NCBI GenBank assembly: GCA_947061115.1
Contig: CAMSMU010000001.1
Location: forward strand, 3,361-67,360
Origin: an uncultured Clostridium sp.
Lineage (GTDB): Bacteria; Bacillota; Clostridia; TANB77; CAG-508
Length of the DNA stretch: 64,000 nucleotides
Direction of reading: 5' to 3'
In this document: positions 1 through 64,000 of the stretch, piece by piece
How positions within the stretch are numbered: position 1 is the first letter of the stretch
How the letters are laid out: every line of letters starts with the position of its first letter
Translations under genes and position numbers: made by a program
Notes under the pieces: model-generated
Database searches by the model: none
What the model was told of the DNA's origin: nothing
The model's input: only the letters and a program-made list of their open reading frames with translations

Positions 1-375
1 ATTTTCAATAGAAAATATTGTTAAAAATATCATTACCAAAAATGACACTGTAGTAATAGTTCCAATTATTGTTTCAGTAAATAATAATCTCTTATTACTA
101 TCTTCTTTTTCTTTTTGTAATTTAATAAAATTTTCTTCTGCTTTTTTATCATAGTTTTCCATTTTTATCATCTCCCCACTTAATAATTCATTTACACTTA
201 TTTTAAGCTCATTACATAAATCAATCATTATACTTGAATCAGGCATTGCCTTTCCATTTTCCCATTTAGATATTGCTCTATCTGTAATGTTTAATTTTTC
301 TGCTAATTGCATTTGAGTCAGATTATTTTTCTTTCTACATTCAGCTATAAATTTTCCAATTTTAATCTGATCCAT
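1..375 (-). CDS. XRE-family HTH transcriptional regulator with C-terminal membrane segment; partial, C-terminus runs past window start
   Basis: The minus-strand ORF starts with ATG at 375..373 and reads MDQIKIGKFIAECRKKNNLTQMQLAEKLNITDRAISKWENGKAMPDS. This is a Cro/C1 helix-turn-helix followed by a hydrophobic tail. Confidence 0.7.
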   Translation of the reverse strand, partial: MDQIKIGKFIAECRKKNNLTQMQLAEKLNITDRAISKWENGKAMPDSSIMIDLCNELKISVNELLSGEMIKMENYDKKAEENFIKLQKEKEDSNKRLLFTETIIGTITTVSFLVMIFLTIFSIEN

Positions 376-472
376 ATATAGACTACCTCCTTTATTTAAG
401 TGTATGATGGAATTTTTCAAAAGTCTACATACCATTAGTTGAGTGGGGTAATATCAACTAATGGTTGAATTA

Positions 473-1114
473 TTAATATTTTATTTTTATATCTAATAGA
501 CTAGTCAAATCTATTGCTTGAAATTGATTTACTGTTATTCCTTTTATATCTTCTATACTAGCAACAATTCCTTCTATGATACTATCTGAAAAGTCTATTC
601 CATATAATTTTGTTTTAAAAAATTGTGCTTGAGTTAAATCTGATTGTTTAAATATAATATTTTTTAGTTTATTTTCTTGAAAACAACTATTTCTTAATCC
701 TGTACTTTTAAATTGCACATTTTCTATGCTTGCCATAGATAGATTATTATAGTTCAAATTTGATTCTATAAAGCTTACATTATATAATCTGCTTTCTATA
801 AAATTACACCCTGTCAATTTACAATTATTAAATTCACATCTTATAAACGCACAATTTTCAAATGATGTATTTGAAAGGTTACAGTTACTGAATTCAATAT
901 CCATAAAAGTATTTTTTTCTAAATTACTTTCTATAATTTCTGTATTATCTATTATTGCCTTACTAATTGTAATATCATTAAATTCAATTTTTCCTTCTTT
1001 GATATTTTCAATATAGATATTTTCTATTTCATCAATATCATTAAATTCATTTAATAAGTTATCTATTTTTCTTAAATTATTAAATAAAGTTTTTTGCGGT
1101 TTTATTATGTTCAT
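473..1114 (-). CDS. pentapeptide-repeat protein
   Basis: Tandem 5-residue periodicity, for example NLSNTSFENCAFIRCEFNNCKLTGCNFIESRLYNVSF. Confidence 0.75.
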   Translation of the reverse strand: MNIIKPQKTLFNNLRKIDNLLNEFNDIDEIENIYIENIKEGKIEFNDITISKAIIDNTEIIESNLEKNTFMDIEFSNCNLSNTSFENCAFIRCEFNNCKLTGCNFIESRLYNVSFIESNLNYNNLSMASIENVQFKSTGLRNSCFQENKLKNIIFKQSDLTQAQFFKTKLYGIDFSDSIIEGIVASIEDIKGITVNQFQAIDLTSLLDIKIKY

Positions 1115-1127
1115 CTATTTCCCCTCA

Positions 1128-1331
1128 TTATATCTTACTAAACATTACTGTTTTTTCTTTCATTGATATTTTTGATACTTCATATCCATATGGTTTTAAT
1201 TCTTTTTTATAAGTTAAAAATGAATGATCTATATCAAATCCTAAAATTCTTTTTATTTCTTCATAAGACAATTTATAACTTTCTTTTTTATTTTCTTTTA
1301 AATATTTCCATAAAGGTTCATATTTGCTCAT
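1128..1331 (-). CDS. small hypothetical protein (67 aa)
   Basis: ORF of operon-like spacing; no recognisable motif. Confidence 0.4.
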   Translation of the reverse strand: MSKYEPLWKYLKENKKESYKLSYEEIKRILGFDIDHSFLTYKKELKPYGYEVSKISMKEKTVMFSKI

Positions 1332-1350
1332 ATTTAATTACCTCTTAAAA

Positions 1351-1665
1351 TTATTTTTTTCTTTTCTTAGGCACTTCTGTTACTTTCTCTATTTCTGATA
1401 CAATACTTTTGCAAAATTCACTGTTATCTATATCTAATACATAATGTGCTTTAGCTCCTTTGTATGGATATCCTGTTTCTGCATTTTTCATATCTTTTTC
1501 AATACATTCTAGCTTTTTTACAAAAGGAACATTATCGCAAACTATAATAACTGGTTTATCATTTACATATACCATAAATTCTCCAAACATTTTCTTGTAT
1601 CTTACTTCTCCGATTCCTTCAATTTGATCGCATACATATTCTATATATTCATTTGTTGTTGCCAT
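1351..1665 (-). CDS. TfoX N-terminal domain protein
   Basis: 104 aa with YIEYVCDQIEGIGEVRYKKMFGEFMVYVNDKPV, typical of the TfoX_N fold. Confidence 0.55.
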   Translation of the reverse strand: MATTNEYIEYVCDQIEGIGEVRYKKMFGEFMVYVNDKPVIIVCDNVPFVKKLECIEKDMKNAETGYPYKGAKAHYVLDIDNSEFCKSIVSEIEKVTEVPKKRKK

Positions 1666-1808
1666 TTTTATCTCCTTATTTATTCATTTTTACTTATATT
1701 ATCATAAAAATAGATGATTATCAACTAATCATCTACCATTTAATTTATTATCTTATAATCTACACCCTCATTATATTGCCAAATTGCTACGTCCCTATTG
1801 GCAATTTA

Positions 1809-2958
1809 TTATCCTATCTTTCTTTTTCTTTTTGAAACTATATTTGTAAGTATTATAAATAATACTGCAAATCCTAACATAATTGCCATATTTGTAATTA
1901 AAGGTTTTAATGTTTGAAGATTAAATTCTTCTAATGTTTTTAATGCTTCATTTGTACTTATATAATAATATGTAGGCAAACAATGTGCAATTTTTAGTAC
2001 TGAATCTGGTAACCATTCCATTGGTACAAAAGCTCCACATAAAAAACTTGATCCTAATGATATTACATTCACTATTCCATTTATTGCACCCTTATTATTC
2101 ATAATATTTCCTATAAAAAATGCTATTGTTGTTGCACAAATTGTTAATATTAGAGAATTTATAATATATACTATTCCGTGTATTTGTTAGCATTATATCT
2201 CCTAATACACCAAAGCTTATGCCAACATAGAATAACCATAATATAATAGAATAACAGCAATTTGAAAGTAGTAATATTCTATTATGTTTTTTATAATTTG
2301 TGTTACTTACAATTATTCTTTTTCTTATTTTCTCCTCATTAAAGCTACTTAATATCATACTAATAATAAATAATAAACATGCTAATATACTATAACTTGC
2401 AAAATTGTAATAAAATGTTGCTTTTGAAATATTATTTGTATCTAACTTTGAAGTAATTTTAGTTTCTACTTCTTTTGATAGTGTTTCATTTATTTTACTG
2501 ATTAATTCATCTTCATTTGTAATACTTTTTCTATATGTATTGGCTATATTAACATATCTAGAAATTAGCATTTCTTCTAATGATGCTTGATAATCCCCTG
2601 TACTTTTAATATCTAATTTAGGATTTTTTCCATCCATAAAATCTTTATTATAGAATTTAGGAATATATATAACATAATTTATATCTCTATAAAATAAAGC
2701 ATCATTTATCTTTTCTGGTGTTTCTTCTATATCAATAACATTACTATTTTCTGTTATATATTTTATTAGATCTTTTGTTATACCTGCATCTTCGTCATAA
2801 TTTACAATATGAACATCTGGCTTACTTGCAACAAAGCTCATACTATTCTCACTTGTTTTCATATTTGATATGCCAAATATAAGAAGCATTACTGTATAAA
2901 TAATTACTGTTATTTTATTTTTATTTAATATTTTCCAAAATGTTTTAAATACTGTCAT
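1809..2958 (-). pseudogene. ABC-2 family transporter permease, frameshifted (ORFs 2095..2958 and 1809..2102)
   Basis: The N-terminal 287-aa ORF and the C-terminal 97-aa ORF are contiguous halves of one ABC-2 permease. The frame breaks at plus 2176..2178 (ccg): the coding strand reads AATACACGGAATAGTA where AATACAGGAATAGTA would restore NTGIVYIINSL. Confidence 0.65.
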
Positions 2959-4126
2959 ATTTTTGCCTCCTTAAACTAAAGAATGATATTGCAATTAGGA
3001 TAAAAGCAAAAATAGCTAAACTTATAATATTGGTCCAATATCTATCTAATGTATCATAATAATATAATGAATAAAAGCCATCTGTTATCATACTTGCTGG
3101 ATTTATTTTATTTAATATAGGAACATTTTTATCTACAATATATTTCATTGTAATCCCCATCATTCCAGACAAATAACACCACAGCATTGTTATAGCAATT
3201 AATATTCCCGTTTTTGTATTTTCATTTGTTTTAAATAAAGTACCAACAAAAGTACCAAGTGTTAGCCCTGAAAAACTTCCTATCATTGCAAGTAATATGA
3301 TTAGTAAAGTATTATCTCCATAGTCAACTTTTAAAACTAAAAGTGTATATACAAATAATATTGCAAGGCCTATTAATTGTGCTATGTAACTTGCAAGTAA
3401 ACTACTTAATATAATTGTACTTTTTTTAGTAGGAGAAACTGCTATCCTTTTTCCCTTATTAGACATATTAGCTAAAGTTTGATTTATTGATACCATACTT
3501 AGCATTCCACCATATAAACATGTCATAGCAATAAGAGTATAAAATTCTATCATTGTATAACTTAAATTGCTATTTGAAATATTATTAAGATTGCTATTGT
3601 CATCATTTATTAGTTCTATTATTTTATTATAAATATTTTCATAGTTTATATTATAATTTCCTGATTCAATTTCTTTTTGTATTTCTGCTGTAGATAAATT
3701 TTCAATCATATCACCTCTTTGTTCAATTTCTTCTGTAACATATTTGAATATTGTTTCATTAATTCCACTTGTAGCAAAAGTTAATATTGGCTTATTTTCT
3801 TCTAGTTTCATATATCCAGTTATTTCACCATTTTCAAGTAATTCTTTTGCTCTATCTTCTTCTACATACTGAGTATTAAATAATCTATTTTCGCTAGTTT
3901 CATCACTTAATTCTTCAAATGCTATTTTAAATGATTTACTGTTTTCGAATTCATCATTTTTTATTATTGCAATATCTATAATATCCAGTTTTTCACTACT
4001 CTCTATATTAGAAAAAGCCATATTAAAGAATGTTCCTAATATTATTGGAAATGCAAAAGTCCAAAATATTAACATTTTATTTCTAAAAAGAGTTTTAAAA
4101 GAATATTTAAAATTATGTATAAACAT
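2945..4126 (-). CDS. ABC-2 family transporter permease
   Basis: 393 aa with an N-terminal TM, a large extracytoplasmic loop and a C-terminal multi-TM domain. It overlaps the next gene in operon style. Confidence 0.7.
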   Translation of the reverse strand: MFIHNFKYSFKTLFRNKMLIFWTFAFPIILGTFFNMAFSNIESSEKLDIIDIAIIKNDEFENSKSFKIAFEELSDETSENRLFNTQYVEEDRAKELLENGEITGYMKLEENKPILTFATSGINETIFKYVTEEIEQRGDMIENLSTAEIQKEIESGNYNINYENIYNKIIELINDDNSNLNNISNSNLSYTMIEFYTLIAMTCLYGGMLSMVSINQTLANMSNKGKRIAVSPTKKSTIILSSLLASYIAQLIGLAILFVYTLLVLKVDYGDNTLLIILLAMIGSFSGLTLGTFVGTLFKTNENTKTGILIAITMLWCYLSGMMGITMKYIVDKNVPILNKINPASMITDGFYSLYYYDTLDRYWTNIISLAIFAFILIAISFFSLRRQKYDSI

Positions 4127-5075
4127 CTAATCACGAAGCTCCTTTCCTGTTAATTCTAAGAATACATCATTAAGAGTAGGTCTTTCTGAATAGATTTTAT
4201 TATAATGTATATTTTCTTTTTTTAAGTAGTCTATCATATCTACTAAATTATGTTTTCCTTTTTTATATGTTACAAGTAATATATTACTACTGTATGTTAC
4301 ACTATCAACATTTTCTAGTTTTTTTATTTTATCTATTAATACTGATTCTAAATCATTTACTTCAACTGTAACTTTTTCTTCTATTTTTGCAAGTTCTTTT
4401 AGTTCATCTGTTGTACCAGATGCTATTATTTTTCCTTTATCTAAAATAATTACTCTATCACAAAGGATTTCTACTTCCTCCATATAATGAGTAGTATAAA
4501 CAATAGTTGCTCCACTATCTCTTAACTTTTTTATTCCATCTAAAATGTTATTTCTACTTTGTGGATCAACAGCAACTGTTGGTTCATCTAAGAATATAAG
4601 TTTTGGCTTATGCGCTATTCCACACGCTATGTTTAATCTTCTTAAAAGTCCTCCAGATAACTTCTTTGGGTAAAATTTTTTAAAATCTTCTAATCCAACT
4701 AATTTTATCGCATCTTCTATATACTCTTCTCTTATTTTTTTGTCTTTAATATATAATCCGCAAAAATAATCTATGTTTTCATATACTGTAAGTTCTTCAA
4801 ATACTGATACATCTTGAAAAACTACTCCTATTTTTGATTTTATATTATAAGCATTTGGATTCATTTCTTTTCCAAATATTTTAATACTTCCTTTACTGAA
4901 TTTTAGTAATGACAAAATACAATTTATAGTAGTAGATTTACCGCTTCCGATTTGGGCCCAGTAAACCTAATATTTCTCCCTCATGCACTTCAAAAGATAA
5001 ATCATCTATTGCTTTTAGTTCCTTATATTGTTTTAGCAAATTTTTGACTTCAATAATATTATTCATTTTATTATC
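4127..5075 (-). pseudogene. ABC transporter ATP-binding protein, frameshift inside the Walker A motif
   Basis: The upstream frame reads MNNIIEVKNLLKQYKELKAIDDLSFEVHEGEILGLLGPN then hits a stop. The coding strand has GGCCCAAATCGGAAGCGGTAAATCT where GGCCCAAATGGAAGCGGTAAATCT would give GPNGSGKST. The downstream ORF 4127..4915 holds the rest (LSGGLLRRL, D-loop, H-loop). Confidence 0.75.
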
Positions 5076-5212
5076 CTTCCTTTCTATAAGTAATAAATAC
5101 AGTTGGAAAAGAATTAAATTTTGACTAGGAAAACAAATTTGAAATTTATGAGGCGTACTTAACTGTACGTTGATTAAATTTCAAATGCAGTTTGACAACG
5201 TCAAAATTGTAA

Positions 5213-5791
5213 TTATTTTTCAACCTTATCACCTTTCTTATATCCTCTAAACATCTCTTGTACTGTATCCAACAACAGTTTCTTTACTTCTTCATTTGAA
5301 AAATCAACAGTCTTTGTAGCAATAAGGCAAGCTAAACCATGAGTGAATATCCATATCTTAATATGAAAGTCTTTTAAATCCTCTTCAGAAATATCAAATT
5401 TTTTAGTAATAGATTCCATAACATTTTCTGTTGTTTCAATATCAGCTTGTATGAATTCTTCTAAATTCATTTTACTTTGTTGCATAAATATAATTTTATA
5501 AAATTCTGGATACTTTCTAGCAAAATCTACATATGCCATTCCTTTTGCTAAATAAGGTTTTTCTTTATCTATTGCTTGTTTCAGAGTTTCTTGATATTTT
5601 AAATAAATTTTATCAAAAACTGCTTTATTTAATTCTTCCATAGCCTCAAAGTTATGATAAATGAGCTGTACTGATCCTCCCATTTCTTTTGCAATTCTTC
5701 TGGCATTTACTGAATTAACTCCCTCTTTTTCTACAATTTTATATACAGTATTTATAATCTCTTCTCTTTGAAATTTTTTATTTGGTGGCAC
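5213..5791 (-). CDS. TetR/AcrR family transcriptional regulator
   Basis: N-terminal HTH VNSVNARRIAKEMGGSVQLIYHNF; 192 aa; sits upstream of the ABC-2 operon in the same orientation. Confidence 0.8.
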   Translation of the reverse strand: MPPNKKFQREEIINTVYKIVEKEGVNSVNARRIAKEMGGSVQLIYHNFEAMEELNKAVFDKIYLKYQETLKQAIDKEKPYLAKGMAYVDFARKYPEFYKIIFMQQSKMNLEEFIQADIETTENVMESITKKFDISEEDLKDFHIKIWIFTHGLACLIATKTVDFSNEEVKKLLLDTVQEMFRGYKKGDKVEK

Positions 5792-6096
5792 ATTTTTCCT
5801 CCTTCGTTATATAACATATGTTATATAACGATTTTTATTATATCTTATCTCATATATTTTGTAAATATATAAATATAAATTTATGTAAAGAAGGTGTTAA
5901 AAGACCTACAAACAAAGTTGTGAACATGGAACAGTCTATTTGTTTTAAGTCTGTCTCTATGTTCACACATGTTTACCTTTGTTTCTTATATATTCTTGTT
6001 TTTTATATAATTTTCCTTAAATTCATTTGATAAAATATCCATATTTCTTTTCTTCACCTATAAATATACCGACTGTACCAATTCTATTTTGATGAT

Positions 6097-6246
6097 TAAT
6101 ACATGCTCATTAGATTTCCACTTTTTTCTATTCCATCTGCTGTTTTAAAATCACAAAACCACTCTACATACTTTTCTGAATCTTCTATATTCATTGGAGA
6201 TAAATAAATTCTTTCTCCTAGTAATTTTTTAAAATATTTCATTTTT
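6097..6246 (-). pseudogene. GNAT acetyltransferase remnant, N-terminal 49 codons only
   Basis: MKYFKKLLGERIYLSPMNIEDSEKYVEWFCDFKTADGIEKSGNLMSMY then a stop. The next frame carries a decayed IGTVGIFIGEEKKYGYF motif. Confidence 0.45.
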
Positions 6247-6258
6247 ATATACTCCTTT

Positions 6259-6822
6259 TTATAAACTAAATTCTTGTTTTATTATATTAGCTACTTCTTT
6301 AGCTGATATATTTTCATTATTAATCTTAATGTAATTTTTAAATATTTTTTCTCCCTCTCCTGGTTTAGAATTGAATCTGTGTCTTTTCATAGATTCTACT
6401 AATTCCCTTTCACTCCATTCTAAATCTCTTTTGGATTCTTTATATTTAAGTCTATTATCTGTATTATTTCTCCTTAGTCTTTCTTCTAAAGTTGCTTCTA
6501 ATTCTATTACATAACTTTCTTCAAATAATTTCATCCAACTATCAGTTTCTTTCTTTTCTTCCTCAAAATCATTTTCAAAATCAAAACATCCTGTAAATAT
6601 TATTCCTTTTTCATTACTCTTTGAAAATTCCTTAAATACTTCATATCTTATAAGTTTATTCATTCTATTATATGCTTTTTTATCATAATCAAATATTAAT
6701 CTTACCATTTCTATTGTCATATGATTATAAAATAACTTACACCCTGTTATTTTAGACAATTCCTGTCCTACTGTCATTTTACCAACTGCCTGAGGTCCAA
6801 TTATCAATATAAATTTAGGCAT
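6259..6822 (-). CDS. P-loop NTPase / small-molecule kinase-like protein
   Basis: Walker A IIGPQAVGKMT at the N-terminus; 187 aa. Confidence 0.55.
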   Translation of the reverse strand: MPKFILIIGPQAVGKMTVGQELSKITGCKLFYNHMTIEMVRLIFDYDKKAYNRMNKLIRYEVFKEFSKSNEKGIIFTGCFDFENDFEEEKKETDSWMKLFEESYVIELEATLEERLRRNNTDNRLKYKESKRDLEWSERELVESMKRHRFNSKPGEGEKIFKNYIKINNENISAKEVANIIKQEFSL

Positions 6823-7905
6823 TTAAATCCCATCTCCTATCATTAATTTTAAATATTTATGAGTAAATTCTTCTAATTCTTCTTTTTTATTACTTAATCT
6901 ATCTATTAATTGATTAGCTTCTTTATATGCTTCTTTATATTCTCTATTTGTTATTTCCATTCTATCTAATGCTCCTTTTAGTTCATCTTCATCAAGTAAT
7001 ATTATTTTTCCTTCACTTGTTACAACAACATCAAGATATAAATCATCTTCAAATGGAACATTACCATATTTTCCAATTTCCCTTGCTATATCAAAATACC
7101 ATTCTATTATTTCATTATTTTCATCGTATATTGCTGTTAGTTTTACCTTTGAATTGTAATCATAAAATTCCAACCATTTGTAATTGTTATCTAATATACA
7201 TCTAAAATTAGGTATTATAGTTTTTGCTCTAACATTAATAAAATTATAAAAATATATATCCCCTGAAAAATTTTTTTCTTTTATTGATAATATTTTTTGC
7301 TCTGATTTTTCAGCTTTTCCATGTACATACCTATCTGTAAATCTTTTTTTCAAACTTATCCAATATCTTTGATTTGTTTTTCCATTTTCATCAATAAATT
7401 CATTTTCCAAAATTCCTCCATTTTTCATTATACTTTTGGCTGATGCAATATTATCTTTATCGCAAACCATTAGAACTCTATTTATATCTAACTTCTTACA
7501 TTCTTCTAGTGCTAGCCTTATCATCTCTGAAGCATATCCTTTTTTTCTTTCTGATGGTCTAACTCCATCGCCAATATGTCCTCCACTTTTCAATAATTTA
7601 TCATTTAATTTATGCCTAATCTGAATTGTCCCCACAACTTTATTGTCTGATTTTCTAACTCCTAAAAATAATGTTGCTGGAACCCTTCCAGATTCTACTG
7701 TTTGCTCTTGTAAATCATTTTTTATTTTTCTCATCCATGTATCAAAGTCTTTAATCCTATCTAATCCACCTACTCCACCTACTCCATGTAACACATTTTC
7801 TCCATAATCTAAATGTTCTTGCAAATATTCTTCAATTTGTTTTTTATATTCCCTTGTTGGAAAAACTAATTTTAATTTTCCTTTTGCATTCATATTACTT
7901 ACCAC
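6823..7905 (-). CDS. fusion protein: N-terminal GNAT-type acetyltransferase and C-terminal DUF402-like domain
   Basis: Residues ~1-185 carry GNAT features (RKKGYASEMIRLALEECKKLDINRVLMVCDKDNIASAKSIMKNGG). Residues ~200-360 resemble the DUF402/FomD-like fold (YFDIAREIG..DDLYLDVVV). Confidence 0.5.
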   Translation of the reverse strand: MVSNMNAKGKLKLVFPTREYKKQIEEYLQEHLDYGENVLHGVGGVGGLDRIKDFDTWMRKIKNDLQEQTVESGRVPATLFLGVRKSDNKVVGTIQIRHKLNDKLLKSGGHIGDGVRPSERKKGYASEMIRLALEECKKLDINRVLMVCDKDNIASAKSIMKNGGILENEFIDENGKTNQRYWISLKKRFTDRYVHGKAEKSEQKILSIKEKNFSGDIYFYNFINVRAKTIIPNFRCILDNNYKWLEFYDYNSKVKLTAIYDENNEIIEWYFDIAREIGKYGNVPFEDDLYLDVVVTSEGKIILLDEDELKGALDRMEITNREYKEAYKEANQLIDRLSNKKEELEEFTHKYLKLMIGDGI

Positions 7906-7929
7906 CTCTTTTATATATTCTTATTATTT

Positions 7930-7990
7930 TTTATTAATATTCAAAAAGTCTTGCTAAAGAAATCTTTTAAGACTCCTTTGCAAGACTTAT
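7930..7990 (-). terminator. rho-independent terminator downstream of the zinc-ribbon gene
   Basis: Inverted repeat aagtcttgc (7946..7954) / gcaagactt (7980..7988). On the minus strand it is followed by TTTTGAATATT. Confidence 0.45.
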
Positions 7991-8116
7991 TCATATCACT
8001 TCACAAGTGTAAGTAGCTATAACTACCCTTTACCGCTTAAGTTATATCACTCTTAGGTAAACTCTTAAATATGTTTTAATTTTAGCATGTTTTATATACT
8101 TTGTCAAATTTATATA

Positions 8117-8320
8117 TTAATTAGTAAAGAAATCCAATATATTCATTCCTGTGTCTGTTGTAGTTTTATAGATTTCTGTATATCCACATTTAGTACAACT
8201 TATTGTAATAAATTTTTTATTTTGCACATCAAATATTTTGGCAAAATTTCCTCCTGTAGCTTGAAATTGATCTCTTTCAAATTCTGTGTTTCCACACTTT
8301 GTACATCTCCACTCTGACAT
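8117..8320 (-). CDS. zinc-ribbon domain protein
   Basis: Two CxxC pairs, CTKCG and CTKCGYTE; 67 aa. Confidence 0.6.
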   Translation of the reverse strand: MSEWRCTKCGNTEFERDQFQATGGNFAKIFDVQNKKFITISCTKCGYTEIYKTTTDTGMNILDFFTN

Positions 8321-8425
8321 ATTTAGTTCTCCTTATTCTGTTAATAATTAATATATATCATAAAATTTAAATTTTATCAATCTATATAATTATATTTTTT
8401 TGAACATATTCACCTACTTTATTAA

Positions 8426-8611
8426 TTATAATACCAATGCATTTTTAGGACAAAAATTTGAACATTTTCCACACCTTATGCACTTATCATAGTCTATTTT
8501 TGGTGCTTCAAAGTCTTTTTGATTTAGTGCTCCAACTGGGCAAACATTTACAGCTGGACACTTATGATTTTGAGGACATTTTTCTATTATTATTTTTAGT
8601 TTTTTTTCCAT
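8426..8611 (-). CDS. 4Fe-4S ferredoxin-type protein
   Basis: CPVGA and CIRCGKCSNFCP cluster motifs; 61 aa. Confidence 0.7.
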   Translation of the reverse strand: MEKKLKIIIEKCPQNHKCPAVNVCPVGALNQKDFEAPKIDYDKCIRCGKCSNFCPKNALVL

Positions 8612-8635
8612 ATATAAATCCCTTCTTACTTTTAT

Positions 8636-8950
8636 TTATAATAAATCTTCTATAATATTGCTTAATTCAGATCTTGTACGAAAACCAATAGTAGTTTTTA
8701 CAATCTTCTCATTTTTTAAAAATACAAGAGTTGGAACACTTACTATGTTATATTTTGAAGCCAAATCCTGATTTTCATCTACATTTATTTTGTAAACATC
8801 AATACTATTTGCATATTCATTTCCTATTTCAGATATAATTGGAGATAGCATTTTACATGGTCCACACCAATTTGTATAAAAATCAATTAAAATTAATTTA
8901 TCAGTGTTAACCATTTCTTCATTAAAACTATTTAAATTCATATTACTCAT
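8636..8950 (-). CDS. trxA: thioredoxin
   Basis: WCGPC active site; 104 aa. Confidence 0.85.
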   Translation of the reverse strand: MSNMNLNSFNEEMVNTDKLILIDFYTNWCGPCKMLSPIISEIGNEYANSIDVYKINVDENQDLASKYNIVSVPTLVFLKNEKIVKTTIGFRTRSELSNIIEDLL

Positions 8951-8962
8951 TGTCTTTCCTCC

Positions 8963-9163
8963 TTAGTTACTATCTTTATAATAAAGCATACAATGACAAT
9001 ATCCTTCAAAATTAGGATCTTTTATCTGCTCTTTAAATTCTTTACACATACATTTAGTGTCATCTGTTCTTTCTATTCTACATGGGCAATATCCGCCTGT
9101 TTTTTTCAATCCTTCCTTTATAGCATCTACAATTTCTTTGTTAGAATTTAATCTTATTGCCAA
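8963..9163 (-). CDS. ferredoxin-thioredoxin reductase catalytic-subunit-like protein
   Basis: CPCR, CMC and CHC motifs in 66 aa. Confidence 0.55.
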   Translation of the reverse strand: MAIRLNSNKEIVDAIKEGLKKTGGYCPCRIERTDDTKCMCKEFKEQIKDPNFEGYCHCMLYYKDSN

Positions 9164-9267
9164 AATTTTCTCCCTCCTTTAGTTTTATTTCTATTGTATT
9201 TTGTAGAAACTACTTTTATTCTTCATATTATAAAAATAATTGCTTCAATTTTTTATATATTACACTT

Positions 9268-9669
9268 TTAGTTTCCTTTGCATCCATGTTTATCTGAATT
9301 GCAGCTATGTTCTTTACAAGAATGATTATCTGTTTTATGATGTTCACAGTGTGCTTTTGTATCATATTGTAACTTTTTATTTAGTAAATCTTTTACTGCA
9401 TTATCTGCATTTCCAACGACTCCTCCATAAATTTTGATATTTGCACTTTGTAATGCTTCTTTTGCTCCACTACCAATTCCCCCACAAATTAATATTTCGA
9501 CATCATTATTACAAAGTAATTCTAGCAAAGCACCATGTCCATTTTCATTAACTTCTATTATTGTTTCATCATTAATATGCTCTTTATCAGTATTATATAT
9601 TTTCAATTGTTTTGTATGTCCAAAATGTTGAAATACACTTTCATTTTCATAAGTTACAGCAATTTTCAT
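9268..9669 (-). CDS. NifB/NifX-family (dinitrogenase FeMo-cofactor-binding-like) protein with Cys/His-rich tail
   Basis: MKIAVTYEN..FGHTK..ILICGGIGSGA pattern; C-terminal CEHHKTDNHSCKEHSCNSDKHGCKGN. Confidence 0.6.
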   Translation of the reverse strand: MKIAVTYENESVFQHFGHTKQLKIYNTDKEHINDETIIEVNENGHGALLELLCNNDVEILICGGIGSGAKEALQSANIKIYGGVVGNADNAVKDLLNKKLQYDTKAHCEHHKTDNHSCKEHSCNSDKHGCKGN

Positions 9670-9774
9670 ATTTTTTCTCCTTTTTTATTTCAATTTGATC
9701 GAATTATATCATAAATGCCAGATAATTTTCAACTAAATTACCTGACATATCTTTACCTATTTTTAGTAAATAAA

Positions 9775-10654
9775 TTATTCACCAATTGCACTATTTATTG
9801 TCATATCTTTTGTTCCAATATACACATCTCTATTTCCATCAATCTTGTGCATTTTTATTATTGTATAGTTATCATAATTATACTGTACACTACCACCATC
9901 TTTATAAACTTCGGCATCTGGAAAATTTTTATTTGCTTTTATTATCAACCCATCAATAGTTATTTTTCCACTTCTTAATGCTTCTTCTAGTGACATTGTA
10001 GTGTTGTTAATAGTTACTTCAACTTTATCAATTCCATAGTAATATAAATCATACTCTATATCATTTTTATATAGTTCTTTACTGTTTAATACTTTTACTT
10101 TATTTTTGTTTTCAGATGTTTTCACTGTTAATTCAAATTCTTCATATCCATTAATTAAAATATTATCAGTATCTATTTGTGCTGGATAAGTTTCTTTAAT
10201 ATATCCAGTATAATTAATTATTACTTTTCTTCCTATACCATATAAAAAGTCTATGTGATCTGTTCCATAATTAATTTTTATTTTGTCTGCTGTTTTTCTT
10301 TCTTCTTCGTCTTCATTTGGTTCTACAATCATATATGTCGTTGTTTCTTCTAATACAGTTCCTACAAAACTATTATAAGTTTCTCCTTCTAAATTTGATG
10401 AATTTTGTTCACTTCTAATAAAATTGTCATCTATATTATTATAAACTTCAGTTCCTAATATTTCTACTTTTATGCCTTTAATATAGTCATTTTCTGTTTT
10501 TTCATTTATTGGTAATAATTTATTATATTTTGTTACAGTATATAGTAATGCTTTAAACTTAATACTACCTCTATCTTTTAAATGAATTGGAATTGGAAAT
10601 AGCAATATTAAAACTACAAATATTATTACAACAAAAATAATCTTTTTTTTTCAT
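9775..10654 (-). CDS. secreted or membrane-anchored hypothetical protein; N-terminal signal anchor is out of frame across an A10 tract
   Basis: ATG at 10654..10652 is followed by ten A (plus 10642..10651). With 11 A it would read MKKKKIIFVVIIFVVLILLFPIPIHLKD and join the annotated ORF 9775..10605. Confidence 0.45.
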
Positions 10655-10719
10655 ACACTTACCTTAACCTTTCTTATAAATATTTTTGTAAAAATGACTT
10701 TTTAATTTCTTGTTCGCTT

Positions 10720-11295
10720 TTACATATTTTTTTCATTTTTGTTTTTAATATAATCATATATAAACAATATACTTGCAAAAATGATTATTATAATTATTGA
10801 TAATATATCCCATATATCAATTATTGGCTCTAAAATCATTTTAGATAAGATAATATTTATAATTAAATAAACTGGTATTGATAATAATAAGGTAATTATC
10901 ATTGCCTTATTTTTTCTTTTTTGTAATAGTTTAAAAATCCAAAATATACACCATGCATATATAATTGCAATTATAGACATTGCAATTCCTATTGTGAATA
11001 TCATATTTTCTTTTATCAAAATACTTAATATATATAAATAAGGAATAACAATAACACTTAATATTGCTAAACTTATACTTATTCCTTTTTTGCCCAATGT
11101 CATTATTGGAATTAAAATTAACCAAGCAAACATAATTGAACTTGTTGTAATTATAGACCAAGTAAGTTTACCTAAAATGGCTAAATCACAAATAATGCAT
11201 ACTAATATTGCTATAAATAATAATGAGGTAACTAAAATAGAAATTGTTTTATTTTTTATAATGCTATTTTCATTTTTCCTTTTTTCTTTTTTCAT
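10720..11295 (-). CDS. polytopic membrane protein
   Basis: 191 aa with ~5 hydrophobic helices; downstream of the XRE regulator. Confidence 0.5.
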   Translation of the reverse strand: MKKEKRKNENSIIKNKTISILVTSLLFIAILVCIICDLAILGKLTWSIITTSSIMFAWLILIPIMTLGKKGISISLAILSVIVIPYLYILSILIKENMIFTIGIAMSIIAIIYAWCIFWIFKLLQKRKNKAMIITLLLSIPVYLIINIILSKMILEPIIDIWDILSIIIIIIFASILFIYDYIKNKNEKNM

Positions 11296-11392
11296 TTTCT
11301 ACCTCCTACAACTTGTAAATTTATTTGTTTACATATAACAATATACATTTTCTTTATGAACAAATAGTCTGTCCCTATGTTCGCAACCTATT

Positions 11393-11911
11393 TTAAACTT
11401 TTTTTCGAGTAAATGCAATCCCAAAGATTGATACAATAAAAATAATTGGTGCTATCCTAACAAATATCCACTCGAATGAGTGAAAAGAAACTCCTAAAAT
11501 AGCATTCTCTGGATTATTATAATCCCAATTAAAATAAGGACTATTTAATAAAAATAACGAGATGAAAATTATTATGATGATAGCACATAATGAAATTAGC
11601 ATCCAATGAATCATTTTTCTTTTTGCATTCTTCTTCTGTAATAGTTGTAAGTTTATTATCTCTAATTTTTCAGAAATTGATTTTAAATCATTTGCTTTAG
11701 ATTCTGAAACGTTTTCTCCAAGTAGACTACTTACTGGCGTCTCAAGAACCTCTGATATTGAGATTAACATTTCTGAATCTGGAACTGACAATCCTTGCTC
11801 CCATTTAGAAATTGTTTGCCTTACCACATTTAACTTGATAGCAAGTTCTTCTTGTGAAAGTCCTTTTGATTTTCTTATTAATTTAATGTTTTCTTTTAAC
11901 ATTTTAAACAA
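11393..11911 (-). CDS. XRE-family HTH regulator with C-terminal transmembrane region
   Basis: LSQEELAIKLNVVRQTISKWEQG followed by two TM helices. Confidence 0.75.
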   Translation of the reverse strand: MFKMLKENIKLIRKSKGLSQEELAIKLNVVRQTISKWEQGLSVPDSEMLISISEVLETPVSSLLGENVSESKANDLKSISEKLEIINLQLLQKKNAKRKMIHWMLISLCAIIIIIFISLFLLNSPYFNWDYNNPENAILGVSFHSFEWIFVRIAPIIFIVSIFGIAFTRKKV

Positions 11912-12004
11912 CTCCCTTCTTTACAAACTATTATATACAGATTAGATCGTTGCTACAAGCAATGCTTATTAACATTTAAGATTTATAACCCCAAATTGTA
12001 ATTC

Positions 12005-12379
12005 TTATTTCACTTTTTTATAAATACTTTCACAAGATTTACAAGTGATCTTTATTTCATAATTAGATAATTTCTTATCTAATATAGTAATTAAAGGATC
12101 ATTATCTTTAGGACAACATAATCTATTTTTTATAATAGTTAATTCATCATCGCAATTTTTTCCTATTTTACTATCTTCAAAATCTAATAATGCACTACCC
12201 TTATTACCACAATTACATTGATATTTTAATTCTACTTTATCATAAGTAGAATAACATAAATATCCTATGTTTTCATTACACTTATCACAATACATCCATC
12301 CTCCATAATTAGTTGCTAATCTTGTATTAGCTAATTCTTTGTTTTTCACTACTCTTGCCATAAATTTATCTCCTTTCAA
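12005..12379 (-). CDS. Cys-rich (zinc-ribbon-like) hypothetical protein
   Basis: CDKCN, CNCGN, CCP and CKSCE motifs. Confidence 0.4.
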   Translation of the reverse strand: MKGDKFMARVVKNKELANTRLATNYGGWMYCDKCNENIGYLCYSTYDKVELKYQCNCGNKGSALLDFEDSKIGKNCDDELTIIKNRLCCPKDNDPLITILDKKLSNYEIKITCKSCESIYKKVK

Positions 12380-12534
12380 AATTTTAATTCATTGTTATAT
12401 TTCTATATCTTCTGATTTAAAATTACTATAATATCTTGCTAAAATAGCAGTCATAATTATAACTCCTTTTTAATTTAAATATTTTCCATTTTTCATTTTT
12501 TCAATCATTTTATTAACTTGTAGGTTGTTTCAAC

Positions 12535-14019
12535 CTATCTTTCTAAATTTATAATTTTTTTTGCTACATTTTCAATAAATGTTTTATCATGTTCTACAAA
12601 AATGAGAGTAGGTTTATAATTTAAAATAGCATTTTCTATCTGTATTCTTGTTAATATATCAATATAATTCAAAGGCTCATCCCATATATAAATATTCGCT
12701 TGTTCTGATATACTTTTTGCAATTAGAACCTTTTTCTTTTGACCTTCACTCATATCTTGTATATTGGTATCAAAATCTGATTTAGATAAACCCATTTTTA
12801 TTAACATTGCTTTAAAGATGCTTTCTTCTATTTTATTATACCTAATAAAAGTTTTCAAATTTCCTTTTAAATCTTCTGTATCTTGTGATACATAAGATAT
12901 TTTTAAGTCATTTGCCACTTTAAATTCTCCATTATATTGTATTTCTTTTCCTATAATAAGTTTTAATATACTTGATTTTCCAATTCCATTTTTACCAATT
13001 ATTGCAACTCTATCTCCATTATTTATTTCAAAGGAAATAGGTTTGAATATTACTTGTTCACTATACTTTATCTGTAATTTATTTGCTAAAACTAACGGAT
13101 TTCTATTACTTTCTAAAGGAATAATTTTTAAGTCTTCATTTCTATCTATATTTTTCAATAAATTAGATTTTTCATCTATAGCTTTTTGAGTTCTTTGTTC
13201 AATAACTTTTGAACTTTTCATCATTTTAGCAGCTTTATGCCCTACATATCCCTTATCTATTGTAGTTTCTGGATTGTATCTTTTACTTTTTCCCTTTTCT
13301 GCTTCATTTGACCATTTTGCAGAATTTTTAGAAGCTATTTCAAGTCTATTTATGTTTTTTTGTAACTTTTCATTTTGCATTATTTCAAAATTATCTTGTC
13401 TATCCTTATTTTCTTTCCAGGATGAAAAATTGCCTTGCTTAATTTCAATATTAGTGTTATTTATAGCAATTATATGATCTACAACCTTATCTAAAAAATT
13501 TCTATCATGAGAGACTAATATAAATCCCTTCTTCTTTTCTAAATAACTAACTAAATTATTTCTTGTTTCAATATCTAAATGATTTGTAGGCTCATCTATA
13601 AGTAAAAAATTGTTTCCTTTTAAAAATAGACTTATTAAAAGTATCTTTATTTGCTCTCCACCACTTAATAAATTAAAATTTCTATATAATATTTCTGTAT
13701 CTGCATTAATTAAGTTCAGTTCTTTCATAATTTCCCACTCGTGGACATTTGGAGCAATTTCATGAACAACTTCTATTGACATTTTATTTTTATTTACAAC
13801 TTCAAAAGGGAAATAATCAACATCAACATTCTTAGATATTATACCTTTGTATTCATACTTTCCCTGCAATAATTTTAAAAATGTAGTTTTCCCTTTACCA
13901 TTTCTACCAATTAAACCCAATTTCCAATCAGTATCTATATTAAATGATACATCTTCAAATATATTCCTATAACTTCCATCATATCCAAAAGTCAAATCAT
14001 TTACTCTTATTGAAGCCAT
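12535..14019 (-). CDS. ABC-F family ATPase (two ABC domains and an inter-domain linker, Lsa/Vga-like)
   Basis: 494 aa with two Walker A sites (GRNGKGKTT, GKNGIGKSS), two LSGG signatures and a ~80-aa charged linker. It has no TM domain. It starts 43 bp after the histidine kinase gene. Confidence 0.65.
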   Translation of the reverse strand: MASIRVNDLTFGYDGSYRNIFEDVSFNIDTDWKLGLIGRNGKGKTTFLKLLQGKYEYKGIISKNVDVDYFPFEVVNKNKMSIEVVHEIAPNVHEWEIMKELNLINADTEILYRNFNLLSGGEQIKILLISLFLKGNNFLLIDEPTNHLDIETRNNLVSYLEKKKGFILVSHDRNFLDKVVDHIIAINNTNIEIKQGNFSSWKENKDRQDNFEIMQNEKLQKNINRLEIASKNSAKWSNEAEKGKSKRYNPETTIDKGYVGHKAAKMMKSSKVIEQRTQKAIDEKSNLLKNIDRNEDLKIIPLESNRNPLVLANKLQIKYSEQVIFKPISFEINNGDRVAIIGKNGIGKSSILKLIIGKEIQYNGEFKVANDLKISYVSQDTEDLKGNLKTFIRYNKIEESIFKAMLIKMGLSKSDFDTNIQDMSEGQKKKVLIAKSISEQANIYIWDEPLNYIDILTRIQIENAILNYKPTLIFVEHDKTFIENVAKKIINLER

Positions 14020-14062
14020 TACTCCTCCAATCCTAATAACAACTTACATTTCTTTAATTTAA

Positions 14063-15280
14063 TCAAATTTCAAAATATTTAATTATAAATATAGTTTCTT
14101 TTCCTACTTTTGATTGCACTGAAATACTCCCATTATTTTGCTCAATTATAGTTTTTGCTAAGGCAAGCCCTATACCTATACTTTCTCTTGAAGAATTTTT
14201 TCCTTTATAAAATCTTTCAAAAATATGATTACTTTCTTCTTCTTCAATTCCTTTTCCATTATCAATAATTTTTATTTCTGCATATAATTTATTTTTTTCA
14301 TAAATAATTTGTATTTTACCAAAATTTTCAGAATACTCTACAGAATTTTTAAGTATATTAGTTATTGCTTCTATTTGCCATTTCATATCACATTTTATAG
14401 TGTCTTCTTTATTACCCTTTACTAATATTTCAACATTTTTTAAGTCACATAATGTTGAAACATTTTTTATTGATTCGTTTATTATATCATTTATTTTAAC
14501 TTCTTTGTTTGTAAAATTTATTGTATTTGCGTCAAATTTAGATAATTTTAAAAGTGCTTGTACTAAAAAGTTTATATTAGTTATTTCTCTTTTTATATCT
14601 TTAATAAATTCCTTTTTTGTTTTTTCATCCATATTAGGATTATCTATTATATTATCTAACATTATAGTTATTGATGTAAGTGGTGTCTTTAATTGATGCG
14701 AAATATCTGATAAAGAATCCTTTAAATTCAATTTATCTTTTATAGAGTTTTCTGCTTGCTCTTTTAACATTATTGTAGTTTTATATATTTCATTTTTTAA
14801 AATTGATAATTCGTCTTCAGTATTTTCGTTTATATCTAACTTATAATTTTTCTTATTTATCTCTTCTATATATTTCGTTATTTGTTTCAATTTTCTATCT
14901 TTAGAATTATTATATTTTAAGAAAATAACTAATATTGACGTAGACAATAGTATCAGTAATGTTATATTTAATAATATAAATTTTTTAAAGTATTCTTCGT
15001 TTTCTATTATGGCAGAATCTCGTTCTAAACTAATACCATATTCCCTTAATACATCCTTATTTCTTAATTTACTATTATTTAAAATTTCAATCAAATCATT
15101 TTTTTCTATGTTAGGGTAAGTTATTAAAATTTTTTCAATTATACATTCTAATTTATTGTTAAAGTTTTTTGTATACATTCTATATTGATAAATATTAAAT
15201 ACAATAAAAATAATACTCCAAATCAAAATTGTGCATATACTAAACATTATTGTTTTTTTGAATTCTATTTTATTCTTCAT
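14063..15280 (-). CDS. two-component sensor histidine kinase
   Basis: Two N-terminal TM helices, an H-box SHQLKTPLTSI, and N/G boxes NAIKYS-like and IGIGLALAKTI. Confidence 0.8.
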   Translation of the reverse strand: MKNKIEFKKTIMFSICTILIWSIIFIVFNIYQYRMYTKNFNNKLECIIEKILITYPNIEKNDLIEILNNSKLRNKDVLREYGISLERDSAIIENEEYFKKFILLNITLLILLSTSILVIFLKYNNSKDRKLKQITKYIEEINKKNYKLDINENTEDELSILKNEIYKTTIMLKEQAENSIKDKLNLKDSLSDISHQLKTPLTSITIMLDNIIDNPNMDEKTKKEFIKDIKREITNINFLVQALLKLSKFDANTINFTNKEVKINDIINESIKNVSTLCDLKNVEILVKGNKEDTIKCDMKWQIEAITNILKNSVEYSENFGKIQIIYEKNKLYAEIKIIDNGKGIEEEESNHIFERFYKGKNSSRESIGIGLALAKTIIEQNNGSISVQSKVGKETIFIIKYFEI

Positions 15281-15923
15281 CTATTCTATATCCAATTCCT
15301 TTTATTGTTATAATTAAATCTGACTGTAGTTTTTCTCTTATTCTTTTTAAATACACTGTTACTGTGTTGTCATTAACATCATTTCCTGTCCATTCCCATA
15401 TCTTGTCTATAATTTCATTTCTGGTCACTACTTTATTTATATTTATAAAAAGCAAATGCAATATTTTAAGTTCTAAACTGGTCAAATCTATCTTTTTATT
15501 ATCTTTATATACTACCATTTTATCTATGTCAAATTTAATATCTTTTGCTTCTATTATTAAGTTTTTCTTTTCCCTTAATATTATCCTATTTATTCTTGCT
15601 ATTAATTCTTTAGTAGAAAATGGTTTTGTAATATAATCTTCTGCACCCAACTCTAAACCTTTTACTACAGTTTCCTCATCGTCTTTTGCAGTTAGGAAAA
15701 TAGTAGGAATATTTAGTTTTTTAATTACTTTATTATAAAGTTCAAATCCATTTCCATCTGGAAGTGAAATGTCTAATATTATAAAATCAATTTTATTATT
15801 TTTTAAAAAATATGTAGCATCTTTAACATTCATTTTATGAATTAAGTCGAATTTGTTTTGTTCAAATGAATATTTTAATCCCTTTGCTATCATTTCATCA
15901 TCTTCTACTAATAAAACTTGCAT
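15270..15923 (-). CDS. OmpR-family response regulator
   Basis: Receiver domain (LLVEDD, DLIILD, K) plus a winged-helix C-terminus (TVTVYLKRIREKL). Confidence 0.85.
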   Translation of the reverse strand: MQVLLVEDDEMIAKGLKYSFEQNKFDLIHKMNVKDATYFLKNNKIDFIILDISLPDGNGFELYNKVIKKLNIPTIFLTAKDDEETVVKGLELGAEDYITKPFSTKELIARINRIILREKKNLIIEAKDIKFDIDKMVVYKDNKKIDLTSLELKILHLLFININKVVTRNEIIDKIWEWTGNDVNDNTVTVYLKRIREKLQSDLIITIKGIGYRIDEE

Positions 15924-15981
15924 ATCTAATCCTTCCTTTTTTATTATTATATAATAAATTTAGAGAGATTTCTATATCTCC

Positions 15982-18540
15982 CTAAATATTCTCTTTTCTT
16001 ATTGTTTCTATTGTATTTTGCTTATTAATTTTTGATAATTCATATCTCATTATTATAAACACTAGAATAAATACAAATATGATTGATATTATTATAGGGT
16101 TTATAGGTATATATACACCACTATCTATTTTAACTGAAAACGATTTATACATTACAAATGTTCCTATTAATCCTAATATGATACCATATATTAATGATTT
16201 TGTTCCATAAAATAATGTTTCTAAATTTATCATTCTGTTAAATTCTTTTTTTGTCATTCCTATACTTTTAAGCATTGCAAATTCTTTTTGCCTTAATTCC
16301 ATATTAGATGTAATTGTATTAAATATATTTGTTATACCAATTAAACTTATTACTGTAATAAATCCATAAAGGAATATTTTTACAACTATAACCATAGAAT
16401 TCTGTTCTTTTGCTTCCGCTTCTATATTTCTAACTCTAGCATTATATGATACTTTTTTAACCTCTTCTTCTAATTTATCTGCATTATTAGATTGTATTAA
16501 AATTTCGCTTAATTGTAGCCCATAATCTTTATATTCTTCTGCATCTACTATTAAATATCCACCACTATAATATGTGTTTTCTAAACCATATGGTCTTATT
16601 TTTGATATTGCCCCTACTTTTATATTTACTTCTTTATCTTCACATTTTCCTGTAATTATATCATTTTTTGTATATTTATATTTTCTTAACTCTTTTGTAT
16701 TATTATCTTCTACACTATAAATTTGAATATAATCGCATAAAATTCCACTTTTCTTCACTTTTTCGTAGTTCTCGCCTATTTTTTTACAATAACTTTTAAA
16801 TGAATTACTATCTAATGCTGCTATTTCTAAATTAGAGTTTATTTCTTTATTAATAACGTTTCCATTTTCATCTTCCATATAAATGTCTGCTAATTCTGTT
16901 TGTTGATTTACTTTAGAAGAATCAGTAATTTCTATATATGATTTGCCATGATATAATTTGTAACTTCTTTCTATATTATTTAGCATTAGCATTTTATTTG
17001 CTTCTTCAGCCGTAAAATTCCCATATACTATCATATTATAATCGTAATCTTTATAATAATTGCCTGTAAATTCAAAAGCATTTGTAATAAAAGAATTCAT
17101 TGTAATAAATATGAATATACTGACAGCTATTGATATTACAGTAGTTCTATATTTTTTCTTACTTCTTTTTAAGTTTTTATATGCTAGCACTCCTCCAGTT
17201 TTAAATACTTTTGAAATTATTTTTGGTGTTTTTAGTTTTTTGCCTTTTATTTTTATATCATTTGAACTTCTTAATCCTTCAATTGGACTAATTTTGGCTG
17301 CTTTTTTAGCTGACATTATTGCTGATAAATATATAGTTACAAAGCCTAATATAATAGAAAGTATTATTGCAAAAATAGAAATTGTAAGTCCTATATTCTT
17401 TACATTACTAAGTATATAGTCACCTAATAAAGCATTTACTATTTTTAGCAGTATAAAATCTGCAAAAAGTCCTGATAATATTCCCAAAGGTATACCTATT
17501 ATTCCTAATATCATTGCCTCAAAAATAACATTTTTCTTTATTTGTTTTTTTGTTGCCCCTACACTTGAAAGCATACTATACATTTTTATTTTTTCAGTAA
17601 TTGATATTGCGAATGAATTTCTAATACAAAATACACTCGTAAATATAATTATAAATATAACTACGCCAACTACTGAATATAGCATACTTATAGTTGAGTC
17701 TGAAAATTCAAATACTTCCCACCTTAATAATTCAGTATTTATATCATAATTTTCATATTTTGAACTTGTAACACCTTTTTTTATTTCATTATAATCTTTT
17801 AGATCTAATATTCTTGGCATTGAAGTTTTATAGTCTTTTACATTCTTTAATGCTAAATATATATTTGTATTTCCTCTATCTATATTAGTGCTTATAGCTG
17901 TATAACCTGGATCACTATATTCTTCAAAACCATAATTAGGTCTTTCAATAATTCCTACAATCTTAAATGTTTTGCTTTCTTCATTTATTATATGTTCTGG
18001 CAATTCTTCTATATATGGATTATTTGTACCCAACTTTTCACCATCTAATGTTTGTCTGTCTCCTATATTTAATGTAATACTATCTCCTAATTTTAAGTTT
18101 ACCTTTCCATTATTTATTATATGATTACTAATTATTATTTCATTTTCATTTTTTGGAAAGCTTCCTTCTAATAATTTAAATTTTAGATTTTTAAAATTTT
18201 CATAATTAGTTGAATATACATGCAAATATGGCTTTCCTTGATTTTGACTTCCATTCAAAATTGAGTATCCAACCTCTTTTATTTCAATTGTAGATTTTAT
18301 ATCTCTATTATTTTTTAAATCTCTGATTTTTTCAGATGATATGTCTGATATCTTTATATGATAATATCCTGTTTCTTCTATAGTATTTTTTACTAATGTT
18401 TCCTTAAAACTTGTTCCGCATTGTTGCCACTGCGCATATCAAAGCTACTGAAAGTATGATTCCTATAATTGTACTTATTGTTCTTTTTCTATTTAGTTTT
18501 AAATTTCTTATAGATAAATTTTTAAGAATATTCATTTTAA
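15982..18540 (-). pseudogene. FtsX-family (BceB/MacB-like, duplicated FtsX) ABC permease, N-terminal frameshift
   Basis: 758-aa ORF with two FtsX modules and large extracytoplasmic domains. The true N-terminus MNILKNLSIRNLKLNRKRTISTIIGIILSVALICAVATM lies upstream in another frame. The coding strand reads ATGCGGAACAAG where ATGGGAACAAG is expected; the inserted base is at plus 18416..18418 (ccg). Confidence 0.7.
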
Positions 18541-18560
18541 TGTTACTCCTTTCTAATAAA

Positions 18561-19223
18561 TTAAACTATCTTTCCATCTTCTATTTTTATAATTCTATCT
18601 GCACATTTTGCTATTTCGATATTATGAGTTATCATTATTATTGTCTGCTTATAGTCTTTATTAGATTTTTTTAATAATTCTACAATCTCAGCACTTGCTT
18701 TAGAATCTAAATTTCCTGTTGGCTCGTCTGCAAGTATTATAGCTGGATTTGTTATCATTGCTCTTCCTATAGAAGTTCTTTGTTGCTGGCCTCCTGATAA
18801 TTCATTAGGCAAATGTTTTTTCCTGTTTTCTAATCCTAATACTTTTATTAATTCATTTAATCTTTGTTTATCTATTTCTCTATTATCTAAGTTAAGAGGT
18901 AAAGTTATATTTTCTTCAACATTTAAAATAGGTATTAAGTTATAAAACTGGTATATTAGTCCAACCTGCCTTCTTCTAAATATAGCTAATTCGTCATTAT
19001 TATATTTATATATATCTTTTCCATCTATAAACACTTTTCCACTTGTTGGTCTATCTACTCCACCAATTAAATGCAATAACGTAGATTTTCCTGAACCACT
19101 AGCACCTACTATTGCTACAAATTCTCCTTTATCTACTGAAAAGGAAACATTATCTAAAGCCTTTACTTCTGATCCTCCTTTTCCATAAATTTTATTTAAA
19201 TTCTCCACTCTTAAAATTTCCAT
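18561..19223 (-). CDS. ABC transporter ATP-binding protein (MacB/BceA type)
   Basis: GASGSGKST Walker A, LSGGQQQR signature; 220 aa. Confidence 0.85.
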   Translation of the reverse strand: MEILRVENLNKIYGKGGSEVKALDNVSFSVDKGEFVAIVGASGSGKSTLLHLIGGVDRPTSGKVFIDGKDIYKYNNDELAIFRRRQVGLIYQFYNLIPILNVEENITLPLNLDNREIDKQRLNELIKVLGLENRKKHLPNELSGGQQQRTSIGRAMITNPAIILADEPTGNLDSKASAEIVELLKKSNKDYKQTIIMITHNIEIAKCADRIIKIEDGKIV

Positions 19224-19249
19224 AATTTTTCTCCTTTCTTCTTTTCATT

Positions 19250-19300
19250 TAAATTATACCAGCTTTAAAGTGACAAGTAAGTGACTTAAGCAAATTTTAA
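19250..19300 (-). promoter_or_regulatory. promoter of the ABC/permease/RR/HK operon, with direct repeats GTCACTT as a candidate response-regulator box
   Basis: Minus strand reads AAGTCACTTACTTGTCACTTTAAAGCTGGTATAAT, an extended -10 TGGTATAAT; the GTCACTT repeat sits 13 bp apart. Confidence 0.35.
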
Positions 19301-19370
19301 CTAACTATTAATTAAATATTAATAATCTATGCTAATTTGTTATTTTACATCAAATATGTTAAAATTATGC

Positions 19371-19540
19371 TAGATACCGTTAGGGCTTATATGCATCATG
19401 CTCATCCAGTCCTGGGTATCAAAACTCTTTTGGCCCACAATATTCATCTTCGGCGGAGCACTCATAGTGTTTACCAGGTGGAAAAAAAACTAAAACTCAA
19501 AAACAGAAAAGAGCCCCTGCTAAGGGACTCCTTCTGTTTT
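19371..19540 (+). ncRNA. candidate small structured RNA (GC-rich island with its own promoter and terminator)
   Basis: Plus-strand promoter: TTGTTA (19336..19341), 17-bp spacer, TG-n-TAAAAT (19356..19364). The ~110 nt at 19380..19480 are GC-rich, unusual for this genome, with stems such as ccag/ctgg, tggg/ccca and cact/agtg. The segment ends at hairpin gagcccctgctaagggactc followed by cttctgtttt. Confidence 0.35.
19508..19540. terminator. bidirectional rho-independent terminator
   Basis: Hairpin GAGCCCCT-GCTA-AGGGACTC. It is flanked by T-runs on the plus strand and, on the minus strand, by TTTTCTGTTTTT just after the stop of the 19539..20438 gene. Confidence 0.6.
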
Positions 19541-20438
19541 ATTTATTTAATATTTTTTCTCTTAATCCATCTTCCATATTTATTTTTGTTGGTATTATAT
19601 ACTTCGCATCTATTCTATGTAATACTACATTTGTTATTGCCTTCATAGCCCTTGACCCATCAAACCATAATGGATTATCGCTATTTTCTCTTATTCTATT
19701 TAATGAAGTAATATAAGCATTTCTATCATATTTATCACTCATATCTATTGTAAGCATATACTTTTGTTTATCATCTTCATATAATTCATTTTTTATTAAA
19801 TCATATTTAGCATTATTGTACCAATATAAATGATCTCCTCCTGCAAGAATTAACAAATCACATTTAATGTTGAAATCATCTTCTATTAATGAATCTATGT
19901 ATGAATATACTTCATCAAAACTACAAGTTGGTATATCTTCTTTTAGCGTGCTAAATTTATTAGTAATATCTACAACACCAAAATTTAAATATTTTTTATA
20001 TATTATTTCTTTGTTATTTACAATTAATAATTCTGTTGAACCTCCACCGCCAATAAATATGCAAATATTCCCATTATATTCTATATTATTATAACATCCA
20101 AAAGCAGTATATACTGCTTCTTTTTCTTGTGATACAACAGATATTTTTATTTTAAATTTATCATATATGTAACTATTTATTTCTTCTAACTCTTCTTTTG
20201 TTATTTTTCTAAAAATACTGCAACCAAATACATAAACATTATTAGTATAGCTAAAAGCTTTTTCTATTTCACTACATAATTTTTCTATATCTTCACTATT
20301 AATTTTATTATATATTCCATAATTCTTTTTTAATTCTACTGTGCAAATATTTTCATATATGCTTTTTTGTTTTTCATATACGTGTGTTTTTGTATTATTA
20401 CTTCCTATTTCAATAATTGCAAATGTTGTTTCACTCAT
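19539..20438 (-). CDS. Ppx/GppA-family (ASKHA-fold) phosphatase-like protein
   Basis: N-terminal AIIEIGSNNTK and internal IFIGGGGSTELL glycine motifs, typical of the Ppx/GppA actin-like fold. Confidence 0.5.
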   Translation of the reverse strand: MSETTFAIIEIGSNNTKTHVYEKQKSIYENICTVELKKNYGIYNKINSEDIEKLCSEIEKAFSYTNNVYVFGCSIFRKITKEELEEINSYIYDKFKIKISVVSQEKEAVYTAFGCYNNIEYNGNICIFIGGGGSTELLIVNNKEIIYKKYLNFGVVDITNKFSTLKEDIPTCSFDEVYSYIDSLIEDDFNIKCDLLILAGGDHLYWYNNAKYDLIKNELYEDDKQKYMLTIDMSDKYDRNAYITSLNRIRENSDNPLWFDGSRAMKAITNVVLHRIDAKYIIPTKINMEDGLREKILNK

Positions 20439-20553
20439 ATAGTACCTCTTTTAATAAACTTTTATAATTTACATTATTATATATGTTTTATATAAAACTT
20501 TCAATCTTTATTTATATCTTTATATTTTTATTGGTTGCTATTAGAACTCAGGT

Positions 20554-21765
20554 CTACATATATAAAGTGCCTCTCATGCCAATGTTACTACCAGAACTGA
20601 TGGTACTGCCGTAATCACGACTGCCCGCTGGGTAGTAAAGAGCAACAATGTTGTAATAGCCACCACGCTGAACGCAACGAAAGACAGAGTCATAGGTCTC
20701 TGTTGTCCATTCAAAAACATTTCCTCCCATATCATATATGTTTTTTACTGCGTGATATCCTGTATTTTTTAAGCCTCCATTTCCTGAATAATTTCCGCCT
20801 TCACTATTTACTGCATATGTTCCCTCTATAAACTGTAAGGCTGTATCCCATGCATAACTACTACATAATTTTGACTTTCCTGTATACATTCTTTCTGCTA
20901 TAGTTTTCGCTTCATCTCTTGTTATCCAATTATATACTGGTAAATTTTCTTTTATTCTTGCAGTTGCGATTATATTTCCTTCACTACTTTCGTTTCTTGA
21001 ACTATCTGTTCCAACTTCGTATCTACCTAAATAATACCCTCCATATTTTTGTATACTTATTCTTTCATCTTCTGGTAATGCTTCATGATAATAACCTGAT
21101 GTATTATTTACTTTTTGTATCTTATAACTTCCATCTGCATCTTTTTCATATTCTCCATTTGATACTAATACAAATGATTGCCTTCCACTCCAATCATCTC
21201 TTGTAAATGCATATCTATCATATTTTAATGTATTATTTTCTCCATCTAATGAGCATGGAATCCATACAAATTGATTTCCTACTGTATCATTGTTATTTGC
21301 ACTTACATCTTCTATTACTATTCCTTCTTCTACTGTTTGATCAGGGTTTATTACTTTAAATCCTGCTGGAACTACTACTCTATTTCCATTTTTATCTGTT
21401 GTTTCTGTATTTGTTCTTTCTTCTCCTGTTATTTCTTTTAATGGATTTTTATTATTTCCTCCATTTCCATCTAATCCTAAATTCTTTAATGTTTCATCAT
21501 AAGTATTTGCAAAACTCTGCATTTCGCTTGCTTCATTTGCTTCTGCTTCCCTCCATGTATTCGCCGCATTTTTGGCTCTTGTAAATAACCCATTATTGCC
21601 TACTGTTAGGCTTATAGCTATTCCTGCTAATATTAATAACACTATTATTGTTACGACTAATGCTATCAATGTTATACCTGCGGGCGACTGATAGTCGCCC
21701 ATACGAACGTTTTTTATATTCTTTACACCTTTTACCACTTTATTTATCCTCCTTTGTTTTTGCAA
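20554..21765 (-). CDS. prepilin-like (N_methyl-type helix, Ala at +5) protein with C-terminal FGE-sulfatase-like domain
   Basis: GDYQSPAG|ITLIALVVTIIVLLILAGIAI, then a linker, then a domain with YDMGGNVFEWT and RGGYY (FGE/SUMF1-fold motifs). An alternative GTG start at 21738 follows RBS AAAGGAGG. Confidence 0.6.
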   Translation of the reverse strand: MQKQRRINKVVKGVKNIKNVRMGDYQSPAGITLIALVVTIIVLLILAGIAISLTVGNNGLFTRAKNAANTWREAEANEASEMQSFANTYDETLKNLGLDGNGGNNKNPLKEITGEERTNTETTDKNGNRVVVPAGFKVINPDQTVEEGIVIEDVSANNNDTVGNQFVWIPCSLDGENNTLKYDRYAFTRDDWSGRQSFVLVSNGEYEKDADGSYKIQKVNNTSGYYHEALPEDERISIQKYGGYYLGRYEVGTDSSRNESSEGNIIATARIKENLPVYNWITRDEAKTIAERMYTGKSKLCSSYAWDTALQFIEGTYAVNSEGGNYSGNGGLKNTGYHAVKNIYDMGGNVFEWTTETYDSVFRCVQRGGYYNIVALYYPAGSRDYGSTISSGSNIGMRGTLYM

Positions 21766-22039
21766 TTTATTTTAATTGCTTTTTATTATTTATATAATAT
21801 CATTTTTTATTTTGCAATTATTATTAGTTGCTTTATTTTACTTATTTTTATTATTATTTCTATTATTGAATTTATTATTCTTTTGTTTAATATTATCTTT
21901 TTTAGGGAGATTTATAATCGTCCCTACAATTTAATTTATAATAAAAAATTTTTTTATACTTATCTTCTCTTGTTACATATATGCTACTTTCCTCCTTTTT
22001 CAACCAATTTTGACTGTCCCCTTTGGTTGCCCCTGCAAC

Positions 22040-22230
22040 CACAAAAAACTATGCTTTTTAGATTTCTCTAAAAAACATAGTTTTTCTACGTTTACGTAAT
22101 TCTATTTCATTAAACCTTACGATATATATATATATATATATACAGTATCAGGTGTTTTAACGTTTTTCATTTGCTTTTTCCTCGTATTTATTTTTACATA
22201 TTTTATCATATCCAATTTTGTCTAACAATA
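22040..22230 (-). promoter_or_regulatory. repeated leader element, copy 1: promoter, (TA)10, leader ORF 22117..22170 and terminator-like hairpin
   Basis: Minus strand carries TTGTTA-17-TGATAAAAT. GAGGAAAAAGCAA precedes ATG AAA AAC GTT AAA ACA CCT GAT ACT G(TA)10 TCG TAA, giving MKNVKTPDTVYIYIYIS. The hairpin is AAAAACTATGTTTTTTAGA-GAAA-TCTAAAAAGCATAGTTTTT followed by TTTTTTG. Confidence 0.55.
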
Positions 22231-22386
22231 CTAACTTATTATTTTACATCATTAAATATTTAAAACTATTGAAGTTATTATATATAACTTGTTGTGCTGC
22301 CATTACTGTTTCGTTTTTTATTTCTTCTTTGTTATATTGAACATCAAATTGATTATTAGGCTAATTAGTATTTTGATTATTTTTCA

Positions 22387-23248
22387 CTATTTTAATGTTG
22401 CTAATCCTATAAAACGTACTCCTTGATAAGATACATTACCTACATTTGCTTCAGCACATTTGCTAGTAAATCGCCCATATAGTATTCTCTCATCTTGATA
22501 ATAATCACAAATCCCTTTAGTAATTGAATATCGAGAGTCAACTGTAGCTATATTATATGCATAAGCCTCTGATACCAAAAAATCTATTTTATCGATTTCA
22601 TTTGGATAATTCATATATAAGCTATATTTACCTTCTTGTAAATTATAACCTGGAGTCATATATGAATAAAATAGACACTTTTTTCCACCTAATTTATATA
22701 TATAGAATTTTCCATGCCCATTGTTACCGATAACTTCCTCTAGTTTCTAATTGTTCTAGTGTCCTATTATCCTTTTCATTCATTTCATTTTGTATATTTT
22801 CATATTTTTCATTAAGATTAGTATATTTATTCTCTAAATCTGCTAATTTGTTCATTAGTTCTTCGATATCAGCATTTGTATTTGTTTCTGTATTACCTTC
22901 TATCTTTATCTCATTTCCAAACTGTGTTAACATTTCTATTTCATTTTCTTCAGCTTGTTTATATTTTTCTACTGCTTTTTTTGCTCTTGATATTATTCCA
23001 TTATCTCCTAAGGTAAAATTTATTGTTATACCTGCCAATATTAATAAAACTATTATTGTAACAACCAATGTTACTAATGTTATACCTGATGGCGACTGAT
23101 AGTCTCCTCTACATTCGTTCTTTTTATTCATCTTTATTACTATATTAGATAATCTTCCACCTTCTCTACTTTTTAATTTATTATTAAAAAACTTTTTCTT
23201 ATAGTTAGCTTCTTTTGCTACATACATCCTACTTTCCTCCTTTTTCAA
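22387..23248 (-). pseudogene. prepilin-like protein with coiled-coil linker and C-terminal HG-YIY domain; +1 C frameshift joins ORFs 22724..23248 and 22387..22659
   Basis: N-terminus RGDYQSPSG|ITLVTLVVTIIVLLILAGITI. The coding strand reads TTATCGGTAACAATGGGC; without the C it continues GSYGNNGHGKFYIYKLGG into the downstream ORF. The inserted base is at plus 22727..22729 (ccg). Confidence 0.6.
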
Positions 23249-23299
23249 CCAATTTTGACCGTCTCCTTTGGTTGGAATTCTTTGTTTTTGTTTATTTTA

Positions 23300-23490
23300 C
23301 GCAAAAAACTATGCTTTTTAGATTTCTCTAAAAAACATAGTTCTTTCTACGTTTACGTAATTCTATTTCATTAAACCTTACGATATATATATATATATAT
23401 ATACAGTATCAGGTGTTTTAACGTTTTTCATTTGCTTTTTCCTCGTATTTCTTTCTATATATTTTATCATTTTATTTTTTTTCGTTCAAC
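23300..23490 (-). promoter_or_regulatory. repeated leader element, copy 2: promoter, (TA)10, leader ORF and terminator-like hairpin
   Basis: TTGAAC-17-TGATAAAAT promoter. Leader ORF and (TA)10 match copy 1. Hairpin at 23305..23342. It is followed by hairpin CAACCAA..TTGGTTG and RBS AAAAAGGAGG, then ATG TAT GTA of the 22387..23248 gene. Confidence 0.55.
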
Positions 23491-23509
23491 CATTAGTTTT
23501 AAATTACTA

Positions 23510-24296
23510 TTATCCTAATGCAACATCTAATATCATCATTATTATAAAACCAACTATTAACCCTAATGTTGCTAAATTTTTATTTTCTTTTATTGATTCT
23601 GGTAATAGTTCTCTTGCTACAACTGAAATCATTGCACCTGCTGCAAATGAAAGTAAAAGTGGCAATATACTCCTTATACTCAAAACCAATACTACTCCAA
23701 TAACTGCTGATATAGGCTCTACTAATGCTGATGCCTGCCCAATCATAAAACTTTTAAATCTAGAAAATCCTTCATTTCTTAATGGTAAGGAAACTGCTGC
23801 ACCTTCTGGAAAATTTTGAATACCTATACCTAATGCAAGCATAATTGCTCCTATTAGAGTCATTCCTGGTACTCCACTTGCTATACCTCCAAAGGCAACA
23901 CCTACTGCCATCCCTTCTGGTATATTATGAATTGTAATTGCAGATATTAAAAGTATACTTCTTTTTAATGAATCTGCTTTTTTTAAATTATCACTATTCT
24001 TTAATACCTTATCTAAAAATCTATCAGATAATAGCACGAAAAGTCCTCCAAATACAAAACCTATAGTTGGAAATATCCAAGCTATGTATCCTAATTCATT
24101 GGATAAATCTATTGCTGGTGCAAGTAAAGACCAAAATGAAGCTGCTAACATTACTCCAGCACTAAAACCTAAAATTGTATCTAATACTTTTTTGTTCATT
24201 TCTTTGAAAAAGCATACAACTAAAGCTCCTAATGCTGTTACTCCTCATGTAAATGTTGTAGCAATTAATGCTTGAACTACTGAGTTTAAATTTTCA
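23510..24296 (-). pseudogene. ZIP-family (ZupT-like) metal transporter with an in-frame TGA
   Basis: The N-terminus begins at a TTG start with RBS AGGTGA and reads (M)NWFENLNSVVQALIATTFT. It stops at TGA (plus 24241..24250, tcctcatgtaa) where Trp of TWGVTALGALVV is expected. The rest is ORF 23510..24199 and carries the HNIPEGMAVG and NFPEGAAV ZIP motifs. Confidence 0.6.
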
Positions 24297-24399
24297 AACC
24301 AATTCAATTTTTTCACCTCACATTACATAATATGAGTTATTTTTGTATTATGATACTACTTTTAGTTTTATATAATAGGAGTTCTTTGATCTTTCTATT

Positions 24400-24428
24400 A
24401 TATAAAAAGGCGATTTATAATCGCCCCT
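24400..24428 (-). terminator. rho-independent terminator (GGCGATTTATAATCGCC hairpin)
   Basis: Perfect 7-bp stem at 24409..24425, followed on the minus strand by CTTTTTATAT. It lies downstream of the 24453..25739 gene. Confidence 0.55.
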
Positions 24429-24452
24429 ACAATTTATGAATATTTAAGTTGT

Positions 24453-25739
24453 CTATTTCTTTTTTAGAAATTTGTAATTACCTTTAAAATGTAATAATGT
24501 AAATATTATGGCTACTACTGCACATATAATTACTATACTAAAAATTATCCATATATATTTATTAGTTTTGCTTTTTTCATTTTGATTTATATTTTCATCT
24601 TCTAATTTTATTTTTTCGATTTTATATGCATTTTCTAATAACTTTTGATTTGTATTTTGTTCCTCTATATATTTTTTCTCATCTTCAATATTTCTTTTAT
24701 ATACTTCTATTTGATATTTTTTATTACTTATTTTATCTGGAGATGTTACTAATATTGTTACTAAATTATTTCCTTCTTTTAAGTTGTCTTTTCCATTTAT
24801 TTCTACTACAGATTGTTCATTTTCTGGAATTGCTAAAATATTAATACTGTTTTTATCATTTGCTATTTCTGCTTTATAATTAACTTGGTTGACATCAAAT
24901 GGTACATTTAATAAAATATTTTCTATTGCTAATATTTCTAAATTTGTATTAGATAATTCAATATTATCTGTTTTTGTTACATTAATATTATAAATATTTT
25001 TTTCACTATTATCTTCTGAAATTACTTCAATAGATATTTTATTCAATCCTTTTTTTAATTCTTTATTTCCATTTATATTTACTGTTGAATTAGGATTTTG
25101 AGCAATTGCCAATACTTCTATATCTTTTATATTTTCTTCAGTTGTCAAATAATACTCATACACATCTGAATTAAATACTGGATGTGTTCCCTCTATATCA
25201 AGTCTTAAATCTTTTAATTTTGCATTACTTATTTCTGTATTAGTTCCTTGCTCTTCTTCTAATTGCTTTTCTAACTTAGTTTGCTCTCTTCCTATTTGTA
25301 TTTGTTTCTCTTTAAAATCAATTTCTATTAATTCTTCTTTTGCATTATAAAATTCTCCTTGTACATTGAAAGTTGCTAATCCTTCGTCCTTTGCTCTGAA
25401 TTTTAATTTTATAAGTTCTCCTTCTTTTCCTTCTAATCCACCTGTGTCATCATGCCAAACGAACATTACTCTATCTTCTATTACATTTGTATTTTCAATA
25501 TTTGATACATATTCAAATTTTAGTTCATCATAATATATAGATATGCTAAATGCCCCTGTTTTTGTATCTTTTAAATTTATAGTTAATTCTATTTCTTCTC
25601 CCTTTTCTATTATATCTTCATTACTTTCTATATACACTATTCCTTTATTTGCTGCATACGTATAAGTATTTGCACAAAATATTAGCATTATAATATTTAT
25701 TAAAATTATTAATTTATTCTTCATGTGCTGTTCCTCCAT
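24453..25739 (-). CDS. cell-surface protein: signal peptide, cohesin-like domain, two cadherin-like beta-sandwich domains, C-terminal TM anchor
   Basis: Signal peptide, then a cohesin-like segment ELTINLKDTKTGAFSISIYYDELKFEYVSNIE. Two repeats follow, of the form LSN..L..L.I......F....Y......V.V, and the protein ends at IWIIFSIVIICAVVAIIFTLL. Confidence 0.5.
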   Translation of the reverse strand: MEEQHMKNKLIILINIIMLIFCANTYTYAANKGIVYIESNEDIIEKGEEIELTINLKDTKTGAFSISIYYDELKFEYVSNIENTNVIEDRVMFVWHDDTGGLEGKEGELIKLKFRAKDEGLATFNVQGEFYNAKEELIEIDFKEKQIQIGREQTKLEKQLEEEQGTNTEISNAKLKDLRLDIEGTHPVFNSDVYEYYLTTEENIKDIEVLAIAQNPNSTVNINGNKELKKGLNKISIEVISEDNSEKNIYNINVTKTDNIELSNTNLEILAIENILLNVPFDVNQVNYKAEIANDKNSINILAIPENEQSVVEINGKDNLKEGNNLVTILVTSPDKISNKKYQIEVYKRNIEDEKKYIEEQNTNQKLLENAYKIEKIKLEDENINQNEKSKTNKYIWIIFSIVIICAVVAIIFTLLHFKGNYKFLKKK

Positions 25740-25743
25740 TAAT

Positions 25744-27993
25744 CTATTGTTCTATTTGTTTTAAATTTAATATATGCCTTTGTATTAATAGTAAATCTAC
25801 TGATGTTGGATTTTTTCCGTCCTTATTTATATTAGAAGCTTTTTTGTATATTTGTTTTAATGGCTCTATTTGTAATATATGACGTTGCAATACTAATAAG
25901 TCTACACTATTAATTTTACCATCACCATTTGCATCACCATATACAATAATTTGATATTGTCTAATAACTTTCCCATCTTCCTTAATTCTTATTTTACTTC
26001 CCGTTCCTACAATACCTGTATCCTCTATCAATTCATTTTTCTTATTTACTATTTCTATTTCTAAATCTGTAATAATTTTATCTTTTACATCTAAAACTGT
26101 ATTGCTAGAATACTCTATTCCGCTAATTTCAAAACTATTTACTTTAAGTGGATTTTCAAAGTAAATTTCTGAATCATCCATTTTTCTTACAACATTTACT
26201 GTACATTCTGCTTTTATATCACTATTTTCGTTTGAAGTCACAGTTATTTTTGTTGTACCTTCTGATTTTGCTGTTATAATTCCATTTTGGTCTATATCTG
26301 CTATACCTATGTCTGAACTACTAAATGTATAGGTATTATTATCTGAATCTTCTGGATAAATATATGCATTTATTTTAAATTCATCTTCTATTTGCATATA
26401 AATTTCTTCTTGATCTAATTCAATGTTAGTAACTGGTGTATATACTTTTATTTTAATTTGACTTTGTACATTGTTTTCCATAGCTTTAACAGTAATTGTG
26501 GTTTCTCCTGAAGAAATTGCCTTAATATTTCCTTTTTCGTCTACTGTTGCAACATTAGGATCACTTGAGGTAACTCTAATTTGATTATCTTTTGCTTCCT
26601 CTGGTAATATTTCTATTTCTAATTTTTTTCTTTCTCCTTTTTTTAATATATTATTGTCTAAGTTAATATTAATTGCTTCTATTTTAGCATTTGGAATTTC
26701 TGTTACATATGATCCGAAAATATATCCAATAATACCATTTTCTAATATTATTTTATCCCATCTTTCTCCTGATTGAATTCCCCTTCCTATTCTTACCATT
26801 TTATCTTCTTTATTTATTGTTGTAATTATTTCATATGATGTTGATGGTCCTGTTCTAATATTAACATTACTACCATTACAATAAGCTCTAGTATTATCTG
26901 TTACAAAATCATTAGAATTTATATTAGGATTTTTTGTAGGTGTAGATGGCATATTATTATATACAGGTATTATAAATGTAATAGGAGTTTCTAATAATCC
27001 ACTTTTTTGATATCCATTATATATTGACTTTGATTCACTAAAAGGTGCTAATACGTTTGTCATATATTGATGTGTAAATAATGTTCCATTTCTATCATCA
27101 TTTACATCAAACTTTTGAAGATAAATTGTATTTTGTCCTACATTTATATAACTAGATCCTATAAATATTCCTCCACCTGTTATTGACCTTTCTTTTGTAT
27201 TCCATGGAATTAAATATTTATCTTTAACTGATTGACTTGCACCTTTTCCATCTCTTGCATATTGAAGACCATTTTTTATTGCTCCCATTGGTTCTGCTGA
27301 ACTTGTTGCTCCAATATTATAAAAGTTATAAAGTCCCTTAAAGCCTTCTACATTACCACTAATGGAACTATGAGATAAGAATGGACCTACTTCTTGTTTA
27401 ATACGAGAGGCCAAATGATATGGACTAACTCTCGATACTTGTCCACCTCTTAAAATCAAATCCGAATATTTTTCATTCATGTTTATATTATTTCCATAAG
27501 CATCTAAATACGATACTTTTCTATTATAAAATTCTGTTCCATATAAAATTTTTTCAACACTGTCTAAATTATTTGTATGCTCTTCATATGATAATGCTTC
27601 AAATTGAAATAATCGTACTTCATTTAAAAAATTTCTTGGATCCATACAAAATTCTACTGCCTCTCTTGAACTATCTACCCATCCACTATCTACTTCAACA
27701 TTATATTGTCCTGGTGTAGTATTTTTCCAACTATCTGAATAATTTTTAGGTACTAAATTTTTTCCAAAAATGTTTTCTTCATTTATTACATAATTCCAAT
27801 CAAGGTTTGTATATAAAGCTTTAAATTGCCAATTTGGATGTTTTTTGGATATTTCCTGTAAATATGGTCTATAGCTACTTGGGAAATTTTCTATTCCATA
27901 TAATTTGTCAGAGGCATTAACTTTTATATTTAAAATTATTAATATTACTAATATTATCATTATAATAATTATATTTATTTTTTTATTTTTCAT
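25744..27993 (-). CDS. peptidoglycan hydrolase (GH73 glucosaminidase-like) with SH3b, two Big_2 domains and a C-terminal type I dockerin
   Basis: Dockerin duplicated segments GDANGDGKINSVDLLVLQRHIL and NINKDGKNPTSVDLLLIQRHIL. Two Ig-like Big_2 repeats (ITVKA..., ITVTS...). N-terminal signal and glucosaminidase-like catalytic region. Confidence 0.6.
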   Translation of the reverse strand: MKNKKINIIIIMIILVILIILNIKVNASDKLYGIENFPSSYRPYLQEISKKHPNWQFKALYTNLDWNYVINEENIFGKNLVPKNYSDSWKNTTPGQYNVEVDSGWVDSSREAVEFCMDPRNFLNEVRLFQFEALSYEEHTNNLDSVEKILYGTEFYNRKVSYLDAYGNNINMNEKYSDLILRGGQVSRVSPYHLASRIKQEVGPFLSHSSISGNVEGFKGLYNFYNIGATSSAEPMGAIKNGLQYARDGKGASQSVKDKYLIPWNTKERSITGGGIFIGSSYINVGQNTIYLQKFDVNDDRNGTLFTHQYMTNVLAPFSESKSIYNGYQKSGLLETPITFIIPVYNNMPSTPTKNPNINSNDFVTDNTRAYCNGSNVNIRTGPSTSYEIITTINKEDKMVRIGRGIQSGERWDKIILENGIIGYIFGSYVTEIPNAKIEAININLDNNILKKGERKKLEIEILPEEAKDNQIRVTSSDPNVATVDEKGNIKAISSGETTITVKAMENNVQSQIKIKVYTPVTNIELDQEEIYMQIEDEFKINAYIYPEDSDNNTYTFSSSDIGIADIDQNGIITAKSEGTTKITVTSNENSDIKAECTVNVVRKMDDSEIYFENPLKVNSFEISGIEYSSNTVLDVKDKIITDLEIEIVNKKNELIEDTGIVGTGSKIRIKEDGKVIRQYQIIVYGDANGDGKINSVDLLVLQRHILQIEPLKQIYKKASNINKDGKNPTSVDLLLIQRHILNLKQIEQ

Positions 27994-28003
27994 ATCTACC
28001 TCT

Positions 28004-28636
28004 TTAAATAACTTCTCTAGCTTTAACTATTGTTCTCTTACTTGAATCATTTGTACATGTAATTAATGTTGTTTCTCTTCTTCCTTCTGTTGCTTGTGAT
28101 AAACAATCTATGTTTTCTGGAGGAACAACATAAATATTATAAATCTCATATTCAACTTTTCCTATATTACGATCAGAAATTGTCAATTTATCTCCAACAT
28201 TTAACTGTTTTAAATTATAAAACATATTTTTATTTCGTGGTGCATTGTGTCCTGCAACACATAAATTTCCTATTTTATTTGGGTCTGCTCCCCAAAATTT
28301 AGCCACAGATTTATTAAGTGAATCCTCTGTATATTCTTCTAATATATATGTTTCAAGGTTTATTTGAGGAATTACTAATTTAGCTGATACTTTATACCCT
28401 CTATATTCTTCTATTATTTCTTCTTTAGGGTATTCTTTTTGTATTACTTCATTATTTTCTTCAATTTCATTTTCTACATTATTCATTATGAATAAATTTT
28501 TCATAGCATTTTGTGATGATTCCCCTATATCAGGTACTTCATTTTTAGCATCTCTATATATTTCTAAACCTATCCATATTATAAAAATAATTATTATCGG
28601 AATTAAAATATAATTTATATTTTTCTTTTTTATCAT
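28004..28636 (-). CDS. sortase
   Basis: N-terminal TM anchor, His motif LCVAGHNAP, Cys motif TLITCTND and a downstream Arg; 210 aa. Confidence 0.7.
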   Translation of the reverse strand: MIKKKNINYILIPIIIIFIIWIGLEIYRDAKNEVPDIGESSQNAMKNLFIMNNVENEIEENNEVIQKEYPKEEIIEEYRGYKVSAKLVIPQINLETYILEEYTEDSLNKSVAKFWGADPNKIGNLCVAGHNAPRNKNMFYNLKQLNVGDKLTISDRNIGKVEYEIYNIYVVPPENIDCLSQATEGRRETTLITCTNDSSKRTIVKAREVI

Positions 28637-28674
28637 TTTAGTAAATATCCTTTCATAAAACTTAAAATCTATGT

Positions 28675-28700
28675 AAATGCGGACTTTGCAGTCCGCTAAA
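28675..28700 (-). terminator. hairpin terminator after the cohesin-LPXTG gene
   Basis: gcggactttgcagtccgc, a perfect 7-bp stem, at 28679..28696. Confidence 0.4.
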
Positions 28701-28717
28701 TTACAGAAATGTTCTTA

Positions 28718-29758
28718 CTATTTTTTCTTTGTTATGCTATAAGCACTTATTCCTACTAAACCTACTAAAACTGCTACTATTGGTATATAAATATTGCTAC
28801 CTGTTTTTGGTAATGTTGTAGGTTCTGTTTCTTCTGATGGATTTTCTGTTGGTGTATTTTCTACTGGTGGTTCTTGTTCATCAGGATCTTGTGCTGGTGG
28901 TGTTACAGGTGAATGTTCTTCTAATACTGCAAAATTAAATTCTTTTTCTGCTATTACACTATCACTATTATCTCTATCTATTAATTTTAAGGTAATAGTA
29001 TAATTTCCTTGTTCACTAAACATTGCTCTAGTTTGTAAAATTTGCATTACATCTTTTCCACCTATTGCAAATCCTTGGGCGTCTCCCCAACCACTTTGGA
29101 TAATATCATGTTCTAAGTCATTTTCATCATTTGCTAATAATTGTACTGTTGCTCCAGTAGGTGCAGTATATTCTGCAACTAATCTGGCATGGTTATAATA
29201 TCTACCCATTGCTGAAGAATAAGAAAGTGTCATTTCTTTTTCTTCTCCTTTTACTATTTCTCCTGTATATTCTAATTTTAATTCATAATCTTGATATTCT
29301 GGTTCTACTGTTACATTTTTAACAATTGGTGTTGTAATATCATCATATGTTACAGATGCATCAGAATTTGCTAATCCTTCTGCTGTTATAGTAAATTCTG
29401 TTGGATTAGATGTAGTAATCCCTGTTTTTGCATTAAATTTAATTGACATATTTGCTCTTGGATTTGTTCCACCTGTTGCATCATAATAAGTTACTCTTAC
29501 TTTATCTGCTGTGTCATTAGCTGTTCCACCATCTACTGATGCATATTCAAAAAGATTATCATCATAAGCAATATCAAATGTGTATGCACCTAAATCTTCT
29601 CCAAAATTTATTGTAACTTCTACTTCTTCTCCAGGTCTAACTATAGTTTTACTTGTATTAATATCTATACTATCTAATGACGCTGCATAAGTTCTAGTTG
29701 AGAAAATTATTAATGATAGCACTGCTAAAATTGAAAAAATATTAATAATTTTTTTCAT
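28718..29758 (-). CDS. LPXTG-anchored cohesin-domain surface protein
   Basis: Signal peptide, a cohesin-like N-terminal domain (GEEVEVTINFGEDLGAYTFDIAYDDNLFEYASVDGG), a Pro/Glu-rich stalk, and LPKTG plus hydrophobic segment plus KKK at the C-terminus. Confidence 0.7.
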   Translation of the reverse strand: MKKIINIFSILAVLSLIIFSTRTYAASLDSIDINTSKTIVRPGEEVEVTINFGEDLGAYTFDIAYDDNLFEYASVDGGTANDTADKVRVTYYDATGGTNPRANMSIKFNAKTGITTSNPTEFTITAEGLANSDASVTYDDITTPIVKNVTVEPEYQDYELKLEYTGEIVKGEEKEMTLSYSSAMGRYYNHARLVAEYTAPTGATVQLLANDENDLEHDIIQSGWGDAQGFAIGGKDVMQILQTRAMFSEQGNYTITLKLIDRDNSDSVIAEKEFNFAVLEEHSPVTPPAQDPDEQEPPVENTPTENPSEETEPTTLPKTGSNIYIPIVAVLVGLVGISAYSITKKK

Positions 29759-29894
29759 TACAAAATCCTCCTTTTTTCGATTTATGTTTTTATTATTTGA
29801 CTTTTTAAAATTTATTATGCATCAATATCATTTACAATTTTTTCATTTTCAATTTTGTTCAAGATTTGCAAAATTTTTTTAAAATTGTAAAAAA

Positions 29895-29932
29895 TATAAA
29901 AAACACTGCAAATTAATGCAGTGCTTTTTCTT
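29895..29932. terminator. bidirectional terminator
   Basis: Hairpin CACTGCA-aattaa-TGCAGTG with a T-run after it on the plus strand and AAAAAA before it, which gives a T-run on the minus strand. Confidence 0.55.
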
Positions 29933-29975
29933 GACATTCTACTTTATGAATTCAGAAAGTGATTATAGAACATTA

Positions 29976-30671
29976 TTACTTGTTTGACATTATGTAATAA
30001 GCAATCGTTTTAATAAATTCTGAGGATGTAGGATTTCCTTTATCAGGTGATATTGTACTTCCAAAAATTTCATTTACAATATCCATTCGATTTATATTCC
30101 ATGCAGTTATTATTGCACATCTTATTAGCCGTTCAACTGCTGCAGGAGTTGTATTATATTTTTTTGCTATAGCTGGATACAACTCTTTTGTAGGTGATAA
30201 CATTTCTTTTTTACACCTAATTATAGCTTCTATTAAGTACTTATATCCATTAAGATATACTGGTATCCCCAACATATGCAGATATCCTATTACTTCACGC
30301 TCCTCTATTTTTTCTTCATCTGTAATCTGCATATCCAGATTTACACGTTCGGCAATCAATGCAATGAATTCTTCATTTTTTGGAGTTACATAATTTTCGG
30401 ATACCATATATCCAAATATATTTTCCAACTTTCCTGTCCAATCCATCACATCTCTTAGCTGCTTACGCATTGTGCTTTGTATGTCTGCAACTCCATGTTT
30501 CTTTGCTATTTTTTTATAGATGTCAATTGCTGACTTTGATTCTTTATTTAAGTACATTATAATTGCTTCTTTAAAATACTCATATGACTTATTTTTATGT
30601 GGTATACCTATCATCTGAAGGTACTTTTCTATTAATACTTCTGTTGTTAATTCTTTTTTCTCATTTGTCAT
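29976..30671 (-). CDS. tandem Spo0A C-terminal (DNA-binding) domain protein with no receiver domain
   Basis: Two repeats match the Spo0A_C signature: IGIPHKNKSYEYFKEAI..IYKKIAKKHG and LGIPVYLNGYKYLIEAI..LYPAIAKKYNTTPAAVERLIRCAIITAW..NPTSSEFIKTIAYYI. Confidence 0.6.
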   Translation of the reverse strand: MTNEKKELTTEVLIEKYLQMIGIPHKNKSYEYFKEAIIMYLNKESKSAIDIYKKIAKKHGVADIQSTMRKQLRDVMDWTGKLENIFGYMVSENYVTPKNEEFIALIAERVNLDMQITDEEKIEEREVIGYLHMLGIPVYLNGYKYLIEAIIRCKKEMLSPTKELYPAIAKKYNTTPAAVERLIRCAIITAWNINRMDIVNEIFGSTISPDKGNPTSSEFIKTIAYYIMSNK

Positions 30672-30705
30672 TGCTTTCCTCCATTAAATAGTATTATATA
30701 AATAC

Positions 30706-40057: not shown

Positions 40058-41275
40058 TTATTTTCCCCCTTTTATATAAAGTTGTAATTCTATTACTTTT
40101 GCTTTAGCTCTGCCATCTATGAATTTTAAGTTTATTTGGTCTTCTGGTTTTAAATTTTTAACTTTAGATATAACTTTGCCATCCTTTTCGGCTATATTAT
40201 ATCCTCTTGCAAGTGTTTTAATTGGACTCAATGCATCCAATTTAGAAAGTAATTCTACATATTCTGACTTTGAATTATTTATTTTTGTAATGATACTATT
40301 TTTTAATGATTTTACATTCATATCTATTAATATTGCTTTTTCATTTATTTTTTGAAGAGGATCTTTAAATGCTCTTCTAGTCATACATTTTTCATATCTT
40401 ATTTTCATTATTTCTAATTTTCTCTTAAGCGATACTTTGTATCTATTTTGATATGTATATATTGTATATTTTATATCTTCAATATTTGGAACTGTTAGTT
40501 CTGCAGCAGCTGATGGTGTTGGTGCTCTCAAATCTGCTACAAAATCTGCAATTGTAAAATCTGTTTCATGTCCAACTGCTGAAACTATAGGTAGGTTAGA
40601 ATTATATATTGCTCTTGCAACTATTTCTTCATTAAATGGCCATAAGTCTTCTAATGATCCTCCTCCTCTACCTATAATTATTACATCTGCTAATTTTTCT
40701 TTATTCATTTTTTCAATTGCAAATGCAATTTTTTCTGCTGCTCCTTCTCCTTGAACTGGTACTGGAAGAAGTCTAATATGTACATTAGGATTTCTTCTTT
40801 GTCCTACATTTATAATATCTCTAATAACAGCTCCTGTAGATGAAGTAAGTACACCTATTGTTTTTGGAAAAATGGGAATAGGCTTTTTGTATTTTGCATC
40901 AAATAGTCCTTCTTTTTCTAACTTCTCTTTTAACTTTTGATATTCTTCATAAAGACTTCCTATACCATCTTCTTTCATTGCCTGGCAATAAATTTGATAT
41001 ACTCCGTCTCTTTCAAATACTCCTACTTTTCCTAAAACAATTACTTTCCTTCCATCTTTTGGCATAAAATTTAAATGTGGAGTATAACTTTTAAACATGA
41101 TGCATTTTATGAGTGAATTCTCATCTTTTAATGTAAAATACATATGACCTGTATAATGAAGTTTAAAATTTGATATTTCACCTTTTACATATACACTATT
41201 TAAAAAGTCATCTCCATCTAATTTTTGTTTTATATATTGGTTTAATTCTTGAACAGTTATTGGTTTTATATCCAT
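40058..41275 (-). CDS. xseA: exodeoxyribonuclease VII large subunit
   Basis: N-terminal OB fold (VKGEISNFKLHYTGHMYFTLKD), catalytic core (IGRGGGSLEDLWPFNEE); 405 aa. Confidence 0.9.
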   Translation of the reverse strand: MDIKPITVQELNQYIKQKLDGDDFLNSVYVKGEISNFKLHYTGHMYFTLKDENSLIKCIMFKSYTPHLNFMPKDGRKVIVLGKVGVFERDGVYQIYCQAMKEDGIGSLYEEYQKLKEKLEKEGLFDAKYKKPIPIFPKTIGVLTSSTGAVIRDIINVGQRRNPNVHIRLLPVPVQGEGAAEKIAFAIEKMNKEKLADVIIIGRGGGSLEDLWPFNEEIVARAIYNSNLPIVSAVGHETDFTIADFVADLRAPTPSAAAELTVPNIEDIKYTIYTYQNRYKVSLKRKLEIMKIRYEKCMTRRAFKDPLQKINEKAILIDMNVKSLKNSIITKINNSKSEYVELLSKLDALSPIKTLARGYNIAEKDGKVISKVKNLKPEDQINLKFIDGRAKAKVIELQLYIKGGK

Positions 41276-41294
41276 TTATAGATCCTTTCAAGTT

Positions 41295-41705
41295 TTATAG
41301 TCCACTTTTCTTAACAACACTTGCTAAAACACCATTTACAAATGCTTTTGAATTATCATCTCCATATTTTTTTGATAATTCAACAACTTCGTTTATAACT
41401 ACTTTATATGGCAATTTTGAATATAGTATTTCATAAATTCCTAATTTAAGTAATGCTAAATCAATCTTTGATATTCTTTTAATATCCCAATCTGATTTTA
41501 TATTTTCTGATACCATATTTTCAATCTTCTCATTCTCTGCACTTGTACCATTAATTATATCTTCTATATATTTAATAGCTTCTTTGTCCGTTATGTTATT
41601 ATCTTCTATATATACTTCTATTTGCTCTTTTATATCTTTATCTGACATTAATTGAAGACTATATAATAGTTTAAAAGCTTCTTCTCTTGCCTCTGTTCTT
41701 TTCAT
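41295..41705 (-). CDS. nusB: transcription antitermination factor NusB
   Basis: 136 aa, REEAFKLLYSLQL pattern, upstream of xseA as in the Bacillus/Clostridium synteny. Confidence 0.85.
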   Translation of the reverse strand: MKRTEAREEAFKLLYSLQLMSDKDIKEQIEVYIEDNNITDKEAIKYIEDIINGTSAENEKIENMVSENIKSDWDIKRISKIDLALLKLGIYEILYSKLPYKVVINEVVELSKKYGDDNSKAFVNGVLASVVKKSGL

Positions 41706-41718
41706 TTTTTACACCCTT

Positions 41719-41952
41719 TTACATTTTATCTATTATTTTTTTTAACTTTTCTTTAACTTTATCTTTATTGTGTTGAAAGTAATTTCCTAACCATATTCCA
41801 ATTACTATAAGAACTATACATATAATAAGCCTATATAGACCTGTACAAGCTATTATTAAAGCTATAATGCCTCCTAATATACCTCCCCAATAATTTGTTA
41901 AGAATTTTTTGAAATCGTCCATTTTTGCACCTCCATTAATCTTCTGACTCAT
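41719..41952 (-). CDS. DUF2273 small membrane protein
   Basis: 77 aa, FLTNYWGGILGGIIALII; member of the Asp23 operon. Confidence 0.65.
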   Translation of the reverse strand: MSQKINGGAKMDDFKKFLTNYWGGILGGIIALIIACTGLYRLIICIVLIVIGIWLGNYFQHNKDKVKEKLKKIIDKM

Positions 41953-42520
41953 TGTTTTTTACTGTTTCTTTATCTGAAATATTTTCCACATCTTTTACCT
42001 TAATGTTAATTTCTTTTATTTCTAAATCAGTAGCTTTTTTCACAGATGTTTTTATGCTATCTTGTAATTTAGTAGATACATTTTTTATAACTGCACCTTT
42101 TAATACATTTATTGATAAATTTACACACACATCGTTATTACTATCTATTTCTACATCAGATGTTGCATCTTCTATTTCTTTAGATTCTTCTACTACACTA
42201 GCTACTAAATTTTTTATTGTTCCTTTTGTTATTAGCAATTTTCCATTTTCATTTTGTAGTAATATTCCTTCATCATCATCTGATGAATTTCTATGTTTTT
42301 CCCAACTTGGAAAAAATAAACATTTTATTGCTAAGAATATTAATACTGCTAAAACTATTGTCATAATATATACACCATTTTGAGTACTGTATATTGTATT
42401 TAGTGCCACTACTATTACAGATATATCTACCCAACCAAATGATATTAAACAAATTAAAATTGAAAAAATTAATACGATAAGCGAAAATACAGCTAGTCCT
42501 AATTTATCTAAAAATTTCAT
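41936..42520 (-). CDS. amaP: alkaline shock response membrane anchor protein AmaP
   Basis: N-terminal TMs plus an Asp23-like extracytoplasmic domain; adjacent to asp23. Confidence 0.65.
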   Translation of the reverse strand: MKFLDKLGLAVFSLIVLIFSILICLISFGWVDISVIVVALNTIYSTQNGVYIMTIVLAVLIFLAIKCLFFPSWEKHRNSSDDDEGILLQNENGKLLITKGTIKNLVASVVEESKEIEDATSDVEIDSNNDVCVNLSINVLKGAVIKNVSTKLQDSIKTSVKKATDLEIKEINIKVKDVENISDKETVKNNESED

Positions 42521-42590
42521 ATACTACCTCCTATTTTTATATAATAGAAAGTTCAAATAAAGAACTTTCTTACTTATATAAAATTAAAAT

Positions 42591-43058
42591 TTATTTCTTT
42601 TTAGTTTCTTTTTTTGTTTCCTTTACTGTTTCTTCTTTTTCCTCTTTTTTGTTTTCTTCTTTTTCTTCATCATGTACTGTACTTACACCTTGTACATGTA
42701 CATTTACTTCTAATACATTAAGACCTGTCATATTTTCTACAGATTTTTTAACTCTCTTTTGGATCTCGAAAGCTACATCTGGAATTCTTGCACCATATTC
42801 TACTATTATATTTACATCTATCTTAGCTTCTTTATTGTCTAATATCTCAACTTTTATTCCTTTTGCTAAGTTCTTTTTTCCACTTAAAACTTCAGAAATT
42901 CCACCAGCAAATCCACCAGCCATTTCTGATACTCCTAATACTTCTGATGCTGCCATACCTGCTATAACAGCTACAACATCGTTTGATATTTCTATATTGT
43001 TTTCTCCCTCATTTATTATTACTTCGTCTTTTTTATTCTGCTTTTTTTCTTCTCCCAT
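42591..43058 (-). CDS. Asp23/Gls24 family envelope stress protein
   Basis: ISNDVVAVIAGMAASEVLGVSEMAGG and EVNVHVQGV motifs. Confidence 0.85.
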   Translation of the reverse strand: MGEEKKQNKKDEVIINEGENNIEISNDVVAVIAGMAASEVLGVSEMAGGFAGGISEVLSGKKNLAKGIKVEILDNKEAKIDVNIIVEYGARIPDVAFEIQKRVKKSVENMTGLNVLEVNVHVQGVSTVHDEEKEENKKEEKEETVKETKKETKKK

Positions 43059-43173
43059 AATATACCTCCTATAATTTATAGATATTCTAAGTATATCAAT
43101 ATATGCTTAAATTTACAATAGTTTATGAATAAATTTAAGCTATTTTTTTAGTTTTTATTACTACTAAACCATT

Positions 43174-43222
43174 AATAAAAATCGTTTTAACATTATTTAT
43201 AATTTGTTAAACGATTTTTTAT
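43174..43222 (-). terminator. rho-independent terminator after the 43246..43458 gene
   Basis: AAAAATCGTTTTAACA..TGTTAAACGATTTTTT, a ~14-bp stem, followed by a T-run on the minus strand. Confidence 0.55.
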
Positions 43223-43245
43223 AAATTATATTTTTAAAATTAGTC

Positions 43246-43458
43246 CTACTTTATATATAGTGCAGGGCGAAATCCAAGATCTGTAGAAGTATTAGTTAAC
43301 GGACCAGATCCACGGTAACATGTAGGACGGTTTGAGCTATTTCCTACTAAAATTAATAGCACAATTATTGTTACTACTAATGCTACAAGTGTTATTCCGT
43401 TATGAGTACTAAACTCGTCCTTACAAGCGTTTTTCATATTTCTTACATCTTTTACCAT
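43246..43458 (-). CDS. short prepilin-like protein (70 aa)
   Basis: MVKDVRNMKNACKDEFSTHNG|ITLVALVVTIIVLLILVG, then a short tail whose codon usage is unusually GC-rich (CGT, CCG, CGC). Confidence 0.45.
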   Translation of the reverse strand: MVKDVRNMKNACKDEFSTHNGITLVALVVTIIVLLILVGNSSNRPTCYRGSGPLTNTSTDLGFRPALYIK

Positions 43459-43599
43459 CTATTTCATTCTCCTTTGTTTTTGCAATTATTATTAGTTGCT
43501 ATTTTAAATTTGTTTTTATTATTATTTCTATTATTAAGTTTATTATTCTTTTGTTTAATATTATCTTTTTTCGGGCGATTTATAATCTCCCCTAAGAGC

Positions 43600-43745
43600 T
43601 TTTATGATCTGATTTTTACGCAAAAAACTATGTCTTTTACATTCTTCTAATAAGACATAGTTTGCTATGTTTATGTAATTTTATTTCATTGAACCTTACG
43701 ATATATATACATCCTCAATGCTTTTCTTCATTTTTATATTTCCTT
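43600..43745 (-). promoter_or_regulatory. repeated leader element, copy 3 (degenerate): (TA)4, leader ORF 43696..43731, hairpin with compensatory stem changes
   Basis: RBS AAAAGGAAAT..ATG gives MKKSIEDVYIS. The hairpin AACTATGTCTT-ATTAGAAGAATGTA-AAGACATAGTT followed by TTTTTGCG sits at the same place as in copies 1 and 2 but has a different stem sequence. Confidence 0.45.
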
Positions 43746-43755
43746 TTATTTTTAT

Positions 43756-43833
43756 TTATATATTAGCTAATATTAATAACACTATTATTATCACAACCAG
43801 TGTTACTAAAGTTATTCCCTTTTCTCTTTTCAT
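43756..43833 (-). pseudogene. mini-ORF remnant holding only the prepilin-like leader and helix (25 aa)
   Basis: RBS GGAGAG then ATG: MKREKG|ITLVTLVVIIIVLLILANI, then a stop. Confidence 0.4.
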
Positions 43834-44013
43834 ATGTTCTCTCCTAAAATTTGAATTTACTTTTTCTTAATTATATTACAAGAATTTATTTACATCAATA
43901 CTAATCTAAATTCCCTGTACTATCAAATGAATAAAACACTAAAAACTGCATATGCACAGTTTTTTCATTTGTTTTTATATTTTTAATATTATACCTGTTC
44001 AAATATAATTTTT

Positions 44014-45276
44014 CTAGTTTTTTACAAATATATAATTCCGCCTAAAACCAATTCGTTTAAAACTTTCTTTTGAAGTGGTAATATTGGATGCTAAACGAAA
44101 GCATGGCCAATTAATATTCAGATAATTTCCTCCTCTAGATATAAAAGGGTTATCTTTAGTATAGCCTTCTGTACTCCATTCTGATACATTTCCTGCCATA
44201 TCATATATATTACATCTTACATCTTTATTTGTTCCATCACTAGATTGTCCTGTTTTTGCAAGTGAATATTGTAATTTATTTTGTTTTGAATACTCTTTAT
44301 CTCCACTAAATTCTTGAATAAATACTATTGCTGTATCCCATGAATAGCTATTTATTAAATCGCTTGTATATTTTTCATTTTGATTACTATATAAATTTCT
44401 CATTAATGTAGCTGCATTTGTCTGATATATGCAATTATATGCTATTTTATTCTCTTTAAAAACTGGTGTAGTACTCTGGCTTGATCCATCAACTCTATCA
44501 TTTGTAGCTGTTGGATCTCCTGCTTCATATCTGGCAATATAATATCCTCCATTATTTTTTACACTTTCTTTAAATGCATTTATATCTTTTGCTATTGTAT
44601 TTCCAAATTTGCTTATTACATGTTCTTCTGCTGTTTCTTCTTTATGATTCCCACTAAATTCACTTATTGATCCATTGCTACCAAAATCATATCTTCCAAG
44701 ATATATTGTATGCTCTATTCCATTACTATCTTTTATTGTATTCGCTTTTTCATCATCTACATGAGAAACTGGTATCCATACATATTGATTTCCTTTACTT
44801 GTTGCATTATTTGCTATTACATCTTCTATTATTATTCCTTTTGTTACATCTTCTTCAGGATTTAGAACCTTGAATCCTGCTGGTATTACTATTTTATTTC
44901 TATTTTTATCTGTTGTTTGTATATTTTTTGTTTCATTTACTGTTATTTCCTTTAACGGATTAATATTATCATCTTTAGGATTTTCTTCATTGTTTCCTGA
45001 ATTTTCACTATGAGTTTCATTTCTTAATTTTTGCATTTGACTCGCTAATTTTGAAAGTTCTCCTTCCTCTTCTTCTGTAGCTTTTTTCCAATCATTCACT
45101 GCTTCTTTTGTTTCACTTAGTACCCCTCCATCTTTCATTGATAAATTAATTGCTACTCCTGCTAATATTAAAAGTACTATTATTGTTACTACCAATATCA
45201 TTAAAGTTATACCTTGTTGATTAGTGATGTTTATTTCTACTTTTTTTATTCTTCTTTTCAACTTGTTTTTTATCAT
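44014..45276 (-). CDS. prepilin-like protein with C-terminal FGE-sulfatase-like domain, paralog of 20554..21765
   Basis: NQQG|ITLMILVVTIIVLLILAGVAI, and YDMAGNVSEWSTE..RGGNY in the C-terminal domain; 420 aa. Confidence 0.6.
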   Translation of the reverse strand: MIKNKLKRRIKKVEINITNQQGITLMILVVTIIVLLILAGVAINLSMKDGGVLSETKEAVNDWKKATEEEEGELSKLASQMQKLRNETHSENSGNNEENPKDDNINPLKEITVNETKNIQTTDKNRNKIVIPAGFKVLNPEEDVTKGIIIEDVIANNATSKGNQYVWIPVSHVDDEKANTIKDSNGIEHTIYLGRYDFGSNGSISEFSGNHKEETAEEHVISKFGNTIAKDINAFKESVKNNGGYYIARYEAGDPTATNDRVDGSSQSTTPVFKENKIAYNCIYQTNAATLMRNLYSNQNEKYTSDLINSYSWDTAIVFIQEFSGDKEYSKQNKLQYSLAKTGQSSDGTNKDVRCNIYDMAGNVSEWSTEGYTKDNPFISRGGNYLNINWPCFRLASNITTSKESFKRIGFRRNYIFVKN

Positions 45277-45339
45277 TATATTTCTCCTATTTTTTATTAA
45301 CTATATATGTAATTTTCCTATACTATATTTATCTTAAAA

Positions 45340-45480
45340 TAAACAAAAACTATATATTTTAGATTCTCCTAAAATACATAGCTTTTTTCCTATGTTTACG
45401 TAACTTTATTTCATTAAACCTTACGATATATATATATATATATACAGTATCAAGTGTTTTAGCGTTTTTTATTTATTTTT
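45340..45480 (-). promoter_or_regulatory. repeated leader element, copy 4: (TA)8, promoter TGATAAAAT; leader ATG mutated to ATA; hairpin rearranged
   Basis: The minus strand reads ..GGTATGATAAAATAAATAAAAATAACTAAAAGGAAAAAATAAATAAAAAACGCTAAAACACTTGATACTG(TA)8TCGTAAGG.., with inverted repeats CATAG/CTATG and ATTTTAG/CTAAAAT. Confidence 0.45.
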
Positions 45481-45607
45481 TCCTTTTAGTTATTTTTATT
45501 TATTTTATCATACCTTTTATGTTTTTTCTATTATTTTTTTTAATTATGGCGACTGATAGTCGCCCCTACAATTATTAATTTTTACATTTAATTTGTTTTA
45601 TTATGAG

Positions 45608-47671
45608 CTATATAGTTAATTCTGCTTTTGATGTAAATTTTTCTCTTACTAACGTCTGTAATGGTTTATTTTCTTCTTTTTCTAGTTTTGGATCTTTATT
45701 TATTATATTAATTGCTAATGCTTGTACTTGTTTTAATTCTTCCATATCTTGAAATAAATTTGCTATTTTAAATTCAGGTATTCCATGTTGTTTTGTTCCA
45801 AAAAATTCTCCTGATCCTCTTAATTTCAAATCTTTTTCTGCAATAATAAATCCATTATCTGTTTTGGTCATTGTTTCCATTCTTTCTCTAATGATGTCAT
45901 TTCCTCCATTATATTTTAGTATACAATATGATTTATATTCTCCTCTTCCTACTCTACCTCTTAGTTGGTGAAGCTGTGCTAGTCCAAATCTTTCTGCATT
46001 TTCTATTACCATAGTACTTGCATTTGGAACATCAACACCTACTTCTATTACTGTTGTAGATATTAATATGTCTATATTTCCTGATTTGAAGTTATCCATT
46101 ATTTTGTCTTTTTCTTTTGGTTTCATTTTTCCATGTAAATATTCTACTTTATAATTTTTAAATATTTCATTTTTATATTTTTCATAGATTTCTGTTACTG
46201 CTTTTAAATTTGATGCTCCTTCTTCTTCACTTTCATCCACAAGTGGACATACTATATATGCTTGTCTACCACTTTCTATTTCTTGCTTAACAAATTCATT
46301 TACTCTTTCTTCATATCTTCTACTTACTGCAAATGTTTCTACTTTTTTTCTATTTGGTGGTAATTCATCTATTATTGAAATATCTAGATCACCATATAGT
46401 ATTAATGCTAAAGTTCTAGGTATTGGTGTTGCAGTCATTACAAGTACATCTGGATTGTTTCCTTTTGCTACTATTTTTGATCTTTGTTTTACTCCAAATC
46501 TATGTTGTTCATCTGTTACTACAAATCCTAAATTTTTAAATATAACATTTTCTTCTAATAATGCATGTGTTCCTATTAATATATCTATTTCTCCATTTTC
46601 TACTTTTTGTAGTACTTCTTTTTTGTTTTTTGCTGTCATTCCTCCTACTAATAAATCACATTTTATATTATATTTTTCCAATGTTTTTGAAAAGTTTTGC
46701 AAATGTTGTTTTGCAAGAATCATTGTTGGTGCTAAAACTGCCACTTGATATCCACTTTTTACTGCTTTATATGCTGCTATTATTGATACTATTGTCTTGC
46801 CTGCACCTACATCTCCTTGTAAAAGCCTATTCATTGGTTTTTCTATTTCCATATCTTTATCTATTTCTTCAAGTACATTTAATTGAGCTTTTGTTAATTT
46901 AAATGGTAAATCATTTATTACATCTGACATTTTTATATCTTTACTATATTTTATTCCCTTTATTTCTTCATCGTTTTCAGCTCTTAATTTAAGTAATCCT
47001 AATTGCATTGATAAAAGTTCGTCAAATACTAACCTTTTTCTTGATTTTTGAAAATCTGTAAAAGTTTTTGGAAAATGTATATTTTGTGTTGCAGTGTTAA
47101 TGTCTAATAAATTGTATTCATTTAGTATATACTCTGGTAATGTTTCTGTTAAAATATTTTTTGTTATATTTATTCCATTTTCCATTATAGCTCTTATTGT
47201 ATTTTGTGATAAAGAATATGTAAGTGGATAAAGAGGTATAATTTTTCCTGTATTTTTTGTTTTTTCAATTGAATCATATGTTGGACTATTTAATTCTATT
47301 GTTCCACCTTTTTTTGTTACTTTTCCATAAAATCTATATGTCTGCCCTCTTTTAATATTATCTTTTACATATGGTTGATTAAACCATGTTATTATACAGT
47401 CTCCTGTATAATCATTTACTATAAGTTTTTCAAAACTTCTATTTCTATTTATGTATCTAATGTTAACATCTGTTAAGGCTGTTCCTTCAATGGTATATTT
47501 TTCCCCATCTTGCATATTTTTTATTTTTGTTATTATGCTTCTATCTTCGTAATCTCTTGGATAATATGTTATTAAATCTTTTAATGTATATATACCTAAC
47601 TTATTTAATAGTTTTACCTTTTGTGGTCCTACACCTTTTACATATTTAACATCTTGATTTAAATTTACCAT
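45608..47671 (-). CDS. recG: ATP-dependent DNA helicase RecG
   Basis: Wedge domain, helicase motifs GDVGAGKT, DEQHRFG and QLRGRVGRG; 687 aa. Confidence 0.9.
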   Translation of the reverse strand: MVNLNQDVKYVKGVGPQKVKLLNKLGIYTLKDLITYYPRDYEDRSIITKIKNMQDGEKYTIEGTALTDVNIRYINRNRSFEKLIVNDYTGDCIITWFNQPYVKDNIKRGQTYRFYGKVTKKGGTIELNSPTYDSIEKTKNTGKIIPLYPLTYSLSQNTIRAIMENGINITKNILTETLPEYILNEYNLLDINTATQNIHFPKTFTDFQKSRKRLVFDELLSMQLGLLKLRAENDEEIKGIKYSKDIKMSDVINDLPFKLTKAQLNVLEEIDKDMEIEKPMNRLLQGDVGAGKTIVSIIAAYKAVKSGYQVAVLAPTMILAKQHLQNFSKTLEKYNIKCDLLVGGMTAKNKKEVLQKVENGEIDILIGTHALLEENVIFKNLGFVVTDEQHRFGVKQRSKIVAKGNNPDVLVMTATPIPRTLALILYGDLDISIIDELPPNRKKVETFAVSRRYEERVNEFVKQEIESGRQAYIVCPLVDESEEEGASNLKAVTEIYEKYKNEIFKNYKVEYLHGKMKPKEKDKIMDNFKSGNIDILISTTVIEVGVDVPNASTMVIENAERFGLAQLHQLRGRVGRGEYKSYCILKYNGGNDIIRERMETMTKTDNGFIIAEKDLKLRGSGEFFGTKQHGIPEFKIANLFQDMEELKQVQALAINIINKDPKLEKEENKPLQTLVREKFTSKAELTI

Positions 47672-47714
47672 TTTTTCCTCTTTCTTATTTTGATATAACT
47701 GACTTATCTCTTTT

Positions 47715-47810
47715 AAATAATTATTTCAAAATTATATAATTTCGACTTTTTTCCTTCTGTACTTTTGTCGAAAATTCCGACAGAAGTTTTTTCTTGAAGC
47801 TCCCCTCTTT
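47715..47810 (+). promoter_or_regulatory. candidate promoter plus overlapping alternative hairpins and a T-run in the asd leader
   Basis: TTAAAT-16-TATAAT, then AATTTCGAC..GTCGAAAATT overlapping CTTCTGT..ACAGAAG followed by TTTTTT. This lies ~200 nt upstream of the asd ATG. Confidence 0.25.
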
Positions 47811-48007
47811 AAAGATATTATTAATATGTTCTCTTATTGAATATTTGTAGAACTGTTGTTTGTATTCTATATTATATTTATCCACTTGTCAATCCTTTCT
47901 TTAATTTTATCAAACTTGCAGTTTTTTATCACTTATCATATAATTGGAACATATAATATATATGATTATATTGTTATATAATTAATACTCTATAAAAGAG
48001 GTGTTTT

Positions 48008-49045
48008 ATGAAAAAATATAAATTAGCATTAGTTGGTGCAACTGGTGTTGTTGGTAGAATGGCAATTCAGGTTTTGGAAGAAAAAAACTTGCCAATAAGT
48101 GAATATGTATTCTTTTCTTCTAGAAGATCTGCTGGTCAAAAACTAAATTTTAAGAATAAAGAATATGTAGTTAGAGAGCTTACCGAAAATTCATTTGACG
48201 AAGGTTTTGATTTTGCTATATTTTCTGCTGGTGGAGATACTTCTAAAAAATATTCACCTATTGCTGCAAAACATAATTGTATAGTGGTAGATAATAGCAG
48301 TGCCTTTCGTATGGATGAAAATGTTCCATTGATAGTTCCAGAAGTAAATTTTGATGATGTAAAAAAACATAAAGGTATTATTGCTAATCCTAATTGTTCT
48401 ACTATTCAAGCTGTTGTTCCTTTAAAACCTTTAGATGATAAATATATTATTAAAAGAATTGTTTATTCTACTTATCAGGCTGTTTCTGGTGCTGGTAGAG
48501 ATGGTATCTATGATTTAGAAAATGGCATCAAAAACTTTAAGGAAGGAAAAGATATTAATATTGCATATACTAATACATATGATTTAAAAAAATTTCCATA
48601 TCCTATATTTAACAATTGTCTTCCACATATTGATGTGTTTTTAGATAATGGATATACAAAAGAAGAAATGAAAATGATTAATGAAACTAGAAAAATACTA
48701 AATAAGCCTAATCTTCCTATTACTGCAACTACAGTTAGAGTTCCTGTTATTAATTCTCACAGTGAAAGTATAAATTTAGAATTTGAAAATGATTTTGATT
48801 TTGATGAAGTTAAAAATTTATTAAAGAATTCTCCTGGAGTTATTGTTGTAGACGATATTTCTTCTAACAAATATCCTATTGCTACAAATGCTTCAGGTCA
48901 TGACGAAGTTTTTGTTGGAAGAATTAGAAGAGATGAAAGTGTTAAATATGGATTAAATTTGTGGGTAGTAGCTGATAATATTAGAAAAGGTGCTGCTAGT
49001 AATGCAATTCAAATTGTTGAAAAAATGATATTACAAGGTAAATAA
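48008..49045 (+). CDS. asd: aspartate-semialdehyde dehydrogenase
   Basis: N-terminal NAD-binding VGATGVVGR, catalytic Cys in IANPNCSTI, His in AHDEVF-like region; 345 aa. Confidence 0.9.
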   Translation: MKKYKLALVGATGVVGRMAIQVLEEKNLPISEYVFFSSRRSAGQKLNFKNKEYVVRELTENSFDEGFDFAIFSAGGDTSKKYSPIAAKHNCIVVDNSSAFRMDENVPLIVPEVNFDDVKKHKGIIANPNCSTIQAVVPLKPLDDKYIIKRIVYSTYQAVSGAGRDGIYDLENGIKNFKEGKDINIAYTNTYDLKKFPYPIFNNCLPHIDVFLDNGYTKEEMKMINETRKILNKPNLPITATTVRVPVINSHSESINLEFENDFDFDEVKNLLKNSPGVIVVDDISSNKYPIATNASGHDEVFVGRIRRDESVKYGLNLWVVADNIRKGAASNAIQIVEKMILQGK

Positions 49046-49072
49046 AAGGGGCGATTAATCGCCCTTTTTTCT
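49045..49072. terminator. bidirectional rho-independent terminator
   Basis: GGGGCGATTAATCGCCC followed by TTTTTT. Confidence 0.75.
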
Positions 49073-49086
49073 AGCATTCTTATGTA

Positions 49087-50682
49087 TTACATATTTGGTG
49101 TTAATACTATTCCTCCACTTGTGCTTACATTTACTGATATACCATTTTGAGTTGGTATTGTTGTATTTTGATCTGCTGTTATATTATCTACATTATTAGT
49201 AACTTCATTACTTAATACTTCATTTTCTGTTGCATTAGTTATAGTACCATTAACTACTGTTTGATTAGTTACATCATTAGTAATTTCATTTGTAGTAATA
49301 TTTGATGTATTATTTGTATTTAACATATTAGATGTATCATTTTCATCTTGTTCATCTAATTTATATACATTGCACACATAATCTAGGACTTCTGAGTTAA
49401 TATCATCTGGTATTATAGTATCTTCATTTGATAGTATAAATTCTATAAATATATCGTCTTCTGGTAATAATACAAAATAGCAACGTTCTATTGATGTACT
49501 ATATACTAAATCTAAATATGCATAGTAAGATCCATCTTTTAATGTAAAATTACTTGTTCCTAATTCTACAGCTGTATTTGCATCTGCTTGTGATGAAAAT
49601 TGATTATATAAAAATGTAAATAAGCTTGATCTTCCATTTGCCATTGTAATGTCAAATCCTGAATTAGCTAAGTTTTCTAGAACCTGTGCATATATTAATT
49701 TATATTTTTCATTATAAAGTGCTTTGTCTGTTTCATTTAATGTCCACATTGATGAATTATAATCAAATCCATAATCTTTGTAGAAGTTATAATATTCATA
49801 AGAAGCTTGAATATCTGCTACTTGGTTTCCTGTGTTGTTATTTGTTGCTGGTTTTTTAGCAAACATAGGCATAAGTAGTATTGCTCCTACTATTAATGCT
49901 ATAACAATTACTATTATTATTGCTAATATTACAATTGTTTTATTTCCTTTTTTCTTAGTTTTGTATGGGCTTTGGTAATTTTGTTCTTGATTTGGTTGAT
50001 TTACATTATTATTAAATCCATTTTGCATCATTGGATCTTGATATCCCATATTTCCTTGATCTTGATAGTTCATATTGTTATCAAATCCATTTTGTGCCAT
50101 TGGATCTTGATATCCCATATTTCCTTGATCTTGATAGTTCATGTTGTTATCAAATCCATTTTGTGTCATTGGATCTTGATATCCCATATTTCCTTGATCT
50201 TGATAATTCATATTGTTATCAACTACATTTTGTGCCATTGGATCTTGATATCCCATGTTTCCTTGATCTTGGTAGTTCATATTATTATCAACTACATTTT
50301 GTGCCATTGGATCTTGATATTCTACATTTCCTTGTTCTGAATAATTCATATTATTATCAATAACATTTTGTTCTGATACATCAGGTACTTCATTAACTTC
50401 CATATTATTTTGCATTTCGTTACCACCGCTTAATATTTGGTTTGTTACCACATTAGTATCAGCAGTTTCTTCTACATTACTTAAATCAAAAAGATTAAAC
50501 GCTTCTTCTGGTTCTTGTACTCCTTGATTTTGATCTGTTACTAAATTATTATTTTCCATATTTAAATCTTCATTCTGAAAATAAGGATTATAATATGGAT
50601 TTTCTTGATTCTCATTACCAGGATTTACATTATTTGCATTTTCATTATTATTTAAGTTCCCTAAATTTTTATTTTCATCCAT
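49087..50682 (-). CDS. single-pass membrane protein with N-terminal Q/N/M-rich tandem repeats
   Basis: Five ~24-aa repeats (NMNYQDQGNMGYQDPMAQNVVDN) encoded by ~72-bp tandem DNA repeats at ~50000..50360. They are followed by TM IVILAIIIVIVIALIVGAILLMPMF and an extracytoplasmic C-terminal domain. Confidence 0.55.
   Translation of the reverse strand: MDENKNLGNLNNNENANNVNPGNENQENPYYNPYFQNEDLNMENNNLVTDQNQGVQEPEEAFNLFDLSNVEETADTNVVTNQILSGGNEMQNNMEVNEVPDVSEQNVIDNNMNYSEQGNVEYQDPMAQNVVDNNMNYQDQGNMGYQDPMAQNVVDNNMNYQDQGNMGYQDPMTQNGFDNNMNYQDQGNMGYQDPMAQNGFDNNMNYQDQGNMGYQDPMMQNGFNNNVNQPNQEQNYQSPYKTKKKGNKTIVILAIIIVIVIALIVGAILLMPMFAKKPATNNNTGNQVADIQASYEYYNFYKDYGFDYNSSMWTLNETDKALYNEKYKLIYAQVLENLANSGFDITMANGRSSLFTFLYNQFSSQADANTAVELGTSNFTLKDGSYYAYLDLVYSTSIERCYFVLLPEDDIFIEFILSNEDTIIPDDINSEVLDYVCNVYKLDEQDENDTSNMLNTNNTSNITTNEITNDVTNQTVVNGTITNATENEVLSNEVTNNVDNITADQNTTIPTQNGISVNVSTSGGIVLTPNM
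49995..50360 (-). repeat. tandem ~72-bp coding repeats, 5 units
   Basis: Repeated ggatcttgatatcccatatttccttgatcttgatagttcat... units; these produce the spurious antisense ORFs. Confidence 0.7.
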
Positions 50683-50868
50683 AGTTTTTTTATTCTCCCT
50701 CCGTGAATTTTACTTTATTATAAAATAAAAAAATATTTTTTACAACATTATGGCAAAAAAATATTTAAAATTTATTAAAAAAAATTTAAATATTGATATT
50801 TCCGTTTAATTATTATATAATTGTTAACTATAAGAGGTTATTTTTCCTCAAGAAAGGAATGAAATTAA

Positions 50869-52257
50869 ATGAATTATACTTTGATTAGAGATTTATATAG
50901 AAAAACTGAAAATTATGTAAATAAATATATTTGTGTTTCTGGATGGGTAAGAACATTACGTAGTTCAAAGTCTTTTGGTTTTATTGAATTAAACGATGGA
51001 TCTTTTTTTAAAAATTTACAAATTGTTTTTGATGATTCATTAAATAATTTTGAAGAAATTACTAAACTATCTATTAGTTCTTCTTTAATTATTGAAGGAA
51101 CTCTTGTAAAAACTGAAAATGCTAAGCAACCTTTTGAAATTCATGCTAAAAGTATTAAAATATGCAATTTAGCTGATACATCTTATCCTATTCAAAAAAA
51201 GAATACATCTTTTGAGTTTTTAAGAACTCAAGCTCATTTACGTGCAAGAACAAATACTTTTAATGCTGTTTTTAGAGTTCGTAGTTTATTATCTTATGCA
51301 ATACATAAATTTTTTCAAGAAAAGGGATTTGTATATGTACATGCTCCTATTATAACTGGTAGTGATTGCGAAGGCGCTGGTGAAATGTTTCAAGTTTCTT
51401 CTTTTGATTTTGAAAATATACCACTTGAAAATGGAAAAGTAGATTTTTCTAAAGACTTTTTTGGAAAAAATTCTCACTTAACTGTTAGTGGTCAGTTAGA
51501 GGCTGAAACTTATGCATTAGCATTTAGAAATGTTTATACTTTTGGTCCTACTTTTAGAGCTGAGAATTCTAACACTGTAAAGCATGCTGCTGAATTTTGG
51601 ATGATAGAACCTGAAATTTGTTTTGCTAATTTAGTAGATGATATGAATTTAGCAGAAGACATGGTTAAATATGCTATTTCATATGTATTAGAAAATGCAC
51701 CTGAAGAAATTGAATTTTTCAATAAATTTATAGATCAAGGTTTATTAGATAAATTAAATATAACTGTTAAAGAACCTTTTGCTAGAGTTACTTATACTGA
51801 TGCAATTAAAGAACTAGAAAAATACAATGATGAATTTGAATATAAAGTATCTTGGGGTGTAGATATTCAAACAGAACATGAAAGGTATTTAAGCGAAAAA
51901 ATATTTAAAAAACCTGTTTTTGTTACTGATTATCCAAAAGACATAAAAGCTTTTTATATGAAACAAAATGATGATGAAAAAACTGTTGCCGCTACTGATT
52001 TACTTGTACCAGGTATTGGAGAGCTTATTGGTGGAAGTCAAAGAGAAGAAGATATTGATAAACTAAAAGCTAGAATGAAAGAATTAAATCTTGATGAAAA
52101 AGATTATTGGTGGTATTTGGATCTTCGTAAATATGGTAGTTGTGAACACTCTGGATTTGGATTAGGTTTTGAAAGATTAATGATGTATGTTACTGGTATT
52201 CAAAACATACGTGATGTTATACCTTATCCACGTACACCTAAAAATTGTGAATTTTAA
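50869..52257 (+). CDS. asnS: asparagine--tRNA ligase
   Basis: Class II aaRS motifs ([30 protein letters not shown]); N-terminal OB anticodon-binding domain; 462 aa. Confidence 0.9.
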
Positions 52258-52282
52258 AAAGAGGCATAGCCTCTTTTTTACT
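52255..52282. terminator. bidirectional terminator shared by asnS and spoIVB
   Basis: AGAGGCATAGCCTCT flanked by T-runs on both strands. Confidence 0.7.
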
Positions 52283-53315
52283 CCATCATCATGTCTGCAA
52301 ATATTGCGTATCCTTCTGTTGGTGAATTTAATAATACATTTGTTATTGCACCTATAAATTTATTATTTTGTATTATTGGTGTACCACTCATTCCTGGTAT
52401 TATTCCGCCTGTTTTATTAATCAAATTTTCGTCTGTTATTTCTATTAACATACTTTTATTATCTTTTGAATTTTTATATATTTTCTTTATTTTTATATTA
52501 AATTCTTCTACTTTTTCATTCTCTACTTGACAATATATTTTTGCATCTCCTGTTTTTATTTCATTTCTGTTTGCTACTGGCACTTCTGGTAATTTAATAG
52601 AGCTTATAAATTCTAAGTTAGTTACTTTTCCATAAATTCCTATCTGCGAATTTCTTTCTATCTCCCCTATTTTTTGTCCATCATCTATTGTTCCTCTTAT
52701 TTCTCCTGCTCTTCCTTTAACACCTTTTACAATTGATACAATTTGCGTTGTTACTAATTCTCCATTTGATATATTTAGTAAATTTCCTGTATCTATATCT
52801 GTTATTCCATGTCCTAAAGTTGCAAATTTTCCTGTAGCCTGTTCATAATATGTTAATGTGCCTATTCCTGCTGCTGCATCTCTTACCCACAGACCTAACA
52901 TATATGTTCCTTCTCCTACTTTAACTGGTGTTATTTGTGTATATATTGTCTCTCCATATCTTTCATATTTTACAGGGATTTCTTTTCCTTTACTATTATT
53001 TACTTTATTTATTAAAGATTCTGTATTGCTAATTTCTTCTCCATTTATTTCTTTTATCGTATCTCCTTCTTTTATTCCAGAATTCTTATATGGTACATAT
53101 TTTTTTCCATCTTCATCTTCTACTTCTGACATTCCAACTACTAGAACACCATTAGTGTATAGTTTTAGTCCTATTGTTCTACCTATTGGATTTACATATC
53201 TATCAGTTTTAGCATTTACAGTTTGAAAATATTTATCGCTTTGTATACTTAATAAATTCATATATAAAAATAAACACACTATTATTAAACTTATAGGTAA
53301 AATTTTTTTCTTCAT
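52278..53315 (-). CDS. spoIVB: stage IV sporulation protein B (S55 peptidase with PDZ domain)
   Basis: Signal anchor, PDZ domain (GDTIKEINGEEI), and S55 peptidase region with GTLTYY..GHGITD and IPGMSGTP (catalytic Ser). Confidence 0.8.
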   Translation of the reverse strand: MKKKILPISLIIVCLFLYMNLLSIQSDKYFQTVNAKTDRYVNPIGRTIGLKLYTNGVLVVGMSEVEDEDGKKYVPYKNSGIKEGDTIKEINGEEISNTESLINKVNNSKGKEIPVKYERYGETIYTQITPVKVGEGTYMLGLWVRDAAAGIGTLTYYEQATGKFATLGHGITDIDTGNLLNISNGELVTTQIVSIVKGVKGRAGEIRGTIDDGQKIGEIERNSQIGIYGKVTNLEFISSIKLPEVPVANRNEIKTGDAKIYCQVENEKVEEFNIKIKKIYKNSKDNKSMLIEITDENLINKTGGIIPGMSGTPIIQNNKFIGAITNVLLNSPTEGYAIFADMMME

Positions 53316-53408
53316 ATTGTTTCCTTTCAGATTTTATATAATATAAATTTAAAACTTCCTCAAAAAAAATGATTACTCTATTAGAATAACCATTTTTATT
53401 TTATTTAT

Positions 53409-55271
53409 TTAATAATTTTCAAAATAAGCATTTACCTTATATAAATTATATTTTTCTCTTGCAAGTGCTGTTATATATGCTTCTCGTACTTTAGCATTTG
53501 CAGTTTTACCTGCTTTTGTAGTTTCTATGTCATTTATGTTAGAAAATTGCGTTCCTTTGATAAGATTGTCTGAAGTGTATAATACGTCTTCTTTTCCTAT
53601 AATACATTCATATGCACCAGATCCAGAATGTGGATAATAATATAACATGTTTGTTTCTATACTATAATCTGGTTTTGTTATGTCATATGTTACTATTTGT
53701 TGCTCATAATCTATATTGCTATATCCCATTAAATTGTCTAAATTTTCATCATTTAATTTTTCGCATTTTGGATTATGATAATTTCTAGTTACATCTATAT
53801 CTCTGTTTCCTGTTTCTCTCTCTGCTAATATTATTGAGTCTCTTGAAATAAATTCTTTATTTTTACTATTTACTACTATTGAATAATTACTATAGTATTT
53901 ATAATTTCCTATAGGAAGTCCCTGCATAAATGTTACTATTGTTATATTGTTTGTTATTTTATACCAATCGTCTTCTGTCATTACTGGCAAAGCGAATTCG
54001 TATCCAGCATTTTGATGTATATTAAAGTTTGATATAATACTCATTAAATTTGATTCAATTGAGCTAATTATTACATCCATTCTGTGCTCGTTAAATACTG
54101 AATCTTCTGCTTCTGGATCATTTGATTCACTTATTTTAAATATATCATTTACATTATAAGCTGTACGAGCATGAATTGGTATAGTTTCTCCATTTGCAGT
54201 TTTTGTATAATTAAGTTGATTATTATAACTTTCTGTTTGTATTGTTAAGTTTTGTCCATTAAATATATTTATTACATATTCTGAAAATTCTTTTGATTCT
54301 TTATAATATTTAAATGCACTTCTATCTAAATAGTTATCTACAGTTATTTCATTATATGAGTTAAAGCCTAAAAATTGTGCAAAACTTTGTGCTTCATTTT
54401 CATTTAAATATACTCGCAAATTATTATTCATTCTAAATAATCGTATTCCATTATAAGAACTTAAACTTTCTAAATACGTATTTGAATTTGTTGTGTCTAA
54501 GTAATATTTTTGATTATTATAATATACATAATTGTAATATGCTACATCAGTTGATGCAAATGTTGTTCCCCTTGAAAGTTTTACTGTATCTATTGCTTCT
54601 ATGTATTCTCCCAATTTTTCTGGTTTTATCGTTACTCCATGTGATTGCAAAGTTCCTTGTGATTCATTAATATTTGTTACTGTGGCAGGATTTATAAAAT
54701 AACCTGATCTATTTACTATATTACCATTATTATCTTTTCCCATTATTGTTATATAGTTATCTAAAGTATAGTTTACTATTATATCAAAAGATGCCCCTCC
54801 TTTATATTCACATGAATAATATATATATGGCTTTATTGCATTACTTGTTTCTAGTTGATTTGAATTTTGTGTAGAATATACTTGTGTTCCTTCCTCTATT
54901 GATACTATATTTTGGTAATCTCCATATAAATAGTAACCATCATACATAGTAAATAACAGTGCTGGTATATATCCATTTAGATCTTGAATATTATAACCTG
55001 AAGATCCGAATGCAGTTGCTAAACTATTATAAAATGAATTTACTGCTGCAGATATATCTCTTATTTTTGAATCATTTATTGTTGAATAGGCATTACTTAA
55101 TGTATTCATTTGAAAAGCCTCAACAGCATCATTTGTAGAACTAAGTAAAATAGAATCATACTCAGATTGCTTTTTTTCTACTTGTATATTATTATTAACA
55201 TATTGTGATACTACTATAGAAATAGGTAATACTATAATTATAAATACTACTGCTAAATGCTGTATTTTCAT
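53409..55271 (-). CDS. large extracytoplasmic protein with N-terminal TM anchor; first gene-product downstream in the Tad-like locus
   Basis: 620 aa, N-terminal LAVVFIIIVLPISIVV, Asn/Tyr/Ser-rich ectodomain. Confidence 0.4.
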   Translation of the reverse strand: MKIQHLAVVFIIIVLPISIVVSQYVNNNIQVEKKQSEYDSILLSSTNDAVEAFQMNTLSNAYSTINDSKIRDISAAVNSFYNSLATAFGSSGYNIQDLNGYIPALLFTMYDGYYLYGDYQNIVSIEEGTQVYSTQNSNQLETSNAIKPYIYYSCEYKGGASFDIIVNYTLDNYITIMGKDNNGNIVNRSGYFINPATVTNINESQGTLQSHGVTIKPEKLGEYIEAIDTVKLSRGTTFASTDVAYYNYVYYNNQKYYLDTTNSNTYLESLSSYNGIRLFRMNNNLRVYLNENEAQSFAQFLGFNSYNEITVDNYLDRSAFKYYKESKEFSEYVINIFNGQNLTIQTESYNNQLNYTKTANGETIPIHARTAYNVNDIFKISESNDPEAEDSVFNEHRMDVIISSIESNLMSIISNFNIHQNAGYEFALPVMTEDDWYKITNNITIVTFMQGLPIGNYKYYSNYSIVVNSKNKEFISRDSIILAERETGNRDIDVTRNYHNPKCEKLNDENLDNLMGYSNIDYEQQIVTYDITKPDYSIETNMLYYYPHSGSGAYECIIGKEDVLYTSDNLIKGTQFSNINDIETTKAGKTANAKVREAYITALAREKYNLYKVNAYFENY

Positions 55272-55515
55272 TTGCTTTCCTTTCTTATTGTATTTTTTAT
55301 TATTCTAAATTATAAATATATATTTTTAAGGGCAAATTAAGGTGGGGACCAACAAGTTAAAAAGTATTAATTAAATTGTAGCCCTAGCGTTAAGCAATTT
55401 AATTTAGACTTTTTTATGTAGTTGGGGTGAGCCCTGAAAATATATATTTATAATTTAGAATACAAATAAAATAAACTTTAAAAATGGGAATAGATCTTTA
55501 TCTACTCCCTTTAAT

Positions 55516-56040
55516 TTATTTTCCGTTTACATTTACAAATCCGCTAGATCGTGCTGTTACAGTAGATGAATTGTTTCCTGTTACACGATAGATAAAATCT
55601 TTTAATATTGTAGATATTGTTCTATTTTGGTTTTTAACACTTACAGATACAAGATCTCCACGTTTTAAATACATTTCTCCATTATCTGAATTTACCTCAT
55701 CTAATATTTGTGATGTAAATTTACTATAATAATAGTTTTCTCCTACTTTTGTATATTCTGCTTCTGTTACTTTCTTTCCTGGATTATCATCTAGTACTTG
55801 CACTTCCATATCTACATCAAAGCTATTTCCTGTAGAACTTATTGTTTGTACAAAACTATCATAATTATCTTGTGTAATTTTTCCTGTAGATCTAATTCCA
55901 TCAACAAAGTCTGTTGTTGCAGCTTCTACTGCTTGTTTTGAAATACTGTCTACATTATCTGCTGTTGACATTAGTGGAAAAATGAACATTAGTATAGCTG
56001 CTAAAAATATTGCTACTACTGTTACTACTGTATCACTCAT
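55516..56040 (-). CDS. N-terminally anchored small protein (candidate minor pilin-like or accessory protein)
   Basis: MSDTVVTVVAIFLAAILMFIFPL at the extreme N-terminus, then a Ser/Thr-rich domain. Confidence 0.35.
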   Translation of the reverse strand: MSDTVVTVVAIFLAAILMFIFPLMSTADNVDSISKQAVEAATTDFVDGIRSTGKITQDNYDSFVQTISSTGNSFDVDMEVQVLDDNPGKKVTEAEYTKVGENYYYSKFTSQILDEVNSDNGEMYLKRGDLVSVSVKNQNRTISTILKDFIYRVTGNNSSTVTARSSGFVNVNGK

Positions 56041-56051
56041 ATCTGCCTCCT

Positions 56052-56882
56052 TTAATTAACTATATAAATATATTGTATTACTCTTTTTGTAGTTCCTGAT
56101 TTCTTATTTACTATTTCTCCATTTTCTAGTATATCTACTGATGATACTATATTTGATGCAATATCTGTATCTTCGTCAGTATAATCTTTTGTTACTACAT
56201 TATTGTAATTGTATTCCCCATATCTTTCTACGAATTGATATTTTTTTCCAACTAAACCTTTAAATCCATATTCATTAAATCTAATTGTATAGTATGGTCC
56301 ATATGTAGTGTCCTTTTGATATGTCCTTGAATCATAAGGACTTTTTACCCTTGATGTATAATATCTATTTGTTTGTATTCCATTTATAAAGGATTTTATA
56401 AAATCATAGTCTGTATCTTGTGTTGCATTCCATGGTTCATTTCTTGCTTGTTCATCTTGTTTATCAAAACCAAATACTGCTCGTCCTCCACCTTCGCTTT
56501 TAATTAATAAAGATGATTTTCTTAAATAGTTATCTGGTGTTTCAGTATAATATATTGTCATTGGCTCTATATTATTAAATTGGCCATTTGTATTATTATA
56601 CCCTGTACCTCTATAAAACACTACTGTGTAATCTTCTTTATAATATCTATATAAAGTAGGTATTACTGTTTCAACTCCTACTATTCTACTTGATGATTTC
56701 CAAGCACTTGATTCTGTTTCATCTAATGTTAATCTGTCATAGTATTCTCTTTCATCTGAATCAGCCAATATTTTAGAAGATGTTTGCATTACTTTTGAAA
56801 ATGAAAACATCGCTATAGATAATGCTGATACAAATACTAATATTGCAAAAGCCATTTTTATGGCATGTGACGCATTTTCCAT
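56052..56882 (-). CDS. MENAS-family protein 4 (MENASHAIKMAFAILVFVSALSIAMF...)
   Basis: Shares its first ~20 nt (ATGGAAAATGCGTCACATGC) and the N-terminal helix layout with the three upstream paralogs; 276 aa. Confidence 0.5.
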   Translation of the reverse strand: MENASHAIKMAFAILVFVSALSIAMFSFSKVMQTSSKILADSDEREYYDRLTLDETESSAWKSSSRIVGVETVIPTLYRYYKEDYTVVFYRGTGYNNTNGQFNNIEPMTIYYTETPDNYLRKSSLLIKSEGGGRAVFGFDKQDEQARNEPWNATQDTDYDFIKSFINGIQTNRYYTSRVKSPYDSRTYQKDTTYGPYYTIRFNEYGFKGLVGKKYQFVERYGEYNYNNVVTKDYTDEDTDIASNIVSSVDILENGEIVNKKSGTTKRVIQYIYIVN

Positions 56883-56910
56883 TTATTTATCACAACCTTT
56901 TATAATGGTA

Positions 56911-57384
56911 TTAAGAACCACTACCTGATGTAGATCCTGGTTTATTTTGGTTTACTTGTATTACTATTGTTTTTATATATCCATTTGCCCAATAAGTAGA
57001 GTTGTCATTATCGACATCACTATAAGCATCTCCCTCTGCTAATTTTACTGTATAAGTTCTTCCTGTCTTTATACTAGAAGAAGTTACTGCATTATTACTT
57101 TCATCAATTGTATAAATTTTATTTCCTATGACTTCATCATTAGCACCTGCTGCATTATTATTAGCTGTTACTTTACTTAATAATGCTTTTACATTACTTC
57201 CTGAAACTGAACCTCCAAAATATGCTTCAAATGGTGAGTTATGCATTGTTATTTCTTGTTCACTTAAACCTGCTCCTGATGCTATACCTGATACATTATT
57301 ATAAATTATAACCCCTAATCCTACTATTAAAATTGAAATTAAGATTGACCCTGCAATTATTAATGCTTTTGATGCATTCTCCAT
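56911..57384 (-). CDS. MENAS-family protein 3 (MENASKALIIAGSILISILIVGLGVIIY...)
   Basis: Perfect RBS AAAGGAGGAAATTTTT ATG; 157 aa; N-terminal hydrophobic helix then a Ser/Gly/Asn-rich domain. Confidence 0.55.
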   Translation of the reverse strand: MENASKALIIAGSILISILIVGLGVIIYNNVSGIASGAGLSEQEITMHNSPFEAYFGGSVSGSNVKALLSKVTANNNAAGANDEVIGNKIYTIDESNNAVTSSSIKTGRTYTVKLAEGDAYSDVDNDNSTYWANGYIKTIVIQVNQNKPGSTSGSGS

Positions 57385-57448
57385 AAAAATTTCCTCCTTT
57401 GATTATATGTTTTATTATTTCAAGCCATAATTGACTAAATTAATAACT

Positions 57449-57928
57449 TTATATTTGTTCAAAATACAGATAACTAACAAAATTTGTTTTTGTATGATAC
57501 TCTATATTTGTACATTTAAATTTTATATTGGAATATAAACTTATAAACTTTTCTATTCCATTTTTTGATATTTGCTCTATTTTAAATATTTTATCACTTT
57601 CAGTGAATTTTATTTCTATAATTATAGAGTTTGTCCCATTATTTAAATAATATCCATTTTCATCTTTAATTATATCATTTTTGTAATTTTTATCTAATGT
57701 TTTGTTTATTATTGTAGATAAACTATTTCCTGATATTTCTTTATTATAAAGATCTACGTATTCTTTATTATTTTCATTAATTTGTCTATTATTATTTAAA
57801 TAATTAATATATAAATATGATATACTACTTATTGCTAAAATAGTCAAAATTATAAATATAATGTATATATAATGTTTTTTCATATTTTTCCTCTTTTGCA
57901 TTATAACATTAGTAAAAAAATTATGCAA
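57449..57928 (-). CDS. N-terminally anchored hypothetical protein in the Tad-like locus
   Basis: Basic N-terminus then YIYIIFIILTILAISSISYLYI, a TM helix. Confidence 0.4.
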   Translation of the reverse strand: MHNFFTNVIMQKRKNMKKHYIYIIFIILTILAISSISYLYINYLNNNRQINENNKEYVDLYNKEISGNSLSTIINKTLDKNYKNDIIKDENGYYLNNGTNSIIIEIKFTESDKIFKIEQISKNGIEKFISLYSNIKFKCTNIEYHTKTNFVSYLYFEQI

Positions 57929-57972
57929 TGTTTTTTCAAAAAAATTATATAATTTGTATAGCTATATTAACA

Positions 57973-58533
57973 TTATTTTATATCCCATATAATATTTTTT
58001 GCTTCTAACAATGCATTTGAAAATTCTTGTGCGTTTGCTCCTTTTATTTCATGAAAATTTATTTTATTTACTAACTGAGTATTAAAATTATATAGTATGT
58101 CTTCATCTGTAGTAATTGCTGTAAGCTTTAAATTCTCTCCATCTTTAATTATTTTTACATTTTTTAAATTACAATAATAATAAGTATTATTTTTATTTTC
58201 TTCTAAATATTCATTTATATTAGTATTTAATACACTATTTCCATCTATACAAACATCAATATAAAATTCATCATTTTGGCTTACATTATATTCTTCATTT
58301 CTTTGTTTTGCAAAATTTATAATAGTAGCTATTTCTTGACTACTAATATTAGCTCTGCCTTCATAATTAGTAAATTTTACATTAAATTGCACTATTTGTG
58401 CTTCTTCCATTTTTATATTTAAGTTTCTCGAGAAAGTTCCGAATTGTATAATTATATAACTTGCTAATGAAATTATAAGCACACCAATTAAAATTTCTCC
58501 AGCAATTATTAGTGCTTTTGATGCATTTTCCAT
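57973..58533 (-). CDS. MENAS-family protein 2 (MENASKALIIAGEILIGVLIISLASYII...)
   Basis: RBS AGGAGGAGG; 186 aa. Confidence 0.55.
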   Translation of the reverse strand: MENASKALIIAGEILIGVLIISLASYIIIQFGTFSRNLNIKMEEAQIVQFNVKFTNYEGRANISSQEIATIINFAKQRNEEYNVSQNDEFYIDVCIDGNSVLNTNINEYLEENKNNTYYYCNLKNVKIIKDGENLKLTAITTDEDILYNFNTQLVNKINFHEIKGANAQEFSNALLEAKNIIWDIK

Positions 58534-58554
58534 TAGCTTTCCTCCTCCTATTTT

Positions 58555-59091
58555 TTATGTTGATTCCTTTACTTTTACTTGCTTAAATACCATTCTTATT
58601 ACTCTTCCTAAGCCACCTGTTCCTAATACCTGATCATTATCGTAAAATATATCTGTGCATTCAAAATAAAATTGTTTAAATTGATTTTTTTGATTAGCAT
58701 TTAATTTATCATAAATATTAGTTACATATTTTCTCATATCATAATATTTAGTTCCTGATATTAATTCATTATTTGTAGCACCTGGAAGATCAACATTTTT
58801 ACTCATTATTGCTCTTATCTCTATTGGTCTGTATCCCTCTTCTTCTGTATATCTTGTACTAACATCTATTGCTAAATTAGCAAGAGATATCATCTGATAT
58901 CCCCTTACCGTTTTCTTATTGTAGGCTTCAAATTGTTTATTAAATTCTACTATTTGCTCTCTTTCTTCAGCTTCGGCTTCTACTTGCTTATATGATCTTA
59001 TATTAGAATAACCCCATGTAATAAGTCCTATAATCATCATAGCAATCATCATTCCGCCTGCAATTATTAATGCTTTTGATGCATTTTCCAT
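58555..59091 (-). CDS. MENAS-family protein 1 (start at the second Met: MENASKALIIAGGMMIAMMIIGLITWGY...)
   Basis: RBS GGAGGG lies 5 nt before ATGGAAAATGCATCAAAAGCATTAATAATTGCAGG. The ORF tracker's extra MEGK has no RBS. Confidence 0.55.
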   Translation of the reverse strand: MENASKALIIAGGMMIAMMIIGLITWGYSNIRSYKQVEAEAEEREQIVEFNKQFEAYNKKTVRGYQMISLANLAIDVSTRYTEEEGYRPIEIRAIMSKNVDLPGATNNELISGTKYYDMRKYVTNIYDKLNANQKNQFKQFYFECTDIFYDNDQVLGTGGLGRVIRMVFKQVKVKEST

Positions 59092-59138
59092 TTTTCCCTC
59101 CATTAGTTCATTCTATACATTGAACTAATATCTATTTT

Positions 59139-64000: not shown

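Follow-up and report, generated by a model that had tools for sequence, protein, structure and literature searches.

The Gene Family and Its Loci

The window (the whole 64-kb stretch of DNA that was analyzed) contains four genes and two remnants (D and E) of a very large family. Their common N-terminal module consists of a basic leader, a Gly residue, and a hydrophobic helix, and it is followed by different C-terminal cargos.

20554..21738, minus strand: Gene A, an ORF of 394 aa, a length that public gene call P0312 shares; leader MVKGVKNIKNVRMGDYQSPAG followed by ITLIALVVTIIVLLILAG, a charged helical stalk, and a C-type-lectin domain of the formylglycine-generating enzyme (FGE) subtype
20554..20691, minus strand: tail of Gene A (last ~45 codons, RGGYYNIVALYYPAGSRDYGSTISSGSNIG..), resembling the variable region (VR) of a diversity-generating retroelement (DGR) in GC and GC3
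22387..23248, minus strand: Gene B, frameshifted, a 5′ ORF plus a 3′ part in the +1 frame
22724..23131 (alternative starts ~23226 or 23248), minus strand: 5′ ORF of Gene B, module and acidic coiled-coil
22387..22716, minus strand: 3′ part of Gene B, +1 frame
37074..37667, minus strand: Gene C, 197 aa; module, acidic linker, and small C-terminal domain (no fold assigned)
43246..43458, minus strand: Gene D, 70 aa; module joined to the last part of a lectin-fold tail (..GFRPALYIK)
43756..43833, minus strand: remnant E, 26 codons, MKREKG-ITLVTLVVIIIVLLILANI and then a stop
44014..45276, minus strand: Gene F, 420 aa; module, helical stalk, low-complexity linker (residues ~81–102), and FGE-subtype C-type-lectin domain (residues ~105–420)

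In a six-frame scan of the whole 64 kb, the motif G-ITL..LVV.I was present at exactly six sites, all on the minus strand, with Gly codons at 21678, 23086, 37613, 43398, 43818, and 45213. A loose form of the pattern occurred on average 0.08 times per shuffle in 200 codon-block shuffles and the strict form never did, so the six loci that had been proposed to share a leader–Gly–helix module are real. Module DNA is 71–82% identical among the window copies, in which leaders of 6–22 residues carry a net charge of +1 to +6 and the uncharged stretch after the Gly spans 17–26 residues.

The ORF of Gene A is open up to a TTG at 21765, and AGGAGG is located 8 nt upstream of the GTG at 21738, which is most likely the start, rather than 21765. 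A single ORF at 22387..23248 was rejected: a stop at 22724 with continuation in the +1 frame means that Gene B contains a frameshift or is a pseudogene, and neither of its parts matched a Pfam family. The only full-length relatives of Gene C are P0121 (96%) and P0122 (32% identity, E = 9e-21). An "HG-YIY" domain thought to be common to Genes B and C is not supported: the two align over 13 residues (pairwise E = 0.025) and nowhere else. The C-terminal part of the 70-aa product of locus D is the final ~30 residues of a lectin-fold domain; Gene D is an internal-deletion derivative, and both D and E are leftovers of recombination or deletion.

A conserved leader element is located upstream of Genes A, B, D, and F.

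22040..22230, minus strand: leader element of Gene A, conserved; z = −7.25
22228..22200, minus strand: promoter-like site in the Gene A leader
From 22170, minus strand: mini-ORF in the Gene A leader, containing (TA)10 at 22142..22123
22121..22095, minus strand: small hairpin in the Gene A leader
~22086..22043, minus strand: 20-bp terminator-like hairpin in the Gene A leader
23300..23490, minus strand: element upstream of Gene B, 94% identical to the Gene A copy; (TA)10 at 23403..23384, hairpin 23382..23356
43615..43735, minus strand: element upstream of Gene D; (TA)4 at 43709..43702, hairpin 43700..43674
45335..45470, minus strand: element upstream of Gene F; (TA)9 at 45444..45427, hairpin 45425..45399
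45564..45548, minus strand: palindrome GGCGACTATCAGTCGCC near the Gene F leader

Relationship of the N-Terminal Module to Prepilins

When the PDB was searched with a profile of the N-termini of 30 family members, every match was a pilin, with the Gly residues in register (MshA best, with E = 3e-4, then PilA, geopilin, PilE1, and GspG), whereas no pilin was matched by a control profile built on a different family of the same genomes that also has an N-terminal transmembrane segment. The comparison demonstrates a sequence relationship between module and prepilins and supports descent of the module from, or kinship with, a type IV prepilin (class III) signal; the segment is not a Sec signal peptide. 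The resemblance to N_methyl stated in the original prediction is borne out in this family-wide, in-register form, but the window copies themselves stay below the Pfam cut-off (9.8–13.7 bits vs. 21.2; 9.8 bits for Gene A) and are not matched by TIGR02532. At E ≤ 1, Pfam N_methyl recognizes 22 of the 30 (the best with 4.7e-6), and a few family members (P0150, P0152) reach its threshold. The median length of the uncharged stretch is 25 residues.

In 118 homologues, a set chosen by a motif that fixes the Gly, residue +1 is Ile in 117 and the residue preceding the Gly is Lys or Arg in 98. Ala at +5, by which the family had been characterized, is its consensus (99/118) but occurs in only two of the six window copies (A, T, V, A, T, I); the reported absence of Glu5 is general, as Glu is found at +5 in neither set. 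The same module also carries LRR_5, a domain with a PF16738 match, and further cargos. One member is named "type II secretion system protein" at NCBI. A search for a prepilin peptidase, which had been recommended, returned nothing: a regex scan of the window and ~90 loci (about 1.7 Mb) contained no A24 prepilin-peptidase motif, and no Pfam Peptidase_A24 gene adjoins the homologues.

The proteins might be plain type II (signal-anchor) membrane proteins, neither cleaved nor assembled into a filament, with a fortuitous or vestigial likeness to prepilins. Sub-threshold N_methyl scores in the window copies and the missing Glu5 are in line with this, as is the AF2 model of Gene F, which comprises a helix, a linker, and a domain with no pilin β-sheet head; neither a peptidase nor a pilus gene lies near any dispersed copy, and simple N-terminal transmembrane anchors are common in cellular DGR targets (PMC8144416). 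However, junction and helix are near-identical across unrelated cargos and genomes, beyond the needs of anchoring, and the selective, in-register match to pilins, the members above the N_methyl threshold, and the NCBI name also speak against it. We regard this explanation as possible but rather improbable.

The Tad-Like Operon

53409..63957, minus strand: divergent Tad-like operon (context)
63169..63957, minus strand: ParA-like protein
61236..63134, minus strand: CpaF-like ATPase
59139..61214, minus strand: 691-aa membrane protein
58555..59103, 57973..58533, 56911..57384, and 56052..56882, minus strand: three MENASKAL proteins and one MENASHAI relative
55516..56040, minus strand: weak DUF4320-like protein
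After the DUF4320-like protein, minus strand: 620-aa protein

The operon extends past the window end, where another ParA-like gene, a CpaB/SAF gene, and, in L001, a family paralogue of 116 aa follow. It had been suggested that the family members are substrates of this locus, and they could accordingly be genuine minor or tip pilins, cleaved by a prepilin peptidase and assembled by the Tad-like machine (53409..64000+), with the C-terminal domains serving as tip adhesins. Glu5-less minor pilins of the GspK type are established at filament tips. Apart from the pilin-like N-terminus, this idea draws on the ATPase, most similar to CpaF/TadA (E = 4e-10 and 8e-10), on the CpaB/SAF and ParA-like genes, on the compatibility of a helix-only pilin module with Flp-type subunits, and on the small paralogue, with which the operon opens in L001, a place taken by similar genes in L004 and L005; such a paralogue heads the operon only in the closest relatives. 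The link is nevertheless weak: the paralogue is absent from the head of the other ~77 related operons, its AF2 model, with a pLDDT of 64, has low confidence and matched no pilin in a fold search, and only 8 of 80 related genomes have family genes at most 10 kb from the ATPase, the remainder being dispersed among housekeeping genes, as are the window loci, 8–43 kb from the operon. The operon moreover has abundant, conserved candidate subunits of its own in the MENASKAL proteins (266 of the MENA[ST]KAL type in the scanned loci and the window), and contains neither a Flp G/XXXXEY motif nor a peptidase. That the proteins are tip pilins assembled by this machine is unlikely.

Fold of the Cargo Domain

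The FGE-sulfatase/SUMF1-type motifs noted at two loci are real, but the window copies score 17–19 bits against the Pfam FGE-sulfatase cut-off of 23.3 (19 bits for Gene A), so the fold had to be demonstrated by structure. Structural modeling confirmed an FGE-type fold. Its matches include SUMF2, EgtB, OvoA, and PvdO, and the best are non-enzymatic variable proteins; the FGE-subtype lectin fold is a scaffold hypermutated by DGRs.

The DMxGNVxEW and RGG motifs, the weak Pfam matches, and the fold would suit membrane-tethered enzymes of the FGE/SUMF1/EgtB/PvdO superfamily, acting for example in sulfatase maturation or in oxidation of surface substrates. The catalytic cysteines of FGE are located in the segment after RGG. 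In this family that segment is the hypervariable part of the domain, the sole nearly invariant Cys in 115 sequences precedes the DMxGN motif, no sulfatase gene was seen near the window genes, and the top fold matches are not enzymes, all of which makes catalysis very improbable. The domain, described earlier as enzyme-like, probably acts as a binding scaffold and not as a formylglycine-generating enzyme.

Variable Region and Connection to DGRs

The end of the domain in related genomes (last ~45 codons) is a DGR-type variable region. Family tails have a GC3 of 0.55–0.75 in the last 40 codons, compared with ~0.1 in the gene body, and a third-base C in 20–22 of these 40 codons. Homologues whose domain bodies are 90–97% identical have a mean tail identity of 68% (minimum 27%), and their variable positions hold only residues encodable by NNC, on a fixed scaffold; the family thus bears a variable-region signature. 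In L099, a family member is immediately followed downstream by bAvd (66 bits against a cut-off of 40) and by fragments of an RT.

Among the window genes, A retains a tail resembling a VR (GC 0.50 in the last 90 nt vs. ~0.3 in the remaining gene; GC3 0.45–0.5 vs. 0.13), the tail of Gene F has decayed (K, E, and W present; GC3 0.2), and the window contains no DGR cassette. Between Gene F and its nearest relatives, identity is 63–69% in the body and 0–17% in the tail. No RT, Avd, or template repeat was found in the window or 3.3 kb on either side, nor in L086 or L088 over a distance of 10 kb. The Gene F tail does not differ between samples, and five contigs carry one and the same VR in the P0088 group, so nothing indicates that these lineages are still diversifying. 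Cellular DGR targets are for the most part binding proteins held in the membrane by their N-terminus, and those remote from a DGR go undetected (PMC8144416).

Phage or prophage receptor-binding proteins resembling Mtd are the least probable explanation of all, with only two loci among 2.9 million viral contigs, chromosomal housekeeping regions around the window genes and homologues, and an N-terminal membrane anchor ill-suited to a tail fibre.

Comparison with Known Systems

We take IPR005532 to be the FGE-type domain and IPR026906 to be the BspA-LRR domain. Modular pilins are widespread, and the FGE fold on a pilin-type helix, previously called unusual, is already listed in Dataset S1 of Raynaud et al. 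(2021; PMC8179133) as IPR012902-IPR005532 (8 proteins), next to the BspA-LRR modular pilins IPR012902-IPR026906 (18 proteins), to which the LRR_5 cargos of the family correspond. As in Streptococcus sanguinis PilB and PilC, a prepilin-type N-terminal motif is joined to a functional binding module; unlike these, the family lacks Glu5, its window copies score below the threshold of the motif model, the helix of the Gene F model leads to the cargo with no globular pilin module in between, and the genes are not beside pilus machinery, with processing being putative. GspK/PilK-type minor pseudopilins and pilins, for which a tip position has been proposed (discussion, PMC8179133), are alike in their class III-type N-terminus without Glu5 and their bulky extra domain, but are single genes in T2SS or T4P operons with a pilin fold, whereas this is a dispersed multigene family. 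Flp/Tad (type IVc) pilins are comparable in that a short helix-only pilin module would fit a CpaF-type machine, and one small paralogue stands at the head of the Tad-like operon; the family differs in having no G/XXXXEY motif, in its size (197–420 aa with large cargos), and in that no TadV-type peptidase was seen.

FGE/SUMF1, PvdO, the EgtB C-terminal domain, and PorK/GldK (PF03781) share the fold and the DMxGNxxEW, RGG, and GFR motifs, whereas the family is below the Pfam threshold, lacks the conserved catalytic Cys pair, and probably functions in binding. Compared with DGR variable proteins of the C-type lectin fold (TvpA, TaqVP, Mtd) and with the membrane-anchored cellular targets described by Roux et al. 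(2021; PMC8144416), it has no RT or TR in the window or near most members, so that its members are remote, orphan, or former targets, and ongoing variation was not seen in Gene F or the P0088 group; its anchor is pilin-derived, and not a lipoprotein signal or generic transmembrane segment. A preprint describes DGR-diversified tip adhesins in Bacteroides type V pili and diversification by DGRs of adhesive parts of pili and related proteins in gut bacteria (bioRxiv 10.1101/2024.11.15.621889); those pili belong to another class (sortase-like assembly, diderm) and phylum, and filament attachment of this family is putative. Both architectures, the modular pilin and the anchored DGR target, are already catalogued, and the family is no new kind of machine.

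A Proposed Model of Anchored, Diversified Surface Binding Proteins

Overall, we favor, at a probability of roughly 0.55, a family of surface binding proteins of uncultured low-G+C gut Clostridia, with a prepilin-derived anchor, a stalk, and an exchangeable cargo, diversified by DGRs and by duplication and recombination. The module (short basic leader, invariant Gly, I-T-L-x-x-L-V-V-T-I..., an uncharged stretch of 21–26 residues without Glu5, and then an amphipathic helix, G-x-N-G-I-x-x-x-A-x-x-A) would serve sorting and anchoring, inserting into the cytoplasmic membrane N-in via its pilin-like helix, with the invariant Gly-Ile-Thr-Leu junction probably a prepilin-peptidase site. As the usual contact of Glu5 with the N-terminus would be missing, the protein may be a membrane-anchored stalk or may begin a filament at its tip, like Glu5-less minor pilins. 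The charged helical or low-complexity stalk would carry the ligand-binding domain, exchangeable between members, through the wall, where the lectin fold could bind a variable ligand (glycan, cell, particle, or phage). Diversity would have two sources: DGR mutagenic homing wherever a cassette exists, and duplication and recombination joining a common 5′ unit (promoter, leader, and N-terminal module) to different 3′ cargos.

Genomic Setting and Extent of the Family

The window belongs to the chromosome of a spore-former of the class Clostridia, with a G+C content of 25% and nearly all genes on the minus strand. Its genes include those for Spo0A, a SpoIVB-like protease, a cohesin/dockerin/sortase cluster, formate-tetrahydrofolate ligase, NusB, XseA, RecG and RNase R. 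All related loci found in other assemblies (denoted L plus a number) come from uncultured gut Clostridia of human, rabbit and ruminant origin, including 'Clostridium sp. CAG:389' and 'Candidatus Merdicola'. The motif G-[IV]-T-[LM]-x-x-L-V-V turns up exactly six times in a six-frame scan of the whole window, which bears out the original observation of six dispersed loci that share an N-terminal module (a basic leader, Gly and a hydrophobic helix); their varied C-terminal domains are called cargos here.

Loci with the module as originally delimited, with the Gly codon of the motif (six-frame scan)
A: 20554..21765, minus strand, Gly codon at 21678, lectin-type cargo
B: 22387..23248, minus strand, Gly codon at 23086
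C: 37074..37667, minus strand, Gly codon at 37613
D: 43246..43458, minus strand, Gly codon at 43398
E: 43756..43833, minus strand, Gly codon at 43818, remnant
F: 44014..45276, minus strand, Gly codon at 45213, lectin-type cargo

In 200 codon-block shuffles of the window, the loose form of the pattern occurs 0.08 times on average and the strict form never, and the 68-nt core of the module is 71–82% identical between copies; the family is therefore real. Several details of the loci require correction. The most likely start of gene A is GTG 21738, preceded by AGGAGG, rather than 21765, and the public 394-aa gene call concurs. Locus B, described as one open reading frame, is frameshifted at 22724; a (TA)5 run (22695–22704) adjoins the frameshift that splits the gene (window 22695–22730), which may reflect an error in sequencing or assembly, or else a genuine slippage-prone site. 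The 'HG-YIY' domain thought to be common to B and C is rejected because the match spans only 13 residues. Locus D does encode a 70-aa product, and its nature is now apparent: the N-terminal module is fused to the final ~30 residues of a lectin-fold tail.

The minus-strand segment 24453–29758, in the region that also holds the family, is a surface-protein cluster: it encodes a cadherin-like beta-sandwich protein, a 749-aa SH3/Big_2/dockerin protein, a sortase and a cohesin protein. Such a set indicates a small display system of the cellulosome-like or cohesin-dockerin kind.

Relationship of the Module to the Prepilin Signal

The leader of the window copies is short (6–22 aa), positive (net charge +1 to +6) and ends in Gly, which is preceded by A, S, D, N, K or Q. 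Among 118 homologues it has a median length of 10 aa and net charge of +3, and K/R occurs before the Gly in 98. The Gly is followed by an uncharged run (median, 25 residues) that accommodates a hydrophobic stretch of ~20 residues; the h-region of a Sec signal peptide is far shorter than 25 residues. Glu is found at position +5 in none of the 118 homologues (Ala in 99, Val in 13, others in 6) and in none of the six window copies. Ala at +5, proposed as the mark of the family, holds as the consensus of its wider membership but not in the window, where the six copies have A, T, V, A, T and I.

Comparison with the N_methyl models, the check proposed at the outset, detects similarity, but the window copies score only 9.8–13.7 bits with PF07963 (cut-off, 21.2) and have no match to TIGR02532 at E ≤ 1, which by itself would speak against the prediction. 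A few relatives exceed the threshold (P0150 and P0152, by precomputed PF07963 match), and 22 of 30 diverse family members match N_methyl at E ≤ 1 (best, 4.7e-6). When a profile of 30 family N-termini was compared with 177,635 PDB sequences, the five best matches were all type IV pilins (MshA, E = 3e-4; PilA; two geopilins; PilE1), with GspG lower down; pilin matches span E = 3e-4 to 1.2 and are aligned in register, Gly on Gly and T-L-I on T-L-I. A control profile, built from another N-terminal transmembrane family of the same genomes (the MENASKAL proteins, described below), picked up ACE2 transmembrane segments and further proteins of no relation, all at E > 0.3, but not a single pilin. The in-register matches, the control free of pilins and the long uncharged run argue that module and prepilin signal are related. 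The predicted relationship is thus upheld against an ordinary Sec signal peptide, to which neither the pilin-only profile matches nor the 25-residue uncharged run behind a net-positive leader would point.

Elements that commonly accompany prepilins were also sought. The A24 prepilin peptidase motif G[GAMS]GD.[KR] is absent from the window and ~90 loci (regex scan, ~1.7 Mb), and no PF01478 or A24-type peptidase lies beside five homologues on long contigs. Classical Glu5 prepilin motifs number zero in the 1.72 Mb scanned, compared with ~30 Glu5-less modules. The AlphaFold model of F consists of helices, a linker and the lectin domain, with no pilin beta-sheet head. For a small operon-linked paralogue of 116 aa, the model is of low confidence (pLDDT 64) and comprises a 54-residue helix and a small alpha/beta unit; a Foldseek search with this model gave nothing at E < 4 and no pilin match. 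Cleavage of the module by a prepilin peptidase is a prediction.

A Duplicated Anchor With Exchangeable Cargos

A query with gene F retrieves more than 6,468 relatives, almost all of which are unnamed and free of Pfam domains; one is called 'type II secretion system protein' and another 'hypothetical protein'. A nearly identical module is also joined to BspA-type leucine-rich repeats (LRR), to a domain with a PF16738 match and to other cargos, and the genes are dispersed among housekeeping genes, frequently several per region. Four window copies have ~130–400 nt of upstream DNA in common, so the duplicated unit consists of promoter, leader and N-terminal module, attached to differing 3′ parts. 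Loci D and E look like debris of such duplication events.

The gene at L056:19342-20484 has the same module (N_methyl, 18.8 bits) and another, Cys/Trp-containing C-terminus (..SDYYWSSSQCSARRAWCASF..) in which no Pfam domain was found. Its tail has strongly C-rich third positions (GC3 0.55–0.75 vs 0.12), and the shared anchor may here carry a second kind of hypermutated cargo. Separately, a phage receptor-binding reading of the family was set aside, as a scan of viral contigs for the lectin-type family yielded 2 loci only.

The shared upstream DNA contains a conserved 5′ leader.

Conserved 5′ leaders
22040-22230, minus strand, before a family gene
23300-23490, minus strand, before a family gene
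43615-43735, minus strand, before a family gene
45335-45470, minus strand, before a family gene
L089:7600-7865, 9740-10000 and 13460-13730, in another genome, before three LRR-cargo family genes

The window leaders combine a promoter-like site with a mini-ORF (MKNVKTPDTVYIYIYIS*) and two hairpins, a small one (CGTAAGG..TTACG) and a terminator-like one of 20 bp that is rich in A/U (fold z = −7.25). A (TA)4–10 tract in the mini-ORF encodes Tyr-Ile repeats. In L089, a mini-ORF of 40–44 aa precedes each of the three genes, and its stop codon lies inside a terminator-like hairpin. This layout suggests that expression may be subject to translation-coupled attenuation. The leader is not a known riboswitch, since the whole window has no Rfam match at gathering thresholds. 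Phase variation through the (TA)n tract was considered and is not supported: the same short frame persists in three copies, which have 10, 10 and 4 repeats.

A 17-bp palindrome, GGCGACTATCAGTCGCC (GGAGACT.. in B), occurs at 21683–21699, 23091–23107 and 45548–45564. It encodes GDYQSP within the leader peptides of A and B, and recurs in non-coding DNA ~270 nt upstream of F, which suggests that it acts at the level of DNA or RNA rather than in the protein.

The Lectin-Type Cargo

The AlphaFold model of F was built from 115 sequences and has a mean pLDDT of 82.7, exceeding 90 over most of residues 120–400. It contains an N-terminal helix (3–46), a second helix (54–88), a disordered linker (81–102) and then a compact domain. 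The FGE-sulfatase similarity predicted for A and F is detected with PF03781 (19.0 and 17.2 bits, respectively), but both scores are under the gathering threshold of 23.3. A profile of the 115 homologues matches SUMF2 with a best E of only 0.33, and, with regard to a catalytic Cys pair and metal site, the sequences have only one nearly invariant Cys, C355, before DMxGN. The segment after RGG is hypervariable, and the lectin-type cargo has a C-type lectin fold with a C-terminal variable region (VR). Because its best structural matches are variable proteins of diversity-generating retroelements (DGRs), the tails of the family were examined.

Evidence for a DGR Target Family

In homologues from L086, L088 and L056, the last 40 codons have a GC3 of 0.55–0.75, compared with ~0.1 genomically, and 20–22 of the 40 have C at the third base. 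Between RGG and GFR, tails in pairs whose bodies are 90–97% identical have a mean identity of 68% and as little as 27%; at 80–90% body identity, tail identity is 42%. The nearest relatives of F are 63–69% identical to it in the body and 0–17% in the tail. Aligned tails show a fixed scaffold, TET.xxSxxPCVxRGGxYxxSxxxTSxRxxxxTSxSxxxxGFRPLLYL, whose variable positions hold solely residues that NNC can encode and never K, E, Q, M or W. This signature of adenine-templated mutagenesis is seen in the homologues, partly in A and not in F. The tail of gene A is VR-like (GC 0.50 in the last 90 nt; GC3 0.45–0.5). That of F has a GC3 of 0.2, which is the genomic composition, and includes K, E and W; it has decayed.

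Metagenome contigs were scanned for the pattern of fixed tail bases; five matched, one of which, L099, bears a degraded DGR cassette.

DGR cassette
L099:12091-14182, minus strand, degraded, directly downstream of a lectin-type family gene

Its order is a MutS domain I-like ORF, bAvd (66 bits; cut-off, 40) and a broken reverse transcriptase (RT). The RT is divided between two ORFs, and to the second of these a C-terminal piece of an iron alcohol dehydrogenase is fused. A structured GC-rich tandem repeat (CACCTAGCGGTGGCGC x2) lies in the spacer. The codon bias, the hypervariable tails, their residue set and the L099 cassette together indicate that the lectin-type members make up a DGR target family.

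No template repeat (TR) was found in L086, L088, L098 or L099, and neither RT nor TR occurs within 10 kb of the family genes in L086 and L088. A TR search of the window with the tails of A, F and D gave the A/F paralogue, in the DMxGN region, as the sole match; RT, Avd and TR are absent from the window and from the 3.3 kb read on each side. Given the VR-like tail, gene A would then be a remote, orphan or former DGR target. A DGR now active on F is rejected, since the tail of F does not vary across samples (four full-length variants). The VR of the group around P0088, another homologue, is likewise identical in five contigs, and assembly-level comparison of the F variants and the P0088 group revealed no ongoing diversification within the population.

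The nucleotides just past the stop codon are conserved across otherwise divergent family genes, and could serve, where the VR ends, as a homing signal of the IMH type.

Conserved 3′ flanks
L088/L099: TAGAACTGAACGCTTAAGCCG
L098: TAGAACTGAATGCTAAAGCCG
L086: TAACGCTGAGTGCTTGTCAGCG, forms a hairpin
Window 20530-20556: TAGACCTGAGTTCTAATAGC

The Tad-Like Operon

A highly divergent Tad-like operon lies directly upstream of the SpoIVB-like protease gene, a position kept in at least 80 species of uncultured gut Clostridia.

Tad-like operon and its MENASKAL genes
53409-63957, minus strand, operon in the window; completed by L001:1233-4199, with further examples in L004-L083
58555-59103, 57973-58533, 56911-57384 and 56052-56882, minus strand, operon genes for MENASKAL proteins and a relative

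It encodes a CpaB/SAF protein, two ParA-like proteins, a CpaF-like ATPase with an N-terminal transmembrane helix, a 691-aa membrane protein, MENASKAL proteins, a weakly DUF4320-like protein and a protein of ~600 aa, all of which score far below curated family thresholds. The 632-aa ATPase is nearest to CpaF (PDB, E = 4e-10) and the TadA family (NCBIfam, E = 8e-10, far below the cut-off). Beyond the end of the window, as read from another assembly, come the second ParA-like gene, the CpaB/SAF gene (SAF, E = 4.6e-5) and, as the first gene of the operon, the 116-aa family member, which begins MIKKENG-ITLISLVVTI (L001:1233-1583).

The idea that the six window loci encode substrates of this machine draws some support from this seventh paralogue, which heads the operon in L001 and has counterparts in L004 and L005 only; none of the six loci is itself linked to Tad machinery. 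Family genes lie within 10 kb of the ATPase gene in 8 of 80 loci, which by rough estimate is about the number expected for dispersed multicopy genes. With the paralogue confined to three loci and proximity near that expectation, a substrate role is possible but weakly supported. Nor do the window proteins resemble Flp: the motif G/XXXXEY and a small helix-only precursor of ~50–80 aa are lacking, the junction being G/ITLxxLVV and the proteins 197–420 aa long.

The MENASKAL proteins are named for their start, M-E-N-A-[ST]-K-A-L-I-I-A-G, which is followed by a transmembrane helix and a conserved FN..F..Y motif. There are three to five paralogues (110–400 aa) per operon and 266 copies in the loci and window scanned. 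Both a leader peptide and a Gly cleavage site are absent, and no similarity to a Pfam family or to a PDB pilin was found. They may be leaderless filament subunits.

Relation to Known Systems and Significance

The finding is real and lies at the meeting point of two known themes, modular pilins and DGR targets. With regard to the former, we take IPR005532 to be the FGE-type domain and IPR026906 the BspA-LRR domain. Modular pilins have been defined and comprise 264 architectures, including IPR012902-IPR005532 (8 proteins) and IPR012902-IPR026906 (18) (Raynaud et al., 2021, PMC8179133). Cellular DGR targets mostly combine an N-terminal transmembrane segment or signal with binding domains, and remote targets escape detection (Roux et al., 2021, PMC8144416); rare targets in later surveys include a GspG-type pilin domain and 'putative pilin structures'. 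Type V pilus adhesins of Bacteroides are described as DGR-diversified (bioRxiv 10.1101/2024.11.15.621889). The motif strings of the present family were found in no paper by literature search. What is new is a uniformly Glu5-less, sub-threshold form of the pilin-type module, a very large and unannotated family in uncultured gut Clostridia, and the use of the module as one anchor that interchangeable cargos share, DGR-type ones among them.

The most far-reaching reading is that the module acts as a class III-type sorting signal without Glu5 that has so far gone unrecognised. In uncultured gut Clostridia it would pass binding proteins, some of them DGR-diversified, from genes across the genome to a highly divergent Tad-like type IV filament machine with leaderless MENASKAL subunits; we put the probability of this reading at roughly one in eight. 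If true, the system would be the Gram-positive equivalent of the pilus-tip adhesins that DGRs diversify in Bacteroides, and the filament would count as a new type IV subtype.

Current models miss both the pilin-like anchor and the lectin-fold cargo, as almost no relative is named or annotated by Pfam. To the known DGR targets the family adds a class whose members are likely remote or orphan and invisible to contig-based surveys, and it offers a natural test of how a prepilin-type signal functions when Glu5 is missing from every member. It also gives a handle on how gut Clostridia with reduced genomes build and vary an adhesive surface and, if cleavage and filament attachment hold true, would connect the type IV-like filaments of Gram-positive gut bacteria with targeted hypermutation.

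Follow-up and report, generated by a model that had tools for sequence, protein, structure and literature searches.

The stretch of DNA analysed here (the window, 64 kb) contains four copies of a leader module, all on the minus strand and each located 5' of a gene for a pilin-like surface protein. The module is probably a phase-variable attenuator acting through a leader peptide, with its state set by the length of a (TA)n tract, a reading that draws on the sequence and on analogy with a streptococcal system and to which we assign a probability of roughly 0.6. The elements of the module follow one another in the order extended -10 promoter, SD and ATG, (TA)n tract, near-invariant box of 36 nt, hairpin of 16-24 bp and U-run. 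Eleven distinct DNA copies were compared, four from the window and seven from metagenomes; nine full copies were collected first, and two more distant ones (L044 and L046) were added later.

Anatomy of the four copies and their downstream genes

The core sequence CGTAAGGTTYAATGAAATA occurs at positions 22103-22121, 23364-23382, 43682-43700 and 45407-45425, and four matches were obtained in none of 100 shuffles. An initial annotation of this DNA had described four copies, the first two nearly identical, and both statements are borne out, copies 1 and 2 sharing 94% identity across 140 nt. The details that it gave for these two copies also hold, namely the strong promoters, a GAGGA-N8-ATG start opening the leader ORF, a GAAA-loop hairpin of about 19 bp with a T-run, and a further CAACCAA..TTGGTTG hairpin adjoining the RBS.

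The promoter of copy 1 (22200-22228, minus strand) consists of a -35 box TTGTTA (22223-22228), a 17-nt spacer and the extended -10 sequence TGATAAAAT (22200-22208) with its TAAAAT hexamer and TG extension, while that of copy 2 (23461-23489, minus strand) reads TTGAAC-17-TAAAAT, again with a TG extension. In copy 1 the SD sequence GAGGA (22179-22183) precedes the leader ORF MKNVKTPDTVYIYIYIS, which ends with TAA (22117-22170, minus strand) and encloses the tract G(TA)10TC (22121-22143). The same ORF, MKNVKTPDTVYIYIYIS plus TAA, is present in copy 2 (23378-23431, minus strand), with the SD at 23440-23444 and G(TA)10TC at 23382-23404. The conserved box of copy 1, CGTAAGGTTTAATGAAATAGAATTACGTAAACGTAG (22086-22121, minus strand), carries both short-frame stops (TCG-TAA at +2 and GTT-TAA at +9) and the small stem CGUAA/UUACG, and is followed by the terminator-type hairpin (22044-22085, minus strand), which has 19 bp and a GAAA loop and in which a 5' A-run pairs with the T-run. 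The long frame of copy 1 would stop at a TAA immediately 3' of the hairpin loop. In copy 2 the box lies at 23347-23382 and the terminator-type hairpin with its T-run at 23303-23343 (both minus strand); the 5' arm of this hairpin holds a TAG that would end the long frame. Downstream hairpins are found in copy 1 at 22001-22040 (minus strand), where GGTTGCAGGGGCAACC overlaps CAACCAA..TTGGTTG directly 5' of an RBS, and the latter hairpin adjoins the RBS in copy 2 as well. The homologous downstream hairpins of L013 and L015 enclose a GGCGACT..AGTCGCC palindrome.

In copy 3 the leader ORF, MKKSIEDVYIS followed by TAA (43696-43731, minus strand), agrees with the initial annotation and contains G(TA)4TC (43700-43710). 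Its box (43665-43700) and its hairpin with T-run (43625-43663) together span 43625-43700 on the minus strand, and no promoter was recognised in its upstream sequence. Copy 4 has the promoter TAGAAA-17-TAAAAT with a TG extension (45502-45530, minus strand), the tract G(TA)9TC (45425-45445), a box (45390-45425) and a terminator-type hairpin with T-run (45345-45386, minus strand); this T-run has five residues (T5) in the window and six (T6) in sample SRR35841360. The long frame of copy 4, IKNAKTLDTVYIYIYIVRFNEIKLRKHRKKAMYFRRI followed by a stop (45359-45472, minus strand), begins with ATA in place of ATG, so that there is no leader ORF as written. This is the one exception among the 11 DNA copies, the other 10 having both SD and ATG. 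The extended -10 box ATGATAAAAT is kept in copies 2 and 4 and in L013 and L021, and variants of it are seen in L015, L033, L044 and L046. G(TA)nTC lies inside the leader ORF in every copy.

The gene after copy 1 is a 403-aa ORF (20554-21765, minus strand), probably starting with the GTG at 21738, with a pilin-like N-terminal helix GITLIALVVTIIVLLILAG and a weakly FGE-sulfatase-like C-terminus. The hairpin of copy 1 is about 300 nt from this gene, and the interval comprises a dead N-terminal stub, a palindrome and an AT-rich insert of approximately 200 nt, possible promoters included. No convincing intervening promoter was found between module and gene for copies 2 and 4. The gene after copy 4 (420 aa, 44014-45276, minus strand) likewise has a pilin-like N-terminus and a weakly FGE-sulfatase-like C-terminus. 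The gene after copy 2 (167 aa, 22724-23227, minus strand) has a pilin-like N-terminus and is split, the family C-terminus being carried by a separate 90-aa ORF (22387-22659) in another frame. The gene after copy 3 (43246-43458, minus strand) is a remnant of about 70-73 aa in which an internal deletion has fused the N-terminal helix to the family C-terminal tail. Since the genes that follow copies 2 and 3 are broken, simple decay may account for some of the copies.

The initial annotation had placed a prepilin-like gene after each copy. The pilin-like N-terminus stands, but the broken genes after copies 2 and 3 qualify that description, and the proteins fall outside the marks of type IV prepilins and pseudopilins. 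The window N-terminus scores 12.9 bits with the Pfam N_methyl model (PF07963) against a curated cutoff of 21.2, the relatives P0044, P0051 and P0095 score 20.6, 20.8 and 19.4 bits, all below this cutoff, and the full-length downstream proteins gave no N_methyl match. The window protein has Gly at -1 and the helix ITLIALVVTIIVLLILAG, with Ala or Val and not Glu at +5. No prepilin peptidase was found within the 64-kb window. The gene content of the window (Spo0A, SpoIVB, sortase, cohesin/dockerin) is that of a low-GC, spore-forming clostridial chromosome.

Reading frames, hairpin and conserved box

The numbers of TA units in copies 1-4 are 10, 10, 4 and 9, correcting the 10, 10, 8 and 4 counted in the initial annotation. 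Only three tracts of six or more units are present in the 64 kb, each of them with at least nine units and all in this module, and TA tracts in Markov simulations reached at most 8 units. In the nine copies first collected, the first stop after the tract falls, depending on the frame, at +2, at about +9 (+12 for copy 3) or at +52 to +70; the hairpin begins at +36. The long frame, in which n is a multiple of 3, is open for 18-24 codons and ends within the hairpin; the earlier statement that the frame of n = 9 runs into the hairpin was confirmed by frame reading. The more distant copies L044 and L046 agree with this, their long-frame stop falling in the apical loop. About 24-31 nt separate the two short-frame stops from the hairpin base. 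The 11 DNA copies represent several organisms, and all have this three-frame geometry.

In the mechanism that we infer, transcription would begin at the extended -10 promoter, each copy forming the 5' mRNA leader of a pilin-like gene, and a ribosome would load at the SD/ATG and translate the (TA)n tract as Tyr-Ile codons. The number of TA units would then fix in which of the three frames the ribosome leaves the tract. The stop would be TCG-TAA, 2 nt into the box, for n = 1 mod 3 and GTT-TAA, about 9 nt into the box, for n = 2 mod 3; since these stops precede the hairpin base by 24-31 nt, the terminator could form under this model and most transcripts would end at the hairpin (OFF or low). For n = 0 mod 3, translation would continue for 18-24 more codons, across the 5' arm of the hairpin, and end in or just after the loop; by blocking the folding of the terminator the ribosome would allow RNA polymerase to read into the gene (ON). 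Slipped-strand mispairing with the gain or loss of one TA unit would make the switch heritable, reversible and independent for each copy. In the window, copies 1 and 2 (n = 10) and 3 (n = 4) would be in the first OFF frame, and copy 4 (n = 9) would be in the ON frame, with its start codon lost.

The hairpin segments of copies 1 and 2 (19-20 bp, GAAA loop, T-run) fold at -32 to -33 kcal/mol with a z-score of about -6, and the hairpins of distant copies also reach z-scores of about -6. Across copies the hairpin is 96% paired, compared with 33-61% in slid controls, and a U-run follows it in every copy. A simple scan for consensus terminators passed over the hairpin, whose stem contains just three G-C pairs and whose A/U-paired base uses up the T-run. 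The initial annotation had also seen covariation between the stem of copy 3 and the others. This was overstated: the stem of copy 3 has mostly the same sequence as that of copy 1, with one or two compensated positions. In the covariation analysis that the annotation had proposed, two pairs changed on both sides among the 11 DNA copies, and the observed score was reached by 44 of 500 shuffles; with eight copies the result was likewise not significant (113 of 500). Covariation was therefore dropped as proof of the hairpin, and the case for the structure rests on folding energy and on the conservation of pairing.

The box is invariant in 27 of 38 aligned columns across organisms whose flanking sequences have diverged. 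Its variable columns are distributed over the three codon positions as 4/3/4 (nine copies), so that there is no codon periodicity and the constraint acts at the nucleotide level. Selection on the peptide of the long frame, suggested early on by three synonymous-looking substitutions, was rejected on the basis of the same split. The conservation of the box goes far beyond what the attenuator model requires, and some other constraint acts on it. A small stem of 5-6 bp in the box is kept through changes from G-C to G-U, and, by reading, every copy allows an alternative pairing of 6-8 bp in which ACRUAG of the box joins CUAUGU of the terminator's 5' arm. These features could be expected of a factor-responsive RNA leader, in which a protein or small ligand would bind the box and choose between antiterminator and terminator, the ORF and the TA tract being incidental. 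We consider such a leader distinctly unlikely. The putative antiterminator is far weaker than the terminator of 19-24 bp, and its partner, being invariant, offers no covariation for the alternative pairing. Rfam 15 gave no match across the whole window at gathering thresholds, and with E up to 10 only chance-level microRNA and sRNA matches in 21600-23600. Moreover, SD and ATG are conserved, at least 251 distinct sequences of AT-rich genomes have a long frame that reaches the hairpin without a stop, and the exceptional TA tracts lying exactly inside the ORF would be left unexplained. For the phase-variable attenuator one may speculate that the box with its stem CGUAA/UUACG makes the polymerase pause, giving the ribosome time to close up on it.

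Distribution of the module and natural variants

Profile searches of public assemblies identified at least 931 long-frame leader ORFs, represented by 58 cluster representatives, and 150 of 178 long-frame ORFs end within the hairpin. The module is always co-oriented with, and directly 5' of, one gene family; at the distant loci L033 and L044-L048 it directly precedes genes whose products have the N-terminus GITL(I/V)ALVVTIIVLLILA. The leader is not a general feature of the whole N-terminal protein family, the P0095 locus having a plain promoter and RBS. The window site syntenic with the L033 leader, upstream of 53409-55271, was also considered; the gene there is unrelated and has no leader. Two proteins of 610 and 655 aa listed in the leader clusters are unrelated sequences. 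An exact-core scan of 185,579 species-representative genomes returned six chance matches only, two scans of viral contigs and a look at annotated plasmids and phages returned nothing, and the module was not found in the searchable literature.

The long-frame ORFs are equivalent to (TA)3, 6, 9, 12 or 15; these counts come from protein data, in which single-unit TA changes are invisible. Copies found regardless of frame have n = 10, 10, 4 and 9, together with an interrupted tract equivalent to 10, and 7 and 3, so that all three frame classes occur in nature. The tract of the copy 2 locus, with n = 10 in the window, is one unit shorter in SRR21411942 (L011; n = 9), and the flanks are identical; this is the only length difference at the same locus that was seen, and it is one between two assemblies. 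Among leader peptides, three and five YI units were found with 100% identical flanks, and three and four with flanks 93-97% identical. The exact 30-aa ORF product at copy 2, sought in order to count n = 10 alleles, matched no record. The strain of the window is carried by the runs SRR21411942, SRR35841360, SRR35841362, SRR36199849, SRR12358631, SRR12358632, SRR18187832, SRR18187841, SRR24717549, SRR31538559, SRR33116347 and SRR26686540. Most assemblies break at the TA repeat. In Logan contigs the breaks fall on 31-mers common to copies 1, 2 and 4, and a contig that begins or ends at the tract is thus uninformative on length heterogeneity.

In the 251 distinct peptides the codon after Val encodes nine amino acids, none of which needs a pyrimidine at the first position; TA(A/G) is thus kept, and the frame-1 stop appears to be conserved family-wide. 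Pairing in the stem could also explain the purine kept at this position.

The long-frame ORFs have a strong mode of nine units, found in 36 of the 58 cluster representatives, and within 90%-identity clusters the number is the same in every member inspected. More variation might be expected of a tract that slips freely, and this leaves room for a fixed, non-switching attenuator coupled to translation, of the pyrBI or rph-pyrE kind, in which (TA)9 (YIYIYI) would be the sole functional state and other values of n would be decaying, loss-of-function forms. Read-through would then be set by the distance between ribosome and polymerase, for example through UAU/AUA decoding or general translation capacity. 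The well conserved consensus of the leader peptide over 931 matches agrees with this, as do the short-frame copies 2 and 3 before broken genes and copy 4 without ATG, which suggest a general decay of the family here. However, the genes that follow the short-frame leaders of L013 and L015 are intact (374 and 409 aa), and a fixed attenuator needs no out-of-frame stops, yet both are kept in all 11 DNA copies. In addition, the orthologous locus differs by exactly one TA unit between samples, the box is without codon periodicity, and the downstream genes have no link to Tyr or Ile metabolism. A fixed attenuator is on these grounds rather unlikely.

The ORF is reported by gene callers in hundreds of assemblies and has its own promoter, SD and terminator-like hairpin, and copy 1 is about 300 nt away from its gene, all of which could be expected of a stand-alone small gene, for a peptide of approximately 37 aa or a small RNA, that travels with the pilin-like genes. 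Such a gene would, however, have its stop codon inside the hairpin and not before it, and six of the seven copies found regardless of frame would encode just 11-17 aa. Together with the constant position 5' of one gene family and the absence of codon periodicity, this makes a stand-alone gene very improbable.

Relation to known systems and significance

The phase-variable switch put forward in the initial annotation is therefore retained as the preferred reading in a qualified form: the three-frame geometry in 11 of 11 copies, the n = 10 and n = 9 alleles of one locus, the variants in YI number and the streptococcal pil1/pil3 precedent favour it, whereas the covariation result, the uniformity of (TA)9 and the missing ATG of copy 4 count against it. 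In Streptococcus gallolyticus, a (GCAGA)n repeat in the leader ORF of pil1/pil3 has been shown experimentally to act as a switch that overrides a terminator (Danne et al. 2014, PLoS Pathog, PMC3894217). In both systems a promoter is followed by a short leader ORF, equipped with RBS and ATG, that wholly encloses a simple sequence repeat, and an intrinsic terminator hairpin, here a candidate one, separates the leader from a surface-appendage gene. The OFF stop precedes the hairpin by tens of nucleotides in both (39-49 nt upstream of the terminator in pil1/pil3, about 24-31 nt here) and the ON-frame stop falls within or after the hairpin (PMC3894217); both belong to Bacillota hosts with more than one such locus per genome. 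Unlike the GCAGA pentanucleotide of pil1/pil3, with 13-22 units, the repeat here is a TA dinucleotide of about 3-15 units. Only one of the three frames is long here, whereas in pil1 both out-of-frame states give longer peptides. In place of the sortase-assembled pilus operons of pil1/pil3, the downstream genes here code for pilin-like proteins with an N-terminal anchor, and their clostridial host forms spores and has a low GC content. The near-invariant box of 36 nt between repeat and hairpin is found only on this side of the comparison; function is proven in pil1/pil3 and putative here. There is no sequence relationship between the two, and leader attenuators of the pil1 type with simple sequence repeats are a functional class rather than a family of homologues.

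The proposed dependence of termination on the position of the leader stop has a parallel in E. coli pyrBI and rph-pyrE. In these systems, described by Turnbough and colleagues and by Jensen (1993), translation of a leader or upstream ORF reportedly reaches or crosses an intrinsic terminator, and a ribosome close behind the polymerase suppresses termination. The rph-1 frameshift is said to move the stop upstream and lower read-through into pyrE, as a fixed laboratory mutation. These systems sense UTP-dependent pausing of the polymerase, serve biosynthetic genes and are not driven by repeats. The logic of stop position is thus the same as in rph-pyrE, while the switch proposed here would be repeat-driven, and the downstream genes encode surface proteins, not biosynthetic enzymes. 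The latter also separates the module from trp/his/ilv attenuation, as does the weakness of the alternative pairing (6-8 bp). In Haemophilus influenzae hifA/hifB, described by van Ham et al. (1993), slipped-strand mispairing in a (TA)n tract of about 9-11 units reportedly controls the expression of a fimbrial gene, the tract lying between -35 and -10 and altering promoter spacing. The tract described here, ahead of pilin-like genes and proposed to act by slippage as well, is located approximately 57-60 nt downstream of the -10 box, inside the leader ORF and not between the hexamers. In H. influenzae hmw1A, a heptamer repeat in the 5'-UTR of this adhesin gene forms one arm of a regulatory hairpin, and RNase III processing is graded with repeat number (PMC12721329). 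Both are simple sequence repeats transcribed in the structured 5'-UTR of a surface gene, whereas the leader ORF and terminator-type hairpin found here are not involved in hmw1A (PMC12721329).

The broadest interpretation, which we put forward tentatively and at somewhat less than even odds, is that these modules belong to a large family of leader-peptide attenuators, undescribed so far and built on a dinucleotide repeat, that has at least 931 members in public assemblies, is typical of low-GC Clostridia and arose independently of pil1. Each paralogous pilin-like gene would have its own stochastic ON/OFF switch, giving combinatorial surface variation, and the box would be a dedicated pause or coupling device where ribosome-polymerase coupling is otherwise loose. 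In Bacillus subtilis this coupling is reportedly loose, a point against the attenuator model, although the streptococcal pil1/pil3 precedent shows that the mechanism can work in Bacillota.

If the attenuator model is right, a mechanism known from a single streptococcal species would be a general and widespread strategy, and slippage of a repeat in a leader peptide would have been reinvented with a different repeat in the anaerobic spore-formers of gut-type metagenomes. Hundreds of 'hypothetical proteins' of 36-41 aa in metagenome annotations would then be regulatory leaders, the module could join libraries of RNA and leader-peptide families, and the conserved box would offer a handle on ribosome-polymerase coupling in Bacillota. 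For the organisms themselves, independent random switches on several pilin-like proteins would bear on adhesion, on evasion of phages and immunity, and on the heterogeneity of populations.

Organisation of the leader module

The window (G+C 26%) is part of a spore-forming clostridial chromosome, with genes for recG, asd, Spo0A, SpoIVB, a sortase, cohesin and dockerin proteins, and ZupT. The module core, CGTAAGGTTYAATGAAATA, has exactly four occurrences, all exact matches on the minus strand (22103-22121, 23364-23382, 43682-43700 and 45407-45425; copies 1-4), a number reached in 0 of 100 shuffles. The layout was derived from the four-copy alignment and exact coordinates. The modules of copies 1 and 2 begin with a putative extended -10 promoter (TTGTTA or TTGAAC, 17 nt, TGATAAAAT), of which copy 4 has a weaker version and copy 3 none. 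This is followed by an SD sequence (GAGGA or AAGGA) with the ATG, a leader ORF containing a G(TA)nTC tract, a 36-nt box, and a long A/U-rich hairpin ending in a T-run. Another 60-300 nt separate the T-run from the RBS of the gene, whose product has a short basic segment followed by the helix GITLIALVVTIIVLLILAG at its N-terminus.

Only three tracts of at least six TA units are present in the 64 kb, all of them inside the module, and the longest tract in 200 first-order Markov simulations has 8 units; the tracts are therefore not a by-product of AT-richness. The hairpins described in the initial annotation fold strongly in copies 1 and 2 (-32 and -33 kcal/mol, z -6.3 and -6.7), with z of -2.9 and -4.4 in copies 3 and 4. 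They were not called by a simple terminator scan, since the stem has just three G-C pairs and the A-run is paired with the T-run. Covariation had been put forward as an argument for RNA structure; two pairs are changed on both sides, and the observed score was reached in 44 of 500 shuffles, which is not significant. The hairpin cells are paired in 96% of cases, versus 33-61% in slid controls. The T-run 3' of the copy 4 hairpin (45345-45350) reads T5 both in the window and in SRR26686540, and T6 at the same locus in SRR35841360.

Relatives and repeat-length variation

An exact-core scan of species-representative genomes gave chance matches only, while a metagenome scan yielded two true module copies (loci L013 and L015), and a protein look-up revealed a third, L021, from the same metagenome. 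Using the translated frame expected from an n=9 tract as the query, two called ORFs with loci were found, L034 and L033, the latter syntenic with the window; L043 is a partial module copy. A profile of the long-frame peptides retrieved 58 cluster representatives from 1.84 billion proteins and 931 matches from a 90%-identity collection, with the consensus MTKIAESLEAVYIYIYIVRFNKINLCKHRRKTMLFRRI. Five loci of one leader found by the profile (L044-L048, G+C 25-29%) contain the promoter, SD, ATG, (TA)9, box, hairpin and U-run as in the window, directly 5' of differing genes that all belong to the same N-terminal family; the upper half of their hairpin is diverged in sequence and its folding is retained (z -5.8 to -6.3). 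A covariance model derived from eight of the copies detected no additional ones among the sequences collected for the analysis. The leader is absent at a more distant member of the downstream protein family, and the module is therefore a feature of one clade of these genes.

Among the seven copies recovered without regard to frame, n is 10, 10, 4 and 9 in copies 1-4, correcting the 10, 10, 8 and 4 of the initial annotation, most other details of which proved accurate; L013 has an interrupted tract equivalent to 10, L015 has 7 and L021 has 3. By frame, five of these copies fall in the first short class, a single copy falls in the second, and the remaining one is long-frame but lacks the ATG. 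At the copy 2 locus the window carries (TA)10 versus (TA)9 in SRR21411942, with the adjoining ZupT gene and upstream sequence identical.

Long-frame ORFs are the only leader ORFs long enough to be reported by gene callers, and in the 58 cluster representatives they have 1, 2, 3 or 4 YI units in 9, 6, 36 and 7 cases, respectively. One leader with five YI units has 100% flank identity to a three-unit leader, and two pairs with 93-97% flank identity have three versus four units; all inspected members of the 90%-identity clusters have three. These variants indicate that tract length shifts over short timescales, yet is centred around 9-10 TA units. Single-unit TA changes, which switch the frame and are expected to be the most frequent, cannot be seen in protein data and are mostly lost from short-read assemblies, which break where copies share 31-mers.

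Downstream genes and their rearrangement

The products share an N-terminus consisting of a basic stretch, G, and ITLIALVVTIIVLLILAG...NGLF.RA..AANTWR. This domain is present in 1227 database proteins, many of about 77 aa, and has no Pfam assignment; it represents a large unnamed family with many members of 75-90 aa (e.g. MFKKERGITLIALVVTIIVLLILAGVAISLTIGQNGIF.RAQ.AANTWRNAETN...). The C-termini differ, with weak FGE-sulfatase-like domains in the window genes and other domains elsewhere. The genes had been described as prepilin-like, and 'pilin-like' is a fair description; membership in the prepilin family is not established, as Pfam N_methyl scores just under the cutoff in relatives and far under it for the window protein, and the N-terminal motif lacks Glu at +5. 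A search for a relative of solved structure found none.

The pilin-like gene family is locally decaying or being reshuffled. Downstream of copy 2 the gene is broken into ORFs of 167 aa and 90 aa (22724-23227 and 22387-22659, minus strand) in every sample carrying it (15 contigs from other samples). Copy 3 precedes a 70-aa internal-deletion remnant (43246-43458, minus strand), just upstream of which lies a truncated 25-aa N-terminus (43756-43833). Between copy 1 and its 403-aa gene lie a dead N-terminal stub (ATG-TAA; 21973-21997), a palindrome and an AT-rich insert. In contigs from six independent runs position 22265 is joined straight to 19766, the two ends overlapping by 7 nt. The deleted 2.5 kb (19767-22264) comprise copy 1 with its 403-aa gene, as well as the 5' two thirds of ppx/gppA, so that copy 1 and its gene are strain-variable, and one other run agrees with the window.

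The palindromic repeat (T)GTAGGGGCGAYTATMARTCGCC, 22-25 nt long, occurs six times in the window, with zero expected by chance (21683-21704, 21906-21927, 23091-23112, 24409-24430, 43574-43595 and 45548-45569, minus strand), and also in L013, L015, L021 and L043. It is found in frame in the 5' coding region of family genes, encoding C-R-G-D-Y-Q-S-P just before the hydrophobic helix; in non-coding leader sequence, where in L013 and L015 it forms a long hairpin 3' of the terminator; and following the recG stop codon and that of a cadherin-like gene. The stretch from the leader terminator to the palindrome is different in each copy, suggesting either a REP-like element or a breakpoint of recombination.

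In L044 (about 4170-4260) and L046 (about 320-420) a frame offset of one nucleotide separates the ATG-initiated N-terminus (MKNKKI..KVKKQVK) from the GITLVALVV helix, so gene callers begin the protein at an internal GTG. The offset adjoins A7 and A4 runs; it may represent either a pseudogenising mutation shared by these loci or a second switch, based on a homopolymer.

Other repeats and genes were observed elsewhere in the window. A 39-nt inverted repeat, 87% complementary (55293-55331 and 55432-55470), flanks 100 nt directly upstream of a 620-aa ORF (53409-55271, minus strand); a further inverted repeat of 20 nt lies inside, and the whole resembles an invertible promoter switch (inverton). 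Six tandem 69-nt repeats (49917-50440; 23-aa units, 63-100% identity to the reference copy) sit inside a 531-aa ORF (49087-50682, minus strand) for which a Pfam search gave no match. The co-oriented gene run at 55516-63957, nearly devoid of Pfam matches, includes a weak T2SSE-type ATPase (61236-63134) and four small proteins (157-186 aa), three of which share the N-terminus MENASKALIIAG and a hydrophobic helix; it may encode an uncharacterised pilus-like or secretion-type assembly system.

Reading-frame geometry and candidate mechanism

The three frames exiting the TA tract behave alike in all DNA copies. Frame 1 stops at TCG-TAA (TCG-TAG in distant copies) 2 nt into the box, and frame 2 at GTT-TAA or ATT-TAA 9 nt into it (12 nt in copy 3); because the hairpin base starts at +36, these stops lie about 24-31 nt upstream of the base. 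Frame 3, the long one, is open for 18-24 codons and terminates inside the hairpin; in copy 2 and L013 the stop is a 5'-arm TAG, and in the remaining copies it is a TAA located in the loop or immediately 3' of it. The in-hairpin position (...FRRI*), or one three codons beyond, ends 150 of the 178 long-frame ORFs retrieved. Among 251 distinct peptides, nine different amino acids occur at the position next to the Val that comes after the YI run, none requiring a pyrimidine at codon position 1, so the frame-1 TA(A/G) stop is retained; its purine is also compatible with a small stem, CGUAR/UUAYG.

The same stop-versus-terminator geometry was established by experiment for the pilus loci pil1 and pil3 of Streptococcus gallolyticus by Danne et al., where (GCAGA)n lies inside a leader-peptide ORF (PMC3894217). 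There, the OFF-frame stop is 39-49 nt ahead of the terminator, out-of-frame repeat changes give longer peptides with stops within or after the hairpin, and read-through is dependent on translation, the ATG and the hairpin (PMC3894217). Given this shared geometry, the switch proposed in the initial annotation, combining repeat slippage, leader translation and terminator read-through, is taken as the best explanation, with a probability of roughly 0.6. Long-frame ribosomes (n divisible by 3) would invade the terminator and allow read-through, whereas those in either short frame would be released far upstream and transcription would terminate. Copies 1-3 are predicted to be OFF; copy 4 would be in the ON frame but unable to initiate translation, carrying ATA where the other window copies have ATG. 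For the module as a whole we infer where transcription starts and terminates, that the leader is translated, and how expression is affected.

Conservation of the box is at the nucleic-acid level and exceeds what this switch needs. Between organisms 27 of 38 aligned columns are identical, and the variable columns are split 4/3/4 over codon positions with no codon periodicity, by which synonymous change, and hence peptide-level constraint, was rejected. That the leader ORF is a stand-alone small gene is very improbable. The box contains a 5-6 bp stem retained through G-C to G-U changes, and its ACRUAG segment can pair with CUAUGU at the terminator base, making it a candidate pause or coupling signal or factor binding site. 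These features lend something to two other readings, a fixed, pyrBI-like coupling attenuator, which is unlikely, and a leader responding to a factor, which we regard as quite doubtful.

The module is found neither in Rfam, where a search of the window gave no family match, nor in the searchable literature, and the slippage switch as a mechanism is already known from one described precedent. The module differs from that precedent in its repeat unit (TA versus GCAGA) and in the class of bacteria; it occurs in hundreds of assemblies and in multiple copies per genome, where one-unit TA slippage would toggle the state of each copy independently.

Follow-up and report, generated by a model that had tools for sequence, protein, structure and literature searches.

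Hydrolases of the cell wall are known to be positioned by choline-binding, CWB2, SLH or LysM modules, by FtsEX, or through the SagB-SpdC pair, in which SpdC is a polytopic membrane protein; to our knowledge, however, their localisation in Gram-positive anaerobes is poorly understood beyond a few model organisms. SagB, Atl and Acp are endogenous autolysins. Cohesin-dockerin modules in C. perfringens link secreted host-glycan-degrading enzymes to one another. The cohesin of R. flavefaciens ScaE binds an X-dockerin, and those of OlpA and OlpC of C. thermocellum are of type I. ScaE is covalently attached to the wall via LPXTG (PMC13463774), and cohesin proteins with an LPxTG motif and those with a C-terminal transmembrane (TM) helix form a class of scaffoldins that is already recognised (PMC11557425). 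In rumen metagenomes, lysozymes and D-Ala-D-Ala carboxypeptidases linked to dockerins were read as means of attack or defence (PMC6487960), a review has put forward the idea of a 'lyticome' (PMC6403190), and GH73 appears in a dockerin-centred CAZyme table of R. albus strains (PMC4081043). The sole cohesin-dockerin pair of R. bicirculans, a non-cellulolytic gut Firmicute, goes with a GH73 enzyme; the mention is a single sentence, which names neither a sortase nor a second cohesin (PMC4611034, citing Wegmann et al. 2014). No characterisation of this pair or of a 'lyticome' was found in the literature.

A preliminary description of a 64-kb window (the whole stretch of DNA analysed here) from an uncultured Clostridium sp. 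had placed four ORFs side by side, namely, an LPKTG-anchored protein with a cohesin-like domain, a sortase, a 749-aa GH73-like glucosaminidase with SH3b and Big_2 domains that ends in a duplicated type I dockerin, and a second cohesin-like protein with cadherin-like repeats and a TM anchor, and had proposed cellulosome-style tethering of a cell-wall hydrolase rather than a cellulase. An ORF check of the window located all four on the minus strand at exactly the positions described (Table 1). They are tightly packed, only 81, 10 and 4 bp separating one from the next, and form a single operon. The Pfam scan that the description had recommended was run and recovered Cohesin, Dockerin_1 and Sortase, along with the SH3_3, two Big_2 and two Cadherin-like domains, while Glucosaminidase (PF01832) was absent. 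Because a consensus scan of the upstream intergenic region detected a terminator-like hairpin of the preceding gene as well as promoter-like hexamers, transcription of the cassette probably starts from a promoter of its own. A sequence and profile survey of the window found one dockerin and two cohesins, all in the cassette, and no plant-polysaccharide enzyme was seen inside or beside it.

As for the surroundings, an Rfam scan of the window gave no matches, and a GC-skew reversal at 48-52 kb merely reflected two plus-strand genes. A phage or mobile-element origin was rejected, since PHROG matches were only generic Ig-like and weak lysin-domain ones, housekeeping genes of the chromosome surround the cassette and the GC content is uniform. 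A sporulation link through neighbouring Spo0A_C-like genes was unsupported as well, given that the flanks vary between genomes.

Table 1. Features of the four-gene cassette and its upstream region (positions in the window)
Feature	Residues	Position	Strand	Basis or remark
Upstream intergenic region		29759..29975	(-)	consensus scan only
Terminator-like hairpin of preceding gene, in region upstream of cassette		29898-29929		consensus scan
Wall-anchored cohesin protein, 346 aa		28718..29758	(-)	Pfam Cohesin, TIGR01167
Cohesin domain of LPXTG protein	25-150	29309-29686	(-)	
Middle domain of LPXTG protein	151-285	28904-29308	(-)	
LPKTG		28799-28813	(-)	
Hydrophobic tail with KKK end		28721-28798	(-)	
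Sortase, 210 aa		28004..28636	(-)	PF04203, E=1e-23
Sortase N-terminal TM helix		28556-28612	(-)	
Sortase His in AGHN		28244-28255	(-)	
Sortase Cys in TLITC		28055-28069	(-)	
Sortase Arg in KAREV		28010-28024	(-)	
Predicted secreted peptidoglycan hydrolase, 749 aa		25744..27993	(-)	Pfam, profile, fold
Signal peptide or signal anchor		27913-27993	(-)	
GH73-like glucosaminidase module	28-350	26944-27912	(-)	
Glu201	201	27391-27393	(-)	
SH3_3		26704-26871	(-)	Pfam
Two Big_2		26194-26676	(-)	Pfam
X-like module, directly before dockerin	605-682	25948-26181	(-)	
Dockerin, C-terminal in hydrolase	685-742	25768-25941	(-)	Dockerin_1
Dockerin loop 1, DANGDGKINSVD		25900-25935	(-)	canonical
Dockerin loop 2, NINKDGKNPTSVD		25795-25833	(-)	one-residue insertion
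Membrane-anchored cohesin protein, 428 aa		24453..25739	(-)	AF2 fold, Pfam Cadherin-like, TM helix
Cohesin of membrane protein	27-160	25260-25661	(-)	
Two Cadherin-like domains	165-345	24705-25247	(-)	Pfam, 1.7e-18
C-terminal TM helix		24486-24557	(-)	

The LPXTG protein, which starts with a signal peptide and carries a Pro/Glu/Thr-rich linker before LPKTG, matched Pfam Cohesin (PF00963) at 25.4 bits, a margin of 1.3 bits over the cut-off of 24.1, and its family profile matched the NagJ cohesin of C. perfringens (E=0.003) and scaffoldin cohesins. Its anchor scored above the TIGR01167 cut-off, with a sorting signal composed of LPKTG, SNIYIPIVAVLVGLVGISAYSI and TKKK, and 68 of the 72 ORFs orthologous to it carry LPKTG or LPQTG. 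Within the window, this is the only real ORF with a sortase-signal C terminus; one further match to the pattern falls on an antisense ORF of 81 aa that lies within the sortase gene. The substrate gene adjoins that of the sortase, in which the catalytic His, Cys and Arg motifs were located and of which 73 of 74 orthologs retain TLxTC. The sortase fell below all NCBIfam class cut-offs (140-165), scoring 64 bits for class C, 48 for class E and 46 for SrtD, and its nearest solved structure was C. perfringens SrtD (4d70, E=7e-17), followed by 2kw8. Presumably, it joins the LPKTG protein to peptidoglycan.

The membrane protein additionally has a signal peptide, a charged and probably helical linker and a short basic tail; public gene calls begin this ORF at the second Met (25724), giving 423 aa. 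Its cohesin was not recognised by Pfam in the window copy, and a single-sequence PDB search with the protein returned nothing, but the cohesin-like assignment was borne out by orthologs, HMM comparison and predicted fold. Pfam Cohesin was matched in 8 of 27 orthologs at E<=0.01 (best 4.8e-8), an HMM of the protein cross-matched the cohesin of the LPXTG protein at approximately 1e-10, and the AF2 model of residues 27-165 was all-beta with a pLDDT of 89.1. When this model was compared with the PDB by Foldseek, the top 44 matches were all cohesins (2jh2, 5e-9; 4dh2_A, TMq 0.76), most of them with a TMq of 0.63-0.76, and the cohesins of OlpC (4dh2) and OlpA (3ul4) were among the best. As modelled, the N terminus is unambiguously a cohesin fold. 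The two cohesins share 25-29% identity over the full domain length and, judged by sequence, are clear paralogs across the whole domain.

The assignment of the hydrolase as a GH73-like glucosaminidase stood by profile and fold and failed by Pfam: no PF01832 match was found in the window protein at E<=0.1, nor did any of 54 diverse relatives yield one at E<=0.001, so that PF01832 was discarded as the GH73 test in favour of profile and fold evidence. A diverse hydrolase profile (A6) matched SagB (6fxp, 1.5e-16; 6u0o, 1.9e-16), Atl (6fxo, 9e-14), AtlE (4pi7, 1.9e-13) and Acp (5wqw, 1.8e-7), all deposited as autolysins or glucosaminidases, and its matches to GH73 structures spanned most of the catalytic domain. 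Foldseek with the AF2 model of the catalytic domain gave E<=1e-3 only for 6fxo, 6fxp and 6u0o; because its pLDDT was only 62, this model is taken as secondary support only. Glu201, lying in SRIKQEVG, aligned with the Glu of SagB 'LLETG', where the ETG represents the E-x-G motif of GH73; this Glu we take to be the catalytic general acid. Glu201 was invariant in close orthologs, in the 54 diverse representatives and in the A6 set (alignments A3, A5 and A6). The motifs YNFYNIGA and HQYMTN resemble those of Atl. By homology to structurally defined domains, the N-terminal sequence is of the GH73 type. The family comprises 2,685 clusters at 50% identity, and in public records its members carry no label more specific than 'Ig-like' or 'SH3 domain-containing' protein.

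The duplicated dockerin was found to be full length with both repeats, as previously described, but its second loop is atypical. Dockerin_1 (PF00404) matched at 49.7 bits (E=4e-13) over model positions 1-57 of 57, and phmmer retrieved the Xyn10B dockerin (2ccl_B, 6.8e-7; 1ohz_B, 1.2e-6) together with those of CelS and CelD. With a canonical EF-hand-like loop defined as 12 residues with D/N at positions 1, 3, 5, 9 and 12, loop 1 (DANGDGKINSVD) has the canonical D/N pattern and is nearly invariant, whereas loop 2 (NINKDGKNPTSVD) has 13 residues instead of 12 owing to a conserved Lys/Asn-Pro insertion, kept in 28 of 28 aligned orthologs, and at its position 3, Arg stands in place of an expected Ca ligand in 25 of 66 loci. 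The helices LLVLQRHIL and LLLIQRHIL are almost the same, and S-[VI]-D-L-L-x-[LI]-Q-R-H-I-L is nearly invariant in both repeats across the 66 loci.

This degenerate second loop, the marginal Pfam scores of the cohesins and the frequent presence of Cadherin-like domains in adhesins would suit a merely loose adjacency, with the cohesin-like proteins acting as adhesins or structural proteins and the dockerin being a vestigial or structural EF-hand-like module. We consider this very improbable, given the strong purifying selection on the dockerin with its two nearly invariant helices, the cohesin fold of the model, and a four-gene synteny that outlasts flank rearrangement and is accompanied by gene fusions. 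Gene order was kept among uncultured low-GC gut Clostridia and the cassette was intact in 43 of 80 GTDB loci, the remainder mostly looking like truncations or split ORFs. The membrane cohesin protein was downstream of, or fused to, the hydrolase in all 73 of 73 loci, and the LPXTG cohesin and sortase were upstream of it in 58 of 69. The flanks were unrelated between genomes; even the commonest flanking family occurred in only 16 of 82 loci, and no fifth linked gene was found there. In three species, a single ORF of ~1163 aa joined GH73...X-Doc in frame with Coh-Cadherin-TM, the signal peptide of the cohesin part being missing.

The pairing of the hydrolase with a membrane partner is widespread across Clostridia. 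In seven distant dockerin-bearing relatives, the next gene encoded a signal peptide, a Cadherin-like domain and a C-terminal TM helix (7/7), and four or five of these partners also showed an N-terminal cohesin. The dockerin occurs in some lineages only, and the LPXTG cohesin and sortase were seen in the clade of the window alone. Further, 80 dockerin-less hydrolases were scanned, of which 72 loci had enough downstream sequence. A downstream ORF was present in 66 of these, with a TM helix in 63, a Cadherin-like domain in 46 and a cohesin-like one in 37. Pfam found Cadherin-like domains in 31 of 31 such partners and Cohesin in 7 of 31, and all 13 matches (13/13) from a PDB profile search with them were cohesins. 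The expectation that a cohesin partner would be found only beside a dockerin hydrolase therefore failed. Because dockerin-less hydrolases also have the partner, adjacency indicates partnership but is not proof of cohesin-dockerin binding, and because the pairing exists without a dockerin, the four-gene module represents a derived version of a wider two-gene system.

That dockerin-less hydrolases retain the downstream partner, often with a cohesin-like N-terminal domain, and that 53 of the 80 bear a Cadherin-like domain of their own favour an alternative in which the partner works with the hydrolase without cohesin-dockerin contact, its cohesin-like domain binding another hydrolase domain (e.g., the Cadherin-like one) or a wall polymer. 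The partner would then serve this autolysin family as a general receptor or regulator, and the in-clade dockerin would bind only the LPXTG cohesin or something encoded elsewhere. Pointing the same way, mean pairwise identity was 72% for the dockerin across 66 loci and 62% for the LPXTG cohesin, far above the 37% of the membrane cohesin, and dockerin identities tracked those of the LPXTG cohesin better (Spearman 0.48 versus 0.28, both confounded by phylogeny and taken as a hint only). Nevertheless, we regard this alternative as unlikely, since the seven distant dockerin-bearing lineages have the membrane partner only, with no LPXTG cohesin or sortase nearby, eight in-clade loci with ~6 kb of upstream sequence lack these two genes and still keep X-Doc, and the two cohesins are paralogous over the whole domain. 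In neither cohesin did conservation of the canonical dockerin-binding sheet (beta 8-3-6-5) stand out from that of the opposite sheet (0.54 versus 0.55; 0.76 versus 0.74), in a crude comparison. It may also be, although this is less likely than not, that the membrane protein, with its outward-facing cohesin-like domain and its Cadherin-like domains, assists a large GH73-like autolysin family of Clostridia, one outside the Pfam models, as a receptor, ruler or regulator in a general manner that needs no dockerin. Cohesin-dockerin plugging in some lineages and the sortase-anchored cohesin in the clade of the window would then be later reinforcements of an older pair for wall maintenance. If so, control of wall hydrolases would be a common housekeeping task of the cohesin fold, which would also be a candidate evolutionary source of cellulosome cohesin-dockerin systems.

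The reading that we favour, and consider reasonably probable, is that the operon places a peptidoglycan hydrolase on the producer's own envelope via cohesin-dockerin tethering, as suggested by the domain identities, the conservation of the block amid changing flanks and the in-frame fusions. Also in its favour are the single dockerin and two cohesins of the window, the dockerin as the most conserved of these three modules, the membrane partner beside all seven distant dockerin-bearing hydrolases, an Amidase_3-Big_2-Dockerin_1 gene next to the cassette in one locus (L072), the autolysins or glucosaminidases among the closest solved relatives, of which SagB works in a membrane complex, and the precedent of R. 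bicirculans. Counting against it are the partner's presence beside dockerin-less hydrolases, the non-canonical second Ca loop, the low conservation of the membrane cohesin relative to the dockerin, a binding sheet no better conserved than the opposite one, and the low pLDDT of the catalytic-domain model. The hydrolase would be a secreted enzyme whose predicted specificity is that of a GH73-type endo-beta-N-acetylglucosaminidase, with an SH3b domain for wall binding, Ig-like spacers, and an X-module plus dockerin, flanked by two paralogous receptors of one cohesin each. The first receptor would be fixed covalently on the wall via LPKTG by the operon's own sortase, and the second would sit in the membrane by its C-terminal helix and have its cohesin pushed outward on two Cadherin-like domains. 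We infer that the dockerin binds cohesin, most likely plugging into one or both of these two, which would keep the hydrolase at a set place and depth in the wall rather than diffusing off, possibly for cell separation or glycan-strand trimming. Hydrolase and membrane partner would represent the old, widespread core, to which the LPXTG cohesin and sortase may have been added later in the clade.

The presumed target of the tethered enzyme is the cell's own wall. It could instead be a surface-displayed weapon or scavenger directed at the walls of neighbours or at free gut peptidoglycan, as the dockerin-linked rumen enzymes interpreted as attack or defence (PMC6487960) and the 'lyticome' idea (PMC6403190) would suggest. 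The second dockerin-bearing wall hydrolase, the amidase beside the cassette in L072, would suit such a role too, as would the Pfam result that the hydrolase has no cell-wall-binding module besides its single SH3_3. We nonetheless think a weapon quite unlikely: the membrane-proximal partner is universal and the fusion would keep the enzyme at the producer's membrane, the pair sits in housekeeping surroundings in many lineages and lacks a regular link to any immunity-like gene, and the closest GH73 enzymes of known function act as autolysins of their producers.

If tethering on the producer's own envelope is true, many uncultured gut Clostridia use a plug borrowed from, or ancestral to, cellulosomes, with one membrane socket and, in the clade of the window, another that is fixed to the wall and served by its own sortase. 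Cohesin-dockerin pairs would thereby gain a housekeeping role in non-cellulolytic bacteria, in modules that are small and expressible. Another outcome of the analysis is a large GH73-like family that escapes the current Pfam models.

Compared with described systems, the components, the operon and the fusions fit the tethering of a cell-wall hydrolase and not of a cellulase, whereas 'cellulosome-style' does not apply in the sense of membership, as both cohesin proteins are monovalent and the sole dockerin protein of the window is a peptidoglycan hydrolase. Unlike in cellulosomes, no multi-cohesin scaffoldin, CBM or cellulase lies in or beside the cassette, and the additional dockerin ORFs in the flanks of the 80 related loci were GH73-dockerin paralogs apart from an amidase and an fn3 protein. 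ScaE and OlpA/OlpC resemble the present arrangement in pairing a dockerin-bearing protein with one that is attached to the wall and has just one cohesin, and X-Doc dyads likewise have an extra module right before the dockerin; in contrast to these anchoring scaffoldins, the cargo here is a peptidoglycan hydrolase rather than a scaffoldin or plant-cell-wall enzyme, and a single operon encodes a wall and a membrane anchor as alternatives, together with a dedicated sortase. The C. perfringens NagJ cohesin (2jh2/2o4e/2ozn) is the best sequence and structure match of both cohesins, and the C. perfringens pairs, like presumably the one here, operate outside plant-biomass degradation in a non-cellulolytic Clostridium. 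However, the present cohesins are on dedicated anchor proteins and the cargo is predicted to act on bacterial peptidoglycan.

The 'lyticome', the rumen metagenomes and R. champanellensis also offer dockerins on lysozyme-like or other wall-hydrolase domains, but the dockerin hydrolases of the rumen and R. champanellensis belong to large cellulosome repertoires and are read as weapons, whereas here the hydrolase is the sole dockerin protein in the window and comes with dedicated anchors and a conserved two-gene core. With regard to the catalytic module, SagB, Atl, AtlE and Acp are its closest solved relatives; relative to SagB, Atl and the other solved GH73 structures, the module here, missed by PF01832, bears an additional N-terminal extension of ~100 residues. 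SagB-SpdC of S. aureus (6u0o), in which a GH73 glucosaminidase is set at the membrane by a dedicated partner, is analogous to the present pair, although the partner here is unrelated to SpdC and combines a single TM helix with cohesin and Cadherin-like domains outside the membrane.

The four cassette genes were found side by side on the minus strand, exactly where the preliminary description had placed them, encoding an LPXTG cohesin protein, a sortase, a hydrolase with a C-terminal dockerin, and a membrane cohesin protein. Because the intergenic gaps are 81, 10, and 4 bp and a terminator-like hairpin lies just 3′ of the preceding gene, the four genes look like a single transcription unit. The neighbors are ordinary chromosomal genes; no phage signal, no further cohesin or dockerin, and no RNA family (Rfam scan) was found in the 64-kb window. 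The G+C content was uniformly low (~22-30%), and the GC skew of the otherwise minus-strand window was locally reversed at 48000-52300 because of two plus-strand genes there.

Features of the cassette, its surroundings, and related loci (window coordinates unless a locus is given)
Feature	Position	Strand	Remark
LPXTG cohesin protein	29758-28718	minus	ORF call
Middle domain of LPXTG protein	28904-29308	minus	residues 151-285
Sortase	28636-28004	minus	ORF call
Hydrolase with dockerin, 749 aa	27993-25744	minus	ORF call
Pre-dockerin module of hydrolase	25948-26181	minus	residues 605-682
Membrane cohesin protein, 428 aa	25739-24453	minus	ORF call
Terminator-like hairpin	29929-29898		
Spo0A_C protein, 231 aa	29976-30671	minus	directly upstream of cassette
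Partial Spo0A_C ORF, 91 aa	30864-31139	minus	
Two pilin-like proteins and adjoining ATPase-fold protein	20554-21765, 22724-23248, 19539-20438	minus	
Two genes in GC-skew reversal	48008-49045, 50869-52257	plus	
Fused ORF, ~1163 aa	L060:2467-5955, L066:5986-9477, L080:5890-9378		dockerin and cohesin in one polypeptide
Amidase_3, two Big_2, C-terminal Dockerin_1	L072:3214-4950	plus	just upstream of cassette
Protein with N-terminal dockerin	L041:12164-14242	plus	downstream of cassette
Partners of dockerin-less hydrolases	L095:8914-10194, L144:7255-8277		examples

The 231-aa protein consists of two tandem Spo0A_C DNA-binding domains without a receiver domain (Pfam E=9e-44 over two stretches; TIGR02875 score under the cut-off), and in the adjoining 91-aa ORF a further Spo0A_C domain is present as its first half (E=2e-8). 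To our knowledge, duplicated, receiver-less Spo0A C-domains are unusual. Near 20-23 kb, a pair of proteins carries an N-terminal hydrophobic segment of the type IV pilin/pseudopilin kind (…SPAGITLIALVVTIIVLLILAGIA…), one of them with a weak FGE-sulfatase-like match as well, and a Ppx-GppA/PilM-like ATPase-fold protein adjoins the pair.

The type I dockerin at the hydrolase C terminus was matched full-length by Pfam Dockerin_1 (49.7 bits). Loop 1 (DANGDGKINSVD) is canonical; loop 2 (NINKDGKNPTSVD) carries a one-residue insertion kept in all aligned orthologs. At the third position of loop 2, 32 of 66 loci have Asn and 25 have Arg, which makes a second calcium site doubtful. Both dockerin helices read S-[VI]-D-L-L-x-[LI]-Q-R-H-I-L nearly invariantly, an internal symmetry that would be compatible with a dual binding mode. 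Immediately N-terminal to the dockerin lies a ~78-residue module that is conserved clade-wide (HMM 'xmod') and had no match in Pfam or PDB. A similar, X-module-like segment precedes the N-terminal dockerin (residues ~125-180) of an unrelated protein at the related cassette locus L041, in which fn3/Ig-like repeats follow; the arrangement in both proteins is reminiscent of X-dockerin dyads.

For the rest of the hydrolase, Pfam gave the expected SH3b domain (SH3_3) and two Big_2 domains. The proposed GH73-like glucosaminidase did not match PF01832, a model reached by none in a sample of 54 members of the catalytic-module family (2,685 clusters at 50% identity), but it was recovered at the level of profile and structural model. 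A single-sequence search matched Staphylococcus aureus Atl over residues 252-343 only; with a profile from diverse relatives, most of the domain matched structures of the GH73 enzymes SagB, Atl, AtlE, and Acp, and the invariant Glu201 aligned with the Glu of the SagB LLETG motif, which we take to be the GH73 catalytic acid. The low-confidence model of the catalytic domain (pLDDT 62) matched only enzymes of this set. The module has an additional N-terminal extension of ~100 residues, and its enzyme specificity would presumably be of the GH73 kind.

The sortase matched PF04203 (E=1e-23), with its His, Cys (TLITC), and Arg motifs located and C. perfringens SrtD as the nearest solved structure, and reached no NCBIfam class cut-off. 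The sorting signal of the LPXTG protein passed TIGR01167; this LPKTG protein is the sole real ORF of the window ending in such a signal, the one other pattern match being an antisense ORF within the sortase gene. Its cohesin domain passed Pfam Cohesin marginally (25.4 bits versus a cut-off of 24.1). The middle domain of the protein is highly conserved, with invariant stretches including GWGD.QG and IDRDNSD, and showed just faint cadherin/PKD-like similarity and no family match. In the 428-aa membrane protein, Pfam detected two Cadherin-like domains. Its own N terminus, also described as cohesin-like, fell below Pfam Cohesin, whereas 8 of 27 orthologs scored, the family profile matched the cohesin of C. 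perfringens NagJ, and the 44 best PDB matches of the AlphaFold model (pLDDT 89.1) were all cohesins, with 2jh2 and type I cohesins of C. thermocellum and C. acetobutylicum ranking first. Furthermore, HMMs of the N-terminal domains of the two anchored proteins matched one another at ~1e-10, with 25-29% identity over the full domain.

The LPXTG protein, hydrolase, and membrane protein each have hundreds to thousands of relatives in uncultured Clostridia, whose public names go no further than 'Ig-like', 'SH3 domain-containing', or hypothetical protein, and a genome scan found a relative in at least 571 GTDB species genomes. The best 80 of these (48-77% identity), used for synteny, are MAGs from the guts of humans, mice, chickens, rabbits, and deer, including Clostridium sp. 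CAG:273 and Candidatus Merdicola, and their relatives are nearly all full length, dockerin included. The four-gene order was complete in 43 of the 80 loci; most of the other 37 look like contig-end truncations or split ORFs, and 8 loci lacked the LPXTG cohesin and sortase despite ~6 kb of upstream sequence. Where enough sequence was available, the membrane cohesin protein was downstream of the hydrolase or fused to it at all 73 loci, and the LPXTG cohesin and sortase were upstream at 58 of 69. The flanks differed wholly from genome to genome, and linkage of any one flanking gene family did not exceed 16 of 82 loci.

Three species from rabbit gut (L060, L066, and L080) encode an in-frame fusion of the hydrolase-dockerin and the cohesin-Cadherin-TM protein, with the signal peptide of the cohesin deleted and the LPXTG cohesin and sortase retained upstream. 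Dockerins of quite different sequence occurred on 13 of 54 diverse catalytic-module representatives, from Oscillospiraceae/Ruminococcaceae, Saccharofermentanales, and unclassified Clostridia. At all seven of these loci inspected, the next gene after that of the hydrolase encoded a signal peptide, a Cadherin-like domain, and a C-terminal TM helix, an N-terminal cohesin being detectable in 4 or 5 of the seven partners; the pairs were surrounded by housekeeping genes of unrelated kinds, and no sortase lay near them. At L072, another cassette locus, the Dockerin_1 of an N-acetylmuramoyl-L-alanine amidase also matched the cassette-family dockerin HMM; therefore, a second wall-hydrolase class carries such a dockerin in at least one genome.

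The same kind of partner was found next to hydrolases without a dockerin. Of two dockerin-less controls, P0376 had the partner gene and P0419 did not. When metagenomes were scanned with SH3-repeat hydrolases that lack a dockerin, 80 loci were obtained, none with a dockerin in the hydrolase. Among the 72 with enough downstream sequence, none had a sortase and 66 had a same-strand ORF downstream, encoding a TM helix in 63, a Cadherin-like domain in 46, and a cohesin-like N-terminal domain in 37. These partners were independently confirmed by Pfam (Cadherin-like in 31/31, Cohesin in 7/31) and by a PDB profile search, in which 13 of 13 matches were cohesins; in a subgroup including L144, L166, and L172, the partner combines a TM helix with a cohesin-like domain, and no Cadherin-like domain was detected. 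Thus, the hydrolase-membrane protein gene pair appears to be older and broader than the dockerin. The domains, conserved operon, and fusions partly support the original reading of a tethering system for a wall hydrolase, but adjacency holds without a dockerin too, so it is evidence of partnership and not of cohesin-dockerin contact. A further reading, less likely than not, is that membrane proteins of the cohesin type serve a large GH73-like autolysin family as general partners, independently of any dockerin.

Mean pairwise identity in the window's clade was 72% for the dockerin, 62% for the LPXTG cohesin, and 37% for the membrane cohesin. The far higher conservation of the first two may point to the LPXTG cohesin as the chief receptor of the dockerin in this clade; against this, at 8 in-clade loci and in all distant lineages a dockerin is kept although no LPXTG cohesin lies nearby. 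Conservation of the binding face, compared crudely, was uninformative.

We infer that the hydrolase would be exported, with a predicted signal peptide probably ending at VNA|SD, and captured through its dockerin by one or both of the cohesins, the one anchored in the membrane and the one that the sortase of the operon would attach to peptidoglycan. The SH3b domain and Ig-like spacers would give the catalytic module access to glycan strands at a fixed depth. SagB, Atl, and Acp are endogenous autolysins; by analogy, the target would be the cell's own wall and the role daughter-cell separation or glycan-strand trimming.

Our literature search found no paper characterizing such a system, the conserved hydrolase and membrane-cohesin pair or its fusions, or a dual-anchor operon with its own sortase. 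Scaffoldins anchored by LPxTG or a C-terminal TM helix are already a recognized class (PMC11557425), the classic sortase-anchored cohesin protein being ScaE of R. flavefaciens (PMC13463774); a dockerin and a cohesin in company with a GH73 enzyme have been mentioned for R. bicirculans (PMC4611034), rumen metagenomes contain dockerin-linked lysozymes (PMC6487960), and the idea of a 'lyticome' has been put forward (PMC6403190). By membership the cassette is not a cellulosome, but it would work like a minimal anchoring scaffoldin system whose cargo is a wall hydrolase.
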